Notes: generated by a model not told the origin, from the sequence alone. 64,000 bases of DNA from a virus (IMGVR_UViG_3300042922_000982:1-64000); one strand, 5' to 3'. Positions 1 to 64,000 are shown, counted from the stretch's first letter. Program-made: numbers and translations.

Positions 1-30
1 GCCGGGCCACGCCCTGGGGCGTGGCCCGGC
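1..30 (-). terminator. 13-bp GC hairpin just downstream of the DUF4815-type gene
   Basis: gccgggccacgcc-ctgg-ggcgtggcccggc perfect stem; any U-tract would lie outside the window. Confidence 0.55.
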
Positions 31-41
31 CCCGGCCGGTG

Positions 42-3000
42 CTACAGGATCAGGGTGCTCACCTTCTCCACTTCGGGCAGGCTCGTCGGCGTGGACGCCT
101 CGAGGTCGACCCGCGTGCGCAGCTTGTTGTTCGGGGTGCCGAACGCCACCGCGTACTCGTACTCGTAGAGGTTGGTCCCCGCGATGGCACGAGACGCCAC
201 CTGGTTGGCCGTCGCCCAGGTGGTGCCGCCGTCGTTGGTCAGGAAGACCTTGGTGTTGGTGCCGGGCGGCAGCAAGCTCTCCAGGTACACCTTCGCGTTC
301 GACACGCTCTGCAACAGGGTCGTTTGCAGGCTCACGTACGAGCTGGCCACCTCGGCCTTGTACGTCTTGAGCAGGACGTTCTGGGTGCTCACCGCCACGC
401 CCGCGTTGGCCTTGGTCGTGTTGGCGATCGCCTGGACCGTCAGGCTGAAGGCGACCTCGGCGAGCAGGATCTCGCGAGTGGGGTCGAAGGGCGCCCAGGT
501 GAGGCCGTCGTCGGTCGAGTACTGCCACGCGATCGTCGCGCCCTGCATGACCCGCTGGTTGACCGCCAGGTTGAACCCGGTGATGCCGAGCGGGTAGTCC
601 TGCCGCGCGAACACCAGCTTGTACGAGCCGGTCGTCGCGTAGGCGGCCATCAGCACGTCGAAGCGCAGGTCCTTGTCCTGGTACGGGGTCCAGGTGCGGC
701 CGTCGGAGCTTGCCAGCATCACGCCGCGCCCGTAGGCGTTGCTCGTGATGTAGCCGCCTGCGGGCCCCAAATTGCGCTTGGACAGCTCGGCGAATTGCAG
801 GCGGTACGCCGCCGAGTCGGAGGCGGCCACGACCGTGTAGCCGACGTCGCCGTCTTGCGGCAGCGGCTCGTCGAGGACGAACTTGGTGGGCTGCCCGTTG
901 ACGTTGACCTCGGAGGGCTGGAACACGCGCAGCGCCAGGATCTCCTCGCTGGGGATGCCGCTTTGCGTGCTGCGCACCGTCACCACGACCGGCTTGGTGG
1001 TGTCCTTGGAGGCGAAGTAGAGCCACACCTCGGTCAGGTCGCCCGCCACCTCGTTGACGTACGTCTGCGCCACGGGGTCGCGGCGCGGCCAGCGGATGTT
1101 GCTGCCGACCACCGAGCGCGGCACGCCGCCCGCGCCCTCGGCCGTCACGATGCTCGTCGCCGTCAGGAACCGGGTGAAGGTGTGGCTGAACGCGCCCTGC
1201 GCGTTGGCCGCCACCGTCGCCACGCTCACGCCGTCGACCCGAATGACGATCCCGGCCTCGTTGGGCTGGAAGTTGACGCCCTTGACGGTGAGCGCGCCCG
1301 TGAAGCCACGGCTCACGCCCGACCACGCCTGCGCCGAGGTCGTGATCAAAGGCGGGATGAACTCGTAGTTGCTGAACGGGTTGACCGAGATGGCGTCCGA
1401 GTACTTGTTCTGGCTCACCTTGGCCACGCTGGTGTAGGGCAGGCCTGCCCAATTCCCGCGCTGCACGAAGGTCGTCTTGACCGCGTCGATCGCGAGCGAC
1501 ACCTCGGCCTCGGTGCGGGCCATCTTCAGCCGCTCGCCTTCGATGCGCGCCTTCTTCTTGCCGGGCAGGGCGAGGAAGGCCGCGTTCTGGTCGAATTGGC
1601 GGTCATCGAAGAAGGGGTCGGTCACGATGCCCTTCATGGCGCTGTTGCGATCGCGCAGGGCCACTGACGCGGCCAGTTGCGCCACGTTGTAGCTCAGGTC
1701 GTCGACCTTGCGCTTGATCGCCGCGTGCTCGGCCATCGGCACGCCCACCACGAAGCGCTCGGTGAAGGTGACGGCCGACACGCCGTAGCGCACCAGCATC
1801 TCCCAGAGCCCCATGGCGCCCACCGGCACCGGGGGCGGCGCCGGGTGATCCGAGGGCGCGCCGGGCAGAATTTCGAGCCCGTTGGCGCCCAGGATCACGT
1901 AGTCCACGCGGTTCTGGCCGTACTTGTACTTCAGGGTGAACGGCAGCGTGTCGACCGGCCGCTTGGCGCCCGTGAACGTGATGTTCTGCCCGTCGTAGGT
2001 GAACTCGCCTGCGGGCCAGGTGCGGCTGTAGCGGTAGGTCACCTCGTACGTGCTGCCCTCGATCGGATCGTCGCCGGTGGCCGGGCTCCAGTCGATGGTG
2101 TCGCCGTTTTGGATCACGGTGCCGCCGGGGCCGACCGCGTAGACCGTCGCGCCCTGGCGCACGTCGAGCACCTGGTAAACCGGCGTGTTGGGCAATTCGT
2201 CCTGGCCGCCCGGCACCGGGCCGCGCGTGATCAATACGGTGTCCTCGATGATGCCGACCAGCTCCAGCACCTCGATCAGCGGCGTTTTCGCCACCTTGTA
2301 GGTGTCGGTGCCCGCGTAGTACACATGGTTCTCGTTGCTGCGCACGGCGAAGCCGGTCTGCAACGGCGCCGTCAGCACCTCGGGCTCTTCGAGGTAGTGG
2401 CTGCGGCCGTCCGGCGTATAGCCGTCGAGCGGCTCGATCTTCACCTTCACCTGCGTGGCGTCGGTGAGATCCTGCGTGATCGACGGCGTGGCGCCCTTGG
2501 TGGGCATCACGAAGCCGCCCGATTGGTTCTTCATGCGGCGCGCCAACGCCGACAGCAGGCCCGGCTGGCCCTCGGTGGCCTTGGAGTCGAGGCGATCCTC
2601 GGGCAAGGAGCGCGGCAGGATGCGCTCGCCGTCGAGCGGGTTGCTCGTGCGCGTCAGGTCGATTTCCGACCGCTCGACCACCGCCATGACCTGGCCCGTG
2701 GCGCGATCGATCTGGAAGATGGGCTCGGCCACCCGCCACAGGTACTGCGGCGCCGTCGGCGTCGGGTCGACGGCGGGCTCGGGGTCGGTGGTGTCGGTTG
2801 TGACCAGCTGCGTCTTTTCGACCACCGAGTCGTTGCCGGGCGCGCCCGTGGTCGGGTGCTCCAGGTACTCGTAGAGGTCGCCCTCGTAGTACCGCGCGGC
2901 CAGCTCTGCGTAGATCACGTCGATGCCCTCGGCCTTGGTGGGGTCGAGCACCAGCGTCTGCTCGGCGAACGCGCGCGGGTAGCCCGCCAATTGCACCGAG

Positions 3001-3704
3001 CCCTCAACGAAGGTGACCCGGTTGCCCGGCGCCGTGGCCGCAGCCCCGTTGGTGGCCACGTAGGCGCCCGCTTCCAGCGGCTCGCCGTCGAGCTTGCGCT
3101 CGAATTGGGCATGCGAGATGAAGCACGTACCCGGCTGGCTGCCGGGGCCCGGCCGCACGCGCAGCGTCGCCTCGGTGGCGCCCACGCCCCAATCGGCGAT
3201 CGGGATCTCGTAGCGCGTGATCGTGCCGGTGAGCGTCAGGTTCGTGACGGCAATCTCCGTCACGCCGTTCCAGACGCTGAGCCGCACGTTGGGCGTGGTG
3301 TCGAGCTGAAGGTCGACGCTCACCACGCCCCGGCCGGTGGGCGTACCCAGGCTCTCGGAAATGAAGGCGTCTTGCCCCAGGGCGCCGACCAGGCGCGAGG
3401 CCACCGTGTCGCCGTAGCGGTCGAGCGCGGCGGCGGGCGTGACCCCGGCGCTGTTCTCGGCCGTCCAGGCGGTGAAATCGTTGCTGTGGGGCAGCTCGTT
3501 GGTCACCGGCAGCACGGTCGGGACCATGCCGCGCACCACGAAGCCCTCGGGGTACAGGCTCTCGGCCACGCGCGCCACCTTGGCGTCCTGGTTGTAGCTC
3601 AAGCGCCGCAATTCGTGAGCGCCGAGCGGCTTGTCGCCCGCGAAGGCGATCGCGATCTCCTTGTCAAACGGCGTGTTGTCGTCGCGAATGATACGGGTCA
3701 CCAC
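42..3704 (-). CDS. Large baseplate/virion protein, DUF4815-like, with an N-terminal carbohydrate-binding-like insert
   Basis: 1220 aa, GTG start after AGGAGG; motifs KGIVTDPFFDD, ISVNPF, DPVAQT, EVWLYFASKD, WTPYQDKDLRF resemble DUF4815 proteins of SPO1/Twort-like phages. Confidence 0.75.
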   Translation of the reverse strand: MVTRIIRDDNTPFDKEIAIAFAGDKPLGAHELRRLSYNQDAKVARVAESLYPEGFVVRGMVPTVLPVTNELPHSNDFTAWTAENSAGVTPAAALDRYGDTVASRLVGALGQDAFISESLGTPTGRGVVSVDLQLDTTPNVRLSVWNGVTEIAVTNLTLTGTITRYEIPIADWGVGATEATLRVRPGPGSQPGTCFISHAQFERKLDGEPLEAGAYVATNGAAATAPGNRVTFVEGSVQLAGYPRAFAEQTLVLDPTKAEGIDVIYAELAARYYEGDLYEYLEHPTTGAPGNDSVVEKTQLVTTDTTDPEPAVDPTPTAPQYLWRVAEPIFQIDRATGQVMAVVERSEIDLTRTSNPLDGERILPRSLPEDRLDSKATEGQPGLLSALARRMKNQSGGFVMPTKGATPSITQDLTDATQVKVKIEPLDGYTPDGRSHYLEEPEVLTAPLQTGFAVRSNENHVYYAGTDTYKVAKTPLIEVLELVGIIEDTVLITRGPVPGGQDELPNTPVYQVLDVRQGATVYAVGPGGTVIQNGDTIDWSPATGDDPIEGSTYEVTYRYSRTWPAGEFTYDGQNITFTGAKRPVDTLPFTLKYKYGQNRVDYVILGANGLEILPGAPSDHPAPPPVPVGAMGLWEMLVRYGVSAVTFTERFVVGVPMAEHAAIKRKVDDLSYNVAQLAASVALRDRNSAMKGIVTDPFFDDRQFDQNAAFLALPGKKKARIEGERLKMARTEAEVSLAIDAVKTTFVQRGNWAGLPYTSVAKVSQNKYSDAISVNPFSNYEFIPPLITTSAQAWSGVSRGFTGALTVKGVNFQPNEAGIVIRVDGVSVATVAANAQGAFSHTFTRFLTATSIVTAEGAGGVPRSVVGSNIRWPRRDPVAQTYVNEVAGDLTEVWLYFASKDTTKPVVVTVRSTQSGIPSEEILALRVFQPSEVNVNGQPTKFVLDEPLPQDGDVGYTVVAASDSAAYRLQFAELSKRNLGPAGGYITSNAYGRGVMLASSDGRTWTPYQDKDLRFDVLMAAYATTGSYKLVFARQDYPLGITGFNLAVNQRVMQGATIAWQYSTDDGLTWAPFDPTREILLAEVAFSLTVQAIANTTKANAGVAVSTQNVLLKTYKAEVASSYVSLQTTLLQSVSNAKVYLESLLPPGTNTKVFLTNDGGTTWATANQVASRAIAGTNLYEYEYAVAFGTPNNKLRTRVDLEASTPTSLPEVEKVSTLIL

Positions 3705-3712
3705 CGGCCTCC

Positions 3713-4243
3713 TTAATTCGTGCCGTCGATGCGGACGCGGCGGTTGAATACCTTGTTCGCGTACATCGAGTCGGCGGGGATGTTCACCAAGTAGAAGGGC
3801 TGCCCAGCCGTCGTCACCTGGGCGGGCACCGCGAAGCCGGGCACCGAGCAGACCGAGTCGGTAAAGAGGCCGATCTCGCAGATGATCGTGCCGTTGATCG
3901 TGTTGGCGGGGATCTCGAACTCGAACTCGATGTCGGCGGAAGGCGCCGTGGCCCCGTCCGGATCCGCCGCAGCGGCGTCGATCTCGGTCTGCGTGGCGTA
4001 GCGGTAGGTCGTCGGATCACCGTCAAAGACGATCGTGCCCGCCGGATCGCGCACCAGGTAGCGCACCGCCAGGATGGGCACCCGGCCGATCTCGGCGACC
4101 AGGCCGTCCCCGTCGTAATCCTCGAGCGGCGGGTTGAACTTGTCGGGCCAGTCGCCCGCGCCGACCGCGCCGTGCGTGACGTGCTGGGCCAGCCAGTAGA
4201 CGAACGCCCGCTTCCCACGCTCCGTGACCAAACCACGCGACAT
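3713..4243 (-). CDS. Baseplate wedge-type structural protein
   Basis: Start reassigned to ATG 4243 (GGAGG 7 nt upstream); AVGAG...L.AEIGR...EIGLF pattern; precedes the DUF4815-like gene. Confidence 0.6.
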   Translation of the reverse strand: MSRGLVTERGKRAFVYWLAQHVTHGAVGAGDWPDKFNPPLEDYDGDGLVAEIGRVPILAVRYLVRDPAGTIVFDGDPTTYRYATQTEIDAAAADPDGATAPSADIEFEFEIPANTINGTIICEIGLFTDSVCSVPGFAVPAQVTTAGQPFYLVNIPADSMYANKVFNRRVRIDGTN

Positions 4244-4273
4244 AGCCATACCTCCTATGCTTGCACGTCTCAG

Positions 4274-4313
4274 ATGGTAGCGAAAAACCTGGCGCAAACC
4301 GTCCCATTTGCCA
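4274..4313 (-). promoter_or_regulatory. Late-type promoter TGGCAAA-N27-TACCAT
   Basis: Same motif and spacing at 31981, 16532 and 46228; lies between a terminator and an RBS. Confidence 0.65.
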
Positions 4314-4333
4314 CCCCGCAGCAAACAACCAGC

Positions 4334-4366
4334 AAAAAGGCCCACCCCGTGAGGGATGAGCCTTTT
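4334..4366. terminator. Rho-independent, possibly bidirectional terminator
   Basis: aaaaaggcccaccc-cgtga-gggatgagcctttt, hairpin flanked by A and T tracts. Confidence 0.7.
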
Positions 4367-4412
4367 ACCTTGGGGCGCCTGAAAGGCCCCCTGCTTTCGC
4401 AAGTCGTGAGGA

Positions 4413-4850
4413 CTAGGTGCGGCGGTAGCGCACGATCACCGTCGCCGAGCTGGCGCCCGACGGCTGATTGACGTCTGATGTGATGTTCACGCTCATGATC
4501 GTGCCCTTGGCCCAGTTGCGCTTGGCCGGGTCGACCACCGCCGCCTGGCCGCCCGCCGTGACGCCCGACATGCCCCACACGCCGGAATTTCCCGGCACGC
4601 GCGGCTTCGTGGACAAGACCGTGGCCAGCGCGCCGTCGGGGGAGCCCGCCACCAGGTCGATCTCGGTGTAGCCGCCGGAACCCGGCTGCTCGACCACCAG
4701 GATCACGTCGAGGATGGCGAGGGCGAACGGCGCCACGAAGGCCCCGGCCGCGTTGGTGAACGTGGCCGGGTACGCGCCGGATAGCTCGAACGCGTAGCTC
4801 AGCTCGTCGATGTAGGTTTTCGGAAGTGAGCCCTTGTGAATTTCGCCCAT
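4413..4850 (-). CDS. Hypothetical virion protein (beta-rich)
   Basis: 145 aa ORF in the structural operon with RBS. Confidence 0.6.
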   Translation of the reverse strand: MGEIHKGSLPKTYIDELSYAFELSGAYPATFTNAAGAFVAPFALAILDVILVVEQPGSGGYTEIDLVAGSPDGALATVLSTKPRVPGNSGVWGMSGVTAGGQAAVVDPAKRNWAKGTIMSVNITSDVNQPSGASSATVIVRYRRT

Positions 4851-4860
4851 GATGCCCTCT

Positions 4861-5229
4861 CTATCCCACGATCACGGTGCCATGCAACCGCTCGACCACC
4901 TTGCCCTTGGGCTTGACCAGCCACACGTCGCCGCCGTCGATCATGCGCACGATATTCCCCGCGCTCTCGGTCGTGTCAGGCGTCGCGCCCTCCTCGATCA
5001 CCGGATCACCGTTGTCGTCGAGGACCGGCTTGCCGCCCTCCTGCTTGACCCTGGCGGGCGCGCCCGGCTTGCGCACGGTGGCCGATTGCCACTCGACCAC
5101 CTTCTGGTAGTCCTCGGCGCTCAGCAAGGTGACCGCGCGCCCCTGCCCCACCACGAGCCAGTCGATGCCGTGATGCGGCTGGTTGGCGAACAGGTCGACC
5201 GAATTTTCGTCTTTTTTAACGATGTACAT
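4861..5229 (-). CDS. Hypothetical protein (possible fibre assembly factor)
   Basis: 122 aa, AGGAG RBS, follows the glycine-rich genes. Confidence 0.55.
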   Translation of the reverse strand: MYIVKKDENSVDLFANQPHHGIDWLVVGQGRAVTLLSAEDYQKVVEWQSATVRKPGAPARVKQEGGKPVLDDNGDPVIEEGATPDTTESAGNIVRMIDGGDVWLVKPKGKVVERLHGTVIVG

Positions 5230-5238
5230 GGTGATCTC

Positions 5239-5952
5239 CTACCACTCGACGATGCAGTAGCCGGGGCCGCCCGCGCCGCCCGCCGTGGCGGTGCCGCCCG
5301 CCGTGCCCGCCGTGCCGCCCGCGCCGATCGTGACCGTGATGGCGCTCCCCGGCGTGACCGCCACCGGCCGCCGCACGAAGTACTCGCCGCCGCCCCCGCC
5401 CGCCCCGCCATAGGCCGTGCCCGTGCCGGTGTAGTTGCCGCCCGCGCCGCCGCCGCCACGAATGCCCAGCAGGCCAACCACCGACGTTCCTGCGTTCGAG
5501 TTGGTCCCGCCCGGCCCGAAGCTTCCGCCGCCGCCGCCGCCGCAGGTCTTCGCCCCACTGCCGTTGGCGGGGCCACCCGGCTGGGCGACGCCCCTGATGC
5601 CGCCCCCCGCGCCACCCTGCCCGAGGAATCCCTGGCTGGTGTAGAAGCCGCCAGCGGCACCGCCCACGCCACCCGGCTGGCCGCCGAGAAGCGACGCGCC
5701 GCCGAGCCCGCCTCGGGCCGTGAGCAAGGAACCGAACGTGGTGTCGCCGCCGTTTCCGCCCGCGCCACCCGATGCCCCGCCCTGGCCGCCGCCGCCGCCG
5801 CCGACGAGCGTCACCCAGACCGTGCTCACGCCCGCTGGGACATTGAAGGTGTTGGCGCCCGTCGTGACGATGTGCTCGATGTTCCTGAACTGGATGTCCT
5901 CGGGCGCGACGAGCGCCTGCTGCCCGGAACCGCTACTGGTGAAAGTTGCCAT
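5239..5952 (-). CDS. Glycine-rich domain tail fibre/adhesin protein (paralog 2)
   Basis: FNVPAGV.TVWVTLVGGGGGG...GAGG...GYCIVEW polyglycine-type domain. Confidence 0.7.
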   Translation of the reverse strand: MATFTSSGSGQQALVAPEDIQFRNIEHIVTTGANTFNVPAGVSTVWVTLVGGGGGGQGGASGGAGGNGGDTTFGSLLTARGGLGGASLLGGQPGGVGGAAGGFYTSQGFLGQGGAGGGIRGVAQPGGPANGSGAKTCGGGGGGSFGPGGTNSNAGTSVVGLLGIRGGGGAGGNYTGTGTAYGGAGGGGGEYFVRRPVAVTPGSAITVTIGAGGTAGTAGGTATAGGAGGPGYCIVEW

Positions 5953-5967
5953 GACCTTACTCCCCCG

Positions 5968-6645
5968 CTACCACTCGACCAGGCAGTAGCCCGATCCGCC
6001 AGCCGTCCCGGCGCGCATGGAGCCGTTGGCGGCCCCGCCCGCGCCGCCCGCGCCTATGGTCACGGCGATCACGTCGCCCGGCGTCACGGGGACCGCCTGA
6101 CGAATGAGCACCGCTCCGCCGCCGCCGCCCGGCGAGCCATTGGCCGCGCCCGTGCCCGTGTAGGCGCCGCCCGCGCCGCCGCCGCCCAAGACGCCAGGCG
6201 TGGTGCCCGCCGAGAACTGAACCGAACAGCCCCCCGGCCCGAAGCTGCCGCCACCGCCACCGCCGCCCGAAGGCCCCGAACCAGGCCCGCACCCGGAACC
6301 GGGGGTCGCCTGGCCGTACATGCCCGAGCCCTTGCCGCCAAGACCGCTCTCGGTATTGAGCACGGAAGCGCCGCCGCCCGCCGCCCCGCCCCAGGGGCCG
6401 CCCGGCCTGCCGCCCTCGCCGCTCGCGCCGCCACCGCCGCCGTTGGCGATCAGGTAGTCGAACGTGCTGGCGCCGCCACCGCCGCCCACATTGGGGTTGC
6501 TGGCGCCGCCGCCGCCGCCGCCGACAAGCGTCACCCAGACCGTGGTCACGCCCGCCGGAACGGCGAAGTTGCCGCTGGCCCGGTACTCGATCGCGTTGGT
6601 AAAGGTGGGCGGGGTCGTTGCGCCACCTGCCGAAAAGGTCGCCAT
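5968..6645 (-). CDS. Glycine-rich domain tail fibre/adhesin protein (paralog 1)
   Basis: Start reassigned to ATG 6645 (AGGAG RBS; MATF start as in paralog 2); same architecture ending GYCLVEW. Confidence 0.7.
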   Translation of the reverse strand: MATFSAGGATTPPTFTNAIEYRASGNFAVPAGVTTVWVTLVGGGGGGASNPNVGGGGGASTFDYLIANGGGGGASGEGGRPGGPWGGAAGGGASVLNTESGLGGKGSGMYGQATPGSGCGPGSGPSGGGGGGGSFGPGGCSVQFSAGTTPGVLGGGGAGGAYTGTGAANGSPGGGGGAVLIRQAVPVTPGDVIAVTIGAGGAGGAANGSMRAGTAGGSGYCLVEW

Positions 6646-6743
6646 GGAATCGTCTCCTGTGAGGGTGCGCGTCACACCTGCTGTCAGCCTACCAAACAAC
6701 CGGGCGCCAGGGCGGGAAAGTGACACCCGCCCCAGCTAACACG

Positions 6744-7556
6744 CTAGGCGAAGGAGAGGGCAAACGACGAGGTGTTAAACCCGTCGGTCGTGGGTGCTGT
6801 ATTGTTGCCAGCACTTGCGTTTAGCGAGCAGTAATACCGATAGTTGGTATTGGCGCTAATGTACGCCTTTACGGTGATTGCCAGCCTGTAGCCCTCCGGA
6901 ATGGCATACCCGGCACCGTAGTCGGCTGCCAAGCTGTAGGTTTTAAGTGCGTACGTGGTGCCCGCGTTGGAGAGCAAGGATGCACCCTGCACGGTCTTTG
7001 TGTTCAGGGCCGTGACGACGCCACCTGGACTAACGATCTCCAAGATTACGTCCAGGCGGGTCAGGGTGCTAGGAATTCCGGCGCTATTTGATGCCAGGCC
7101 CACCGAGACGACCGCTGAAAGACCTGTAACGGTGCAGGCGGCCAGCTCAGGGCCCAGGAATCGTTTATCCTGCGCGAGTAGCTCGGAGCCTGCCACCTGG
7201 AAGTTTCCCTGATCGAGAACGTCGTTCACGTTGGGGATCTTGAAGTTGTCGAACGGATCGAGGTACAGGGCCCCATGGGTGGCGTTCCCCAGGTAGCTAC
7301 CGGCCGCCGCCACCACAGCGCGGAATCTCACGGGCTGGGCGCCGGTCACCAGAAGGGGGATGGCGACAAGCCCGGCTGGCAAGGCATCCGGCTCGATCTG
7401 CCCCGCATCGTTGTAGGTGACGACATGCCCCTCGGCCGCCGAGGTGCCGACGCCCGCCGGTGCCGCCGCCTTGAGGCTGCCGTCGGCGCCGCGAACGGGA
7501 ATGGTGCCGGGGGTGGCGGCCACCACCCCGCCGACCATGGCTGAGTCAAGCTTCAT
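6744..7556 (-). CDS. Tail fibre-related protein with a lower-GC C-terminal domain
   Basis: 270 aa; N-terminal segment AAAPAGVGTSAAEGHVVTYN shared with 8061-10460. Confidence 0.6.
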   Translation of the reverse strand: MKLDSAMVGGVVAATPGTIPVRGADGSLKAAAPAGVGTSAAEGHVVTYNDAGQIEPDALPAGLVAIPLLVTGAQPVRFRAVVAAAGSYLGNATHGALYLDPFDNFKIPNVNDVLDQGNFQVAGSELLAQDKRFLGPELAACTVTGLSAVVSVGLASNSAGIPSTLTRLDVILEIVSPGGVVTALNTKTVQGASLLSNAGTTYALKTYSLAADYGAGYAIPEGYRLAITVKAYISANTNYRYYCSLNASAGNNTAPTTDGFNTSSFALSFA

Positions 7557-7570
7557 TTGAGCCCCTCCCC

Positions 7571-8059
7571 TTACTCGGCATCGCCGATGTCGTCGGCTTG
7601 CTGCGCGGCGTCCAGCTCAGCCTGGGCGGCCTCGATGGCCGCCTGCTCGGCCGCCACGCGCGCCGCTTCGATGGCCGCGCGCACCGCGTCGATCGTGGCC
7701 GTCCGCGCGTGAGCGACGGCCTTGGTCGCGGCGGCGCCCTCGGCGAACGCGAGCGCCACGGCCTCCGACATGGGCACGAAGCCGGGCACGCCGGGGGTAT
7801 GGCCCTGCAAGACGCCGACCTGGCCCTTGAAGGTGTCGGTCACGATCGCCACGGCGTCCGGCGTGAAGGGCAAGCTGGCCAGCACCTGCTCGGCCGGGCA
7901 CTCGTTGATCGCCGAGACCTTGTCCCAGACGCCCGGCACGAACCGGGCCGAGTGCTCCAGGGCGATGGTCTTGTGATCGATGCTGGCCAGGCCCGCCTGG
8001 GTGTCCTCGATCGAGGCGCCGAGCGCCTCGGCGATGTCATTGACGTCCGCTTGGTACAT
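7571..8059 (-). CDS. Hypothetical protein (possible fibre chaperone)
   Basis: 162 aa, coupled to the upstream fibre gene, Ala-rich helical C-terminus. Confidence 0.55.
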   Translation of the reverse strand: MYQADVNDIAEALGASIEDTQAGLASIDHKTIALEHSARFVPGVWDKVSAINECPAEQVLASLPFTPDAVAIVTDTFKGQVGVLQGHTPGVPGFVPMSEAVALAFAEGAAATKAVAHARTATIDAVRAAIEAARVAAEQAAIEAAQAELDAAQQADDIGDAE

Positions 8060-8060
8060 A

Positions 8061-10460
8061 TTAACCTGCCTCCTGCGTGATGAGATGCGTGTTCGCGTCG
8101 TAGCCGACGAGCCCGTACTTCTGACCGGCGGCGACCGCCACCGTCTGCCCGATGGCGCCCGTCGCGTAGTTGACCGCCACCGTGTGCGGCGTGCCGGACG
8201 AGGCCAGCAGGTTCGTGGCGGCCACCACCGGCTCGGTCCAGCCGATTTTCCAGGTCATGATGACGTTGATGTGCTCCGCGATGTAGCAGGCCACCGCGAG
8301 GCACCGGCGCGTCTCGTCGGTGCCCGTGGCCGCCGTGTTGCTCGCCAAGAAGCCCTGGAACCCGGCCATCGGCGGCAGGATCCCCTTCGTGATGCGCAGC
8401 CCCTGGGTGGCCCAGTTGGGCGAGTCGAGCTTGACGGCGCGAATCAGGTCCGGGGTGGGCTTGGTGCCGATCTGCTGCCCCACGTTGGCCGAAGTATCGG
8501 TGTTGACGTAGCCGCCCACCAGGAACATCAAATTCTCGACCTTGAAGGCGACCGAACTCAAGATGCGATCCGTCGCCCACCCGCCGAAGCCCCAGGTGTT
8601 GCCCGCGATGCTGTAGCGCGCGATCATCTGCTCGCCGTGGCCGTTGGTGCCGTTGTACATGTCGAACAAGACATACACGTAGCCGTTATCCACCCACATC
8701 TCGGCGATCTGGTTGATGCCCCAGCTGAAGTTGGTCAGCTGGGTGAACGTGTTGGTCGTGGTGTTGAACGCGTAGAACAAGATCGAGCCAGAGTTGCTCA
8801 TCTGGACCAGGTACAGCGTCTCGTTGCCGTCGCTCACCATGGCCCAGTAGTTACCGTTCGCTGCGGTGAGGGCACCCACCTGCACGTACGCGCCGCCGGG
8901 GGAGGCCGCGTACATGCGGAAGTTGGTACTGGTGGCCGTGCTGCGGCACATCGCGTAAACCTTGCCCGCGTGCGTGACCCAGGCGTGCGCCGTCCAGCTG
9001 GTGACGCCGATCGGGCCGTTGGTGTCCCAGGTGTTCGTCGCGATGTCGTAGCGCCAGCCATAGCCCGCCGTGGTGGTGGCCACCGGCAGGTACAGCTTGC
9101 CGCCGAGCACCATCTGGCGCGATTGGTCGTAAACCAGGATCAGCGCCGGGTTGGCGACGCCGGGCGTGGCGCCGAAGCCCGCGTCCATGGTGACGGGGGT
9201 GAAGATGGGCGCCGACGGGACGCCTTCGAGCGGCAGCAGGCCGTTGGCGTTGTAGACCGCCACCTTGCCCTCGGCCGCCGGGGTGCCCACGCCCGTGGGC
9301 GCGGCGGCCCCGAGGGTGCCGTCCTCGGCGTACAAGATGGCCACGCGCTTGGCCCGGCCGCCGCCGATCTCAAGCACGTTCGCGCCGTCGGCGGCGGTCG
9401 CGTCGCCGAAGTGGAGGCGGTAAATGCCCAGCCCCGACACCTCGACCAGGTGCTGATCCTCGCCGCCCGCCATGGACAAGGCCGCGAGCGCCGCAGGATC
9501 CGCGACGGCCAGGATGCCGTCCATCGAGCCGAAGGCGCTGCGCTGCGCGATCGTGTTTGGGCTCGACGCCATGTTGGGCGACAGGCCCGCGACCGTCTCC
9601 GCGTTGGTGCCGATCATGGGCGTCTTCGAGCACGAGCCCATCACGCGCTCGCCGGGGTCGCCCGTGATGTAGGGGTCCGGGCCCAGTGGGATGTACCCCG
9701 AGCGGAAGCGGGCGTGGCGTACCCCGCCCACCGAAACGACGTCGTAGTGCAAGCCGGGGATCATGGGCGCGCCGCCCTTGAACACCTGCTCATCGAGCCC
9801 GGTGCCGGGCAGCGGGAAGTCGGTCTTCGTGCCGTCGCCCCATCCCATGTGCGCCCACGGCCCGTGGCTGCCGCCGCCCGTGCCGTCGGGATCGTAGGTT
9901 TCGGCAGCCGAGATGGCCACCGGCAGGGTGGCCGTGCCGTCGGATGCCAGGGGCGGAATCTTGCCTGCGCGGAAGCGGACCGTGCGCGTGCCCTCGACCG
10001 TGACCACGTCGTAGTCGGTGCCGTTGTACTGCGGCACGCCGCCCACCTGCACGCGCTCGAAGAAGCCGTTTCCGGGGATGGCGAAGTCGGTCTCGACGCC
10101 GTCACCGTAGCCCACGATCTCGTAGAGGCCATGGATCGTCGTGGTGCCGCCGCCCCCGCCGCCGCCGGACGGCGTGAACACGCGCCAGCCGGGGGAGGGC
10201 AGCGTGCGGTAGATGTGCAGCTCGGGCTCGGAGGCCGGATCGCCGAGCACCCAGCACCAGTGCCCGTCGGCCAGGCCGGTCAGGCCGTTGCGCGCAGTCG
10301 TGTCGGCCAGCTCGCCGCGAAAGCCGCGCCGCGTGTTCATGAATTGCTGGACGTTCCCCGTGCCACCGGCGCTCCCCGAGTCGCCGACCCAGACGGCCGT
10401 GAACGGCTCGATGCGCTCAATGGGGGTCACACCGCCCAGCCGGGTGGGATCGTACGTCAT
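8061..10460 (-). CDS. Tail fibre/receptor-binding protein with a Kelch-like beta-propeller C-terminus
   Basis: 799 aa; two GDG..TDF..PG modules, then repeated YDIATNTW / FNTTTNTF / YSIAGNTW blades. Confidence 0.65.
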   Translation of the reverse strand: MTYDPTRLGGVTPIERIEPFTAVWVGDSGSAGGTGNVQQFMNTRRGFRGELADTTARNGLTGLADGHWCWVLGDPASEPELHIYRTLPSPGWRVFTPSGGGGGGGTTTIHGLYEIVGYGDGVETDFAIPGNGFFERVQVGGVPQYNGTDYDVVTVEGTRTVRFRAGKIPPLASDGTATLPVAISAAETYDPDGTGGGSHGPWAHMGWGDGTKTDFPLPGTGLDEQVFKGGAPMIPGLHYDVVSVGGVRHARFRSGYIPLGPDPYITGDPGERVMGSCSKTPMIGTNAETVAGLSPNMASSPNTIAQRSAFGSMDGILAVADPAALAALSMAGGEDQHLVEVSGLGIYRLHFGDATAADGANVLEIGGGRAKRVAILYAEDGTLGAAAPTGVGTPAAEGKVAVYNANGLLPLEGVPSAPIFTPVTMDAGFGATPGVANPALILVYDQSRQMVLGGKLYLPVATTTAGYGWRYDIATNTWDTNGPIGVTSWTAHAWVTHAGKVYAMCRSTATSTNFRMYAASPGGAYVQVGALTAANGNYWAMVSDGNETLYLVQMSNSGSILFYAFNTTTNTFTQLTNFSWGINQIAEMWVDNGYVYVLFDMYNGTNGHGEQMIARYSIAGNTWGFGGWATDRILSSVAFKVENLMFLVGGYVNTDTSANVGQQIGTKPTPDLIRAVKLDSPNWATQGLRITKGILPPMAGFQGFLASNTAATGTDETRRCLAVACYIAEHINVIMTWKIGWTEPVVAATNLLASSGTPHTVAVNYATGAIGQTVAVAAGQKYGLVGYDANTHLITQEAG

Positions 10461-10485
10461 GCTCTTCTCCTTGCCTCGTCAGGTG

Positions 10486-12186
10486 TTAGTAGCGGTAGCT
10501 CGCCCGGTGCCACTCGCCCGGCTGCGGCTGGTAGCCGTCGACGTAGGTGATCGTGGCGCCTGCGATCGTGTAGTGGAGCGTTTCGGTCAGGGTCGCGCCG
10601 TAGGCCGTGATGACCAGGCTGCCCGCCTTGGGGGTGTTGGGCAGCGTGAAGGTGCGGTTCGTGCCGTCGATGGTGCCGGTGGGCGTGATGTTGCCCGCCT
10701 CGATGCCTTCAGAGGTCTTGTAGGTCTCGAGGGTCGTCGTGCGATCAGCGACGCTCTTGACCTGCGTGTCGAGCAACTTGTCCGCGCCCTTGAGGCTGGT
10801 GGCCGCCGTCAGGTAGTTCGTGGTCCCGTCGGCGGTGTAGGTGCCGCCCGTGCCGAGGCCCGCGCCCGTCTCGATGGCGTCGACCTCGTCTTGGACCGCC
10901 TTGACCTTGGTGTCGAGGGCCACCAGGCCCGCCTTCACCGTGGTGGCGGACCCCAGGTAGTTCGTGCCCGCAGGCGCCGTGTAGGAGCCGTCGGTGTTGA
11001 GCCCCACGCTCGCCTGCGACGTGTTTAGCTCGGTCTGGACACCCGCGATGGCCGTGTCAAGCTTCTTGTCCGCGTCTTTGAGGCTGGTGGCCGCCGTTAA
11101 ATAGGTCGTGGTCCCGTCGGCGGTGTAGGTGCCGGTCGCGCTAAGACCCGCGCCCGTCTCGATCGCGTTGATCTCGTCCATGGCGGCCTTGAGTTGCGTG
11201 TCGAGCTTCTTGTCCGCGTCTTTCAGGCTGGTGGCGGCCGTCAGGTAGTTCGTCGTGGCGTCGGCCGCGTAGGTGCCGGTCGCGCTAAGACCCGCGCCCG
11301 TCTGGGTCGTGTTCAGCTCGTCTTGCACCGACTTGACCTGCAAGTCGAGCAGGCGGGTGGCGTCTTTGAGGCTGGTGGCCGCCGTTAGGTAGTTCGTGGT
11401 CCCGTCGGCGGTGAAGGTGCCGTTCGCGTTGAGGCCCGCGCCCGTCTGCGTGGCGTCCATCTCGCTTTGCAGCACGGCGTTATCCGAGGCGTTCGACACG
11501 CTCTTGATGGCCGCATCCAGCTTCTCGATCGCCGTCATCAGGTCGTCGCCGTTGGCCACGTACCAGGTCGTGGCGTACGTGTTGGTCACGCCCTCGGTGA
11601 TGCCCGTCTTCAAAAACAGCTCGGTGATGTCGTTGAGGCTCTCTTGATCGCGCTCGTTGGTGGCCAGGCCCGCGAAGCGATCGCGAAACTCGGTGTCGGC
11701 CATCTGCGTGAGGTCTTTGCGGTTCGGCAGCTCGACGATGCCGATCGCGTTCGGCAGCCCGACGGTCCAGTTGACGGCGGCGGGAGCGGCGGTCGTCTGG
11801 TCGGCGGTGTCGTGAATGGTGATGGTGTAATCCCAGTTGGCGCCGTTGGCCGCCACGCTCGTGACGCGCCCGTACAGCGGGCGCCCGTTGGGGCCGATCA
11901 GCGGATCGCCGTTCACATCGAGCAGGCCCACGTTGGCCTTGTGCTTGGTCGTTTCGTTGGCGGCCACCACGATGCCGTTGCTCAAGGTGTTGGCCGAGGC
12001 GGCCGTGGCGATCGTGACCACGCAGGTGCTCGTGCCGTCCGTGGGCGCCGTGACGTTGTTGAGGAAGTAGGGCCGAATGAACAGGCAATCGCGCAGGACC
12101 TCGAGCCGCGCGGCGCTTTTCAGCTTGCCTGCGGGGATCGAGTCGTCAATGACGCGGTGGCCGCCAAGGATACCTGCAACAGCCAT
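10486..12186 (-). CDS. Fibre protein with five 48-aa repeats
   Basis: 566 aa; TGAGL..GTYTADGTTNYLTAATSLKDAD..LD repeats with coiled-coil character. Confidence 0.7.
   Translation of the reverse strand: MAVAGILGGHRVIDDSIPAGKLKSAARLEVLRDCLFIRPYFLNNVTAPTDGTSTCVVTIATAASANTLSNGIVVAANETTKHKANVGLLDVNGDPLIGPNGRPLYGRVTSVAANGANWDYTITIHDTADQTTAAPAAVNWTVGLPNAIGIVELPNRKDLTQMADTEFRDRFAGLATNERDQESLNDITELFLKTGITEGVTNTYATTWYVANGDDLMTAIEKLDAAIKSVSNASDNAVLQSEMDATQTGAGLNANGTFTADGTTNYLTAATSLKDATRLLDLQVKSVQDELNTTQTGAGLSATGTYAADATTNYLTAATSLKDADKKLDTQLKAAMDEINAIETGAGLSATGTYTADGTTTYLTAATSLKDADKKLDTAIAGVQTELNTSQASVGLNTDGSYTAPAGTNYLGSATTVKAGLVALDTKVKAVQDEVDAIETGAGLGTGGTYTADGTTNYLTAATSLKGADKLLDTQVKSVADRTTTLETYKTSEGIEAGNITPTGTIDGTNRTFTLPNTPKAGSLVITAYGATLTETLHYTIAGATITYVDGYQPQPGEWHRASYRY
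10745..11465 (-). repeat. Five intragenic tandem 144-bp repeats
   Basis: gcgcccgtct recurs at about 10862, 11150, 11294 and 11438, with a diverged unit near 11006. Confidence 0.85.
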
Positions 12187-12189
12187 GGG

Positions 12190-12846
12190 TTAGTTCCTCC
12201 ACTGGTACTGAACGGTCACCCACTCGCCCCCGATGGGCTTGGAGCCGGGCAGGATCTCGATCACGTTGTCATGCCAGGTGTAGTCGATGGTCGGCTGCAA
12301 CTTCAAAATGTCCGAGATCCACACCACCGGCACCGTGTCCGGCGCGATGATGTGCGGCACCGTGAAGGTGCCGTTGCCGTCCGTGCCATCGGTGGAGTTG
12401 ACGAGGCCCGTCGGCGTGACCGACTGGCTGTAAACGGGGCCTTCGGGGTAGCCGGGCGTCACGCCGCCGTCGGGCCCGATCTGGTATTCGTCGATTTCGA
12501 TGAGCTCACCCTCCACTCGCGGCGCGAAGAAGCGGATCGACTGATCGTCGACCTCCTCCCAGTGCACGCCCTCGACGTGCTGCGCCGAACCCGACACCAC
12601 GCGCAAGCGCCGCTGCCCCGTCTGGTACGTTTCGGGCAGGGGCACCACCGTCTGGCCCGCCACGGCGATGATCAAGGGGTAACGCTTGATGCGCACCGTC
12701 TCCAGGCTCAAGCTCGCCAGGTGGCCCGCCTGGGCGGCCAGGGCGCCGTCGATCATCTCGATGGTCGTGTTCATGCGCCCGCGCCCCGCCTGGCCAGGCA
12801 GTTGAAGCGGGAAGTTGTACTGGCTGGTCTCAGTCGGCTCAGGCAT
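12190..12846 (-). CDS. Virion structural protein (fibre adaptor-like)
   Basis: 218 aa; C-terminal module resembles the C-terminus of 10486-12186. Confidence 0.55.
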   Translation of the reverse strand: MPEPTETSQYNFPLQLPGQAGRGRMNTTIEMIDGALAAQAGHLASLSLETVRIKRYPLIIAVAGQTVVPLPETYQTGQRRLRVVSGSAQHVEGVHWEEVDDQSIRFFAPRVEGELIEIDEYQIGPDGGVTPGYPEGPVYSQSVTPTGLVNSTDGTDGNGTFTVPHIIAPDTVPVVWISDILKLQPTIDYTWHDNVIEILPGSKPIGGEWVTVQYQWRN

Positions 12847-12861
12847 GCGTGCGCGTCCTCG

Positions 12862-13761
12862 CTAATCGGCCCATACGGCTTCCTCCCAGAGCGTCCGGCT
12901 ATCGTCCCAGGACAGGACGGGCAAGTCGTCGGGGAGGTCGGTGCGGGCGTCAACCGTGATGATGGGGGCGTCGATGGCGCCAGAGAGCAGCATCACGCGC
13001 GGCCGGAACAACGACCGAACGTCCACCGCCAGGCTCGTGCCGCCGTGGTACAAAAACCGGCGATCGAGCGGTTTCCCGTCGGGGAGGGTGTTGTCGTCGG
13101 GTCGGTAGCTCAGGCGGTAGAACCGCGCCGAGTCCCAGGCCGTTACGAAGGTGCTTGCCTGCTGGCCTTCCCACGATAGCTCGATTTCATGGCGCACACG
13201 CTCGATGTGCCACCAATGTACGCCCGCCGCGCGCAAAAACCCCATCATGTTGGGGATGGCGTCGCCGCCCTGCCCCGTGACGATGTGCACGACCATGACG
13301 TTGTACATCTCGCCGCCCAGGCGCTTGCCCTCCCAGGGGCCGTCATCTAGCTCGACCACCTGGTCGTGCGGCTCCTCGATCGCGATCGCGATGCCCGTCG
13401 CCGCTTGCAGGGTCTCGGTGATCGCTTTGATCGTGACCTTGGGGGTAAACAGCTTCTGCATGAGCCGGATGCGGTACTGGCCAGGCGTCTCCCCCGGCAA
13501 TTGGGGCATCTTGAGCCACACGCCCCAGCGGGCGAGCGCGCTCACGCCGCCGACCGCGTTGCCGGTCTCGTCGGTGGCCGTGTCGAGGAACAAGCCGTCC
13601 TCAAGCTCGCGGTAAATGGCCTCGACGTAGGCGCAGGCGTGCGCGATCGCCCCGATGATCGCCTGGTTGTTCGGGTGATCGGGATTCAGAAACGAGCGCG
13701 GGATGCCCGCGAAGATGCGCTTGTACATGGCCATGCGCTGCGCCGTGGTGAGGGCGGCCAT
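12862..13761 (-). CDS. Baseplate wedge protein (P2 gpI-like)
   Basis: LFLDTAT...LARWG...R/QLPGET..QYRIRL...TIKAI motif; directly follows baseplate J. Confidence 0.7.
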   Translation of the reverse strand: MAALTTAQRMAMYKRIFAGIPRSFLNPDHPNNQAIIGAIAHACAYVEAIYRELEDGLFLDTATDETGNAVGGVSALARWGVWLKMPQLPGETPGQYRIRLMQKLFTPKVTIKAITETLQAATGIAIAIEEPHDQVVELDDGPWEGKRLGGEMYNVMVVHIVTGQGGDAIPNMMGFLRAAGVHWWHIERVRHEIELSWEGQQASTFVTAWDSARFYRLSYRPDDNTLPDGKPLDRRFLYHGGTSLAVDVRSLFRPRVMLLSGAIDAPIITVDARTDLPDDLPVLSWDDSRTLWEEAVWAD

Positions 13762-13764
13762 GGA

Positions 13765-14949
13765 CTAGCCCCCCTGCGTGAAGGTCACGGCGCCGAGCGC
13801 CACCTTCTCGTAGGGGAAGAGATCCCCCGGTCCGAAGGTCGTCCCGTACTCGTTGGTCTCGGCACGAACCGTCAGGTTCGTTTCCGGCCAGGCCAGATTG
13901 ATGCCGTTGTAGCCGGGCACGCTCTCGATCGCCTCGACCAGCTCCAGCCGGTTGAGCCCCTGCTTTTGCCGTTTGCCCGCGAACAGGGCCTGCCAGCGGG
14001 CCAAAACGGCCGCCTCCAGGGTGGCCTGATTCACGGTGCCGTCGTTGAAGATGCGTGCCTTCACCGGCACCAGCCGATCCACGCGCGGCAGCACCTTGAG
14101 CTTCGCACCCGCCACGCGCCATTCGAGCCCGATCGTGGCCTTGGTGGCCGCGAGCTTGGCGCTTGAGACCGGCGTGCCGTCGTCCACGTAGACCCACACC
14201 TGCCCGACGCCCGGCTCGGCGATGAAGACGACCGGGTAGCCCGCTTGGACCGCGCCGTAGTAGATGGCGCCTCGGGTGCCGCGCGAGAGGCTTTCGAGGA
14301 ACAGGACCGTCGCGTCGCGCAGCTCCTCGTTCGATTGCTTGTCCGCGCCACCGCTCCACGCCGCGCGCACAAATACGCGCGTGATGCCCGTGATCGGCAC
14401 GATCGGCGACAATTCGGTGCCGGGGACCAGGTTGCCCTTGGCGCCCGCGTCGACGGCCTGGGCGGCGACGGTGACCTCATCGGTGCCCACGGCGATCTCG
14501 CCGGGAAATAGGGTCTTGACGATCGTGCCGTCGGGGGTGCGGAACTGGGCGTTGACGGTGACGGCCGCGCCGGGCTCCCCCTCGAACACGAGCAAGCCTG
14601 CGGCGGTGCTGGCGGGCACGCGCTTGACCTGGCCGAACGTGAAGTTTTCGATGATGCGGTCGAGGTTCTCGTCCTCGGCCTCGTCCATGAAGAATTTGGC
14701 GGGCAGGTCGATGAAGTACGCATACATCAGCTCTTCGAGCGGCCCGGCGACGCCCTCGAAGATGGCCAGGCCCACCGAGCCCTCGCCGAAGTCGTCGACC
14801 GAGAGGGGGCGGGTGGTGCCCTCCTGGTGCGCGATGGCGTAGTCGACCATCATCTGGGCCAGGCCGTCGAACGGAAGCGCCTTTAGCTCGTCGTCGGCGT
14901 GCGTGTGGCCGGTGGTCACCGCGCCGTCGTCGTGGTCGTGCTCGCTCAT
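13765..14949 (-). CDS. Baseplate J-like protein
   Basis: AEDENLDRI...R.PA..A.G, GAKGN, GGADKQSNEELR..LSRGT motifs. Confidence 0.85.
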   Translation of the reverse strand: MSEHDHDDGAVTTGHTHADDELKALPFDGLAQMMVDYAIAHQEGTTRPLSVDDFGEGSVGLAIFEGVAGPLEELMYAYFIDLPAKFFMDEAEDENLDRIIENFTFGQVKRVPASTAAGLLVFEGEPGAAVTVNAQFRTPDGTIVKTLFPGEIAVGTDEVTVAAQAVDAGAKGNLVPGTELSPIVPITGITRVFVRAAWSGGADKQSNEELRDATVLFLESLSRGTRGAIYYGAVQAGYPVVFIAEPGVGQVWVYVDDGTPVSSAKLAATKATIGLEWRVAGAKLKVLPRVDRLVPVKARIFNDGTVNQATLEAAVLARWQALFAGKRQKQGLNRLELVEAIESVPGYNGINLAWPETNLTVRAETNEYGTTFGPGDLFPYEKVALGAVTFTQGG

Positions 14950-15530
14950 TAATAACTCCTCTTGGCCGTGAGGTCGAAGGTGTCGGCGCCGCCCACCAGC
15001 TGGACGTTGCCCGTGATCACAATCTGGCGGACGCCGGGGTTCTGGGTAACTTTCAGGTTGACGACGTTGCTCACGCGGGGATCACGCCGGATGACGCGCC
15101 CCGCCTCCAGCTTCAAGAACCGCAAGTACAGGTCGGTTCCGGCCACGCCCACGTAGCGGTCGAGGTCCAGGCCGTACTCCGGGTGGGCCAGCAATTCCTC
15201 GAGGTTGGTCGTGAGCGCGCGCACCACGGCGGCGGCCACGTTCTCGATGCCGGTCGTCACGCCGATGCCGCCCGACTCGCTAAACACGATGCCCTGGTTG
15301 TCGTCGACGGCGATGTCGGTCAGGTACGGGTTGCCGGGCGTGGTGCCCACCCCGACCGCGATCGGGATGAACAGATCGGTGATGCCCGCCGCTTGCAGGT
15401 CGAAGTCGGCCGGGGTGAGGCTGTTGGTCGCAACGATGTCGACCCAGCGCAGGTGATCGCCGAAGTACTTCAGGGCGATCGAGCGCAGGGTGTCGGTTTC
15501 GATCACGCTATGGCGCAAAAGGCTAGACAC
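14949..15530 (-). CDS. LysM-like plus gp25/GPW baseplate wedge protein
   Basis: DTLRSIALKYFGD..RW..I..N followed by L.T...EL..HPEYG...DPRV. Confidence 0.8.
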   Translation of the reverse strand: MSSLLRHSVIETDTLRSIALKYFGDHLRWVDIVATNSLTPADFDLQAAGITDLFIPIAVGVGTTPGNPYLTDIAVDDNQGIVFSESGGIGVTTGIENVAAAVVRALTTNLEELLAHPEYGLDLDRYVGVAGTDLYLRFLKLEAGRVIRRDPRVSNVVNLKVTQNPGVRQIVITGNVQLVGGADTFDLTAKRSY

Positions 15531-15533
15531 CGC

Positions 15534-16502
15534 CTAGCACCTCCGCATGTCGCGCTTGAGCGCCTGCCACTCGGTGGTGATCGGGCTCGTGATGTTGCGG
15601 AACCATTTCCCGGCGTGCTTGAGCGAGCACCACAAATTGACCAGCCCCCGGCTCCACCGGATCACGTTCGCCACGCCCTGGATGGCGCCCCGCACCACAT
15701 TGATCAGATCGCGGCACGCCTTCGCGGCGCGCTGGGCGGCTGCCACCATGCCCTTGAACGACTTGACCACCCCCGAGACGACGTCTCGGATGCCCTTTTG
15801 CACCGCCTTGACCATGGCGATCAAGTTGAGGGCGCCGGTCGCGAGCAAGTTGGCCACCCCGATGAACGCCTGGCCGGTGCCGGTTTTCGACAGGTCGCCG
15901 AGCAAGCCGACGCCGTCGTCCATGTTCTTGAGCAGGCCGTCGGGGTCGGGCGGGTTCATGAGCATGTAGCGCGTGCCGAGCTGGTCGGCGACGTCGTCGT
16001 GCTGCTTGTAGGCGAGCAGGCTCAGGGTGTAGTTGAACAGCAAAGGCGCGTTCGAGTTGCGGCTGCGGCGCAGGGCCTCCTGGCCGTTCGGGATGACGAA
16101 CCAGTGCTCGTCTTCCTCCCACATGTGCAGGACGATCTGGGCCTTTTTGTGCTTGCCCTCGGGGTTGACCGCGTTGTCGTGGGCAATCTGGGCATGGCGG
16201 CGCATGTAGCCCACCAGGCGCTTGAACGCCTGATAGCCGTCGAGCGGCTCGCCGCCGTCGACCGCGCGCTTCACGCTGAAGCCGGTATGCCCGTCGAGCG
16301 TGATCGGCTTGAAGCCGCCGCCCCATTCCTCGATGTAGTGGCTCGTCAGGGTCTCTTGCGCACCCGAGCGGAAGGGCTCCGACATGCTGGTCGATTGCGG
16401 GGCGATCGGCAGCGTGAGGAAGTCGGGGCCGTCGTCGGTGATGAACTCGAGGGTGTAGGCGGTCAGCTCGCGCGCCTGCTTGGATTCCTGGGTTTGCGGC
16501 AC
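15534..16502 (-). CDS. Tail tube initiator/baseplate protein
   Basis: LPIAPQS..M.EP.R....T...Y.EEWG.G...ITLDGHTGF; position between spike and gp25. Confidence 0.65.
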   Translation of the reverse strand: MPQTQESKQARELTAYTLEFITDDGPDFLTLPIAPQSTSMSEPFRSGAQETLTSHYIEEWGGGFKPITLDGHTGFSVKRAVDGGEPLDGYQAFKRLVGYMRRHAQIAHDNAVNPEGKHKKAQIVLHMWEEDEHWFVIPNGQEALRRSRNSNAPLLFNYTLSLLAYKQHDDVADQLGTRYMLMNPPDPDGLLKNMDDGVGLLGDLSKTGTGQAFIGVANLLATGALNLIAMVKAVQKGIRDVVSGVVKSFKGMVAAAQRAAKACRDLINVVRGAIQGVANVIRWSRGLVNLWCSLKHAGKWFRNITSPITTEWQALKRDMRRC

Positions 16503-16531
16503 CGTGACACCTCCTTCCTTGCTCTACGTCG

Positions 16532-16572
16532 AGAGTAGCTCGAAGGCGTGGCGCCGTGGGGCCGTTTTGCCA
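16532..16572 (-). promoter_or_regulatory. Late-type promoter TGGCAAA-N28-TACTCT
   Basis: Intergenic, upstream of the AAGGAGG RBS of 15534-16502. Confidence 0.6.
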
Positions 16573-16609
16573 GGCGTCTTGACTTTTGCTCGGGCGGACC
16601 GATCGGGGA

Positions 16610-17458
16610 CTAGGCCAGCACCGAGCTATTGCCCGAGGTGATCTTGCCCACGCTCGGACTAAAGGGGATCGGGCTGGGGATCAAGACGTCGTCGCCGACC
16701 CTGGCCATGGGCATCGCGCCGTTGTTGTGGCGAATGATGCCGCCTTTGACGTCGACCACCGACGCGCCCTCGACCGACACGTTGGGCGCCTTGACGATCG
16801 CCTGGCCCTGCGACTCGATGCGCACGTCGCCTGCGGCCTTGACCGTGAGATCACTCGGCAGCTCCACGGTCATGGCGCCGTCCTTGATGGCGATCTTCGT
16901 GCCGTCGGCGAGCTTGACGTTCACCTGGAACGGCGCGGGCTTCGGGTTGTCGACCGGCGGGAGGTCCTGCATGGGGTTGCCGTCTTGGCTCTCGCGCTTT
17001 TGCCCCGTGTGATCCTCGGTCGGCTCGCTGAGCGCGCCGATCGTCACGTAGGAGCCGTCGGCGTAGCGCACCTCGACGTCGCCGTTGTCGTGGAAGGTGC
17101 GGTGCATGCCCGACGGATGCAGGTCGCGCTCGGCGTTTTTCGTCGTGGGCGGCTTCGGGGTCCGCGTGCGGCGGGGCAAGACGCCCAGCACGAACGGCTC
17201 TTCCTTGGTGCCGTAGAGCCACTGGACCACCACGAGCGATCGGCGGCGCGGCGGCTTGAAGCGATCGCGGTCGGGCCCCGAGGCCGGGGCCAGCACCGTC
17301 ACGTTCGAGAGCGGGACCAGCGTGTCGAGCAGAATGTCGACCGTGCCGTCGGGGTTGACGCTCGTAACGCGGCCCGCCTGTGGCACAGCAAGGCCCCCCG
17401 AGGCGACGCCACGGGTATCTTTTGGCTTGGGCAGGTTGGATTGGCGTACAGGGTTCAC
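16610..17458 (-). CDS. Baseplate central spike (gpV/gp5 OB-fold) with a PAAR-like tip
   Basis: Start reassigned to GTG 17458 (AGGAG RBS); GRVTSVN...P.VLG.L, HPSG, C-terminal MARVGD...GKITSG. Confidence 0.75.
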   Translation of the reverse strand: MNPVRQSNLPKPKDTRGVASGGLAVPQAGRVTSVNPDGTVDILLDTLVPLSNVTVLAPASGPDRDRFKPPRRRSLVVVQWLYGTKEEPFVLGVLPRRTRTPKPPTTKNAERDLHPSGMHRTFHDNGDVEVRYADGSYVTIGALSEPTEDHTGQKRESQDGNPMQDLPPVDNPKPAPFQVNVKLADGTKIAIKDGAMTVELPSDLTVKAAGDVRIESQGQAIVKAPNVSVEGASVVDVKGGIIRHNNGAMPMARVGDDVLIPSPIPFSPSVGKITSGNSSVLA

Positions 17459-17481
17459 AGCGGGCTCCTGTGGGGGTGATG

Positions 17482-19014
17482 CTAGGTGCGGAAGGGGTAG
17501 CGGACGTCGGTGTTGTAGTTCGTCTCGACCGGGCCCATCTGCGGGCTCGGGAAGCGGTAGCCCTTGTAGGGCAGGCCGCGCGTCACCTTGAGCGTGGTGC
17601 GATAGGTGCCGTAGGCTTGCCACGAGCCGCTCACCCCCTCGATGTAGAAGTCCATGATCAAGTTGCGGCGGCGCAGGTACTGGCGGCGCAGCTTGGTGCC
17701 CACGCGGTAGCACGGGTTCCCCTGCACCACGATCGTGCCCGAGCGGAAATCGGCCGACGGCGCGAACCAGCGGTAGAGCCTGAGCGTCAGGAGCGCCGTG
17801 TACGCCTGAATGTCCATCATGTTCTTGCCGTCGTTGTAGGTGGGGATGATCTTGGAGGGCACCACGAGCGGCCGGTAGCCGAAGCGGGCGGCCGAGGCCG
17901 CGTCGTAGTAGCCCACGCCGCCGATCACCTTGTTCGTCAGGGGATCGCGGGCGCCGAAGGCGGTCGGCTGGGCGTAAAAGATGTTGTAAATGGTCGGCTC
18001 GCCGCCGATGCTCGCCTGGTGAATGACGTCGTCGGTGATCACGAACATGGGCAGGGCGTCCCAGTCCTCCTTGTCGAACGGCGTATTGCGCAAGATGATC
18101 GTCGGCTTGGCGCCGTCGAACAGGTCGACCGTGCCGGTGTTGTCCTCTTCGCGCTCGCGCACCATCGAGGCCATGAAGCTCGGATCGTTCTCCAGCGTGT
18201 CGACGTAGAACTCGCACCATGTATCCTCGGCGAGGTCCTTGAGGTAGCCGTACAGGTTGGTCTCCTCGTTCATGAAGGTGTGCCCGGCCGGAATGGTGCC
18301 GAGCGTCTTGCCGAGCTTGTAGCCGAGCGCCTTCTGCACAGGCGATCGCACGCCCTCGGCGCGCTGGTAGCTCAAGCTCGTCACCTTGTAGAACATCTCC
18401 TCGAGGACCAGCTTGGTGATGAACGCCTTGCTCTTGCCCGCGATCACCTCGGGCAGGTGCTTCCAGCCCTTGAGCGCGAAGGCGGCCAGGTTGGCGTCCG
18501 GGTAGTCCTTGAACCAGTAGATTTGGGCGTTGAGCAGCATCTTGCCCATGTCAAAGCCCGTGATCGTGACGGTGTGCGGGATGCCCTGCCCGCCCGACAC
18601 CGGCGACTCGTGCTCGGTGGGGGCGGCGCCCACCACGCCCACCATGGCGCAGCGCAGCCGATCGCCCCGGCGGAAGCTGATCACCACCATGTCCATCGGG
18701 GCGATCACGTCGGCGAGCCACTGGCCCGCGAGCGGCCCCTCTTGGATCGGGCGGTTGATCAGCGTCATGCTCCACGACCCGGTCGGGTTGCCCAGGTCCT
18801 TGTCGTAGGAAATGTCGAGGATGTCGCCCCAGAGCGGCTTGTCCCCCGATTGCCCCGACACGCCGTTGACGGTGAAGAGGCTGCCGCTGGAGTAGAACTT
18901 GACGCGCGCGGGCACCGGGCCGCCCATGGTGTTGTGGAGCGGCACGTCCTCGCGGTAGCCGGTGTGGCCCGCGATCGGCGTGGTGGGGCTTGGCAGCTGG
19001 GGCAGCTCGGACAT
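17482..19014 (-). CDS. Baseplate hub protein (gp27/gp44-like)
   Basis: 510 aa after the tape measure; ITGFDMGK, RFG.RPL, SGTIVVQGNP.YRVG, FYIEGVS motifs. Confidence 0.75.
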   Translation of the reverse strand: MSELPQLPSPTTPIAGHTGYREDVPLHNTMGGPVPARVKFYSSGSLFTVNGVSGQSGDKPLWGDILDISYDKDLGNPTGSWSMTLINRPIQEGPLAGQWLADVIAPMDMVVISFRRGDRLRCAMVGVVGAAPTEHESPVSGGQGIPHTVTITGFDMGKMLLNAQIYWFKDYPDANLAAFALKGWKHLPEVIAGKSKAFITKLVLEEMFYKVTSLSYQRAEGVRSPVQKALGYKLGKTLGTIPAGHTFMNEETNLYGYLKDLAEDTWCEFYVDTLENDPSFMASMVREREEDNTGTVDLFDGAKPTIILRNTPFDKEDWDALPMFVITDDVIHQASIGGEPTIYNIFYAQPTAFGARDPLTNKVIGGVGYYDAASAARFGYRPLVVPSKIIPTYNDGKNMMDIQAYTALLTLRLYRWFAPSADFRSGTIVVQGNPCYRVGTKLRRQYLRRRNLIMDFYIEGVSGSWQAYGTYRTTLKVTRGLPYKGYRFPSPQMGPVETNYNTDVRYPFRT

Positions 19015-19023
19015 GGACTCTCC

Positions 19024-21822
19024 TTAACCGGCCGTGTGCGTGGCGACGTACTGCGCCTGGGCCATCTCGTACGCCTCGGCCGCCGCACCCCGCAGCGATC
19101 GCCGCATGGTCTCGGGGTCGTTGGTGACGATCGTGACGTGCTGCGCCACCGACACCGCCCCCGCGCTGACGGTCGCCGGGGCGCCCTTGGGGGCGGGCGC
19201 CCCCCAGCCGTCGTCGGCGCTCGCGCCGTTGGGATTGAACTTGATGGTGGGCGCCTGGTTGCGCAGGCTTTCGGGCAGGCTCTCCGGCTTGACCGCGCGC
19301 AGCAGATCGTCCGAGACGATCGCGTTGGACAGGCCGAAGTAGCCGCGCGCGTTGACGAGCTTGCCGTTCTTTTTCGCCTGCCAGTGCAGGTGCGGCCCGC
19401 TGGAGCTGCCGCCGGTCTTGACGCCGCCGTACTTCTGCCCCGACCCGACGATCGTGCCGGGGTCGAGCTTCTGCCCCTTGCGGAACGGCAGCGCCATCGA
19501 CATGTGCATCGTCTGGAACGTGACGCCCGTCGGCTCGCCGGTCTTGGGGTCCAGCTCCGCGAAGTTCATATAGAGCCCGCCCTCCCCGCCCTCCGAGGTG
19601 CCGAGGAACTTGGCGGGCTTGGATCCGATCGTGACGAATTGGCCCGGCTGGTAGTGCCCACGTCCGTTGATGTCGATCAGGTTGGGATTGCCGTCGTGGT
19701 GGACGTGCTTGGGCGCGCCGTTCGGGTGGTAGCCGCCGTCTTGCGCGGCCACCGCCGCCGCCGCCCGCTTGATCGGGTCGGGGCTGTTGCCGTTGATCGC
19801 CCGGTCCGAGCGGTAGATCAGACCCTGGCGCTCGAACTCTTGGAACGCGCGCGTCTGCACCTCGGCCGCGCCGCCCCCGAGGCCGAACAGGCCGGGGTTG
19901 CTCGGCTGGGTCGAGGTGTCGACCTCGGTGTAGCCGCCGCCGCCGCCCATGATGCCCTGCGCCTTGCGCTTGCGGTACGCCTCGCGCTGGGCGGGCGTGC
20001 GCATCTTGTCGGCCATGGCGCGCAGGGCCTGGGCTTGCAGCGGGTTGCCGCCGTTCTCGGCCGCCTGCGCCTGCTGCTCAAGCCCCGCCGCCGCCGGGTT
20101 GTCGAGCATCTCCTGCACCTGCCCGAGCTTGCCGACCAGGCCCATCAATTGGCCGCCGATGGTGCCCAGATTGCCCATGAAGCCCTGGATGTGCGAGAAG
20201 ATGCTGCCCACGCCCGGCATGATCTTGTCGACGAAGAAGTTGGCGAACTTCAGGGTCCACTCCTGGATCGACTTGAACATGGGGAAGAAGGTCGATCCCG
20301 CCTTGTGCCGCAGCTCTTCGGCCAGCTTGTCCACCTCGCGCACCTCGCGCGCCTTCGAGCCGTCTTGCCGCGCCATTCCGGCGCCGATCACGCCGCCGCC
20401 GACCGCCTCGTTGATCGCCTTGCGGTTGCCCCAGTCCTTGAAGCCGCCGGTGGCCTCAAAGAGCTTGCGGGTCTCGCGGAAGCCGAGCCGATCGCCGAAC
20501 GTCTTCTGAAACAGCCGCATGGCGCCCTCGCCGCCGCCGGTCAGGCCGTTCGCCTGCTCGCCGACCGCCTGCAACAGCTCGGGCGAGAGCCCGCCCTCGC
20601 GCAGCTCCATGAGCTGGTAGGGGCTCATTTTGTTGCCGAACTTGGTTAAGAGAGCCTTGTTGATCAGGGTCTCGGAAATGTCGTCGCCGCCGTTGGGCGC
20701 GATCACCTCGTTGAGCTTGCCCATCAAGGAGGCGCCGCGCTGCCCCTGGAACATGCTCTCGCCGGTGGCGTTGAGCTTGGCCTGCACGGCCAGCAGCCCC
20801 ACGCGCTCCTGATCGGTCATGTTGCCGATGCGCTCGCTCACCCCGCCGAGCACGGCGGCGGCGGCCTCGATGGCCTCGGCCGCGCGCGGCATCATCTTGC
20901 CCTGATCGATGCCTGCGGCCACCTCGCGGCTGAACCGGCGCAGATCGCCCTCCTTGAAGGCGCCCGCTTGCCCCATGCGGCCGAACATGCTGGACGTGTA
21001 GCCGCTCTCCAGGCCGAAGCCGCGCGTGAAGCGCAGGCCCGCGTCGATGTCCGGCGTGTTGATGCCGCCCGAGCGCGTGGTGCCGGACCCCATGGCGCCA
21101 GCCAGGCTTTCGGCGAAGGCTTGCGTGTCGGCCCGGCTGTAGAGCAGGCGATCGCCGACGCCGTGAATGTCGTGCGCCATGCCCGACTCGCTTCGGCCGC
21201 CCGCCAGGCGCGTCGACATATTGGCGAGGTGCACGTACTCGCCTGCGACCTCTTGCACCGCCTGGCTGATGTAGGCCACCACGCCGCCCAGGCCGATCAT
21301 GCCGCCAAGGCCGCCGAGCATCTGGCCCACGCCGCCGGTCGCGCCGCCGCCCGCCTGGGCGCGGCGGGGGTTCTGCTCGAAGTGGTGGCGATCGTCGCGG
21401 AAGTTGTCGACGCTCGAACGCGCGTGGTGGCGGCGCTGCTGAATTTGCGTCTCAAGCCGGTTGAGCGCGTCGAGCTTGCGGGTGGTCTTGTCGATTTCGC
21501 GATCGACCTGCTGGAGCCCCGTGGTGATGCCACGGGCCATCATGTCGGCTTTTTGCGTGGTGAGGGCCGCCATGCGGGTCATCTCGGTCGAGATCTTGCC
21601 CGTGACGTCGCGGCTGGTGCGCTCAAGCTCGTGGTAGGCGCGCTCGACCTGGCTGATCGAGCGGCCGAAGGCGCGATCGTCAACCGGGTTGATGTGCCCC
21701 TCGCGGTTGGCGCGCGCCATCGCCTGCTCCAGCTGGCGCATGTGGCGCTCCATCTGGGAGACGGCGGCCGTCGCGCGGCCCATATCCACGTCGGCCGCAA
21801 ACCCCAAGCGTTCGATACTCAT
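19024..21822 (-). CDS. Tape measure protein with a C-terminal M23-family peptidase
   Basis: 932 aa helical Ala/Gly-rich body; HHDG..NLID, HMS, KGQK..PG..VG, SSGPHLHW. Confidence 0.85.
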   Translation of the reverse strand: MSIERLGFAADVDMGRATAAVSQMERHMRQLEQAMARANREGHINPVDDRAFGRSISQVERAYHELERTSRDVTGKISTEMTRMAALTTQKADMMARGITTGLQQVDREIDKTTRKLDALNRLETQIQQRRHHARSSVDNFRDDRHHFEQNPRRAQAGGGATGGVGQMLGGLGGMIGLGGVVAYISQAVQEVAGEYVHLANMSTRLAGGRSESGMAHDIHGVGDRLLYSRADTQAFAESLAGAMGSGTTRSGGINTPDIDAGLRFTRGFGLESGYTSSMFGRMGQAGAFKEGDLRRFSREVAAGIDQGKMMPRAAEAIEAAAAVLGGVSERIGNMTDQERVGLLAVQAKLNATGESMFQGQRGASLMGKLNEVIAPNGGDDISETLINKALLTKFGNKMSPYQLMELREGGLSPELLQAVGEQANGLTGGGEGAMRLFQKTFGDRLGFRETRKLFEATGGFKDWGNRKAINEAVGGGVIGAGMARQDGSKAREVREVDKLAEELRHKAGSTFFPMFKSIQEWTLKFANFFVDKIMPGVGSIFSHIQGFMGNLGTIGGQLMGLVGKLGQVQEMLDNPAAAGLEQQAQAAENGGNPLQAQALRAMADKMRTPAQREAYRKRKAQGIMGGGGGYTEVDTSTQPSNPGLFGLGGGAAEVQTRAFQEFERQGLIYRSDRAINGNSPDPIKRAAAAVAAQDGGYHPNGAPKHVHHDGNPNLIDINGRGHYQPGQFVTIGSKPAKFLGTSEGGEGGLYMNFAELDPKTGEPTGVTFQTMHMSMALPFRKGQKLDPGTIVGSGQKYGGVKTGGSSSGPHLHWQAKKNGKLVNARGYFGLSNAIVSDDLLRAVKPESLPESLRNQAPTIKFNPNGASADDGWGAPAPKGAPATVSAGAVSVAQHVTIVTNDPETMRRSLRGAAAEAYEMAQAQYVATHTAG

Positions 21823-21840
21823 GCGCCCTCTAGCCCCCTG

Positions 21841-22257
21841 TTACACCTCGTCGCCCGCCAGCAGGTCGACGACCTCAAACACCTGATCCGGCCTCGGCTT
21901 CGGGTTGCGCAGCGCCTTGAGGCGCGCGAGCGCCGCAGCCGGGTCCGCGTTGCCCTGCGCCGCCGTCGGCACGTCGGGGTCGTCGATCACGACCGGCGGG
22001 GGCGGGTTCGCCGCCGCCCTGGCCTTGGCCTCGGCGCTCTGGCGTTCGAACCACTCGTCGGCGGTCTCTTGATCGTCGGCCTCGCGGCCTTCCAATGCCC
22101 AGAATAGCTCAAGATCGAGGCGCGCCTGGGCGTAAGTGACCGCCCTGGCGCGTGGATCGTTCATGGGGATCTTGAAGGTGTGCCGCCAGACCGTCCACCA
22201 GAGGGCCTTGGTGGCCCCCAGGATGGTCGGCAGCTGCGCTTCAAAGTCCTTCGCGAA
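21841..22257 (-). CDS. Tail assembly chaperone C-terminal extension, probably reached by +1 frameshift
   Basis: Frame is open 31 codons upstream of ATG 22164 back to TTT-C at 22258-22255; W...FKIP.NDPR...T..Q motif. Confidence 0.65.
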   Translation of the reverse strand, partial: FAKDFEAQLPTILGATKALWWTVWRHTFKIPMNDPRARAVTYAQARLDLELFWALEGREADDQETADEWFERQSAEAKARAAANPPPPVVIDDPDVPTAAQGNADPAAALARLKALRNPKPRPDQVFEVVDLLAGDEV

Positions 22258-22774
22258 ATCGATCGCTCCAGCGCGTGTACCAGAATTGGATCAGCAGGAT
22301 CACGCTGCGGTCCTTGATCGTGGTCAAGTTGAACCAATCGGGCTTTTCCTCGAGCATGATCTCGGCGATCGCGGTGCCCTCAAGCAAGGCGGCCAGGCTG
22401 GATCGGACCAGCGTGCCCTGCGAGAGCTGCTCGTAGCGCACCTGCAACTGAAGCTCGTCGTAGAAGCCGGGCTGGCGCACCTTGAAGGTGCCCGCGTGCT
22501 CAGCGTACCACTCGTCGCTGAAGCGCATCTGCTGGCGTTCGACCGGCAGCAAGACCTCGCCCGTGTCCGGGTGCAAGACGGCCTGACGGGTGCCGTTCCA
22601 GGCGTCGACCGCCTGCTTGAGCGTGAAGGTGTCGGTGAAGTCGCTGCCCATGAACACCTTGGCCATCACGGAGGTGGCTTCAGGCGTCAGCACGGGGGTC
22701 TCGGGGGCGGCGTCCTCGGCCTTGTCGGGGGCGGCCGGGGGCGTCTGCGCGGTGCGGTTGGCGTTGGGGTCCAT
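22241..22774 (-). CDS. Tail assembly chaperone
   Basis: 177 aa between tube and tape measure; GTFKVR.P, PDW motifs; AAGGAG RBS. Confidence 0.75.
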   Translation of the reverse strand: MDPNANRTAQTPPAAPDKAEDAAPETPVLTPEATSVMAKVFMGSDFTDTFTLKQAVDAWNGTRQAVLHPDTGEVLLPVERQQMRFSDEWYAEHAGTFKVRQPGFYDELQLQVRYEQLSQGTLVRSSLAALLEGTAIAEIMLEEKPDWFNLTTIKDRSVILLIQFWYTRWSDRFREGL

Positions 22775-22811
22775 GGGGTCTCCTTGGGGATCGGTGATGG
22801 CGTTAAAGAGG

Positions 22812-22870
22812 GGCTTGCCCTCCGGGGCGGCCGTCGGCGCTAACCGGGCCGCCCTGGAGGGCCGTCAAGC
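22812..22870 (-). terminator. Long GC hairpin after the tail tube gene (terminator/attenuator)
   Basis: ccctccggggcggcc...ggccgccctggaggg inverted repeat followed by a short T tract on the minus strand. Confidence 0.5.
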
Positions 22871-23362
22871 CTACTGGGTAATGGCCGGGGCCGACGGGGT
22901 CAGACCCGTCTGCGCCGGGGCCTGCTCGGCGCCCGTGGCGCCGCCCTTCGAGGCCGTGCGGAAGAACATGGTGGCGTTCTCGCCGCAGATCTCGCCCTGG
23001 CGGATCGTCTCGCGGTAACGCTGGATCACGCAGTCCTCGTAATTGCGCAGCGTCAGGCCGTTCTCGTCGTGGAGGGTCACTTCGAGCACTTCGAGGTCCA
23101 GGATCTCCTTGCCCAGGGCGGCGACGCCCAGGTTGACGAGATCCTGCTCGCGGATCATGAAGGTGTCGAGCGTGAGCGTGCCGTTGAACTTCAAGAACAC
23201 ATGCTCAGCCGCCTCGTAGTCGCCCACGCCGTGGACGGCCTGCGTGCCGAAGTCGTGATCGGCGTCGAAGGACTGGGCGCGGCCGGAACCGATCTCCGTG
23301 CCCGCCAGGTAGATTTTCGCTTGAAGGTGCGAGCGCACCTTCTGAGTGGTACGGGATGCCAT
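22871..23362 (-). CDS. Tail tube protein
   Basis: GRAQS.....FGT..V.G.G....EHV.L...G.LTL; SPO1/Twort-like tube directly after the sheath. Confidence 0.85.
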   Translation of the reverse strand: MASRTTQKVRSHLQAKIYLAGTEIGSGRAQSFDADHDFGTQAVHGVGDYEAAEHVFLKFNGTLTLDTFMIREQDLVNLGVAALGKEILDLEVLEVTLHDENGLTLRNYEDCVIQRYRETIRQGEICGENATMFFRTASKGGATGAEQAPAQTGLTPSAPAITQ

Positions 23363-23388
23363 TGTTTAACTCTCCTCCTGGCCTCAGC

Positions 23389-25182
23389 CTACGCCGCCAC
23401 GCCCTGGACAGCGGCCCAGTGCGCGGTGATGGTGATGTAGTTCCCCGGCTCGGCGATGGACGCCTCGAACTCGACGCTGTAGGTGCGGTTCGAGAAGGTG
23501 ACCTTCACGTTGCGGAAGGGCTTGACCGCCTTGCCGTCCTTCAGGCCGCCGACCAGCATGCCTTCCTTGGCCGCCAGGTCGAGCATCTTCTCGACGTCGC
23601 GCTTGATCTGACCGAGGCGGATGTTCATCTCGCTGGTGGGCGGGATGCCGACGTACTTCTCCTCGAGCAGCTCCTCCATGTTGGTCAGAATGGTGTCCGA
23701 CACATGCAGCACCGACGGCTCGGAGGCCAGGGTGTTGGTGGTGCGGATTTGGGCCAGCTGGCCGATGCCGATGCGGAAGCCCTTCTTCGTCTTGGCGACG
23801 TAGGAGGCCGCCGCGCTGATCACCTCTTCCTTCTGGGTCGGGTCGTAGTCGCCCTCCAGGCCCTTGATCAGCACGTACTTGCCGGTCAGCGAGTCCTGCG
23901 GCTTGCCGCCCGCCTTGATGCCCGCCATCGCGGCGGCAAGCAGCCAGGAGGGGAAGAGCTTCTCGGCGCCCTTGTCCTCGACCTTGATGCCGGGGGTGGC
24001 CATCAAGACGCGCTCGCTGTTGAGCTTGAAGATGCGCTCGGCGAGCGCCGTGATGTCGGTCGAGCCGTCGGGGTTGAACACGACCTCGCCGAGCGCGTGG
24101 CCGAAGTAGGCCGTGCGGCGCATCTTGATCTTGATGTCGCTCATGGCCAGGCAGTGCTCCAGGGCCGCGCCCTGCACCAGGTCGTCGTCGGTGCACGGGA
24201 CCAGGAAGTAGCCGGGCTCGGCGGCCAGCTTGGCGAAGGCGGCCTTGTAGTCGTCGAGCGTGGCCGTGCCCTCGGCGCCGCCCGAGAGGAACGTGGGGGC
24301 CGTCACGGCCACCGGGGCCACGTTGCTCTTGAACTCGGCGACCGCGCAGACCGCAAAGCGGTTGATGAACTCGACGCAGGCGCCGTTGATCGCCGTGAGC
24401 TTGGCGGCCGTCGCCGTGAGCGCCACCGGGGTGCCGATCGGGTCGAGCCACTCGCTCTTCATCTGGGCCGCGCCCAGGACCTTCACGTTGAAGCCGGTCT
24501 GGCTCTGCAACAGGTCGGCCAGTTTCTCGATGGTGTCCACGGCGGGATCCGTGAGGTCCACCTGGAACGAGGTCGAGCCGTCGGTCGCGCCGGTCACGCT
24601 CACCGTCAAGGTCGGCACGGTCGCAACCAGGCCCACGTCGATGGTGCAGGCCGAGCCGTTGCCGGTGTAGGCGATGGCGAGCACGTTGCCCAGGTCGGTC
24701 GAGATCTGATCGACCTTGTCCGAGATCTTCTTGATCACGACGCGGCGCAGATCGGGGTCATCCTTGCCCGCCAGGATGCCGACCTGGGTGCCGACGCCGT
24801 GCTTGCCCCAGTCGCGGTCGAACACGTCGAACGCCTCGGCCGGGGTGCCCGCCGTATCGAGGAACGTGAGCTTCGCGCGCGTGGCCTGGTTGACCCGCAA
24901 GGCGATGATCACGTCCGCGCCCTTCGACTCGGGGCTCGGCGTCCAGGCGGCACGGGCCGCCGCGTGCAGCGGGCCGCCGCGCAGAACCTTGAGCGCGCGC
25001 TCCTTCGAGCCCGCCGAGAAATACAGCGGCTTGTTCGGCTCGCCGCCCTCGCTGGTGCCGACCAGCATGACCACGTTCAACGCGCCGATGCGAATTTCCA
25101 CCATCTCGGACGCGTCGCCGAAGCCGTACGCGCCCGGAATCAGGATGGTGCGCCCGGCAAAAGTGATGCCCTTGGTAGCCAC
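23389..25182 (-). CDS. Tail sheath protein
   Basis: 597 aa; PGAY, G.SEGGEPN, LRGGPL, DWG..G, LSGG.EG, LTGKY motifs. Confidence 0.9.
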   Translation of the reverse strand: MATKGITFAGRTILIPGAYGFGDASEMVEIRIGALNVVMLVGTSEGGEPNKPLYFSAGSKERALKVLRGGPLHAAARAAWTPSPESKGADVIIALRVNQATRAKLTFLDTAGTPAEAFDVFDRDWGKHGVGTQVGILAGKDDPDLRRVVIKKISDKVDQISTDLGNVLAIAYTGNGSACTIDVGLVATVPTLTVSVTGATDGSTSFQVDLTDPAVDTIEKLADLLQSQTGFNVKVLGAAQMKSEWLDPIGTPVALTATAAKLTAINGACVEFINRFAVCAVAEFKSNVAPVAVTAPTFLSGGAEGTATLDDYKAAFAKLAAEPGYFLVPCTDDDLVQGAALEHCLAMSDIKIKMRRTAYFGHALGEVVFNPDGSTDITALAERIFKLNSERVLMATPGIKVEDKGAEKLFPSWLLAAAMAGIKAGGKPQDSLTGKYVLIKGLEGDYDPTQKEEVISAAASYVAKTKKGFRIGIGQLAQIRTTNTLASEPSVLHVSDTILTNMEELLEEKYVGIPPTSEMNIRLGQIKRDVEKMLDLAAKEGMLVGGLKDGKAVKPFRNVKVTFSNRTYSVEFEASIAEPGNYITITAHWAAVQGVAA

Positions 25183-25215
25183 ATTAACCTCCTCTGTTTG
25201 TGGGACCGATCCCGC

Positions 25216-25761
25216 TTATTGCAGGACCCAGGTCCCCGTAACCGTGACATCCTCGGCCGGATCGCCCAGCGGCGTGACCTCGGTGATCGGGGAGACCCCC
25301 GAAATTTCAAAGGTGTACATGAAAATGTCGTTCGGCGCGTCCTTGTCGAAGTCCTGGCTATCGCCCTGCTCGCTAAGCTGGCTCTTGTGCAGATCCTTCG
25401 CGTCGGACAGCGCCTTGCGCACCCGCCACAGCACCTTGCGGACCGCTCTTTTGATGAGGTCCCTATCGTCGGGGGTCAGCGCCCAAACGGTCACCTCCAC
25501 GGACTGGCGGTAGTAGGCACCCTCGACGGTGTACCATTTGCCGTCGTCCGTATCCTGGACGGTCTCGGTGAATTGCTCGCCGATCGTCTCGCTGTCCAGG
25601 CCGCCGCTTGCTTGCGTCACCGAGATGCATGGTAGCAAAGAAGGGAGCGTCGGATACGCGTTTCGGACTTCGAAATTTTGTCCGCCGACCTTGGGGAGCA
25701 GCACGCGGAGCGCCGCGATAATCTCCATTTTCAGGTCGAGGTCCTTCGGCGGCAGCGCCAT
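25216..25761 (-). CDS. Tail completion/terminator protein
   Basis: YP.....P.ISV motif; immediately upstream of the sheath. Confidence 0.65.
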   Translation of the reverse strand: MALPPKDLDLKMEIIAALRVLLPKVGGQNFEVRNAYPTLPSLLPCISVTQASGGLDSETIGEQFTETVQDTDDGKWYTVEGAYYRQSVEVTVWALTPDDRDLIKRAVRKVLWRVRKALSDAKDLHKSQLSEQGDSQDFDKDAPNDIFMYTFEISGVSPITEVTPLGDPAEDVTVTGTWVLQ

Positions 25762-25763
25762 TC

Positions 25764-26357
25764 CTACACCCCCATGTCCTTCTTGAGCGCCTCACGCAGC
25801 ACGCGCGACGCCTTGTCCCTCATCTTCTCGTTGGTGTACTTGTCGAGCCGCATGGGCGCGATGCCGGGGTGAATCCAGCCCTTCGAGCGGCTCGTCACGA
25901 TGCGGAACACGCGCGCCGCGAAGCGGTGCTTGCTCGTCGGAATGGCCACGATCAGGTACTTGATGCCCCGGCGGCTGATCTTGGCCTTGGGGCTGTTGAG
26001 CAGCCCCGGTTTCATGTCGTAGGGCTTGATGCCGTCGCGCAGGAACTTGTAATACTTGATCTTGATCTCGATGCCGCCCTTGAGCTTGGAGCCCTGAAAG
26101 GGGTAGCGCAGACCGCCGAGGATCGAGCCGTGCAGGCCGCCGGTGATGCGGTGAATGACGAACTGGCCGCCCGACCACGACACGCGGTTGCCCTGCACCG
26201 CGCGCAACATGACCTTTTGAGACTCGCGCGTCAGCCGCTCGACCGCCTTCGCCGTGTGCGGGTAGGCGTCCGCGTTGCGCAGCTGGCTAAGCCTGCGGGC
26301 GTTTTTCATGACGCCCTCGCGGCCGGTCGCCTTCAGCTTGATGACGATCTCGGCCAT
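25764..26357 (-). CDS. Neck/tail completion protein (HK97 gp10-like)
   Basis: TGGL..SI, G.KPYDMKPGLL, FRIVT..S..WIHPG. Confidence 0.65.
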   Translation of the reverse strand: MAEIVIKLKATGREGVMKNARRLSQLRNADAYPHTAKAVERLTRESQKVMLRAVQGNRVSWSGGQFVIHRITGGLHGSILGGLRYPFQGSKLKGGIEIKIKYYKFLRDGIKPYDMKPGLLNSPKAKISRRGIKYLIVAIPTSKHRFAARVFRIVTSRSKGWIHPGIAPMRLDKYTNEKMRDKASRVLREALKKDMGV

Positions 26358-26360
26358 GGG

Positions 26361-27077
26361 CTACACCGCCCCGCCGAAGAGGGTGTCGCCCATGGTGACC
26401 TCGAAGCCGGTCGGCACCTCGGGGTCGGCTATCGCCACGCCGGTCAGCTTGCGCCGCGTGACCAGCTTGCCGGTGGCCTTGTCCGGCAATCGCTGATCCT
26501 CGAAGCCCCGGTTCATGGGCTTGTCGCCGCGATGGACCTGGTACGCCTCCTGGTAGGTGAACTCGACCGAGAGCACCTCGCCGGGGGCGGGCACGTCCGC
26601 GCCCGACCACGCGATCGCCCCGAGCGCCCCGAGCGCGTAGGACGTGGGGGAAAACTCGTGAACGGCGCCCGCGCGGAGCGTCTTGATGCCGAGGATGGCC
26701 TTGGGGAATAGCTCGTTGAGCTTGCCGTCCGGGTACTTGACGATTTCAGAGGCGCGACCGGGAAATTGGCGCGTGACGATCCAGTCGCCTTCGGAGAGCC
26801 GGATGCGCACATGGGGCGTGATCGAGCGGCTGCCGGTGTCGACGGTGCCGGACGCGCCGCGATCGCCCTTGCGGTTGTGCCCGGTGAGCAAGACGCGGAT
26901 TCGCTTCGGCTCTTCTCGCATGTAGCCCAGGCCGTCGCACACCGCGCAGGTGGGCTGGGGGAAGCCCTCCGGGGTCAGGCACGGGCAGCGCTGCGTGCGA
27001 TACCAGTCGACCCATTGGCCCTTGCGGTCGATGAATTGGGCCAGCTGGAGCGGGTTGAACTTGGCGCCGAATCCCAT
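26361..27077 (-). CDS. Head closure/neck protein
   Basis: GQ.V.W....CPC.......C..C.G.GY motif of SPO1/Twort-like neck proteins. Confidence 0.7.
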   Translation of the reverse strand: MGFGAKFNPLQLAQFIDRKGQWVDWYRTQRCPCLTPEGFPQPTCAVCDGLGYMREEPKRIRVLLTGHNRKGDRGASGTVDTGSRSITPHVRIRLSEGDWIVTRQFPGRASEIVKYPDGKLNELFPKAILGIKTLRAGAVHEFSPTSYALGALGAIAWSGADVPAPGEVLSVEFTYQEAYQVHRGDKPMNRGFEDQRLPDKATGKLVTRRKLTGVAIADPEVPTGFEVTMGDTLFGGAV

Positions 27078-27086
27078 GGGGTCCTC

Positions 27087-28205
27087 CTACCAGCCCGCGA
27101 TCTTGGGGCCGCCCGAGTAGCTGTCGGCGTTCGTCTTCATCCATTCGGTGATGCGCTTGCCGATCTCGATGATGAAGGCGCCATACGTGCTGTTGGTCGA
27201 GCTGTTGGTGGTGCTCACCGACTCGCTCACGCCGTCGATGCTGGTACTGATGCTCGCCAGGCCCGCCGTCACCGAGTCCGAGATGGTGATCAAGATGACC
27301 TGGGTGGCCACCCACGCGATCAGATCGGCCAGGGACGCGTCCACCTTCCAGCCCGCCACGTACGTGGTGCGGATCAGGTGCGGGACGGCTGACCCCGTAT
27401 TCAACGAGCCCAGCAAGGGGATGGCCGAGCCGCCGAATTGGCTCATCAGGGTCGTCGTGGCGTCGGGCAAGAGCTGCACGTCGCCCGAGCCGTGCGAGAT
27501 TCGAATCCACGACGGGGGAATCTCGCGGATGCGGCGATCGCCGAGCCATAGCTCGTAGGCGCGCACCTCGGACACCGGGTGGTGCCGGAGCCGCATCAGG
27601 CCGTAGGCGTTGCGGAAGCGCGTGGGGTCCATGTCGTAGCCGTTCTCTTGCACCACCTCCAGCTCGAAGTCGGTGGTGCCGGGGATGCTCGAAAACACGC
27701 GGCGGCCGATCGTGGTGTCGAGCGCGCGCTCGATGCGCTCGGCGGCCGAGTAGATGGCCGCCTGCATGGGCGCGTCGCCATAAAGCCGGTTGTTCGCGTC
27801 GAGCAGCGGCAGGCCGAAAAGCATCTTCTGGCGCAAGTAGGTCGGGGTGGGCAAGCCGCGCGCGTCGAAGTAGTCGCGCATGGGGTCGAGCTTGGCCGGA
27901 TCGTCGGTGATCTCGAACTGGGTTGTTACCTCGAACGATTCATACTGCGGCTCGTCCTCGTCGGTGAGGATCTCGCCGATGATCGGCAGGGTCAGGGTCC
28001 AGATGGCCTCATGGATGCCGGGCGCGCCTGCCTGCGATCGCTGCAAGCGCGCCCGCACCAGGCCGTCGGTCAGGATCGACGCGCGCTGATCGACGATGTC
28101 GAGGCTCGGCACCGACACGCGCGCCTTCACCGGGATGGCGAGGATGTCCGCGCGCCAGCCGGGAAGGGTGAAATAGCCGCCTTGACCGAGGGCGATGGTG
28201 TCCAT
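27087..28205 (-). CDS. Head-tail adaptor/neck protein
   Basis: LFGLPL, A...IERALD, P..I...YVAG, GLAS.S.SIDGVSES..TTNS...YGA. Confidence 0.75.
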   Translation of the reverse strand: MDTIALGQGGYFTLPGWRADILAIPVKARVSVPSLDIVDQRASILTDGLVRARLQRSQAGAPGIHEAIWTLTLPIIGEILTDEDEPQYESFEVTTQFEITDDPAKLDPMRDYFDARGLPTPTYLRQKMLFGLPLLDANNRLYGDAPMQAAIYSAAERIERALDTTIGRRVFSSIPGTTDFELEVVQENGYDMDPTRFRNAYGLMRLRHHPVSEVRAYELWLGDRRIREIPPSWIRISHGSGDVQLLPDATTTLMSQFGGSAIPLLGSLNTGSAVPHLIRTTYVAGWKVDASLADLIAWVATQVILITISDSVTAGLASISTSIDGVSESVSTTNSSTNSTYGAFIIEIGKRITEWMKTNADSYSGGPKIAGW

Positions 28206-28220
28206 GGGGCTGTGTCCTTC

Positions 28221-28658
28221 TTACTTGGCCTTGTCGGCCTTGGGAGCGGCCTTCTCGGCGGCCTTCTTGGCGGCGGCATCAGCCTTGTCGGCCTCGGCCT
28301 TCTCCTTGTCGGCCTTCTCCTGCGCGGCCTCGGCGTCGGCCTTGGCCTTGTCGGCCTCGGCCTGCTCGGCCTTGGCCTTGGCGTCGGCCTCGTCGGCCTG
28401 CGCCTTGGCCTTGTCGGCGTCGGCCTTCTCCTGGGCGGCCTTGTCGGCGGCGGCCTTGGCCTTGTCGGCGGCCTTGGTGGCGGCCTCGGTGGCCAGGCTG
28501 GTCTCGGTCACGCCGGTAAAGCCGGGAATGGCCGTGATCTTGTCGAAGGCGGCCTGATCCTCGATGTCGGCGACGCCCTGGGCGTCGAAGGTCAGGGGGC
28601 CGTACTTGGTGTTCGCGGTCGTGTTCTTGAGGCCGAGCGCGTTTTTGATCTTGGGCAT
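28221..28658 (-). CDS. Hypothetical virion-associated protein with an Ala/Lys/Asp low-complexity tail
   Basis: 145 aa after the capsid gene; G.LTFD..G N-terminus, KADA/KAKA repeats. Confidence 0.65.
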   Translation of the reverse strand: MPKIKNALGLKNTTANTKYGPLTFDAQGVADIEDQAAFDKITAIPGFTGVTETSLATEAATKAADKAKAAADKAAQEKADADKAKAQADEADAKAKAEQAEADKAKADAEAAQEKADKEKAEADKADAAAKKAAEKAAPKADKAK

Positions 28659-28704
28659 GGACGGAGTCTCCTCATAACGGGGTGATGGCGATGATGGGGC
28701 CTGG

Positions 28705-28735
28705 AAAAAGGGCGGGAGGGAAATCCCTCCCGCCC
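28705..28735 (-). terminator. Rho-independent terminator after the capsid gene
   Basis: gggcgggaggg-attt-ccctcccgccc-ttttt on the minus strand. Confidence 0.85.
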
Positions 28736-28765
28736 CTCAAACCCAGGTGTGCTACCCGTTGGCCG

Positions 28766-30199
28766 CTAGTTGCGGGGGCGGGGCAGGTCGATCTCGTGGG
28801 TGATGCCGCTGTCGCCGACGTTGATCAGCACGAAGTTCTTCAGGGGCTGGTAGACCTGAAGGACGCCGTAGAGCAGGATCGCCCAGCGCATCTTGGTGTC
28901 GATCTGCGCGAGCGGCAGCTTCATCAAGGGAGCGAGCTGCTTCCAGGCCATACCTTCGTCCGGATCCATCTGGAGGGCGAAGGACATGGAGGTGCCGGGG
29001 AGCCACTTGCCGAGATCGGTGTAGGTGACGTTCGCGGTGCCGGTGCGCGCGACCTTCGTGAGGTACAGGGGCGTCTTGCCCGCGTCGCCACGGTAGATCT
29101 TGTAGAACACGGCGCCGACGACGTTGGGGAACACGACGTCCACGCAGTCGCCGGTATCGGCCACCACCGCAGCGGTCGAGGTCACGCCCAACGACTCGCC
29201 ACCCGCGCCGACGGCGGTGATGGTGTAGACGTAGGAGCCAGCCGTCAGGATCGAGGTCTCGCCGACCACGTCGCGGGGGGTGGCGGTGACCGACGCGGGG
29301 GTCGCGGGAGCCTTGGTCGGCGCGGTCGAGGGGGCGGGGCCGCCGCGACGCACGAACTGGTGGCTCTCCAGGTCGAAGTTGCCGTTGTTGCCCTGGTACT
29401 GGTTGACCACCATGCCCAGGTTGGTGCGGTTGACCGAGGTCGGCAGGTCGATCTTCTTGTTGCCGAACAGGGAGAGGCTCAGGTTGGTCTTCTGGCGGTT
29501 CTCCATGTACATGACGTCGATCTTGCCGTAACGCTCGGAGGCGGCGTTGTCGAGGTCTTCGAGCACGACGTCCGAGATGGCCTTGCCGCGAAGGTCGATG
29601 ATGTTCTTCGGGGCCTTCTCCTCGATCTGCTGGAAGATGCCCTTCACCGACTGCGGGTTGACGCGGTCGTCGCCAAAGAACAGCGCGGTCTCGAGGGTGC
29701 GCAGCAGCTGCATGGTGCCGTTGCGGTCCTCGCGGTCGATGATCGGCTGCACACCCGCGATGGTGTTGACCAAGGTCATGGGGTGCGTCACGCTGCGCGT
29801 GGTGCCCATGAACTTGACCTTGCCGAAGTCCTGGCCGTACTTGCTGTCGTCCTCGGGAGGCAGGCCACCTTCCTCGATGAAGCCGAGCTCATCCGAGCCG
29901 TACTCTTCGAGGTAGTCGAATTGCTCGACCACGTTGAAGGCGGGCTTCTTGGCGACGCGCTGCCACAGCTTGAGGGCGTCCTGCTTGAAGGACAGCACCT
30001 GCAAGGTGGTCTCCAGGGACTGGGGGATCAGCACGGAGCCGTCGGCGCCGACCGAGCCGTTGGTGGCGAGAGCCTTGTTCAGGTTCTGCACCATGTCGCG
30101 GCGGGCGAAGCTGGCGCCGCCGTGACCGAAGGCTTGGGCCTCGCCCAGCTCTTCGAAGTGCCCGGCGTAGTCGGCCAGGCCCACGAAATCATTACCCAT
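28766..30199 (-). CDS. Major capsid protein (SPO1/Twort-like)
   Basis: QSLE.TL..L, F.EEGG.P, VKF.G.T..V, LFFGD, IIDLRG, L.PLMKLPLA...YG.L; internal FN3-like insert. Confidence 0.92.
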   Translation of the reverse strand: MGNDFVGLADYAGHFEELGEAQAFGHGGASFARRDMVQNLNKALATNGSVGADGSVLIPQSLETTLQVLSFKQDALKLWQRVAKKPAFNVVEQFDYLEEYGSDELGFIEEGGLPPEDDSKYGQDFGKVKFMGTTRSVTHPMTLVNTIAGVQPIIDREDRNGTMQLLRTLETALFFGDDRVNPQSVKGIFQQIEEKAPKNIIDLRGKAISDVVLEDLDNAASERYGKIDVMYMENRQKTNLSLSLFGNKKIDLPTSVNRTNLGMVVNQYQGNNGNFDLESHQFVRRGGPAPSTAPTKAPATPASVTATPRDVVGETSILTAGSYVYTITAVGAGGESLGVTSTAAVVADTGDCVDVVFPNVVGAVFYKIYRGDAGKTPLYLTKVARTGTANVTYTDLGKWLPGTSMSFALQMDPDEGMAWKQLAPLMKLPLAQIDTKMRWAILLYGVLQVYQPLKNFVLINVGDSGITHEIDLPRPRN

Positions 30200-30262
30200 G
30201 GGTTTTTCTCCTCCTCGTTTGGTTGCGGTCGCGCTCCGCGCCGCTTGGTGGTCTGGCCGTCC

Positions 30263-31057
30263 CTAGAGATCCTTGACCTTGGCGAACACGGCGGCAGGGA
30301 CGCTGCCGGTGCGGTCGAAAGCGGAGATGGTGTCCACGCCGACGAGGCCCTTCTGAGCGCCCTTGACGAGCTTCTCCTGAAGTTCCTGGTGCGTGAGACC
30401 CTCCATCTCGGAAGGCGGCTGCGTGTTGGCCACCGACTTCTTGAGGGTGGGCGTGCTGGCCGCCGCCGACCGGCGCGCCGTCGGGGTGCTGCCCATGCGG
30501 GCAACTTCCGCCGACAAGGTCTCGACCTGGTTGCCGATGCTCTTGAGCAGGTGAATCGTGGAGGTCAGGCCCGTCACGAGCGCCTCGTTCACGTTGTCCT
30601 GCTGTTCGAGGCTCTTGTTGAGGGTTTCCTGCAAGCCGTCGAACGCGGAGGCGGTCGCCTCGGTCAAGCGGCTCAGCACGCTCGACGCATCGATCGACTT
30701 CTGGAGGTCCTCGTCGCCATCGGCATCGAAGTAGTCGCTGAAGGACTTCTCGACATCGTCGTCCTCGTCGTCGCCTTCGGCGTCGGCATCTTCGCCGTCC
30801 TCGGCATCTTCGTCGCCGTCGGCGTCGGACTCTTCGTCCTCGTCATCGCCGCCCTCGGCCTTCTCGAAGTCGGGCTCGAAGCCCTTCTCGAAGTCCTCGG
30901 CGTCGCCGTCCTCGGCATCTTCGTCGCCGTCGAAGCCCTTCGTCAGGTCCTCTTCGCCGTCCTCGACGCCGCCGTCGTTCTCGGCGCCTTCGGCCTCCTC
31001 GTTGAGGGCCTTGTACAGACCCTCGAGGGCCGAGTTGGTGTTGTGCTCACCGCCCAT
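30263..31057 (-). CDS. Acidic capsid scaffold protein
   Basis: Between protease and capsid; D/E-rich with repeated K-S/A/G motifs; ATG 31057 fits RBS spacing better than 31066. Confidence 0.75.
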   Translation of the reverse strand: MGGEHNTNSALEGLYKALNEEAEGAENDGGVEDGEEDLTKGFDGDEDAEDGDAEDFEKGFEPDFEKAEGGDDEDEESDADGDEDAEDGEDADAEGDDEDDDVEKSFSDYFDADGDEDLQKSIDASSVLSRLTEATASAFDGLQETLNKSLEQQDNVNEALVTGLTSTIHLLKSIGNQVETLSAEVARMGSTPTARRSAAASTPTLKKSVANTQPPSEMEGLTHQELQEKLVKGAQKGLVGVDTISAFDRTGSVPAAVFAKVKDL

Positions 31058-31058
31058 T

Positions 31059-31940
31059 TTACGCATCTCCCTTCAGCAGGCGCCCGGTGCTACGGGCGAT
31101 CTCGTGGTGCCTTCCAGCAAGGTCGGACGCCTGTTCCGGCGTTGCCCCGCAACAGTTGAAAAAGTGCGACATGGCGCCCCGGTAGCCATTGACAAACAGG
31201 GTCGCCTCGCCGTTTCTCGACACGCACCCGCAGGCGGCGTCGGTGATGCCGAGCGCCTTGTCGAAGTGCCGGTCGAAAAGTTCCTCCTCGCGGGTCTTGG
31301 GCTTGCGATCCTTGCCGTCGCCTTCGAGCGATTGCGGGATCAGCACGCCACCCGACGTGGTGCTCAGGGTCTTGCTCAGCTCGTCGGCCGCCGCGTCCAG
31401 GCTCTTGGCCATCGAGGCGAAGGTGTCCTGGCAGACCGGGTTCGGCGTGAGGGCCACGTTGATCACGTAGGCGCGCACCACGCGGGTCGGCTCGCCCTTG
31501 GCCCGTTCGAGCACCTTGCCCTCCACGGACCACGCGAGCGTCGCACCGGCCTCAAACAGCTTCCACGAGTCGTCCGCCTTCTCGACCCCATTGTAGAGCA
31601 GGGCGTAGAGGTAGAACTCGTCGGGCGTGACGCGCCAGCGCACCGGCTGCCCGATGATGTCTCGCGGGTTGCGCCCGTGATCCCAGTTGATGCGGCCGTG
31701 GCGCTTGAAGTAGCTCAGATCCAGGCCCGAGGGCTCGACGATCTCGCCTTGCATGTCGCGGCTCGGGGTGGAGGCCGGACCCTCGATGATGCGCTGCGCG
31801 CCCTCGGGGATGCGGTCCGCCTCGTCGTCTTGCGGCTCGAAGCTGTCGAAGTCACCGGCGGGCACGCGTTCCGCCACGCCCACGCTCTTGACCAGAGCAG
31901 GCGTGATCATGCGGAAGTAGTGACCGTCAACTTCGTACAT
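31059..31940 (-). CDS. Prohead protease (HK97/S78-like)
   Basis: IEG.AST...D.QGE.V...G.D, INWDH, WSVEG, NVALT.NP; start reassigned to ATG 31940 (GAGG RBS). Confidence 0.88.
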   Translation of the reverse strand: MYEVDGHYFRMITPALVKSVGVAERVPAGDFDSFEPQDDEADRIPEGAQRIIEGPASTPSRDMQGEIVEPSGLDLSYFKRHGRINWDHGRNPRDIIGQPVRWRVTPDEFYLYALLYNGVEKADDSWKLFEAGATLAWSVEGKVLERAKGEPTRVVRAYVINVALTPNPVCQDTFASMAKSLDAAADELSKTLSTTSGGVLIPQSLEGDGKDRKPKTREEELFDRHFDKALGITDAACGCVSRNGEATLFVNGYRGAMSHFFNCCGATPEQASDLAGRHHEIARSTGRLLKGDA

Positions 31941-31980
31941 CGGCAACCTCGCAGCAGGCGGATAGTCCGCGCTTGATCCG

Positions 31981-32020
31981 AGTGTAGCCAGGCAAGCGGA
32001 CAAAAGGTCGCCATTTGCCA
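31981..32020 (-). promoter_or_regulatory. Late-type promoter TGGCAAA-N27-TACACT heading the virion operon
   Basis: Same motif and spacing as 4274 and 46228. Confidence 0.7.
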
Positions 32021-32140
32021 CCACGTCCCATCTTTTTTTCCAGATCGGACGAACAAATTTCTTCATGCGCCTTTAGCCAACCTTCAGGGTGGCCGCTCCG
32101 CGTGCCGGGCATACTGTGATCGAGATGAAAGGAGGCCGTC

Positions 32141-32278
32141 ATGCCGATCCCCGAGACCATTGCCCCGGATCCCGCCCAGCAGGCGGTTGTAGCCATTCAA
32201 GCGAGTATTTCAGACGCCCAGCGCGTCGTGAACCAAATCCGCACAGGCGCTCAGCCGAGGCCGCCCCGGCCCGCCTGA
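32141..32278 (+). CDS. 45-aa small protein (not in the ORF track)
   Basis: AAAGGAGG RBS; MPIPETIAPDPAQQAVVAIQASISDAQRVVNQIRTGAQPRPPRPA; CATACT -10-like box at 32110. Confidence 0.55.
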   Translation: MPIPETIAPDPAQQAVVAIQASISDAQRVVNQIRTGAQPRPPRPA

Positions 32279-32326
32279 GCCGCAAGACCGCACGCACCCG
32301 AAAAAAACCGTTCCACCGGCGCCCCA

Positions 32327-32379
32327 GGGCCCCCAGGAACGGTTTTTTTTGCGTCTGGATAGCAGACAGTAGGGAGGGG
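32327..32379 (+). promoter_or_regulatory. Repeated GGAAC-N16-GGATAG element, copy 1
   Basis: gggcccccaGGAACggttttttttgcgtctGGATAGcagacagtagggagggg. Confidence 0.8.
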
Positions 32380-32455
32380 CGCGTGCCCCGCCCAGCCTTA
32401 CGCCACCCGTGGCGTGGAGGCCCCCGTCACCCCCACCGTTGAAAGGAGAACCGCC

Positions 32456-32860
32456 ATGGCCCCCAAGAACACCACCCCCACCGGCAAGGTCCGCATCTAT
32501 CGCCGCGTCGAGCAGATCGTCGGCCCTGCTTCCTACATCGACACCCTGATCGCCACCTTCGAGGCGATCGGCGACGCGAGCCGCTACGCGCACCACCTGT
32601 CGCAAACCGACATGGCCGACACGGTGATCAAGCAGGGCAAGAACGCCTCGCTGGTGCCGAGCCAGCGCCGGGGCGCCTGCCCGGAGTGCGTCCGGCACTA
32701 CAACTGGAACGACTACATGGGCTCGCGGCGCACCGCCACGGGCACGGGTGCCGCCCAGGTGCGCTGCGATTGCGGCGCCTTGATCGAGCTGGACCTCGGC
32801 TTCCCGATGGGGGGCCACAAGGCCCGGCTGGTGAGCCACGCCCCCGCCCCCGCCCTCTAG
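32456..32860 (+). CDS. Hypothetical protein with CxxC/CxC
   Basis: Start at the conserved AGGAGAACCGCC-ATG. Confidence 0.7.
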   Translation: MAPKNTTPTGKVRIYRRVEQIVGPASYIDTLIATFEAIGDASRYAHHLSQTDMADTVIKQGKNASLVPSQRRGACPECVRHYNWNDYMGSRRTATGTGAAQVRCDCGALIELDLGFPMGGHKARLVSHAPAPAL

Positions 32861-32935
32861 CCCCGCCCATCCCCCGGCGGCCCCTTGTGGGGCCGCCGGT
32901 TGCCCACTACCATGCCCACACAGGAGGATCACCCC

Positions 32936-33463
32936 ATGAACAATGAACAGACCGCCCAGCCTACCCTCGCCCCCTTCGTGTTCTACATGTCCACCAGCTG
33001 GATCATTGAAGAGATGGGAGGGAGCATCAAGGTCGAGGACGTGACGATCAAGCGTCCCGGCCTGCGCCATCCCACCGACGAGGAAATCGCGGCGGGCTGC
33101 GAGGACGCCATGGTGCCCTGCGACGAGGAGGAGGAATACCAGCGCGTGACGCTCTACAGCGTGCCCGGCGCCCGGCGCATCACCCATATCGCGGTCGGCA
33201 CCGGCCGCGTGCCCACCGAGGAGGGCTGGAGCCTGAGCGGCATCACGGTGCGCGAGGACTCGGACACCGACGGCCTGCCCTTCTGGAGCTACGAGCGCAC
33301 CAGCGACGGCGCCGATTGCGACGGCCGCTTGTCGAGCACATGGGATGGCTACTCGGACGGCACGCCCGACCCCGACGCGCCCGCCTACATGGCCGATCGC
33401 TCCAACCTGATCAAGAAGGGCTCGGGCCAGCGCGACTACGCAGCCGAGGCGGCCGGTTACTAG
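32936..33463 (+). CDS. Hypothetical protein
   Basis: AGGAGG RBS; ends QRDYAAEAAGY. Confidence 0.7.
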   Translation: MNNEQTAQPTLAPFVFYMSTSWIIEEMGGSIKVEDVTIKRPGLRHPTDEEIAAGCEDAMVPCDEEEEYQRVTLYSVPGARRITHIAVGTGRVPTEEGWSLSGITVREDSDTDGLPFWSYERTSDGADCDGRLSSTWDGYSDGTPDPDAPAYMADRSNLIKKGSGQRDYAAEAAGY

Positions 33464-33527
33464 CCCCCTACCCCAACACCCCACCTGCCCCGGCCGCGCG
33501 GCCGGGGCCCTATAAGGAGAACGCCCC

Positions 33528-33776
33528 ATGACCCAGCACGAGCGCGCCACGATCACCATCCCCGACGATCGCCCCTACACCCTCACCAACGACCCCATGG
33601 ACGACCTGATGCTCATCGACGACGAGGGCGTCCGGCACCCGATCGGCACGGAGTACGCCGAGGCCCTCGGCGCCAGCGACGAGGAGATCGCGCTGGCCCG
33701 CAAGGGCTACAAGATGGCCCTGCGCACCTGCGCGCTCGACCTGCTCAGCGAGCTGCTCCACGAAGGCGGGGACTAG
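33528..33776 (+). CDS. Hypothetical acidic protein
   Basis: AAGGAG RBS. Confidence 0.7.
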   Translation: MTQHERATITIPDDRPYTLTNDPMDDLMLIDDEGVRHPIGTEYAEALGASDEEIALARKGYKMALRTCALDLLSELLHEGGD

Positions 33777-33780
33777 CCCC

Positions 33781-34053
33781 ATGGAGATCAGCCTGAACAC
33801 GACGGGCCGCACGCACCAGGAGGTCTGGCTCGACGGCACCTTGATCGGGTCCGTGCTCACATGGAGCGCGGGCCCCGGCAAACCCCCTCAGTACGAGGCG
33901 CGCACGGCCGACAGCACCCCGATCCGGCTGGGGCCCAACGGCCCCGACCAGGTCATGTACTACGCGACGTCCGCCGAGGCGGCGGGCGCCGTCCTGATGG
34001 CCTACGGCCAGGGCTTCGCCCACGTCACCCCCGGCTGGTTCAAGAAAGGATAA
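33781..34053 (+). CDS. Hypothetical protein
   Basis: Tightly packed ORF. Confidence 0.6.
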   Translation: MEISLNTTGRTHQEVWLDGTLIGSVLTWSAGPGKPPQYEARTADSTPIRLGPNGPDQVMYYATSAEAAGAVLMAYGQGFAHVTPGWFKKG

Positions 34054-34058
34054 CAACC

Positions 34059-34322
34059 ATGCCCCACAACCACATGCGCGAGGCCACCGAACTTCGCAAC
34101 GAGATCAAGAGCGCCAAGGAGGCGGCCGACGCCACCATGCCGAACAGCGGGGTATCCGCCAACACCGCCGCGATCGTCGCCGCCCAGGAGGCCGTCACGG
34201 CCAACCAGGCGCTGATGCTCGAGGTGCTGCTCGACATCCGCAGCGTCGCGGTGGCCCAGCTTCAAGAGGCGCGCCGGAACGCGCGGGGCTCGGCGCACCG
34301 GGGCGCCTGCCGGGGCAGTTAG
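34059..34322 (+). CDS. Hypothetical protein
   Basis: AAAGGA RBS; stop codon abuts repeat copy 2. Confidence 0.6.
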   Translation: MPHNHMREATELRNEIKSAKEAADATMPNSGVSANTAAIVAAQEAVTANQALMLEVLLDIRSVAVAQLQEARRNARGSAHRGACRGS

Positions 34323-34375
34323 GGCCCCCAGGAACGGTTTTTTCAGGCCCTGGATAGTAGATAGTAGGGGGAGGG
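34322..34375 (+). promoter_or_regulatory. Repeated GGAAC-N16-GGATAG element, copy 2
   Basis: GGAAC at 34331, GGATAG at 34352. Confidence 0.8.
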
Positions 34376-34438
34376 CGCGTGCCCGCCCCCACCGCCAACC
34401 ACCCCGCAAGGGTGCGCACCGTTAAAAGGAGAACCGCC

Positions 34439-35503
34439 ATGGCTCACAATCTGGAAATCATCAACGGCAAGGCTTCCATGTTCAGCGGCTCGGGCGTCAC
34501 GCCCTGGCACAAGCTGGGCGTGGTGCTCCCGCACAACCTGACGGCCGCCGAGGCGATCGTCGCGGCCAACATGGACTGGGACGTGGAGCTGCGCCCGCTC
34601 TACATCGAGATCCCCGGCAAGAGCGGCCGGATCAAGCACCAGGGCATCGAGATCGCCAAGGCGACGGTGCGCGCCACCGACGACGTGGTGCTCGGCACGG
34701 TCGGCAACGCCTACACCCCGCTCCAGAACCGCGAGGCGTTCGGCTTCATCGACGCGATCCTGAGCCCGAAGGACGCCTGCATCGAGACGGCGGGCGTGCT
34801 CGACGGCGGCCGGTGCATCTGGATCATGGTCAAGCTGCCGAAAGACGTCACCGTGAAAGTCGGCCGCCACAAGGACCTGATCACCAAGTACCTGCTGCTC
34901 ACCAACCGCCACGACGGCTTCGGCTGCGTGACGATCAAGATGACGCCCGTGCGGGTCGTGTGCGCCAACACGCTCTCTCAGGCGCTCAAGGGCGGCGGCA
35001 TCCAGATCCGGCACACCGCCTCGGTGGTGAGCCGCACCCAGAACGCGGTCACCGAGGAGATGGGGCTCACCACCAAGTTCACCGAGAACCTGATGGCGCG
35101 CACCAGCGAGTTCTACGCCAACTTCAGCGAGGCCGCCAACGCCATGGGCGCCACCAAGCTGAACGACGAGCGCACCCGCGAGTTCCTGCTCCGCTGCCTC
35201 AAGCGCCAGGCCACCGAGAAGGACTTGTCCGACGCGGAGGCCGTGCGCGACGCGGGCGGCGAGATCAAGGTGCCCAAGGCGCTCGACAAGTGCCTGGAGC
35301 TGGTCGAGTACGGCATGGGCGCCGACATGGCGAAGGGCACGCTCTGGGGCGCCTACAACGCCCTCACCGAGTACGCCGATCACCACATGGGCTACCGCAA
35401 CGACAACAACCGCCTGCGCAACATCGGCTTCGAGGGCAACGGCAACGCCCTCAAGGTGCGCGCCTTCGCCGAGGCGTGCAAGATGGCCAAGGTCGGCATC
35501 TAA
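34439..35503 (+). CDS. DUF932/DUF945-family phage/plasmid protein
   Basis: PWH.LG, LG.VG..Y.PLQN.EAF, ETAG.L.GG, YLLL.N.HDG, TPVRVVC.NTL, RHT, GTLWGAYNA.TEY.DH. Confidence 0.9.
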   Translation: MAHNLEIINGKASMFSGSGVTPWHKLGVVLPHNLTAAEAIVAANMDWDVELRPLYIEIPGKSGRIKHQGIEIAKATVRATDDVVLGTVGNAYTPLQNREAFGFIDAILSPKDACIETAGVLDGGRCIWIMVKLPKDVTVKVGRHKDLITKYLLLTNRHDGFGCVTIKMTPVRVVCANTLSQALKGGGIQIRHTASVVSRTQNAVTEEMGLTTKFTENLMARTSEFYANFSEAANAMGATKLNDERTREFLLRCLKRQATEKDLSDAEAVRDAGGEIKVPKALDKCLELVEYGMGADMAKGTLWGAYNALTEYADHHMGYRNDNNRLRNIGFEGNGNALKVRAFAEACKMAKVGI

Positions 35504-35552
35504 CCCCACCCCCACCCCCGGCTTCGGCCGGGGGCTTCAGGAGACAAACGCC

Positions 35553-35714
35553 ATGAATATTCGAGTCGAGGTCACCTACTACTGCGGCCACAAGAAAACC
35601 CAAAAGGTCGGTCAATACGAAACCTCCAAGGGCAAAATTCAGCGCGCCAGCGAGATCAACTGCCCTGATTGCGTTCGTGATGTCAAGGCCCGTAAGGGAA
35701 CGGTCCTGAGTTAA
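35553..35714 (+). CDS. 53-aa zinc-ribbon protein (not in the ORF track)
   Basis: AGGAG RBS; MNIRVEVTYYCGHKK...NCPDCVRDVKARKGTVLS; bounded by hairpins on both sides. Confidence 0.65.
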   Translation: MNIRVEVTYYCGHKKTQKVGQYETSKGKIQRASEINCPDCVRDVKARKGTVLS

Positions 35715-35761
35715 CCCATGCCCCCGGCCGCGCGCGGCCGGGGCTTTCAAGGAGATCCGCC

Positions 35762-36313
35762 ATGACCACCCCGACCCCCGCCCCCTTCCGCTTCACTGAG
35801 ATGGACCGCGCCGAGATGGGCTACGCCAACGACCTGCTCTCGGAGCACGGCGTCACCATTCGCCCCGTGCCCGACGAGAACAGCGTGATCGCCTACGACG
35901 CCGACGACGAGGAAATTTACCGCACGCCCGACATGTGCTCCATGGTCGACTTCGTCAACGGCTACGCCGTCTGCGCCGGGCGCATGAGCCCGGCCGCCAC
36001 CCCGCAGGCCAGGCATTGCGAGCGCTGCGGCGGCCCCTACTACGCCAAGGCCCGCTGCCAGCCCTGCTACAAGCACCGCTGGGATCGCGGCGTGGAGCGC
36101 CCGCTGCCCGTCACGGACGGCAAGCCCTGGGAGGTCCTCACGATCAAGCGCGCCGCCGACGGGCGCTACCGCTGGCACGTCCACGGGATCAACCACTACA
36201 CCAAGGAGCCGTTCTACTGGAACGTCGCCGACATCGCCGACCCCCAGTACGGCACCGACAACGTCATCGTCGGCGCCGAGCTGATCGCCGAGGCGAGAAA
36301 GGCCCAGCCGTGA
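35762..36313 (+). CDS. Hypothetical protein with a CxxC...CxxCY finger
   Basis: AAGGAG RBS. Confidence 0.7.
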   Translation: MTTPTPAPFRFTEMDRAEMGYANDLLSEHGVTIRPVPDENSVIAYDADDEEIYRTPDMCSMVDFVNGYAVCAGRMSPAATPQARHCERCGGPYYAKARCQPCYKHRWDRGVERPLPVTDGKPWEVLTIKRAADGRYRWHVHGINHYTKEPFYWNVADIADPQYGTDNVIVGAELIAEARKAQP

Positions 36314-36687
36314 CGGCGCGCATCCTGCCCCCGCACCCGATCGGCGCGGGCCAGCCGTTCACCTGGGACGACGTGTTCGCGCACGCCAAGGCCGAGGCCG
36401 AGGCCGTGGCGCCCGTGAGCGAGCTGCTCGCCCTGCTTCCCAAGGGCACCGTCCTGCTCGCGCTGGACGGCTCGCGCTGGCTGTTTGTCGACGAGTGGCT
36501 CGCCAAGCACGGCGATCAATGGCTCAAGCCGGACACCTACGGCCTGGCCACCATGAACGCCGTGCACGAGAGGGGCGGCCGGATTCGAATCTTGCGCCGC
36601 GAGCTGCACCAGGCGGCCGAGGCGTACGACCCCACGATGGCCCTTGTCTGGCACGGCCAGGTCATCAAGTTTCATCTGCCCCGCTAA
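36310..36687 (+). CDS. Hypothetical protein
   Basis: GTGA overlap with the upstream stop. Confidence 0.55.
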   Translation: MTARILPPHPIGAGQPFTWDDVFAHAKAEAEAVAPVSELLALLPKGTVLLALDGSRWLFVDEWLAKHGDQWLKPDTYGLATMNAVHERGGRIRILRRELHQAAEAYDPTMALVWHGQVIKFHLPR

Positions 36688-36777
36688 CGCCCTGGCGGTG
36701 CCTGGTTCTTGCCGGGCGCCGCCCTCGACTGCTAACATAACAACCACCGCCACCCCCACCGACAACGGAGAACCGCC

Positions 36778-37578
36778 TTGCTACACCCACACGAAATTCA
36801 CCTGCCCGGCTGCGCGCCACAGGCACCCGCCACCCCCGCCACCAAGACATGCCCCGCCTGCCGCATCGACCTCCCCGCCGTCGCCTTCAACTTGTGCCGC
36901 TCGCGGCGCGACGGCTTGCAAGTGTACTGCCGCCCCTGCCACGACAACAAGAAGCTGCAAGCCCGCATGCGCGCGATCGCCATCGAGGTGGCCCGCAAGA
37001 CGGCCGAGGCCGAGGCGATCGCCCAGGGCGCCTACGCCCGCGAGGAGGCGGCCCTATCCATTCTGGATCGGGCCGCCGCCACCGAGGCCGAAAACGACCG
37101 GCTGCACGACGCGCTCGCCTTCGACCGCGTGCGCATGCTGGAGCTTCACGCCCGGCTATCCGCCCTCGAGTCCCAGTTGTCCGGCCGCGCGGCCCCCGCC
37201 GCCCCCGCCGACTGGAAGGCCGACGCCGTCGCCTCGGTGCACCGGGCCCTGCGCCACGAGATGGGCTTCGCGCTCGACGAGCTGCGCGAGCGCTTCGGCC
37301 GCGCGGACGGCGTCGACCGCGCGCTCGACGCGGCGGCCTTCGCCGAGAGCAACTTCCCCGGTGACTCCCACGCCATGCGGCTCATCTTCAAGAAGGCGGT
37401 CCGCATCCACCTGCGCCCCATGATCGAGGGCGCGCTCATGACGCGCGAGCACGACAACAACCAATGGGGCCGCAGCATCTGGATCGCCCAGATCGGCCGC
37501 GAGTACCGCATCGCCTACGACCTGAAGGGCGATCGCCCGGCGTTCGTCAAGACCTCGACGCGCGCCTGCTTTTTCTAG
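36778..37578 (+). CDS. Zinc-finger plus coiled-coil protein
   Basis: KTCPAC...F...DGLQ.YCRPC; TTG start after GGAGAACCGCC. Confidence 0.7.
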   Translation: MLHPHEIHLPGCAPQAPATPATKTCPACRIDLPAVAFNLCRSRRDGLQVYCRPCHDNKKLQARMRAIAIEVARKTAEAEAIAQGAYAREEAALSILDRAAATEAENDRLHDALAFDRVRMLELHARLSALESQLSGRAAPAAPADWKADAVASVHRALRHEMGFALDELRERFGRADGVDRALDAAAFAESNFPGDSHAMRLIFKKAVRIHLRPMIEGALMTREHDNNQWGRSIWIAQIGREYRIAYDLKGDRPAFVKTSTRACFF

Positions 37579-37671
37579 CCCCGTCCCCTCACCCCCCATC
37601 GCCCGCCCCGGCAGGGAAGCGCAACCGTGCGCGGCCCGCACCGGGGCGGGCTTTTGACAAGGAGAACCGCC

Positions 37672-38262
37672 ATGGATCCCAACGCCAACATCGCCGAGCA
37701 GCGGCGCATCACCGCCCAAATACTCGACGTCAACGACCCCGGTCGGCTCGACGAGCTGGCCGTTCGGCTTGCCGAGCTGAGCCAGGCCCTCGACGAGTGG
37801 CGCCGAAAGGGCGGCTTCGACCCGTACCTGGGGGCCCCCGAGTACGTCGGCAACAACATGGCGGCCCAGCGCGAGCTGGCGTCGAGCATCGTGGGGGCCT
37901 GGCGCGCGCCCGGCGGCGCCTACGAGCCCGCCGACGGCGCCAAGCTCGCCGAGATGGTGCTGGCGCACGCCGCGCCCGCCAAACCCGACGCCATGCGCGC
38001 GCTGGCCCTTGAGATCACGGCCATGTATGAGGGCGACGGCGAGAGCGGCAACATCGCCGCCAAGGCGTACGCGCTCGCCGACATGGTGATCTGCCAGCCG
38101 CCCACGCTGGCGCTCACCAACGATCAGCGCGCCAAGCTGCGCCAGGCGGCCTCCGAGCGCGGCGAGGAGGTGACGCCCGAGTACCTGCACGAGCAGGCCG
38201 AGCGGGCGCTCGCGATCGGCGTGAACACCATTTACGAGCCGGACTACGACGAGCGCGTGTAG
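37672..38262 (+). CDS. Hypothetical phage protein (MDPNA...ALDEW..KGGF N-terminus)
   Basis: Start at the conserved AGGAGAACCGCC-ATG. Confidence 0.7.
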   Translation: MDPNANIAEQRRITAQILDVNDPGRLDELAVRLAELSQALDEWRRKGGFDPYLGAPEYVGNNMAAQRELASSIVGAWRAPGGAYEPADGAKLAEMVLAHAAPAKPDAMRALALEITAMYEGDGESGNIAAKAYALADMVICQPPTLALTNDQRAKLRQAASERGEEVTPEYLHEQAERALAIGVNTIYEPDYDERV

Positions 38263-38275
38263 GCGATCGCGCGGA

Positions 38276-38303
38276 GGCCCGCCCCCACCGGGGCGGGCCT
38301 TTT
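38276..38303 (+). terminator. Rho-independent terminator
   Basis: ggcccgcccc-cacc-ggggcgggcc-tttt. Confidence 0.8.
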
Positions 38304-38504
38304 GTCGTTTGTGGTGTCGGTTTACAAACCTTCTAACAGGCAGGCCCGGCCGCCTGGTATCATGGCCGCGTGCGACCCTGCGCATGCCCCTCCCTAAAGG
38401 GGCCGTCACCCCCGCCTTCCGCCACCCGGTCATAGCGACCACGGTGCGTGGAGGCCCCAGCCACCCGCGCCCGCCGGGCGCCACCGAAAGGATCCACCAC
38501 CCGC

Positions 38505-39632
38505 ATGAAGTTCACCATCGAACAGGCCGCCCTTCGTGAGTTGCTCTCCAAGGTGCGCCCCTTCATCTCGACCCGCGCGCCCCAGCCGGTGCTGAACAAC
38601 TTTTTGATCGGCGTGAAAGACGGCACGCTGTCGGTCTACGGCACCGACATGGAGTGCACCATGATGACCGGCACCACCCTGCTCGCCGCCACCGACGGCC
38701 GCGTGACGGTGCCTGCCAAGCAGCTGACGGACATCGTCGGCAAGCTGCAAGGCGGCCCGATCGACATCACCTGCGAGGACGGCGTCGAGACCGTCGTCAA
38801 GCAGAAGCGGACCACCTTCAAGCTGCGCGGCATGGTCGCAGCCGAGTACCCGGATCCCAAGGTGCCGCAGGGCGAGCCGGTCCTTGAGCTGGAGGCGAGC
38901 CTCCTGCTCGACATGATCACGCGCACGAGCTACGCCATCATGGGCGGCGAGAACGCGGGCGTTTTGGGCGGCATGTGGCTGCGCCTGCAAGGCGGGCGCC
39001 TGGAGGCGTGCGGCACGGACGGCTTCCGCTTGAGCCACTACGTCAGCGAGTTCGACGCCGACGGCGAGTTCACCGTGATCATCCCGCGCCGCGCCGCCTC
39101 CGAGGTCGCCAAGCTGCTCAAGGGCGCGCAGGGCGCCGTCAAGCTCTTCGAGTCGCGCGGGGAGCTGGGCATCGAGGTCAACGGCGGCGAGGCGTTCATG
39201 ACGACCCGGCACCTCGACGGGCTCTACCCGCCCTTCTGGCAGGTGATCCCCAAGGAGTCCATGCAAACGGTCTACCTGGACCGCCAGAGCCTGATCGACG
39301 CGGTCGACCGCGTGTCGATCATGACCAGCGAGCTGGAGGCGGACCTCATCACGCTCAACTTCGCCGGGGGCGAGCTGACGATCAAGGCCACCCGCGACGC
39401 GACGGGCAGCGGCTCGGACGTGGTCAACTGCGCCGAGGTGTCCGAGCCCTTCGAGGTGCTCATGAAGGCGGGCTACCTGCTCGACTCGCTCAAGAGCAAC
39501 GATTCGGCCAACGTCGGCTTCTTCTTCGCGGGCAAGGGCAAGCCCTGCCTGCTGGTTTCCGACCGCGAGGGTGATCCGCTCACCAGCTTGATCATGCCGT
39601 TCCAGCAGCCGAACGCCCCCGCCCAGGCGTAG
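38505..39632 (+). CDS. dnaN: DNA polymerase III beta sliding clamp
   Basis: 375 aa; MKFTI, PVL.N.L, GTD.E, VPAK.L.DIV, EYP, GTDGFRL, IIP..A..E, G.YP, YLLD.L, LIMP. Confidence 0.92.
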   Translation: MKFTIEQAALRELLSKVRPFISTRAPQPVLNNFLIGVKDGTLSVYGTDMECTMMTGTTLLAATDGRVTVPAKQLTDIVGKLQGGPIDITCEDGVETVVKQKRTTFKLRGMVAAEYPDPKVPQGEPVLELEASLLLDMITRTSYAIMGGENAGVLGGMWLRLQGGRLEACGTDGFRLSHYVSEFDADGEFTVIIPRRAASEVAKLLKGAQGAVKLFESRGELGIEVNGGEAFMTTRHLDGLYPPFWQVIPKESMQTVYLDRQSLIDAVDRVSIMTSELEADLITLNFAGGELTIKATRDATGSGSDVVNCAEVSEPFEVLMKAGYLLDSLKSNDSANVGFFFAGKGKPCLLVSDREGDPLTSLIMPFQQPNAPAQA

Positions 39633-39635
39633 GCC

Positions 39636-39914
39636 GTGGCGCGGAATTTCTACCTCGTCCTGCCGGTGCCCGGCACCGCGCCGGACGTGGTCGGGCTGAT
39701 CGTGAGCCGGTTCTACTCGCAAGACGGCGCGCTGCGCCAGCGCAAGATCCTGCGCGGCGCGCTCAGGCGCAAGCACGGCCCCACGGCCGTGCTGGACCTC
39801 AAGATCGAGAAGGGCCGCGTACCCGACGGCGAGCAGTACTTCAGGGAGTGTCACCGTGGCCGCGACGAGCGTGGCCGCGACGAGCGCGCACCCCGGCAGG
39901 GGGGTGGGGCCTAG
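39636..39914 (+). CDS. Hypothetical protein
   Basis: Follows dnaN; contains a 15-bp tandem duplication at 39855-39884. Confidence 0.45.
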   Translation: MARNFYLVLPVPGTAPDVVGLIVSRFYSQDGALRQRKILRGALRRKHGPTAVLDLKIEKGRVPDGEQYFRECHRGRDERGRDERAPRQGGGA

Positions 39915-39943
39915 CCCCGCCCCCCTCTTTGTGGAGGACCCCC

Positions 39944-40183
39944 ATGAAAGATTGGTTATTGGCCCAGGAGCAGGCGCGGCACGCGCGCACAGTGTGGGCG
40001 ATCGAGCACGACGTCTGGCTGTGGGCCATGGTGATCGGGTTCGGGGCCCTGGCCCTGTTCATCGTCTGGAACCTGGTGGCAGACGCCGTCACCCGGCGGC
40101 GGCGCGCGAAGGCCAAGCAGGCCGAGCAGGTGAAGCGGGCCGAGGCGGCCAGGCGCTGGTGGCGGATGCTGGGCAAGCCGTAG
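39944..40183 (+). CDS. Small single-pass membrane protein
   Basis: GGAGG RBS; VWLWAMVIGFGALALFIVWNLV followed by a basic tail. Confidence 0.7.
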   Translation: MKDWLLAQEQARHARTVWAIEHDVWLWAMVIGFGALALFIVWNLVADAVTRRRRAKAKQAEQVKRAEAARRWWRMLGKP

Positions 40184-40195
40184 GAAAATGGGCCA

Positions 40196-40247
40196 GGGCC
40201 CCCAGGAACGGTTTTTTCGGGGTGTGGATAGTAGATAGTAGGGAGGG
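40196..40247 (+). promoter_or_regulatory. Repeated GGAAC-N16-GGATAG element, copy 3
   Basis: GGAAC at 40205, GGATAG at 40226. Confidence 0.8.
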
Positions 40248-40323
40248 CACCGCGCCCGCCCAGCCTTACGCCACCCGTGGCGTGGAGGCCCCCGTTACCC
40301 CCACCGACGAAAGGACAACCCCC

Positions 40324-40653
40324 ATGACCAATGAGAACAACAACGCCTCCACCCCCGTCGATCGCCTGGTGGCGACCGGCATGACCGAGCAAGAAGCCCG
40401 CTTCTTGCTGATGACCGGCTGCACCAAGCACGCGCTCGACTCCTTGATCGCCGACCCCGAGCGGGGCCGGAACAACCCGGCCGACGTGCAGATGATTGCC
40501 ATCAGCATGTTGAGCGACACCCAGGAGGAAATGGGGATGTACGCCGGGCACCCGGACGTCATCGAGAACGCGCGCCAGCGCATCAACCGCGTGAAGTACC
40601 TGCTCGACTGGGTCAAAACCACGCTGCGCGAGCGCGAGCGCCTGACGCCCTAG
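40324..40653 (+). CDS. Hypothetical protein (single-gene block between copies 3 and 4)
   Basis: AAAGGA RBS. Confidence 0.7.
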   Translation: MTNENNNASTPVDRLVATGMTEQEARFLLMTGCTKHALDSLIADPERGRNNPADVQMIAISMLSDTQEEMGMYAGHPDVIENARQRINRVKYLLDWVKTTLRERERLTP

Positions 40654-40666
40654 TCGGCGCCTTCCT

Positions 40667-40716
40667 GGGCCCCCAGGAACGGTTTTTTCACGCCCCGGAT
40701 AACAGACACCAGGGGG
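40667..40716 (+). promoter_or_regulatory. Repeated element, copy 4 (GGAAC-N16-GGATAA)
   Basis: GGAAC at 40676; diverged 3' half. Confidence 0.75.
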
Positions 40717-40783
40717 CGGCGCACCGTAGGCGCTATGCCGTGCCGCCCCCACCGTTACCCCCACCGCCACAAGGAGAACCGCC

Positions 40784-41155
40784 ATGACCACCATCCAGCT
40801 GATCACCCTGCCCCCCGTTGCCATGATCGTCACCACCCGCCCCGACGGCGTGACGATCACGGGGCGCTACCCATGCACCAACACGCTGCGGCTGCCCAAG
40901 GCCCCTCGCTTCACGGCGGGCGCCTGGGAGGCCACGGTGGCCGCCGCCCACGCCGCCGCCAAGCGTGGCCGCAAGGCCGCCAAGGCGCCGCGCGCGATCA
41001 CGACGACCGCGCACCTGCCCTTCTTCGTGGATCCGCGCGTGAACGCCGAGATCGACGCGGAGGCCCGGCGCTCCGAGGCGATCGCCGCGATGGACACCAT
41101 GGCCACCTGGCGCCCCCTCAAGGAGCGCGTCCAGATGTTCCGCATCGCCCGCTAA
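40784..41155 (+). CDS. Hypothetical protein
   Basis: Conserved AGGAGAACCGCC-ATG. Confidence 0.7.
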   Translation: MTTIQLITLPPVAMIVTTRPDGVTITGRYPCTNTLRLPKAPRFTAGAWEATVAAAHAAAKRGRKAAKAPRAITTTAHLPFFVDPRVNAEIDAEARRSEAIAAMDTMATWRPLKERVQMFRIAR

Positions 41156-41228
41156 CCCCCCCCGCCACCCCGGCCGCCTCGCGCGGCCGGGGGTTTTCCC
41201 GTTTCACCCACCGCCAAGGAGAACCGCC

Positions 41229-41711
41229 ATGCCCATCACCCCCGCCCCTTGCCCACACGGGCGCGATCGCTACGGCATCTGCCCGGAGTGCAACGCCCTG
41301 TTCGCCGCCCGCCCGGATGTCCGCACCGAGCTGCTGAACCTGAAAGTCCTCGATGAGGCGTCCGCCCCCAACCTGGTCGCGGAGTACGGCTTCTTCCCTG
41401 TCCCGGTCGCCAACGACCCCGACGAGCCGTTTCCGGTCACGCGCGAGATCTGGGCATCGGAGGAGCCGGACGGCTCGTATGACCTCAATTACCAGGAGAA
41501 CGGCGTGGATGCCTGCCCGGCCGACTGGTCGGCCGAGGCGTACCGCGACGGCGACACCTGGGTGGTGCGTCCGCACAGCGCGGGGGCCTTGCGCAACCGC
41601 GAGGAAATTCTTCACGCCGCCACCTACTTCTTCGCCCACGTCACCCGGCACGAGCGCGGCTTGCCGGTCGTCGTGTCGTACCGCAAGCGTCAGGAGGCCC
41701 CCCGTGGATAG
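41229..41711 (+). CDS. Hypothetical protein with an N-terminal CPH...CxxC
   Basis: Conserved AGGAGAACCGCC-ATG. Confidence 0.7.
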   Translation: MPITPAPCPHGRDRYGICPECNALFAARPDVRTELLNLKVLDEASAPNLVAEYGFFPVPVANDPDEPFPVTREIWASEEPDGSYDLNYQENGVDACPADWSAEAYRDGDTWVVRPHSAGALRNREEILHAATYFFAHVTRHERGLPVVVSYRKRQEAPRG

Positions 41712-42372
41712 CAACTTCTTCTCGCCCGCCCTGGGCGGCACCCCCGATTCCGGCCTGGCGCCTGCTATCGGGGGCGCCAAGGCCGGGGTCACCTGCAAGG
41801 TCTGCCAGCGCCCGCTCACCAGCCCTGAAAGCCGCACGCTCGGCGTGGGGCCCGTGTGCGCGGTGCGCAGCGGCGACACCCGGCTTGAGGTCGGCCCCTA
41901 CAAGGTGCATGGCACGCGCGGCACGACGGCCGACGCGCTCCACGCCTTCACCAGCCGCCTGGACCGCAAGCGCATCCGGCGATTGGTGCTGGTCAGCTTC
42001 AACGAGCCGGACGGCGTGGCGCCGCACGTCTACAGCCACGGCTTCTTGTTCGAGACGGAGGGCGGGCGCTACGAGGTGATCGCCGACGGCTTCGCCTCGG
42101 GCTACGGCGGCACCGGGCCGCACGGGCTGGCCAAGGCGCTTCAGGCGGCCGACACCAGGGGGCTGCCGGACGCGCCGAAGGCCCTGGAGCTTGACGCCGA
42201 GCACGCCAGCGCCCTCTTCAACGGCCACCTCGACCCGCACGAGATCATGCACCTGGCCCGCCCGCTCACCGTGGCGCCGAGCCCGGCGCTCGGCGACTGG
42301 GCCACCTACGTGCCCGGCGCCGCCCCCGCCATCGCCTACCGCCCCGCGCCCGTGCAAGGGCGCCTGCTCTAA
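41704..42372 (+). CDS. Protein with a DUF6011-like zinc finger
   Basis: GTG start after AGGAGG; CKVCQRPLTSPESRTLGVGPVC; C-terminal GFASGYGGTGPHGL. Confidence 0.7.
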   Translation: MDSNFFSPALGGTPDSGLAPAIGGAKAGVTCKVCQRPLTSPESRTLGVGPVCAVRSGDTRLEVGPYKVHGTRGTTADALHAFTSRLDRKRIRRLVLVSFNEPDGVAPHVYSHGFLFETEGGRYEVIADGFASGYGGTGPHGLAKALQAADTRGLPDAPKALELDAEHASALFNGHLDPHEIMHLARPLTVAPSPALGDWATYVPGAAPAIAYRPAPVQGRLL

Positions 42373-42382
42373 GGAGACCGCT

Positions 42383-43033
42383 ATGACCACCCCCGCCAAG
42401 TCCCGGCCCGCCGCCGACACCACGGCGGCCGACGCCGCCGCGAAAGAGCCGCTGACGCTCGCACCCATGCGCGTCTACCCGGCGCGCCGCATCGACCCCG
42501 GCTTCTGGCTGAAGGGCCGCTACACCGACCAGGACCTGATCGACGCGCTCGACGTCCTGGTCCGCGAGAACGCCAAGCGCATGGGCATCGTGCAGCAGGC
42601 GCTCGACCGCGAGCTGCCGATCGAGGACCCCCACGGGCTCGCCGAGGCCATGAACTGGCTCGATGCGCAGCTGGCGTTCGTCGGCACGCTCAAGAGCCAG
42701 GCCGACGCGCTCTTGGACATCGCCTGCCAGCACTTCCTGCCGGTGCCGGGCCGCTCCGAGATGTGCACCGACGACCAGGGGCGCCCGATCGCCGACTCGA
42801 AGAGCCCGACCAAGGACCCGACCGCCGACAACTTCATCCCCAAGTGGCAGGCGCTCACCGACAACGATCGCCGCACCTACTGCAACGCGCGCAGCGCCCC
42901 CTTCCGATTGCTGCGCGATGAGTACGTGGTGCTTCAGGAGTCCTTGACCGGCCGTTTAATTCGGACGTCGAGCATCATGGGCGAGCTGCGAGCGCGCCAC
43001 CGCGCCGCTGGCGCCTCCGAGCGGCACATGTAA
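42383..43033 (+). CDS. Hypothetical helical protein
   Basis: AAGGAG RBS. Confidence 0.7.
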   Translation: MTTPAKSRPAADTTAADAAAKEPLTLAPMRVYPARRIDPGFWLKGRYTDQDLIDALDVLVRENAKRMGIVQQALDRELPIEDPHGLAEAMNWLDAQLAFVGTLKSQADALLDIACQHFLPVPGRSEMCTDDQGRPIADSKSPTKDPTADNFIPKWQALTDNDRRTYCNARSAPFRLLRDEYVVLQESLTGRLIRTSSIMGELRARHRAAGASERHM

Positions 43034-43054
43034 AACACACCCGCCGGGGCGTGC

Positions 43055-43140
43055 CCGGTCAAGAATGGTCAAGGGCAAAACCTGACTTTTCTTGACCGGG
43101 GGCAACTTCGGCTCGCCATGCCTTGACCATTCTTGACCGG
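43055..43140. repeat. Perfect 20-bp inverted repeat built from GGTCAAG boxes
   Basis: ccggtcaagaatggtcaagg (43055-43074) and ccttgaccattcttgaccgg (43121-43140), plus inner ttcttgaccggg (43089-43100). Confidence 0.85.
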
Positions 43141-43147
43141 AGGCCCT

Positions 43148-43726
43148 ATGGATCCCCTCGCTTTGTACCTTGAAGCCGAGCACAACGAACGGGCGCTCGC
43201 CAACCTGCGGGCCCTGTGCGAGCGATTGCGCCTGGAGCGTGACGCGCTCCGGGCCGAGAACGAGGCCCTGCGGAAAGCCTGGGCGGTGCCGGAAGGCGAC
43301 GACAACGCCCCCGCGCTCGGTGGCCACCGGGCCGTGCCTCCCCCGCCCATGCCGGAGGGTATTGCGGGCGTGAGGGGGGCGGGGCCGATCTACACCGCGC
43401 AGGGCGCCTTGCCGAACGGCGGCGGCGGCTCGGGCGGCGTTGTGACCGTGAACGACCTCAACGCCGCCGAGCGCCGGGTGCGCGCGGCCGTCACCTCGGG
43501 CACCATGACGATGGCCGAGGCGCGGCAAGTCTACACGATCGCCGGGCCGCTGGACGAGGAGGACGAGGCGGCGCGCGCGGCCCAGATGGCGATCGCGCAT
43601 GTGGCCCGTCAGCGCAAGGTCGTCGCGGGCATCGTGCGCGGCGTGATCCACGAGTACGCCGCCGCCGTACTCGATCGCCTTGGCTGGGTGCCCGCCGTCT
43701 ACTGGCGGCACATCGCGGACCTGTAG
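43148..43726 (+). CDS. Hypothetical protein with an N-terminal coiled coil
   Basis: GGAGG RBS overlapping the inverted repeat. Confidence 0.65.
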   Translation: MDPLALYLEAEHNERALANLRALCERLRLERDALRAENEALRKAWAVPEGDDNAPALGGHRAVPPPPMPEGIAGVRGAGPIYTAQGALPNGGGGSGGVVTVNDLNAAERRVRAAVTSGTMTMAEARQVYTIAGPLDEEDEAARAAQMAIAHVARQRKVVAGIVRGVIHEYAAAVLDRLGWVPAVYWRHIADL

Positions 43727-43735
43727 GGTGCCGGT

Positions 43736-43789
43736 GGGCCCCCAGGAACGGTTTTTTCAGGCCCTGGATAGTAGAGAGTAGGGGGAGGG
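43736..43789 (+). promoter_or_regulatory. Repeated GGAAC-N16-GGATAG element, copy 5
   Basis: Near-identical to copy 2 over about 90 nt. Confidence 0.8.
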
Positions 43790-43853
43790 CGCGTGCCCGC
43801 CCCCACCGCCAACCACCCCGCAAGGGTGTGTATCGTTGAACAGGAGAACCGCC

Positions 43854-44750
43854 ATGTCCCTCACCGATTTCATCAAGGACGCGCTCACCCAGGACCGCCT
43901 GGAGGACGACGTCGAAACCATCCTCAACGGCATGAACGGCCGCGAGCTGCTCGGCCACAGCGAGAACGTCAAGGAGGTGCTCATCGAGGCGTTCCGCGAC
44001 GACATCGAGGCCGAGTACGTCACGACGACCCTCCAGGTGATCAACCGCGTGGACGATCGGCTCAAGCCCTTCGGCTACCGGCTGATTCAGGAGCACACGG
44101 CCCCTGCGGACGCCAACGACGATCAAGACGCCGAGCTGGCGTACGTGCGCCTGGTCGACCGCACCAACCCGGACGGCCCCTACGAGTTCGTCAAGGCGAT
44201 CGACGCGGACGCGTTCGACAACGACTACGCCGGGCTCTACGGCTTGATCGAGCGCGCCGAGACCTTCTTCAACCAGGCCCAGCGGCTGGAGCGGCTCGAC
44301 ACGCGGCTCGACGCCCTGGGGGTCGAGCTGAAGCGCGACTTCCGCATCGGCGGCGTGACCGTGCCCCTCGCGATCGTCAAGGTGATCACGGCGCTCGATG
44401 CGTACGCCCTGGTCATGGGCTGCGACACCGTCGACTCGCTGGAGAACGGCATCACGCTCCTCGAGGACAGCCGGACCACCCTCACCTACGCCGAGCGGAT
44501 GCGCAAGCTCGACGAGACGGCCGGGGCGCTCGGGGTGGTCGTGCGCACCGACCACACGGCCATCGATCGCGAGTACCCCTTCGCGGTGCTCGCGCGGGTG
44601 TGCGGCACGGAGGCGTTCGTGATCGGATTCGACAACCTGGGCGCCATCGAGGTCTGGCTCGCCGCGCGCCTGCACGAGCGCACTAGCAAGGCGGGCGTCA
44701 CCTTCCCCGGCTCGCCCGGCGAGCCGGTCGCCCAGCGCACCACCCTCTAA
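43854..44750 (+). CDS. Hypothetical acidic protein with internal repeats
   Basis: Conserved AGGAGAACCGCC-ATG; R...LD..L..LG units recur. Confidence 0.7.
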   Translation: MSLTDFIKDALTQDRLEDDVETILNGMNGRELLGHSENVKEVLIEAFRDDIEAEYVTTTLQVINRVDDRLKPFGYRLIQEHTAPADANDDQDAELAYVRLVDRTNPDGPYEFVKAIDADAFDNDYAGLYGLIERAETFFNQAQRLERLDTRLDALGVELKRDFRIGGVTVPLAIVKVITALDAYALVMGCDTVDSLENGITLLEDSRTTLTYAERMRKLDETAGALGVVVRTDHTAIDREYPFAVLARVCGTEAFVIGFDNLGAIEVWLAARLHERTSKAGVTFPGSPGEPVAQRTTL

Positions 44751-44812
44751 CCCCCTACCCCCATCATCCCCGGCCGAGGCGATCGGCCGGGGCATCGCCA
44801 AAGGAGCCACCC

Positions 44813-45289
44813 ATGACCACCAGCAACCTGCCCGAACGCATCGACGCGCTCGCCGCCAAGGTGTCCCGCCTGGGCGCCTACGACTTCACTCCCGACTTCG
44901 CGCACGACGACGGCGTGGCCGCCTTCGCCATCACGCGGACCATCTTCGGGGCCCAGGGCCCGGTCAAGACGCCCGTCTGGATGGGCGACACCATCGAGGC
45001 GGCCGAGTACGCGGCCACCCAATTCCAGGCGGGCCTGGTGCGCGCCTACCACGAGTCGCGGATCACCGACCTGAAGCTCGACCTCGCGCGGCTCGGCATG
45101 GTGCTGATCGAGAAGTACCGCTGCCCGAACACCAAGGTCCTGCACCCCTGGGCGGCGATCGCCCACCTGGGCACGCAAGCCTGGCCGGTGGACTACTTCA
45201 CCGACCTCAATCAGGTGGAGGTCGCCGCGCGCGCCTGGGCCGCCGACGCGCCGGTGCCCTACACGCAGGCCCCCGCCGATGCCGGTTAA
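44813..45289 (+). CDS. Hypothetical protein
   Basis: AAAGGAG RBS. Confidence 0.7.
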   Translation: MTTSNLPERIDALAAKVSRLGAYDFTPDFAHDDGVAAFAITRTIFGAQGPVKTPVWMGDTIEAAEYAATQFQAGLVRAYHESRITDLKLDLARLGMVLIEKYRCPNTKVLHPWAAIAHLGTQAWPVDYFTDLNQVEVAARAWAADAPVPYTQAPADAG

Positions 45290-45899
45290 GCCGATGGCCG
45301 CCAAGAAGGCTGCGCGGGGCAAGCCGCGCCTGGTGGCGCTCACCGGGGCGCCCTACTTCCGCAAGCTCGCGGGCGCCAACCACCGCTGGTTCTGGGTGCC
45401 CATCAAGGGCCGCTGGAGCTACATGGATCGCTCGCACTCGATCGACCCGACGCGCGGCACCTGGGGCGGGATTCCGTTCACGGGGATCACGCCGCTCGCC
45501 GATCGGTTCTTGCCCGCGCGGACCCTGCTCGTGACCGACGTGTCGGGGCCGGGCACCGTCTACAAGACGGTCAAGCGGCGGGGGCTGTTCTACGCGGCCA
45601 AGCCCAACCAGGAGATCGTGAGCGTGAGCTGGGGCCTTGACGGCTACTGGTTCAAGGCGCTCATGACCCGGCGCGGCACCTACTGGCACGGGCACATCAT
45701 CCAATGGTTCCGCGAGCACGGCGTCGAGCCCCAGCGCGGCTTTGACGAGACGCGCCCCAGCCGCAACGCCCAGCTGATCTACTCGACGCGGACGGGCAAG
45801 CTGCTCGCGATAGACAGCCAGCCGCGCGTGTTCCGCATGCGGCTCCACACCCTGCCGGGCGTGGAGCTTCCCGGCGCCCGCCCCGTGATGGACGGCTAG
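45279..45899 (+). CDS. Hypothetical basic protein
   Basis: Overlaps the upstream stop; start uncertain. Confidence 0.6.
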   Translation: MPVKPMAAKKAARGKPRLVALTGAPYFRKLAGANHRWFWVPIKGRWSYMDRSHSIDPTRGTWGGIPFTGITPLADRFLPARTLLVTDVSGPGTVYKTVKRRGLFYAAKPNQEIVSVSWGLDGYWFKALMTRRGTYWHGHIIQWFREHGVEPQRGFDETRPSRNAQLIYSTRTGKLLAIDSQPRVFRMRLHTLPGVELPGARPVMDG

Positions 45900-45908
45900 G
45901 GCCGGTTC

Positions 45909-45941
45909 GGAACGGTTTTTCACCCACCCGGATAGCGGGGG
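45909..45941 (+). promoter_or_regulatory. Repeated element, copy 6 (core only)
   Basis: GGAACggtttttcacccacccGGATAG. Confidence 0.7.
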
Positions 45942-46053
45942 TCAGGCACGCGCCTGGCCCCCGTTGCGCTACCCCCACCGCTAGAAGGAGCCCCCATGAC
46001 GCACCCTTGCATCCCCCGCCCCCACCCCGTCCTCGCCGGAAAGGAGGCCCCCG

Positions 46054-46239
46054 ATGGCCAGCAACAAAAAACGTAGCCCCATCACGGCCGATCGCGTGTT
46101 CGGCGCGCTCGAATCTCACGGCCCCATGTCGGCGGCCGAAATCGCCCTGGCCCTCGGCCACGGCCGCTCCGGAGTACCCGCCGTCACCGCCGCGCTCACC
46201 GCGCTCGACCAGGAGGACCTCATCCAATGGCAAAGTTGA
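46054..46239 (+). CDS. Small winged helix-turn-helix protein
   Basis: AAAGGAGG RBS; VF.AL..HGPMSAAEIA.ALG...V..AL..L...LI. Confidence 0.7.
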   Translation: MASNKKRSPITADRVFGALESHGPMSAAEIALALGHGRSGVPAVTAALTALDQEDLIQWQS

Positions 46240-46267
46240 TCTTTCTGACAACCCTCACGGCTATAAT
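46228..46267 (+). promoter_or_regulatory. Late-type promoter TGGCAAA-N27-TATAAT upstream of spoVS
   Basis: Consensus -10 with the same upstream motif and spacing as the virion-operon promoters. Confidence 0.7.
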
Positions 46268-46295
46268 TGAACCGCGCTCGAAAGTGGAGGCGGTC

Positions 46296-46610
46296 ATGTC
46301 TACAATGGATGTCATCAAGGTTCGCACGGACGCGAACCCGGCCAAGGTGGCCGGGGCGATCGCCAAGGCGATCCGCAAACTGGATTACAACCCGGTCGGG
46401 CAGGTGGAGGTGCGCGCCGTCGGCGAGCGCGCCACGTACCTGGCCAGCCGGGCCATCGAGAAGGCGCGCGGCTTCTTGGCGGACGAGGCGCCCGACGGCT
46501 ACGAGCTGTCGACGTCGATCGTCTCCGAGTGCGTCGAGCTTTCCGGCAAGGACAACCTGACGATCGTCTTCCAGCTCGGCTGGCAGCAGAAAAGGAATGA
46601 GGTGGCATAA
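46296..46610 (+). CDS. spoVS: SpoVS-family protein
   Basis: MDVIKV....P.KVAGAIA...EVRAVG.RA...A..AI..ARGFLA matches the SpoVS pattern; GGAGG RBS. Confidence 0.82.
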   Translation: MSTMDVIKVRTDANPAKVAGAIAKAIRKLDYNPVGQVEVRAVGERATYLASRAIEKARGFLADEAPDGYELSTSIVSECVELSGKDNLTIVFQLGWQQKRNEVA

Positions 46611-47032
46611 TGGCCTGGACAATGAACGAACAAGACGGGCACTACGAGCCCGACGGGCACCCCTTCGAGGCGCCCGCCGACTCCTTCGAGCGCGTCTACA
46701 ACCACCGCCTGGCGGTGGACCCCGAGGGCACCAAAGACGCGGTTCATGACCCGCACAACGGCTGGCCCATCTCGATGCGCGCCTTCACCACCAAGCCCGC
46801 CACCAAGCACCTGCGCGCGGTGATGAACCAGTTTTTCGAGGACCGCTACCAGCACGCGGCCCTCGAGGCCGGTAACAGCCCCGAGGAGCTGGACACCCTC
46901 GCCAAGCGCCTGCTCGCCTTCGCGGCCATGGACGGCCTCCCCGTCACCGACCGCGAGCGCACGCTCGCCGAGCGCCTGGGCGTCGACCTCTCGGGCGCCC
47001 CGCGCGAGCAAGAGGCCCCGAAGGGCTACTAG
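46610..47032 (+). CDS. Hypothetical protein
   Basis: TAATG coupling with spoVS, GAGG RBS. Confidence 0.7.
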   Translation: MAWTMNEQDGHYEPDGHPFEAPADSFERVYNHRLAVDPEGTKDAVHDPHNGWPISMRAFTTKPATKHLRAVMNQFFEDRYQHAALEAGNSPEELDTLAKRLLAFAAMDGLPVTDRERTLAERLGVDLSGAPREQEAPKGY

Positions 47033-47045
47033 CGCCAACCAGCCG

Positions 47046-47078
47046 GGCCCCGGCCGCACTTGCGGCCGGGGCCCTTTT
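47046..47078 (+). terminator. Rho-independent terminator
   Basis: ggccccggccgca-ct-tgcggccggggcc-ctttt. Confidence 0.8.
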
Positions 47079-47179
47079 GGTGCTCGGCGCAAACATTCTT
47101 TACCGCCACCCCCTCCCCGCCGGGGCGCATGGTTGCTACCATGCGGGACCGCCTCCCCCATCGCTTCAGGAGTACCGCC

Positions 47180-47596
47180 ATGACCGCCCACATCCCCTTA
47201 CTCGCCGATCACAAGGACGCCGTCGGGCGATTGTGCAACCTCGGATTCCGGCTGCAACGCGCCAACGCGGCGCTGCGCGAGTTCCTCGGCATGGTGACTG
47301 GCACCACCCCCGCCAGGGCCGCCTTCGAGCTGCGCGGCGATCGCCCGCGCCACTTCAGCGACGTGACCATGACCGTCAGCTTCACCTCGCCCGAGGGCGC
47401 CGACCCGGCCGCCTGGTCCCGTTCGGTGGTGTCGCTTCTGCCCTCCGGGCTGCGCGTCGAGGCCGAGCGGCGCCTGGGCCGCACCACGCACCTGGTCCTG
47501 GCGCCCGACGGCGCGAGCGGCGCCTACTTCGTGACGATGGTCTGCGACCTCGCCGACGGGCTCTACATGCGCAAGATCCGCGACAAGAAGGCTTGA
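47180..47596 (+). CDS. Hypothetical protein
   Basis: AGGAG RBS; TGCTACCAT extended -10-like box at about 47134. Confidence 0.65.
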   Translation: MTAHIPLLADHKDAVGRLCNLGFRLQRANAALREFLGMVTGTTPARAAFELRGDRPRHFSDVTMTVSFTSPEGADPAAWSRSVVSLLPSGLRVEAERRLGRTTHLVLAPDGASGAYFVTMVCDLADGLYMRKIRDKKA

Positions 47597-47674
47597 TAGG
47601 GGCAAGCACCTCGACCATGATGGGCATGACGCCCGTCGACGACGGCCCCCCGTTGCCGGGCCGAGGTGCCCCCC

Positions 47675-47911
47675 ATGAGTCATTCGGCCCCACTCGGCAT
47701 GTCTTGGATCGTGAGCGTGCATGACGCCAAGCGCACGCACCTGGCCCCCACCGGCCGCCAATCCCGCACCGAGTCCCACGCGCGCCAGCCGATCTGCGAG
47801 CAATTCATCGATCGCACGCGGATCGTCCCGGCGCCCAAGCTCCCCAAGTGTCCCGACTGCCTCGCCACGCTGGCCTCCAAGGCCCGCGCGCGCAGGTGGG
47901 TCGGGTCGTAA
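47675..47911 (+). CDS. Small zinc-finger protein (H...C...CxxC)
   Basis: GAGG RBS; start uncertain. Confidence 0.5.
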   Translation: MSHSAPLGMSWIVSVHDAKRTHLAPTGRQSRTESHARQPICEQFIDRTRIVPAPKLPKCPDCLATLASKARARRWVGS

Positions 47912-47967
47912 CCCGGAATCGCACCGCCAAGGCCCCGCGTGGGCCGCACAGCACGAAAGGAACCGCC

Positions 47968-48678
47968 ATGAGCACCCCCGCCCCCATCCCCGTCGTCACC
48001 GAGCCGCCCGTTGTCACCATGCGCCCCTACCTGGACGGCGGGACGCACTTCCACGTCGACCTGGAGAGCGATCGCCCCGGCGGGACGACCATGCACCTGA
48101 CCTCGTTCTGGACGCTCGCCGAGTGCGAGGCGTTCCTGGCCCGCGCGCGCGCGCTCACCGGCTGGGCGATCGCCTGGAAGCCCGAGGTTCCGGCCGCCGT
48201 GCCGCTCGATGAGCACCAGAAGGGGCCGGTCGACCCGGTGGTGCAGCCGTTCCACGCCGGGCACGACGTGGCGACCCTGGAGCTTCGCGCCTACCCCCGG
48301 CCGGGTAAGGCGTTCGGCCTCCAGCTGATCAACCGCGAGCAGGTGATCGAGTGCACGGGTATCTGGAACCGCGATTTGCTCGACCAGTGGCTGGCAAGTT
48401 TCAACGCCGTCACCGGCCTGCCCGCCTTCTTGTTCGATCAGCCCTTCGAGCCCGCCGCCAAGGTGGGCAACCCCGAGCGCAAGCGCATCTTCGGGGTGGC
48501 CGGGCGCATGGGGGTCGACAAGGAGGTGCTGCGCAAGGCCATCCACGACCGCTTCAGCGTCGAGTCGACCAACGACCTCACGGCCCTGCAAGCCAACCTG
48601 GTCGTCTTCGAGCTCATCCCCGAGCTGGCTGCCTCGAAGCTGCCCGCAGTGGAAGCGCCCGAGGTGACCCATGGCTAG
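47968..48678 (+). CDS. Hypothetical protein
   Basis: AAAGGAACCGCC-ATG; helical C-terminus R.RIF..A...G.D....S...LT...A..LI. Confidence 0.7.
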   Translation: MSTPAPIPVVTEPPVVTMRPYLDGGTHFHVDLESDRPGGTTMHLTSFWTLAECEAFLARARALTGWAIAWKPEVPAAVPLDEHQKGPVDPVVQPFHAGHDVATLELRAYPRPGKAFGLQLINREQVIECTGIWNRDLLDQWLASFNAVTGLPAFLFDQPFEPAAKVGNPERKRIFGVAGRMGVDKEVLRKAIHDRFSVESTNDLTALQANLVVFELIPELAASKLPAVEAPEVTHG

Positions 48679-49015
48679 TGTGTTCAGCCAGGCCCTGAGC
48701 CACATGGCGCCCCAGTGCGTGACCATGTACGACGGGAGCGGCAGGCAGTACCATGCCCTGCTCGCGCTCTACGATCGGGCGATCGCGATCGAGGGCATCC
48801 CCGGCCCCGATGCGCCGCCGCATGGCGCGCCGACGGTGGAGCAGGTGGTCCTGCACCTGATCCGCGAGGCCCAAAAGGTCGAAAGCCCGCCATCTTTCGA
48901 CTCCGAGGTGGGGGTCGCGGCGTACCGCAAGGCCGTCCAGGCCGAGCAGAACCTGCGCTACCTGTTCGGTGAGCAGGCCGAGATCCTGGTCACGGCCCAG
49001 GCCATGGTGACGTAG
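48671..49015 (+). CDS. Hypothetical protein
   Basis: GAGG RBS, overlaps the upstream stop. Confidence 0.65.
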   Translation: MASVFSQALSHMAPQCVTMYDGSGRQYHALLALYDRAIAIEGIPGPDAPPHGAPTVEQVVLHLIREAQKVESPPSFDSEVGVAAYRKAVQAEQNLRYLFGEQAEILVTAQAMVT

Positions 49016-49017
49016 CC

Positions 49018-49287
49018 GTGGCGATCGCCATCACCCACGCGAAGGGGAGCAAGCCCGCCTCGGCGGGCGCGCCGTTCACGGTGACGGTCGCGTTCGAGTG
49101 CGACACCGAGGGCGAGTCCTACCGCCTCGCCGAGCTATTCAAGCTGGGCGAGGGCTTCGAACGAACCCTCGACGCCCTGGTGGCGCTGTCTCGCGACGGC
49201 GCCGCCCTCGATGCCCTGCTTGCCACCTGGCAGGAGGTGCGCGGGCTTGCGGGGCCCCCAGGAACGGTTTTTCACCCGCCTGGATAG
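49018..49287 (+). CDS. Hypothetical protein ending inside repeat copy 7
   Basis: C-terminus GPPGTVFHPPG and the TAG are supplied by the repeat. Confidence 0.55.
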   Translation: MAIAITHAKGSKPASAGAPFTVTVAFECDTEGESYRLAELFKLGEGFERTLDALVALSRDGAALDALLATWQEVRGLAGPPGTVFHPPG

Positions 49288-49303
49288 TAGACAGTAGGGA
49301 GGG
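49252..49303 (+). promoter_or_regulatory. Repeated GGAAC-N16-GGATAG element, copy 7
   Basis: GGAAC at 49261. Confidence 0.8.
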
Positions 49304-49360
49304 GCTACCGGGCAACCGGCGGCCCCTCCTCCGTCACCCCCATCGCCCAAGGAGAACCCC

Positions 49361-49657
49361 ATGCAGAACCACGCCATCCCCACCCCCAACGACTCGCTCG
49401 CCCCCGTGATCGCGGGCCCGGCGCGCGCCGTGCCGCGCTTGTCGATCGCCGCGCTGCTCGCCGCCCGTGAGGCCAAGAAGGCCAACGGCCCCTGGGTGCC
49501 CGCCTGCGGCGGCACCGAGACGCCCTTCACGAGCCGGTCGGGCAAGGTGCTGCTCTACTGCTACCAGGCCACCACGGGCCGCCACGCCTACCTCGATTGT
49601 GGCACGGACCTCATCCTCACCGATGAGGAGGCCCGCGCCGCCCTGATGCTGTACTAG
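49361..49657 (+). CDS. Hypothetical protein
   Basis: AAGGAG RBS. Confidence 0.7.
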   Translation: MQNHAIPTPNDSLAPVIAGPARAVPRLSIAALLAAREAKKANGPWVPACGGTETPFTSRSGKVLLYCYQATTGRHAYLDCGTDLILTDEEARAALMLY

Positions 49658-49666
49658 GAGCCCGCC

Positions 49667-50224
49667 ATGAGCACCTACTCAACCCCCACCCTCCCCAACC
49701 AGGGCGAGGCGCGCCGCTTGATCGACGCGGCCATGATCGCGTGCACCAAGGCGACGGCCGCCACGGCCACGGCGCTCGCCAACAGCGCCATGGCCTTCGA
49801 GTGGACCGGCACGATCGAGGGCCACCGGGCCTACGTGTTCGACAAGGACACCGACGGCGCGCGCATCTACCTCTTCGGCGCGGTCGGCGCCTGGCACGCC
49901 TACCTGCCGATGGGCTGGCTCAACCCGACGCCCATGTTCGGCGACGACCCCGAGGCGCTCGTCGCCGCCGCCTTCGCCGGGCGGCCCGACGCGCGCGAGC
50001 TGGCAGGGGCGTTCGGTGAGGCGCGGCGGCTCTCAAGGAGCAAGCCGGACGGCACCTTCGCCGACGCCTACATCGTGCGCGATCCCGCCGGGCGCTGGAC
50101 GGCCTGCGACTTCGGCTACTTGCTGGAGCAGCGCATCACCGCCGAGCGCGTGGCCTACACCTGGCGCCTGGGCGGCATGCGACCCGGCTACATCGCGCCG
50201 AACACAGCCTTCCCCTCGATCTAA
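49667..50224 (+). CDS. Hypothetical protein
   Basis: AGGAG RBS. Confidence 0.7.
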   Translation: MSTYSTPTLPNQGEARRLIDAAMIACTKATAATATALANSAMAFEWTGTIEGHRAYVFDKDTDGARIYLFGAVGAWHAYLPMGWLNPTPMFGDDPEALVAAAFAGRPDARELAGAFGEARRLSRSKPDGTFADAYIVRDPAGRWTACDFGYLLEQRITAERVAYTWRLGGMRPGYIAPNTAFPSI

Positions 50225-50281
50225 CCCCCCACCCCCGCCGCCCGGTTCGCCGGGCGGCTTCTCACGACAAGGAGAACCGCC

Positions 50282-50575
50282 ATGACTACCGTTCGCCAGA
50301 TGAAACAACTGCTCGCGGCCTACCCCGACGACGCCAAGGTCGTGATCGTCTACCAGCCGAGCTACCCGATGATGTCCGGCATCTCGGGCGTCGCCGACAA
50401 CATCGCCTGCGCGCAGGCCGAGCTGGACGAGTACGGCCCCGACGACGATGACGACGAGGACGCGGAGCCCGCCGCGCCCCCCGCGCTGCCCACGACGGTC
50501 GACACGGTCTACATCGCCGCGTCCGGCGGCAACACGTACGCGCCTGCGGGCGTCTACAACGCGGTCAGGAGCTAG
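50282..50575 (+). CDS. Hypothetical acidic protein
   Basis: Conserved AGGAGAACCGCC-ATG; MTTV..M...L..YPDDA.V. Confidence 0.7.
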   Translation: MTTVRQMKQLLAAYPDDAKVVIVYQPSYPMMSGISGVADNIACAQAELDEYGPDDDDDEDAEPAAPPALPTTVDTVYIAASGGNTYAPAGVYNAVRS

Positions 50576-50579
50576 AGCG

Positions 50580-51092
50580 ATGGCACACCTGCGCAACCGC
50601 CGGGCCACCTGGATCACCAACGAGGACGCGTTCGATCGCGTGAGCAAGGCCCTCTGGGCCGAGTTGTTCGCGGACCTGTACCGCGAACAGCACCCCGGCG
50701 CCACCGAGGGCGAAATCTGGGCGGACGTCCAGAGGCGGCTCGCCCGGCTCGGCAGCGGCAGCCAGATGGCGCCCAAGCCCCGCACCGAGCGCGTGGCCGC
50801 CGACGTGCTGGCCGCAGCCAGCGAGCCGGTCATCCTGCGCGCGCTCAGCCACAACGGCCACGGCGGGCTCAAGGTGCTGCTCAACGTCGAGCGGGGGCCG
50901 TTCGGGCTCGGCCGCGTGCTGGTCTACGACGAGCGCGTGACGGCCGAGCCCGGCAAGAAGCCGCACGCCCGGCAGCCCGCCGGGCCGGTCAAGGCGCACC
51001 GCAGCCGCAAGGACGCGATCGCCTACCTGGTCGAGCTATGGTACGGCCCCGGCGCCCCGTTCACCATGCAAGACGCCAAGCGCGAGGACTGA
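50580..51092 (+). CDS. Hypothetical protein
   Basis: AGGAG RBS. Confidence 0.65.
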   Translation: MAHLRNRRATWITNEDAFDRVSKALWAELFADLYREQHPGATEGEIWADVQRRLARLGSGSQMAPKPRTERVAADVLAAASEPVILRALSHNGHGGLKVLLNVERGPFGLGRVLVYDERVTAEPGKKPHARQPAGPVKAHRSRKDAIAYLVELWYGPGAPFTMQDAKRED

Positions 51093-51104
51093 CGCCCGGC
51101 CGTC

Positions 51105-51156
51105 GGGCCGCCAGGAACGGTTTTTCACCCGCCTGGATAGTAGGCAGTAGGGAGGG
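51105..51156 (+). promoter_or_regulatory. Repeated GGAAC-N16-GGATAG element, copy 8
   Basis: GGAAC at 51114. Confidence 0.8.
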
Positions 51157-51204
51157 CTGGGCGGCACGCGCCGCGCGCCCCTCCCCCGTCAACGGAGCAA
51201 CGCC

Positions 51205-51555
51205 ATGACCACCACCGACAGACACCCGGCGATCGCCTACCCCATGTTCGACACCCACGGCTACTTCCATGGCATCGTCACGCCGGAGGGGGTCGCCGAT
51301 GGCTACACCTACACCCTGACCCACATGATCGCACCCGCCGAGTACGGCCCCCTGATCGGCCCCTACCAGCGCGCCTGGACGAAGCCGCCGATCGTGGCCG
51401 CCGCCACGGCGGTGTCGCACCGGGGCCTGCTGTGGCCGATCGTTACCGAGGGCGTGAACGCGGGCACCGCCTCCCTGCCCTGGGTGCCGAGCGCCGAGTG
51501 GTGCTACACCCCCAACATCCGCCTCTGGCCCTCGGGCTTCCACTCCATCGACTAG
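51205..51555 (+). CDS. Hypothetical protein
   Basis: GGAG RBS. Confidence 0.65.
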   Translation: MTTTDRHPAIAYPMFDTHGYFHGIVTPEGVADGYTYTLTHMIAPAEYGPLIGPYQRAWTKPPIVAAATAVSHRGLLWPIVTEGVNAGTASLPWVPSAEWCYTPNIRLWPSGFHSID

Positions 51556-51564
51556 CCTATGACC

Positions 51565-51615
51565 CGCACTCGAACAAGGTTTCGAGTGCGAACCCCTGCC
51601 CGCCCGGTATACAAT
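51565..51615 (+). promoter_or_regulatory. 10-bp-arm palindrome upstream of a TACAAT -10 box
   Basis: cgcactcgaa-caaggt-ttcgagtgcg, then TACAAT at 51610. Confidence 0.5.
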
Positions 51616-51633
51616 CCCACAAGGAGAACCGCC

Positions 51634-52035
51634 ATGACCTTCGAGACCCTCATCCACGCCGAGGCCACGCCCCAGGCCCGCGAGCTGGCCCTGCACCAGC
51701 TGGTGGCCATCGGGCTGGTGCCCACCCCCCTTGCCGCCTGGCACACCGACGAGCTGCTGGTTGTGCACGAGGCCGACGTGCTCCGCCTGATCGCCGACGG
51801 CGTGCGCGGCCAGCTGGCCAGGGTCGAGCGCGGCTTGCGCTTCTTGGTCGACGGCTTCGAGGTGGCCACCGACTTCACCGACTCGGCCGACGCGATCTAC
51901 CCGATCGCCTTCTTGGTGCACGGCATCGTCGTCGGCAAGTTCACCACGCTCGCCGAGATGAACGCCGCCGTGCACACGCTCGCGCTCGCCTCGGTCGGCG
52001 ATCGCCTCACCGCCCTGCGGGGCCGCAAAACGTAA
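51634..52035 (+). CDS. Hypothetical protein
   Basis: Conserved AGGAGAACCGCC-ATG. Confidence 0.7.
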   Translation: MTFETLIHAEATPQARELALHQLVAIGLVPTPLAAWHTDELLVVHEADVLRLIADGVRGQLARVERGLRFLVDGFEVATDFTDSADAIYPIAFLVHGIVVGKFTTLAEMNAAVHTLALASVGDRLTALRGRKT

Positions 52036-52065
52036 AGCTCACCCCCACACGAAAGGAGGCGCCCC

Positions 52066-52509
52066 ATGCGCGCTTGGCTACTTGCATTGACCCTCACGCT
52101 CCTGGCGGCCCTCCCGGCCGCCGCATCCCCCCTCTCGGTAGACGAGCTGACCTTCGCGGTCGGCCCCGCCTCCGGGCTCGAGGACGCCGAGCGGGACACC
52201 TTGTACCGCGCCAAGTACGCGCACCGGGCGCTCGCCGTCACCGGCGGCCTGCTCTACGTCGACATCAACAAGGACGGCTCGCTCACGGCCACCCTGGCGA
52301 TCGCATCGGAGACCATGACCGGCAAGACGGCCTTCGTGCACCTGGCGGCCGGGCAGCGTGACAAGCTGCGCCGGGTGCCGCACGGCGGCCGGGTGACCGC
52401 CACCGGCAAGCTCTACGTCTACCAGGGGCTGCCGAGCGTGATCACCAGCATGCGCAGCCCCTACTTCACGGGCGCCGACGTGGTGATCTACGACGCCCAC
52501 ATCCGCTAA
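52066..52509 (+). CDS. Secreted OB-fold protein (tRNA_anti-like)
   Basis: Signal peptide MRAWLLALTLTLLAALPAAA; LSVDEL...KY....VTG...G.RVT.TG. Confidence 0.6.
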   Translation: MRAWLLALTLTLLAALPAAASPLSVDELTFAVGPASGLEDAERDTLYRAKYAHRALAVTGGLLYVDINKDGSLTATLAIASETMTGKTAFVHLAAGQRDKLRRVPHGGRVTATGKLYVYQGLPSVITSMRSPYFTGADVVIYDAHIR

Positions 52510-52540
52510 CCCTAACATCACCCCATCAAGGAGAACCGCC

Positions 52541-52819
52541 ATGCTCAAGATCGACCGCCTTCAAGCCCAATGCCGCGCCGGGGGGGCGCCCACCGCCCAG
52601 GACGGGCTGTGGCTGGTGGAGAAGGTCAACCAGCTGCGTCACGCCCTGGCCATGCAAAGCACCCAGGTGGCCATTCCGCACCCGCTTGTCATGCAAATGG
52701 CCTCCAAGGACGCCGAACGCGCCCTGCTGGATGCCTGCCTGGAGGACGGCGCCGAGGAGCCGCCGCGCGGCAACGAGTCCTGGGCCGAGTGGGGCCTCGA
52801 CAAGCCCGCCAAGCAGTAG
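52541..52819 (+). CDS. Hypothetical protein
   Basis: Conserved AGGAGAACCGCC-ATG. Confidence 0.7.
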   Translation: MLKIDRLQAQCRAGGAPTAQDGLWLVEKVNQLRHALAMQSTQVAIPHPLVMQMASKDAERALLDACLEDGAEEPPRGNESWAEWGLDKPAKQ

Positions 52820-52871
52820 CGTGAGATCAGAGCTTATCAACCGCCCCGCGCGGGCAGAAAGAGAGGACACC

Positions 52872-53072
52872 ATGACCACCAAGCGCATGTGGGAGGAAAA
52901 CCCTTTTCACGAGCTGCATTTCGCCAATGAGAATCTTTGGCTGATTGCTCAGGCCCTCAACGGCAAGCCTTGGGATGCCGAGGCGGCCCACCGAGTTGCA
53001 GACATCCTGAAGAACATCGGCTACAAGATCGAGGCGAAGGCAAACGACATGAACAACTTCTATGCCGGTTGA
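52872..53072 (+). CDS. Hypothetical 66-aa protein
   Basis: GAGGA RBS; lower-GC patch. Confidence 0.6.
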   Translation: MTTKRMWEENPFHELHFANENLWLIAQALNGKPWDAEAAHRVADILKNIGYKIEAKANDMNNFYAG

Positions 53073-53088
53073 GTTGTAGAGGTATCAG

Positions 53089-53217
53089 ATGGACGCCAAC
53101 GGCTTTGAACAGTGGATGTGCGCCGTCGTGCAAGACGCTGAGCGGCATTGGGCCAAGCAGGCGAGCCGACGACGAGCCCGCCTCAAGCGTAAGCGCCGAC
53201 AACGGCGACAGAGTTGA
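53089..53217 (+). CDS. 42-aa arginine-rich peptide (not in the ORF track)
   Basis: GAGG RBS; MDANGFEQWMCAVVQDAERHWAKQASRRRARLKRKRRQRRQS. Confidence 0.5.
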   Translation: MDANGFEQWMCAVVQDAERHWAKQASRRRARLKRKRRQRRQS

Positions 53218-53243
53218 AGTAGAACATCAAGTCTGGATCACCG

Positions 53244-53270
53244 GGGCACCCGCGAGGGTGCCCCTTCTTG
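53244..53270 (+). terminator. GNRA-loop hairpin with a short U-rich tail
   Basis: ggggcaccc-gcga-gggtgcccc-ttctt. Confidence 0.6.
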
Positions 53271-53291
53271 CGACAACGAAAGGAGGCCCCC

Positions 53292-53708
53292 GTGGCCATC
53301 AAACCCTTCACCTGGCCGAGCCCGGCGGTCACGCCGGACGCCCGGCGCATTAACTGGGAGCTGGCATGCATGTTCCACATCAGCGAGCCACCCTTTAAGC
53401 GGCGCCTGGCCCCGGCCGGGGAGTGGGCCAGCTCGAATGCCATTGTGGGCGGCCTGCGGTGGGCCGTGAGCGCCAGCGGCATGGTCATCGTGAAGGCTGC
53501 CTATTCGCGCGAGGATCGCCCCGACGGTATGATCGGGACCGACGCCGCGCGCCTGACCATCACCCCGGATCACCGTGCCACCTTCGAGGTGAGCTACCCC
53601 AGCCGTGTCTCGGACGAGCAGCGCGAGTCGCTCACCCGAGTCGCCAAGTGGCTGATCGGCGACGCCGTCGTCCTCGGCCAGGTGCTGCAAGCGATCGAGG
53701 CTACCTGA
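53292..53708 (+). CDS. Hypothetical protein
   Basis: GTG start after AAAGGAGG. Confidence 0.65.
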   Translation: MAIKPFTWPSPAVTPDARRINWELACMFHISEPPFKRRLAPAGEWASSNAIVGGLRWAVSASGMVIVKAAYSREDRPDGMIGTDAARLTITPDHRATFEVSYPSRVSDEQRESLTRVAKWLIGDAVVLGQVLQAIEAT

Positions 53709-53773
53709 CCCCGACGCCTGCCGCCCACCCGTTACCCCCACCCCCGTTACCCCCATCGATAAGGAGAACCGCC

Positions 53774-54589
53774 ATGACCATCGAGACCCCCAACACCGAG
53801 CCCCGCCGCGCCCTCGCGTTCGGCTACCACCACCCCGCGATTCAAGACTCCAAGGCCGCCTGGGGCGCCCGCGCCATCATCAAGAACGGCGTGCTGGACA
53901 TCGTCTGGGACCGCTGCGATCGCATCGGCACCGACGCCGACTTCGCCCCCATGCGCGCCATCCTCGAGGGCGGCGCGCTGGCCCGCGTGCATCGGGTCGT
54001 GAAGGCGTACTACAACCAGGGCGTGGTGCGCAACGACAAGGCCGCCGAGGTCACGCTCTACCTCGACGACACGATCATGATCGTCGGCAACACGAACGGC
54101 TCGTACGGCTACATGTACCTGGCCGCCTTCTACACCGACGAGGCGGCGGGCCAGGTGCGCCGCACCCTGTACCGCACCACCACCGAGCTGGCCGCCGAGA
54201 CCTGGCTCGCCCAGCTCTACACGCCCGACGGGGTGCGCGTGGGCACCTTCGACGGCTACACCCGCGAGGACCTGATCATGGCCTCGGACGCCGCGATGAT
54301 CGCCGACATGGCGGTGGACATCGTCCCGGCGCCCGACGGCTTCAAGCCGCAGCCGCTGCCGAAGCGGGCCTTCGGCTACGAGATGGTCAAGGCGACCCTC
54401 TTCAAGACCGAGCGGTGCCCGGTGAAGGACGTCCCGCTCTACGGCTCCTGGATCCTGAAGGTGAAGGATACCGCGACCGGCGAGTGGGCGGCGCCGTGGA
54501 GCAGCCACTTCGGCAAGAACGAGGCCAAGGCTCAGCTCAAGCTGCTCAAGGCGATCCACAAGGGCTCGACCTTCACGGAGGTCAAGTAG
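53774..54589 (+). CDS. Hypothetical protein
   Basis: Conserved AGGAGAACCGCC-ATG; AAWGARA, NTNGSYGYMYLAA. Confidence 0.7.
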   Translation: MTIETPNTEPRRALAFGYHHPAIQDSKAAWGARAIIKNGVLDIVWDRCDRIGTDADFAPMRAILEGGALARVHRVVKAYYNQGVVRNDKAAEVTLYLDDTIMIVGNTNGSYGYMYLAAFYTDEAAGQVRRTLYRTTTELAAETWLAQLYTPDGVRVGTFDGYTREDLIMASDAAMIADMAVDIVPAPDGFKPQPLPKRAFGYEMVKATLFKTERCPVKDVPLYGSWILKVKDTATGEWAAPWSSHFGKNEAKAQLKLLKAIHKGSTFTEVK

Positions 54590-54591
54590 CC

Positions 54592-55119
54592 ATGGGCATG
54601 AACCTCAACGGCATCCTGGCCAAGATCGTGGCGGACTCCGAAAGGAGCCCGCTGAGCGCGCCCCAGCAGGGGCCGCTCACGCTCGCTGAGCACCTGTACC
54701 TCTACCCGCAGCCGTGCCCCTACCCCCTGCCGCTGCCGACGGCCACGGTGCGCGAGCTGTACAAGGAGACGCACATCCGCCAGGGCAGCTGGCGCGGGCG
54801 CGAGGACGGCTACAACCACCTCATGCAGGCGGCGAACGCCTACCGCGACGCGGGCGAGGCGCTGCGGCTGGCGCTGCCGTTCGCGACCGGGGTGGCCTAC
54901 GCCTACAGCCCGCGCGAGAACGTCGGCTCGCGCGGGGGCGATCACATCGTCTGCCGCGAGGCCATCGAGATCGACCGGCTCAAGCGGCCGAAGGGCAACA
55001 CGCTCTGCCAGCCGCCATCCAAGCGGTTCTGGGGGCTCGATGAGCGATCCGGCTACCCGAGCTGCCTGGACTGCTTGACGATCGCCGAGCGGATCGTCAG
55101 AAAGGGGTTGCAGCGATGA
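54592..55119 (+). CDS. Zinc-finger protein (H...LC...CxxC)
   Basis: GGAGG RBS. Confidence 0.65.
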   Translation: MGMNLNGILAKIVADSERSPLSAPQQGPLTLAEHLYLYPQPCPYPLPLPTATVRELYKETHIRQGSWRGREDGYNHLMQAANAYRDAGEALRLALPFATGVAYAYSPRENVGSRGGDHIVCREAIEIDRLKRPKGNTLCQPPSKRFWGLDERSGYPSCLDCLTIAERIVRKGLQR

Positions 55120-55415
55120 GCACCGTGATCCATTGGCGTCCGGCCGGGGTGCTGGCGGGCGCCTACCCCGGCGCCAAGCGGGGGCACACCTTCGCCCTCG
55201 ATCGGGGCGTCACCCATGCCGAGGTGCTGCGCGCGTTTCGGCTCGGCCGGTTCTCACGCGAGCCGAACGAGGCGCTGTGCCGGGGCGTGCAGCGCGAGAA
55301 CCTCGGCGATCGCTTCGGTACGGACCCCGACGATCAGGTGACGTGCCCCCGCTGCCAGGACTTGCTGTCCCGGCACGCCAACGAACGGCACGATCCACTC
55401 GAGGATTTCTTCTAG
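55116..55415 (+). CDS. Zinc-finger protein (H...LC...CxxC)
   Basis: ATGA overlap; stop abuts repeat copy 9. Confidence 0.65.
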   Translation: MSTVIHWRPAGVLAGAYPGAKRGHTFALDRGVTHAEVLRAFRLGRFSREPNEALCRGVQRENLGDRFGTDPDDQVTCPRCQDLLSRHANERHDPLEDFF

Positions 55416-55467
55416 GGCCCCCAGGAACGGTTTTTTCGGGGCCTGGATAGTAGATAGTAGGGAGGGG
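55415..55467 (+). promoter_or_regulatory. Repeated GGAAC-N16-GGATAG element, copy 9
   Basis: GGAAC at 55424. Confidence 0.8.
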
Positions 55468-55522
55468 GCCGGGCAACCGGCGCCCCTCCTCCGCTACCCC
55501 CACCGACGAAAGGACACCCGCC

Positions 55523-55957
55523 ATGAACACCAAGAACCCGCACCTCCCCACCCACAAGGGCGCCCACACCAAGGGCCCGAACCACTGGATCATCACCCGC
55601 GATCACTTCGCCGACGCGAACGAGCGCATGGGCACCAACGCCAACGCGCCCGGCGTGCGCTCGCGCAAATGCCCGATCGACCCCGACCTGACCGGCCTCA
55701 CCGCCGATCAGGCCGCCGAGAAGATCGCAAAGCTCGCCAAGGCGGCGGGCATGACCCTGCGCTTCCGCCTGCTCGCCGACGGCGATTCGGACGGCGAGCT
55801 GGAGCTTGTCTACGAGGGCTACATGATGCCCTTCGACCGCCACAACGAGAACGCCGACGGCTTCGAGCCGCAGGACAACTTCGGCGAGGGCAACTTCGGC
55901 ACCACCACGCTCCAGTACTGGAAGCCCGGCAAGGGCGGCGGCTGGGCGATCCTGTAA
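55523..55957 (+). CDS. Hypothetical protein
   Basis: AAAGGA RBS; WIIT.D, FRL..D.D.E..YEG, F.P.D.FG...G.T..QY. Confidence 0.7.
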   Translation: MNTKNPHLPTHKGAHTKGPNHWIITRDHFADANERMGTNANAPGVRSRKCPIDPDLTGLTADQAAEKIAKLAKAAGMTLRFRLLADGDSDGELELVYEGYMMPFDRHNENADGFEPQDNFGEGNFGTTTLQYWKPGKGGGWAIL

Positions 55958-56022
55958 CCGCACCCCCAAGACCCCCACGCCCCGGCGCCGCAAGCGCCGG
56001 GGCCTTCAAGGAGAATCGCCCC

Positions 56023-56646
56023 ATGTCCCACGAACACCAGATGGCCTACCAGACCTCCCAATCTCGCGGCGTGCCGGTCGGCGACGCCCTCTTGATCAAG
56101 CGGGTCCGCGAGGACGGCCTCTTCGCGGTTGTTGAGCACGCCCCGAACTACTGCCGCCACACCGACGCCCTCTTGCCCGGCGTGACGCGCTACCTGCGCG
56201 GGGCCTACACCACGCGCCAGGAGGCCGCCGAGCGCTGCGCGCTCGCCGCCGACACGCCCGGCAACGAGTCGGCCTACAGCGTGGAGGAGCCCACCTTCAA
56301 GCCGGGCTTCGACCCGCGCCTGGGCGCGCCCTACGAGCGCTTCGCGCGCGGCTACGAACAGGCCCTCACCGATCGCCGCGAGAAGGGGCACGACCCCAAG
56401 GTGCTGCTGGCCCCCACCAAGGACGGCGGCTTCGTCATGCAAGACCGCGACGCTTTCCACTTCGACGGCTACGAGCGCGGCCTGGTGGCCACCGCCGCGC
56501 CCGAGATCACCGGCCCGGTGCCGGGTGTCGAGGAGGCGTGGCACCTGTACCAGCGCGATTGGGCCAGCGAGTACGCCCTGCTGGCCATCGACTCGCACGA
56601 CGCCTGGGCGGCGGCCGTGTGGATCGCCCCCTTCATGCACGAATAG
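56023..56646 (+). CDS. Hypothetical protein
   Basis: AAGGAG RBS. Confidence 0.7.
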   Translation: MSHEHQMAYQTSQSRGVPVGDALLIKRVREDGLFAVVEHAPNYCRHTDALLPGVTRYLRGAYTTRQEAAERCALAADTPGNESAYSVEEPTFKPGFDPRLGAPYERFARGYEQALTDRREKGHDPKVLLAPTKDGGFVMQDRDAFHFDGYERGLVATAAPEITGPVPGVEEAWHLYQRDWASEYALLAIDSHDAWAAAVWIAPFMHE

Positions 56647-56724
56647 CCCCACCGGCGCCCGGCCCCACCGGGCGCCCCGTTGTCCCCACCGCCAACCGGC
56701 CCAAACGGGCCAAGGAGAACCGCC

Positions 56725-57225
56725 ATGCACCCTCAGTCCTTCCCCATGGGCCCGTACGGGGCCGCCTACTTGACGCCGGATCCGTCCGGCACGAACGTCG
56801 AGCTTCACCTCTTCACGCCGGGCGAACCGCTCGGGTATGCCTTCATTGACGGCCGCCGCGCCATCCTGCACCTGCACCGGCTGCTCTACCGGGCCACGAC
56901 GGCCAAGGCGGACGCCCGGACGGGAGATGTGCCCGTGTTCCTCGAGATCCTCGAGGGCACCGAGATCACGGCGCGCGTCTCGGGGGTCGCCCCGAACCGC
57001 GACGCCGGGCGGGGCAGCGTGCGCTTGTTCGAGCCGATCGGGCATCGCTACACCGATGGCGAGATCTACGCGGATCGCACGCACGACAAGCCCGCGCGCT
57101 TCTTCATGGTGGAGGGCTACGGCCACCTGAGCGATCTCCGCGAGGCGATCGCCGTTTACCTGGGCGTCGACGAGGGTGCCATTGCGGAAGAGCTGGGTAT
57201 CACCGATGCGGAATTGGGAGGGTAA
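56725..57225 (+). CDS. Hypothetical protein
   Basis: Conserved AGGAGAACCGCC-ATG. Confidence 0.7.
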   Translation: MHPQSFPMGPYGAAYLTPDPSGTNVELHLFTPGEPLGYAFIDGRRAILHLHRLLYRATTAKADARTGDVPVFLEILEGTEITARVSGVAPNRDAGRGSVRLFEPIGHRYTDGEIYADRTHDKPARFFMVEGYGHLSDLREAIAVYLGVDEGAIAEELGITDAELGG

Positions 57226-57229
57226 GATC

Positions 57230-57607
57230 ATGACCATGCAAATCGGATCGTACATCGTCACGCAGCCCACCACGTTCGACGGGGTGGGCGGGGGCCAGGT
57301 TGTCGTCGCCCCCGGCACCTACCCGGTCACGGGCTCGCTCAACATCGACGGGTCGGTGGTCGACTTGTGGGTGATCGCCAAGATGCCCGCCACCGAGGTG
57401 GGCTCGGAGCGCGCTGTGCCGCACGCGATCGCCATGCGCGGCGCGGACCTGGCCCGGCAACTGCTCGACGGCACCTCGCCGGTCACCCTCGCGGGCGGCT
57501 TCGAGGCCATCGGGGTCGGCCCCATCGTCACGCACAACCAGGGCACGCCGCAAGAGGCCACCTTCCAGCGCGCCCGCATCGTTCGAAAGGCTCACACCCT
57601 TGTCTAA
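57230..57607 (+). CDS. Hypothetical protein
   Basis: GGAGG RBS. Confidence 0.65.
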   Translation: MTMQIGSYIVTQPTTFDGVGGGQVVVAPGTYPVTGSLNIDGSVVDLWVIAKMPATEVGSERAVPHAIAMRGADLARQLLDGTSPVTLAGGFEAIGVGPIVTHNQGTPQEATFQRARIVRKAHTLV

Positions 57608-58010
57608 TCACTACTGGCTCGGCGAGACGATCGCCGTCACGCAGCGCGACGGGCGCGGCGTGTTCATCTGGAACGGCCGCGAGTTCGACTCGCCCAAGTC
57701 GGCGCAAGAGGCCATCGGCGCGGAGCTTGAGGCCAACATGGCCGCGCTCAAGGCGCAGGGGCTCACCGCCTACGGCTTCACGGGCTACATGACGGGCAGC
57801 AGCACGCAGATGCGCGTGGTGGTGGCCGCCAAGAGCAAGGCGGCGATCGCCCGCGCCATCGGGGCGCGGACGCCGCCCGTGTGCACGCCGACCGGCAACC
57901 CGGCGGATCTTCGGGCGGCTGCAAGCAAGCCTGGCGCCTTCTTCGCCAAGCCGCTCGCCGGGTACGGGCAAGCACTCAGCGAGGTCGACCCTACCAAGAT
58001 CCGGGCCTGA
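57600..58010 (+). CDS. Hypothetical protein
   Basis: TTG start overlapping the upstream stop. Confidence 0.6.
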   Translation: MSNHYWLGETIAVTQRDGRGVFIWNGREFDSPKSAQEAIGAELEANMAALKAQGLTAYGFTGYMTGSSTQMRVVVAAKSKAAIARAIGARTPPVCTPTGNPADLRAAASKPGAFFAKPLAGYGQALSEVDPTKIRA

Positions 58011-58045
58011 TGCGGTATCATGGCGGTCCTTGAGGGAGGACCGCC

Positions 58046-58369
58046 ATGACCTCGTTTGACCCGCTCGCCCCCGACTACGGCTGCGACCTCGCACGCCACT
58101 TCCCCGCGCCCAAGTCGGCCGAGGAGCTGATCACCCTGCTGGCCGAGGGGGGCGGCAAGCCCCCCGGCGAGCTGGCGCTCGAATTGGCTCGCGACGCCTG
58201 GCCGCAGCACGACATCGCGAGCGCGCGCATCGTCGGCAACACCCTGGAAGCCCAGCTGGCCGTGCCGATCAACGTCATCACCATCACGGCCAGCTGGACC
58301 CCCAGCACGACCCCCGCCATGCCCGCCACGGAGACCCCCGCCGATGCCGACCGCCCCGACGCCCCCTGA
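58046..58369 (+). CDS. Hypothetical protein
   Basis: GGAGG RBS; TATCAT at 58016. Confidence 0.65.
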   Translation: MTSFDPLAPDYGCDLARHFPAPKSAEELITLLAEGGGKPPGELALELARDAWPQHDIASARIVGNTLEAQLAVPINVITITASWTPSTTPAMPATETPADADRPDAP

Positions 58370-58559
58370 GCCCTTTCAAGAGCCCTCCGTGGCCGAGCAG
58401 CTGGCCACCGCGCACACCATCATCGGGCGCCAGCGCGTGAGCCTCGAGACCCTGCAAGCCGAGCTGGCCAAGGTGCAGGCCAACATGGCCACGCTGCGCG
58501 CCGAGCGCAACCACCTGCGCGATCGCCTCGCGGCCCTGGAACACCCGCATGACTTCTAG
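58344..58559 (+). CDS. Small coiled-coil protein
   Basis: Heptad leucine pattern; GGAG RBS. Confidence 0.6.
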   Translation: MPTAPTPPEPFQEPSVAEQLATAHTIIGRQRVSLETLQAELAKVQANMATLRAERNHLRDRLAALEHPHDF

Positions 58560-59052
58560 CCACCGCCGCCCCGCGCGCGACAACGTGGCCGCATGGGGCG
58601 GGGACCTCATTCACGCCCGACTGGGCGCCTACCCGACCGGCTTCGGGGCGGCGTACGCCTACGACACCGGCCGGTGGCGCGTCCGGTTCGTGTGGGGCGG
58701 CACCGAGACGGTGGTGTCGGGCGGCGGCTTCATCGAGACGTTCACCGACGGGCTCAAAGGCGTGTTCACCTCGGCGCGCGCGGCCGGGGCGAGCGCGCGC
58801 AAGGGCGCCTGGGTCGAGCCGCCGCGCATGGCCGACCCCGGCCGCATCCCCGAGTGGATCGACGGCCTGCTCTCGCCGGTGATCGGCGGCGGGGCCAACG
58901 GGCTCGGGCTCTCCGACTTCGGGCTCGCGTACAATTTCACCGACCACACCTGGCGCTGCGTCTTGCGCCAGGGCCCGGCGCGCTGGGAGGCGCGCCACAA
59001 ATACATCGAGGACGCGGTGGCGCAGGCCGCCTACCGTGCAATGGGGCGATAG
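58549..59052 (+). CDS. Hypothetical protein
   Basis: Overlapping packed ORF; internal duplication FG.AY....WR. Confidence 0.6.
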   Translation: MTSSHRRPARDNVAAWGGDLIHARLGAYPTGFGAAYAYDTGRWRVRFVWGGTETVVSGGGFIETFTDGLKGVFTSARAAGASARKGAWVEPPRMADPGRIPEWIDGLLSPVIGGGANGLGLSDFGLAYNFTDHTWRCVLRQGPARWEARHKYIEDAVAQAAYRAMGR

Positions 59053-59071
59053 CCCCGAAAGGAGAACCGCC

Positions 59072-59638
59072 ATGTTCAATCCCATCGGCACGCCCAAGGG
59101 CAAGCCCACCGCGCTCGATGATCGCACCGAGCTGGTCGTCTATGCTCGATCCGGGCGCAACCCGCTTTACGTGATCGTTCAGGACGGCGTCAACGTTGTC
59201 GCGCTCGAAAGCGAGGGCACCAGCGGCTGGCGCATCGAAATGCACACCGCCCCCGTCGGCAAGGGGCCCTTCGGCTACTTGCGCCTGCGCCCGTACGGCC
59301 AGCACGACAAGAACTTCTTCGGCAAGGATGAGGCCCTGGCTGCGGCGCGCGCGGCGCTCGCCTACTCGCTCGGCGACTGGATGCGCTACCAGGCCGCATC
59401 CGAGCGCAGCAAGCTGATCGAGCGCACCCACCGCGTCGCGAAAGACCTCGTCTTCACGCACAAGCAACTTCAGGAGCGATACAACGACTTCAAGGAGGTC
59501 TCGACCAACACCAACGGGCTCATGGATCTCGCCAGGGGCCTCGACCTCATGAAAGAGGCGCAGCAGCGCATCGAGTCGGCGGCCAAGGCGCTAAAAGACG
59601 ACGCGTTCCTCGACCTCGGGCTTCCCGTCACCCCGTAA
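59072..59638 (+). CDS. Hypothetical protein
   Basis: Conserved AGGAGAACCGCC-ATG. Confidence 0.7.
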   Translation: MFNPIGTPKGKPTALDDRTELVVYARSGRNPLYVIVQDGVNVVALESEGTSGWRIEMHTAPVGKGPFGYLRLRPYGQHDKNFFGKDEALAAARAALAYSLGDWMRYQAASERSKLIERTHRVAKDLVFTHKQLQERYNDFKEVSTNTNGLMDLARGLDLMKEAQQRIESAAKALKDDAFLDLGLPVTP

Positions 59639-59664
59639 TCCCCACCACGACAAGGAGAACCGCC

Positions 59665-60249
59665 ATGACTCAAGCACACACCTGGCCGAACCCGGAGTTC
59701 GTCCACCTGCGCGGCAAGGAGGCCGTCGAGCACGTCCGGCGCCACGGCGGCACCCTGCTCAGCGTGCCGCGCGGCGTCAAGGGCGCGCCGTTCAAGATCA
59801 CGCTCGACGACGCGGACGCCCGGATGCAAGACCCCGGCTTCGACGCCTACAACGGCCTGATGGCCAAGGTGCCGCTGCGCGACTACCTCGATCGCGTCGT
59901 TGAAGATCAGTTGGGCGCCGACGTGGAGGACCCCGAGATCCTCGCCACCACCCCCTTCGGGCGCGGCTTCGAAGGGCTGATCGAGCCGACGGGGATCGAG
60001 TGCAATTCGATCATCCTGGTGCTACTCGACGCGCCCGCCTACGGCACCAACCGGCACCGGGCCGCGCAGGGCACCTGGGCCCTCAGCTTCCTCTACGGCT
60101 CGGGCGACGGCGAGTGCCAGAGCAACTGGGCGATCGCCAAGGGCTTTCACGGGATCGCCGAGGCCATGTGGCAAGAGCACGAGGCGCGCGCAGCCGAGGA
60201 GGCCGCGCTCAATGACCGCCTGCTGGCGGCGGAAGGGGAGGGCTTCTAG
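59665..60249 (+). CDS. Hypothetical protein
   Basis: Conserved AGGAGAACCGCC-ATG. Confidence 0.7.
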   Translation: MTQAHTWPNPEFVHLRGKEAVEHVRRHGGTLLSVPRGVKGAPFKITLDDADARMQDPGFDAYNGLMAKVPLRDYLDRVVEDQLGADVEDPEILATTPFGRGFEGLIEPTGIECNSIILVLLDAPAYGTNRHRAAQGTWALSFLYGSGDGECQSNWAIAKGFHGIAEAMWQEHEARAAEEAALNDRLLAAEGEGF

Positions 60250-60250
60250 C

Positions 60251-60535
60251 ATGACGGACGCTCTCGCCATCGAGGTCCAGCGGGCCTACGTCCTGACCGC
60301 GCACGCCCGCGCGGAGAAATTCGCCGGGGTGGCCGCCTCGGTGCGCCAGCAGGCGATCGTACTGAAGGGCATCCTCGACGAGTTACCCGCAGGCACCGGC
60401 ACGCAGGGGCTCGCCGCCTTCGACAAGCTCATGGCCGCCGTGCACGCGCTCGACGCCGCCGACACCCACGCCCACGAGATCGCGGGCAACGCGCTCTCCT
60501 TGCTCAACGACATGGAGGTCCCCCGTGGGAACTGA
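60251..60535 (+). CDS. Hypothetical helical protein
   Basis: GGAGG RBS. Confidence 0.6.
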   Translation: MTDALAIEVQRAYVLTAHARAEKFAGVAASVRQQAIVLKGILDELPAGTGTQGLAAFDKLMAAVHALDAADTHAHEIAGNALSLLNDMEVPRGN

Positions 60536-61337
60536 AAACCGCGAAGGCAAGCTTGCCTGTAAGGCTTGCGGGGCCTACATACCCGTCACCTTCACCGATG
60601 AACGTCAGAACGTGCGCTGCCCGCAGGCCGCGTGTCGCGAGGTCTCGACCGTGCCGACCTTCGCCGAGGCGCGGGCCGTGTGCATCTATCCGGCGGCGAC
60701 CCCGCAGGCCCCGGCGCCGAGCGTGGCCCCGATGGGCTACACGATCGCCGTCGAGGAGGTGGTGCCCTTCTTTCTCACCATCACGAGCGACAACGGGCAG
60801 ACGACCGAGTGGGAGATCGACGAGCAAAACGACAAGGTGCGCGCCGACCTGGAGCGCCTCGGCTTCCGCTTGACGGACGCGAAGCGCGGGCTCTGGCTGC
60901 CGCCCGTGCCGCCCATGTACCTGATCGCCACCTCGCACGATAGCCCCGACGACTTCGCGCACCACCTGATCGGCCCCTTCGCGGGCCGCGACGAGGCGTT
61001 CGCCACCGCGCTCGACGACCCGAGCTACTCCAGCACGTCGGGGGCGTGGGAGCCGACCACCTGGGTGGCGGATCCGAGCGATCACTACGGCTTCCGGCCG
61101 GACAAGCGCCACCCGGCGCTCGGCGGGCTTCCTGCCCCGGAGGTCCTGGCGCCGGGCGAGGTGCTGCGCGCGCGCATCGCGTACCGCACGCGCATGGCCG
61201 ACGTGCTGCGCGCGCGGCTCACGGCGCGCCCCGACGCGACGTACCTGCTCGCCCAGGCCGAGGCCATGGAGGCGGCGATCGCCGTGGCGCACGCCTGGCT
61301 CGACGCCCAGGGCGAGCTGGAGGCCCCCCGTGGCTGA
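60525..61337 (+). CDS. Protein with an N-terminal zinc ribbon
   Basis: CKACG...CPQAAC; GGAGG RBS. Confidence 0.65.
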   Translation: MGTENREGKLACKACGAYIPVTFTDERQNVRCPQAACREVSTVPTFAEARAVCIYPAATPQAPAPSVAPMGYTIAVEEVVPFFLTITSDNGQTTEWEIDEQNDKVRADLERLGFRLTDAKRGLWLPPVPPMYLIATSHDSPDDFAHHLIGPFAGRDEAFATALDDPSYSSTSGAWEPTTWVADPSDHYGFRPDKRHPALGGLPAPEVLAPGEVLRARIAYRTRMADVLRARLTARPDATYLLAQAEAMEAAIAVAHAWLDAQGELEAPRG

Positions 61338-61809
61338 GGGCGCGATCAGCTACTTCGTGCTGGGCTACAAGGGCGGCACGAACACCGTCAAGCTGCTCGA
61401 GTGGGCGCCCGAGCGGGTCAGCATCCGGGGCGCGCGCGGCGAGGTGACCGAGCAAGTCGGCGGCTGGGCCTCCGACATGGAGGAGTCGCTCTACAACCTG
61501 CGCTCACAGCTGCCGGACGGCCTGTTCGCGGCCTACGTGACCCTGTGGTGCAGCCAGGGGATGGAGGACTGGGATCAAGGCGAGCACCTGCTCGCGGTGA
61601 TGCCCGTCGAGACGATCGCCTGGCGGCACACCTGGGGCCCCTTGCGCACCACGCACGAGGAGCGGCGCTACGCGGCCGACAAGGAGCTGGTCGCGCACAT
61701 GCGCGCCATGGAGGCCCAGTGGGACGCCGAGGCCGCCGAAATCAACGCGGCGATGGGCCTTGACGCGCCCGGCGGGCCCCCAGGAACGCTTTTTCACCCG
61801 CCTGGATAG
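61330..61809 (+). CDS. Hypothetical protein ending inside repeat copy 10
   Basis: C-terminus GPPGTLFHPPG and the TAG are supplied by the repeat. Confidence 0.65.
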   Translation: MAEGAISYFVLGYKGGTNTVKLLEWAPERVSIRGARGEVTEQVGGWASDMEESLYNLRSQLPDGLFAAYVTLWCSQGMEDWDQGEHLLAVMPVETIAWRHTWGPLRTTHEERRYAADKELVAHMRAMEAQWDAEAAEINAAMGLDAPGGPPGTLFHPPG

Positions 61810-61820
61810 TGGAGGGTAGG
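61774..61820 (+). promoter_or_regulatory. Repeated GGAAC-N16-GGATAG element, copy 10
   Basis: GGAAC at 61783. Confidence 0.8.
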
Positions 61821-61851
61821 AGCCCCCACCACCCGCCAAGGAGAACCCGCC

Positions 61852-62067
61852 ATGACTACCCCCGAGCCCTCGCCTCGCCGCCTCGTCTGGAGCGGCGGGG
61901 CGCTCGTCGCCCTCGATAACGACGGCGAGATGACCACCCCCACCGACGCCGAGCTTCAGGACTACCAGGCCGCCTTCTACGGCGGCGCGGTGGGCTGCGG
62001 CTGCGGCGACCCCGGCAACACCCCCGATTGTGACGGGTGCGGGCCCAACAGCCCGCGCCCCTTGTAA
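61852..62067 (+). CDS. Small Cys-containing protein
   Basis: AAGGAG RBS; CGC...CDGC. Confidence 0.6.
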   Translation: MTTPEPSPRRLVWSGGALVALDNDGEMTTPTDAELQDYQAAFYGGAVGCGCGDPGNTPDCDGCGPNSPRPL

Positions 62068-62077
62068 GGAGCGCCCC

Positions 62078-62581
62078 ATGGCCATACTACCCAAGCACCT
62101 CTGGGCCAACAGCCCGGAGCGGCCCGCGCCCAACCCGGACAAGGTGCCCACCGCCGCCGACGCGGCGGAGATTGCCCTGTACATGGTGAACCCCACGGGC
62201 ACCGGCCACGGCCGGTTGCGCTACTGGCGCTTCACGCTCGACGGCGCCACCTGCCAGCTGGACTGGGGCAGCCTCAAGATCACCTGCGACGGCGCCAACT
62301 TCGGCGTCGGCTACCCGGAGCCTCCGGCCGCCAACACCGAGAAGAGCCCCGAGGCGCTCGCCGCGCACCTGGCGCTCCACCTCGATGGCATGGTGGCCGC
62401 CGCCCGCGCCAAGATCGCCGATCGCAAGCAGACGCTCGCCAGCAGGCCGCGCGGCGTGCTGGTGTCTGCGGGCACCTACGCCCTGCTCGAAGCCGCCGCC
62501 GCCAAGTCGGGCGCCGCCGACCTCGACACCTGGGCCGACGACCTGCTCCGCGAGCAGGCCACGGCCATCCTCACCCGTTAA
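62078..62581 (+). CDS. Hypothetical protein, possible C-terminal ribbon-helix-helix
   Basis: AAGGAG RBS; VLVS...YALLEAAAAKSG...D.W...LL. Confidence 0.6.
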   Translation: MAILPKHLWANSPERPAPNPDKVPTAADAAEIALYMVNPTGTGHGRLRYWRFTLDGATCQLDWGSLKITCDGANFGVGYPEPPAANTEKSPEALAAHLALHLDGMVAAARAKIADRKQTLASRPRGVLVSAGTYALLEAAAAKSGAADLDTWADDLLREQATAILTR

Positions 62582-62647
62582 CCCAGCCTGACGCCATCCG
62601 TGGCGTAGAGGCCCTCACCCCCACCCCCAACGACAAGGAGAACCGCC

Positions 62648-62995
62648 ATGACCTCACTCAACCCCCTCAAGCGCGAGGCCCCCCCGGCCTGGCTCAACCC
62701 CATCTGGAGCTACGTCGGCATCTTGCGCAGCGTGAACCGGGTCGCCGACCCCACGCGCCGCGAGGCCATGCTCGCCGAGGCGGTGGCCACCGGCTACTTG
62801 GATCAGGGCGCGGCCGACACCTACGCGGTCACGCTCGCCACCGCCGGGCGCATCAACGACGAGCGGCTGCGCCAGCTGGAGCAGAGCCGCGTCAACCTGG
62901 CGACCGCCCGGCAGGCGATCGAGCAGGAGGAGTGGGCGCTCAAGGTGGACGCCGAGATCATGCGCATCGCCATGGGCAAGGACGGCGGGGAGTGA
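62648..62995 (+). CDS. Hypothetical protein
   Basis: Conserved AGGAGAACCGCC-ATG. Confidence 0.7.
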   Translation: MTSLNPLKREAPPAWLNPIWSYVGILRSVNRVADPTRREAMLAEAVATGYLDQGAADTYAVTLATAGRINDERLRQLEQSRVNLATARQAIEQEEWALKVDAEIMRIAMGKDGGE

Positions 62996-63330
62996 CAGGC
63001 CCCGCGTGCTGCGGGCCCATGCGCCGGGTCGGCATCGGCTGGAAGTGTCCGGGGTGCCGCGCCTACGTCCCGTCCCGATGGCAGCTCAAGGACATCGCCC
63101 TGGTGGCGGTGCTGCGGCTCGCCTCGGTGCGCGACATGGACGGCCCGGACACCTACACGGGCCTGGTGGCGCTCTACCCCGAGGCGCCGCCCAAGGTGCT
63201 CTGGCGCAAGATGGAGCAAGCCGACGACAAGCGGCTCACCGAGGGCAGCCTGCGCTGGGCCCGGCTCACCCCGGCGGGGACGGCCATGCTCGAACGCCTG
63301 GAGGCCGAGGAACTGGCCGGTGGGCGCTAG
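62992..63330 (+). CDS. Zinc ribbon plus winged-helix-like protein
   Basis: CCG.M...WKCPGC; P.KV...KM......L.EG....RLTPAG. Confidence 0.55.
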   Translation: MTGPACCGPMRRVGIGWKCPGCRAYVPSRWQLKDIALVAVLRLASVRDMDGPDTYTGLVALYPEAPPKVLWRKMEQADDKRLTEGSLRWARLTPAGTAMLERLEAEELAGGR

Positions 63331-63529
63331 GGGGCTTCCGGGGCGCGGCAAGTGCCCCTGCTGCCGCCAGTGGTGCCTGCCGTACCACCGCAACGATCAC
63401 GACTGCATCGGAGCGATCGCCGAGAACCTGGGCCTGGCCTGGGACGACGCGCTCGCCGTCTACCACGAGGTCCGCGAGGATCAAGTCAACGAGCGCCGCG
63501 CCAAGCGGCAGAGAAAGGCGACGCCATGA
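63320..63529 (+). CDS. Small Cys/His protein
   Basis: Packed ORF; CPCC...HDC. Confidence 0.55.
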   Translation: MGARGLPGRGKCPCCRQWCLPYHRNDHDCIGAIAENLGLAWDDALAVYHEVREDQVNERRAKRQRKATP

Positions 63530-63798
63530 GACACCAAGCACCAACGACAAGAAAGCCCGCGCGGGCCTCCGGGCACGCGCTCAAAATGGAGTGGTCGGGC
63601 GAGCGCGGCGCCGAGTCGTCGAGTACCGGCTTCTGCAAGTGCGGCTGGAGCGAGTCGGCGGGCGGCCAGCGCGAGGTGCGCAACGAGTACCGGCACCACC
63701 TGGCTCAGGTGCAGAGGCGGCGCGACGAGGGCAAGCCGGATCCCGCCTTCGAGGTGACCATGGACTCGCCGTGGCACCCCGATAACGGAGGCGCGTAA
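63526..63798 (+). CDS. Small zinc-binding protein
   Basis: ATGA overlap; GH.L...CKCGW...HHL. Confidence 0.6.
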   Translation: MRHQAPTTRKPARASGHALKMEWSGERGAESSSTGFCKCGWSESAGGQREVRNEYRHHLAQVQRRRDEGKPDPAFEVTMDSPWHPDNGGA

Positions 63799-64000
63799 TG
63801 CCGTACATTCGCATCGATAGCCACCGCTCGCGCGGGTACGTGCTGGGGGCCTGCCAGGACCCCACATCCGCCCATTGGTCGATGGAGCGGCACGCCACCG
63901 GCGGCTTCTACCTGGTGAGCGACGCCGACCTGGACCGGCTGGCCCGCAGCCGCAAAATTGACAAGCGCATCCGTTTCACGCAGGTCGTCAAGGTGGACGA
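63798..64000 (+). CDS. Hypothetical protein, truncated by the window end
   Basis: GGAGG RBS, TAATG coupling; MPYIRIDSHRSRGY... open to the end. Confidence 0.55.
   Translation, partial: MPYIRIDSHRSRGYVLGACQDPTSAHWSMERHATGGFYLVSDADLDRLARSRKIDKRIRFTQVVKVD

Follow-up and report, generated by a model that had tools for sequence, protein, structure and literature searches.

A repeated promoter-like cassette in the rightward arm of an uncultured phage and a candidate phage-encoded sigma module

The rightward gene arm of an uncultured phage, whose host is probably a cyanobacterium, bears 17 copies of a two-part motif, GGAAC-N16-GGATA, which to judge from their sequence are very probably promoters. 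Our preferred reading, which we regard as probable, is that they form a single phage-specific promoter class with a standard leader and are read by the host core RNA polymerase through a non-housekeeping sigma factor, for which a module encoded by the phage itself is the best candidate. The source record, IMGVR_UViG_3300042922_000982, spans 157,406 bp, and its first 64,000 nt constitute the window analysed here. SPO1-like myoviruses, with a capsid protein about 30% identical to that of this phage, are distant kin. No close relative emerged when 18 kb were compared by megablast with 50,697 phage records, and viral_contigs yielded nothing with either the capsid protein or the sigma alignment as query. 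The arm extends over about 60 kb (genome 32-92 kb, right end at 91759) and known relatives are missing for most of its genes; PHROGs and Pfam together name only DUF932 and DnaN among its proteins. A search of the window for tRNA genes found none.

The cassette and its distribution

The first-pass annotation had described ten copies with an exact 16-nt spacer, and all ten are borne out, each on the + strand (Table 1); 0.02 matches are expected in a shuffled window, and none of 100 shuffles contained ten. The genome-wide set is larger. Seven further copies lie beyond the window at 69133-86591, all on the + strand and all in the + strand arm, which thus bears every copy, and the spacer retains its length with varying sequence in 17/17. 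Spacings of 13-15 and 17-19 nt yielded no copies anywhere in the genome, nor did the - strand. When all 5-mer/gap/5-mer pairs were counted genome-wide, GGAAC-N16-GGATA ranked top, with 17 observed against 0.04 expected (Poisson p 3.5e-39), and repeating the count with the copies masked left no comparable motif; it is the sole strongly repeated two-part motif of the genome. A second such motif was looked for in the leftward arms and not found.

Table 1 Coordinates of the arm and of its promoter-related features within the window
Feature	Coordinates	Strand	GGAAC start	Remarks
Rightward arm, part in window	32327..64000	+		about 90-130 small genes; GC-position analysis
Copy 1	32327..32458	+	32336	first arm element, at divergent junction; start codon 32456
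Copy 2	34322..34441	+	34331	upstream of DUF932 gene 34439-35503; leader 93% identical to that of copy 5
Terminator hairpin, strong	38273-38302	+		upstream of dnaN
Sigma-A-type extended -10 TGGTATCAT	38355-38363	+		3' of the terminator hairpin, upstream of dnaN
Copy 3	40196..40326	+	40205	after DnaN block; leader 89% identical to that of copy 1
Copy 4	40667..40786	+	40676	471 nt past copy 3; box and GGAA pair with upstream TTCCTGG as terminator-like hairpin
Copy 5	43736..43856	+	43745	95% identical to copy 2 across 105 nt
Copy 6	45900..45998	+	45909	most divergent; box GGCCGGTTC; hairpin shorter, with earlier start
Copy 7	49252..49363	+	49261	leader 89% identical to that of the copy at genome 80994
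Copy 8	51105..51207	+	51114	leader 89% identical to that of the copy at genome 85137
Copy 9	55415..55525	+	55424	TAG stop of upstream gene fused to box
Copy 10	61774..61854	+	61783	sole copy lacking the leader hairpin; GGATAG supplies the TAG end of the upstream ORF

From 5' to 3' the cassette consists of a box (GGGCCCCCA), GGAACGG with a T tract, the fixed-length spacer, GATAGT, an invariant A 8 nt past GATAGT, a GC-rich hairpin 1 nt further on, a C-rich box and a ribosome site within the context AAGGAGAACCGCCATG. GGAAC is invariant and positions 23-26 read GATA in all 17 copies; the invariant A is the likely transcription start predicted from this layout. The sequence tagayagtagggaggg, reported earlier as the usual continuation of GGATA, follows in 12/17 copies at two mismatches or fewer. 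Downstream of every copy come a leader, a Shine-Dalgarno site and, 51-102 nt from the start of GGATA, a start codon, and then a block of one to about a dozen small genes, as had also been described. The copies share the orientation of the genes, and each is placed between a stop codon and the following start. The box and the ATG mark sharp limits of the similarity between cassettes, with flanks at background identity, and the genes behind the different copies are unrelated to each other.

At the divergent junction, where the final - strand gene ends at 32066 and the first + strand gene of the arm follows, copy 1 is the sole conserved element of the gap, in which transcription to the right has to start and which holds no sigma-70-like site. 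A 16-bp inverted repeat, A7-CCGTTCC...GGAACGG-T8 (-29.6 kcal/mol), contains the -35 element of copy 1 in its 3' half. Terminator-like hairpins overlap only the copies at 32336 and 40676; since most copies have no terminator ahead of them, they would add to read-through from upstream. As promoters, the 17 copies would each head one transcription unit of 1-12 small genes and so divide up the 60-kb arm.

Relatives carry the same type of element. In a close relative, with a capsid protein 73% identical, exact GGAAC-N16-GGATA copies preceded by CCCCCA are found at the homologous divergent junction, immediately downstream of dnaN and elsewhere within the arm. None of them has the T tract, which is therefore not a core recognition element, a point on which the earlier reading needs correction. 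Contigs of this relative from three to four runs end inside the shared leader hairpin; ahead of its DUF932 homologue the break falls in the cassette leader hairpin, so that the contig does not reach the promoter. On three contigs from more distant phages there are eight copies of TTCTACA-N14/15-GATA(G/A/T), against 0.005-0.02 expected per contig, all on the arm coding strand and with AGTAG-like bases, a hairpin and a ribosome site behind them. The distant relatives thus retain GATAG and the hairpin, with TTCTACA as the upstream box.

A second promoter class within the arm is, by its sequence, an ordinary one: together with the strong terminator hairpin ahead of it, it occupies 38273..38363, and at the equivalent place ahead of dnaN the close relative has a terminator and TTGCCG-N17-TAAAAT. 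Ordinary sigma-A-type promoters occur in the arm and elsewhere in the genome alongside the GGAAC copies; the arm has no excess of sigma-70 consensus sites (2 against 1.3 expected).

The leader hairpin

Folding of the 45-nt stretch that opens with the invariant A gives a median of -26.5 kcal/mol, as against -13.9 in random arm windows, and in 13/17 copies the fold is below the 5th percentile of such windows (p 6.5e-8). A hairpin is present in 16/17 leaders, and in 15/17 the stem begins at the identical base despite differing stem sequences. For 15 hairpins RNAalifold yielded no consensus structure, as the differing stem lengths preclude alignment, and the evidence for the hairpin accordingly consists of single-sequence folds compared with random windows. 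On this evidence we consider it highly likely that the hairpin is a selected RNA feature. It is followed by the C-rich box with no T run and lies downstream of the promoter, and so it is not a terminator.

A stable stem fixed in position next to the 5' end predicted for the transcript would most likely shield the RNA from 5'-end-dependent RNases. Stem-loops acting as 5' stabilisers and start-associated sequences are familiar from the ompA leader, the SP82 5' stabiliser and the SAS of cluster K mycobacteriophages. The cassette resembles them in its stable stem, at most a base or two from where the 5' end is predicted, and in a stereotyped ribosome-site sequence common to many genes of one arm; it has no sequence in common with these elements, and its stabilising role is a putative one.

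Features of RNA make up the downstream part of the cassette (hairpin, C-rich box and stereotyped ribosome site), and the AAGGAGAACCGCCATG context occurs 36 times in the arm, some of these apart from the copies. One might therefore regard the copies as signals for processing, anti-termination or translational enhancement within a long transcript. We consider this very improbable, given that the best-conserved parts (the box, GGAACGG, the T tract and GGATAG) precede the hairpin and have the geometry of a promoter, that no upstream transcript is possible at copy 1, and that an Rfam search of the window returned no family.

Candidate sigma factors for the copies

A housekeeping sigma-70/sigma-A promoter was rejected as an identity for the copies: GGAACG agrees with TTGACA at 2/6 positions and GATAGT with TATAAT at 4/6, the spacer is 16 nt (consensus 17 +/- 1), and a consensus scan calls none of the copies. 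GATAGT nevertheless keeps both key positions of a -10 element, A at -11 and T at -7, and the conserved upstream block of about 16 nt plus the T tract exceeds the needs of a -35 hexamer. These traits, together with the coexisting sigma-A-type promoters, would suit a class II arrangement in which the host housekeeping sigma reads a weak GATAGT and a phage or host activator bound to the GGGCCCCCAGGAACGG box substitutes for the -35 contact. Such an arrangement is improbable, as the upstream block is neither a palindrome nor a direct repeat, unlike most activator sites, no candidate activator was identified, and conservation at G22/G23 and just past the -10 (AG..AGTAGG) equals that of the -10 itself, pointing to a distinct -10 specificity.

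The first-pass annotation had likened the motif to extracytoplasmic function (ECF) promoters, whose consensus combines a -35 GGAAC (AAC core) with a -10 CGTT/GTC located 16-17 nt after GGAACN (PMC10012870). The likeness is real as far as the -35 and the spacing go: sigma-E/sigma-H promoters share the GGAAC core, a T-rich follow-on, the strict spacing and the same distance to the -10 (PMC10012870). It ends at the -10, where GATA replaces CGTT/GTC in 17/17 copies, giving GATA(G)T, and the conserved blocks are much longer than in ECF promoters (the GGGCCCCCA box and AG..AGTAGG); an ECF sigma was not detected in the phage. ECF factors belong to group 4 and consist of sigma-2 and sigma-4 only, whereas the sole sigma module of the phage has region 3.

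It is this geometry, identical in GGAAC and in GGAACN-N16 to that of sigma-E/sigma-H promoters (PMC10012870), that would speak for a borrowed host alternative sigma of the ECF type or group 3, the phage module then serving otherwise. There is also a loose likeness between GATAGT and the aAtacT core of the J-box of cyanobacterial SigJ/SigF (PMC6495340), and region 4 of the phage module is atypical. We hold a borrowed host sigma to be unlikely. Besides the ECF -10 that is missing throughout, J-box promoters carry an upstream GGG and no conserved -35 (PMC6495340), and with so loose a match the J-box was rejected as the -10 type. Dependence of 60 kb of genes on a stress-gated host sigma would be unusual for a phage. 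Moreover, one phage contig with the GATAG-plus-hairpin promoter has no HIP1 sites and other relatives have many, so its host is probably different and the promoter type has been kept nonetheless. A scan of IMG/VR, the JGI metagenomes and 185,579 species genomes for the motif returned only single chance matches in coding DNA, and its outcome for the metagenomes and species genomes likewise argues against a host sigma.

A phage sigma, by comparison, was sought in the rest of the genome, as had been suggested, and a candidate was found. It is embedded in a 2146-aa sigma-SNF2 protein encoded in the head-gene block, adjoining the portal gene. The sole sigma signature genome-wide is Sigma70_r3 in this protein (35.9-42.2 bits); six-frame searches of the phage for Sigma70_r2, r4 and r4_2 gave nothing significant, and Pfam missed both region 2 and region 4 in the protein. 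Bona fide sigma factors align across regions 2-4 with a module at about residues 320-690 that comprises regions 2, 3 and a split, atypical region 4. An AlphaFold model of residues 320-640 has a pLDDT of 88.8, and when it was compared with the PDB by Foldseek, each of the top 50 matches was a sigma factor. In VIA-align the sigma-2 domain scores Z 11.2 at 1.4 A, and sigma-2 and sigma-3 jointly reach Z of about 10. Residues 505-700, folded in search of a sigma-4 domain, produced a confident model with no PDB matches. The SNF2 part was rejected as RapA-like, since its match is generic to SNF2/Rad54. RNA polymerase subunit genes were sought and none found; a search with PF00940 (single-subunit polymerase) had no match in the phage, but as the control genomes also gave no response that result carries no weight.

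Homologues of the giant protein are found in phages of both promoter types, GGAAC and TTCTACA, and a sigma-SNF2-type protein is present in every promoter-bearing relative that could be checked, a count from which one TTCTACA-type phage (L036) is left out. Their region-4.2-like helix is alike within a promoter type and differs between the two. The co-occurrence spans four or five related lineages only, and as the correlation follows phylogeny it is not independent evidence. That the phage module is the reader of the copies is, on these sequence comparisons, close to an even chance. The earlier proposal of one regulon under an alternative or phage-encoded sigma thus stands in its promoter anatomy, its extension over the whole arm and its sigma candidate, and early expression of the arm genes is something that we infer.

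In relatives the gene for the giant protein adjoins NUDIX and LPD1 genes, and the protein shares an N-terminal motif with two large neighbouring proteins; these traits and the neighbouring portal gene fit a protein delivered with the DNA to serve early promoters. We infer packaging of the 2146-aa protein in the virion. A tentative extension, for which the chances are clearly below even, is that it acts as a polyvalent virion-packed sigma that would be injected with the DNA, capture the host core RNA polymerase and fire the 17 promoters as immediate-early ones. The fused SNF2 motor may then help on incoming DNA, and within the clade the -35 half (GGAACGG or TTCTACA) would have switched together with the region-4.2 helix.

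A possible role in recombination and relation to known systems

The copies have a further trait, irrespective of what reads them: leaders 8-34 kb apart, with unrelated gene neighbours, are 89-95% identical over about 100 nt, which suggests copying or gene conversion of cassettes. They had been proposed to act in addition as recombination joints at which blocks are gained, lost or reordered, in the manner of the promoter-stem-loop cassettes (PeSLs) of T4-like phages. The arm is hyperplastic, only 1/22 arm genes of a relative having a homologue in it, and after that shared gene an extra 5-kb block opens exactly with a copy (86591). This was the one break at a copy in the synteny comparison with relatives, the others falling elsewhere, and as about 15% of gene junctions bear a copy a single coincidence is weak evidence. 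The DUF932-DnaN block, bounded by copies in both phages, differs by three plus two genes; these differences are internal to the conserved bounding copies, and those indels were thus not at repeats. The arm proteins, compared among themselves, include no paralogous genes or duplicated blocks, on which ground cassette duplication was rejected and which also weighs against joints. We find a role as joints doubtful.

PeSLs are nonetheless the closest parallel in layout (PMC2839356, PMC4122927), with many co-oriented copies of a promoter and a stem-loop, of exchange length, in a hyperplastic region of small ORFans; the present arm has 17 repeated promoter-like copies, 16 with a hairpin, and a content nearly unshared with a relative. 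The PeSL stem-loop is a terminator, in contrast to the leader hairpin here, which is downstream of the promoter and has no U run; moreover, the promoter here is not sigma-70-like and the blocks are larger. SPO1-type sigma cascades (gp28, gp33/34) likewise combine a phage-encoded module of the sigma-70 family with a private promoter consensus confined to one gene module (PMC13401047, PMC7824862). Their sigmas are small, free-standing and early, in contrast to one embedded in an SNF2 protein of the head-gene block. The virion RNA polymerase of N4 is injected as a whole and reads hairpin promoters (PMC4496689), whereas here a sigma module would be carried in; a giant protein encoded beside the portal gene fits co-injection of the N4 or polyvalent type (PMC4496689, PMC5512222). 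By term counts, 'sigma factor' is absent from the text of the polyvalent-protein paper (PMC5512222).

Repeated private promoters are already a known phage strategy. The combination of a consensus, a fused 5' hairpin leader and an arm-wide ribosome-site context amounts to an unusually complete cassette, in a lineage of which no member has been cultured, and gives a 157-kb genome of unknowns a promoter map of 17 units. A single promoter paired with the sigma module can be examined in vitro with no need of the host, and the natural switch of -35 type among relatives could reveal how a sigma factor and its promoters change jointly. If it is true that the sigma is delivered by the virion with its own promoter code, this would be a new route by which phages seize transcription at entry.

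Copy number, setting and host

All ten positions at which the first-pass annotation had placed the GGAAC-N16-GGATA element were reproduced exactly, on the + strand and against an expectation of 0.02, and a motif scan of the whole 157,406-bp IMG/VR virus record (68.8% G+C, the window being its initial 64 kb) raised the number of copies from ten to 17, all of them on the + strand from 32336 to 86591. No copies with spacings between 13 and 19 nt other than 16 occur in the whole record. When all 5-mer/gap/5-mer pairs were counted on both strands, GGAAC-N16-GGATA ranked first (17 observed versus 0.04 expected, p 3.5e-39), and the same count with the copies masked left no comparable motif in the genome.

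Codon-position G+C delimits three gene arms (see table), and the copies are all confined to the + arm, with copy 1 (32336) located in the divergent gap, the necessary origin of rightward transcription. This junction carries a 16-bp inverted repeat (A7-CCGTTCC...GGAACGG-T8, -29.6 kcal/mol), the 3' half of which is the -35 of copy 1; it resembles a bidirectional terminator, yet no converging genes are found there. Named families are almost absent among the arm proteins, the exceptions being DUF932 and the DnaN sliding clamp, and comparison of the arm proteins with each other revealed no paralogues. The capsid protein shares ~30% identity with its counterparts in SPO1-type Bacillus phages, to which this high-G+C phage is thus distantly related. 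The commonest 8-mer genome-wide is GCGATCGC (HIP1; 191 observed versus 6.3 expected; e.g. window 38263-38270), and since HIP1 abundance is a hallmark of cyanobacterial genomes (PMC5861425) the phage probably infects a high-G+C cyanobacterium. Amongst contigs of related uncultured phages L047, L049, L053 and L055 are HIP1-rich and L054 is without any. Two paralogous D12-class methyltransferases adjoining the ThyX gene may be connected to the GATC core of HIP1.

Features of the phage genome and of the aligned element (column 1 is the first G of GGAAC, on which the copies were aligned)
Feature	Position	Strand	Content
Arm one	1-32066	-	capsid, sheath, tube, baseplate genes
Rightward arm	32414-91759	+	~90-130 small genes
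Third arm	91835-157101	-	portal, large head-associated proteins, ThyX, methylases
Inverted repeat, divergent junction	window 32301-32351
Strong intrinsic terminator inside arm	38273-38363 region	+
Strong intrinsic terminator inside arm	47045-47074	+
Giant protein, 2146 aa	93587-100027 (L028, the DNA record holding its gene: 9587-16027)	-	Sigma70_r3 over Pfam cut-off; SNF2, ResIII, Helicase_C
Large neighbour of giant gene	100659-102569	-	one of three consecutive genes with common N-terminal stretch
Large neighbour of giant gene	102598-104223	-	one of three consecutive genes with common N-terminal stretch
D12-class N6-adenine DNA methyltransferase	144942-146225	-	47% identical to its paralogue over 406 residues
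D12-class N6-adenine DNA methyltransferase	146776-148104	-	47% identical to its paralogue over 406 residues
Conserved columns	-9 to -1		GGGCCCCCA
Conserved columns	1-13		GGAACGG plus T5-8
Conserved columns	21-27		TGGATAG
Conserved columns	29-30		AG
Conserved columns	33-38		AGTAGG; A36, G37, G38 invariant

Anatomy of the probable promoter and its leader

Columns 14-20 vary across the aligned copies. With GATAGT (23-28) taken as the -10, A-11 and T-7 are retained, GGAACG precedes it by 16 nt and A36 follows it by 8 nt, a spacing that is, judged from sequence, ordinary sigma-70-family geometry. At least four copies have their box fused to the TAG at which the preceding gene stops, and pairwise identity, 0.82 in the core, is at background (0.61-0.62) directly upstream of the box and directly past the ATG. 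Only two strong terminators were found within 32-64 kb, so that most copies would supplement read-through rather than serve as isolated operon starts. Sigma-A-type promoters with an extended -10 are found elsewhere in the genome and once inside the arm, before dnaN, and the GGAAC class is thus a second, distinct one. This extended -10 (TGGTATCAT) follows the terminator of the 38273-38363 region, and a terminator plus TTGCCG-N17-TAAAAT occupies the equivalent place in a close relative; dnaN therefore seems to own an ordinary promoter.

A GC-rich hairpin, the stem sequence of which varies from copy to copy, begins at G37 in 15 of the 17 copies. The 45 nt from A36 have a median fold of -26.5 kcal/mol versus -13.9 for random arm windows, 13 of the 17 leaders folding beneath the 5th percentile of the latter (p 6.5e-8). 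The hairpin is followed on its 3' side by a C-rich box (CCGTyACCCCCACCG) and then by AAGGAGAACCGCCATG. This start context, in which the 7-nt spacer AACCGCC is conserved, occurs (≤2 mismatches) at 36 + strand sites in the rightward arm, from window 32443-62671 on to 91.7 kb, including before genes distant from any copy; the structural arm has none and the third arm six.

The first-pass comparison with alternative/ECF sigma promoters stands in part: the -35 and the geometry are shared with ECF promoters (PMC10012870), whereas their -10 is absent from the element. The promoter-stem-loop cassettes (PeSLs) of T4-like phages are alike in form (PMC4122927), but the stem-loop of the element is a leader and not a terminator. 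We would place the element among phage-private promoters, as a new form joined to a 5' hairpin leader.

The element in related phages

A phage with a 73% identical capsid protein is present in Logan assemblies of several runs, among them SRR20462228, SRR20462231 and SRR20750789, and its homologous divergent junction reads CCCCCA-GGAACGG-N15-GGATAG, without the T tract. A same-run contig that encodes a giant protein of 47% identity carries one additional copy within its arm, and a 2.5-kb same-run contig starts inside a leader hairpin, 57 nt upstream of a DUF932 gene, continues with dnaN and terminates in another exact copy plus the same hairpin, in which the relative's capsid contigs also terminate. 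Contigs that start and end in one hairpin and exact copies imply that the relative, too, carries several copies of the element and that assemblies break there; together with the copies in this genome, the ends of the 2.5-kb contig place the DUF932-DnaN block between copies in both phages.

This block bears on the proposal that the copies may double as recombination joints for the arm blocks, on which the evidence points both ways. Against it, the three plus two genes by which the phages differ there lie inside bounding copies that are conserved in both, and the arm contains no duplicated blocks. In its favour are the hyperplastic gene content of the arm, leader subfamilies that are 89-95% identical over ~100 nt and spread 8-34 kb apart beside unrelated genes, and an extra block of this genome (86591-91759) that begins exactly at a copy, past the sole arm gene in common with the relative. 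By chance, roughly 15% of indel boundaries would be expected to coincide with a copy.

More distant relatives (capsid 52% and giant protein 30% identical) have eight copies of TTCTACA-N14/15-GATA(G/A/T), all on the coding strand of the arm (0.005-0.02 expected per contig) and followed first by AGTAG-like bases, then by a hairpin and finally by a ribosome site. The hairpin and the -10 side are accordingly old, whereas the upstream box has changed. In contig L035 (capsid protein 54% identical) the arm bears a different, unrelated repeated motif, CCTGTGTAAC (1700-8170), often in tandem groups of two or three directly before ribosome sites; at the divergent junction the motif is inverted. From its sequence this looks like a different regulatory system within the same genome layout.

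A giant sigma-SNF2 protein as candidate reader

The predicted sigma factor elsewhere in the genome was borne out as a sigma-70-family module within the giant protein of the head-gene block, though searches of the phage for Sigma70_r2, r4 and r4_2 and for polymerase subunit genes found none. A Lys/Ala-rich N-terminal region precedes the module (~residues 320-690), and an SNF2 helicase forms the C-terminus. Residues 360-550 are linked to RpoD/SigA by phmmer, and bona fide sigmas align over regions 2-4. The AlphaFold model of residues 320-640 (pLDDT 88.8) has exclusively sigma factors amongst its top 50 PDB matches, with structural alignment to the sigma-2 domain at Z 11.2 and 1.4 Å, and to sigma-2 plus sigma-3 at Z ~10. 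Region 4.1 (DPRARYAVV..GLEDGG) is followed by a ~110-residue insertion and a region-4.2-like helix-turn-helix (IAVSDVFERLGY.PGTGRKMLMNAK); the region 4 part gave no informative result in a fold search. In the gaps around the gene (92.6-93.3 kb and 100.0-100.3 kb), sigma-A-type -10 boxes (TGCTACACT) occur alongside sequences that resemble a tRNA T-arm (GGTTCGAnTCC).

Homologues of 2100-2250 aa are encoded by five or more other uncultured phages, and sigma-like proteins of 520-650 aa exist in unfused form as well. Giant-type protein and promoter type are each present in L047, L054 and L055, the contigs in which both are examinable (L036 was examinable for the promoter alone, L049 and L053 for the gene alone). 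Phages of the GGAAC group have similar 4.2-like helices, as do those of the TTCTACA group, but the helices differ from one group to the other; this match of promoter type with sigma protein and helix is a correlation along the phylogeny, not proof. In relatives, portal, NUDIX and LPD1 genes precede the gene for the giant homologue, an arrangement typical of injected polyvalent proteins (PMC5512222, PMC7824862). An N-terminal stretch of ~40 residues common to the giant protein and its two large neighbours (42-51% identity) may be a capsid-targeting signal, and the sigma may be delivered in the virion.
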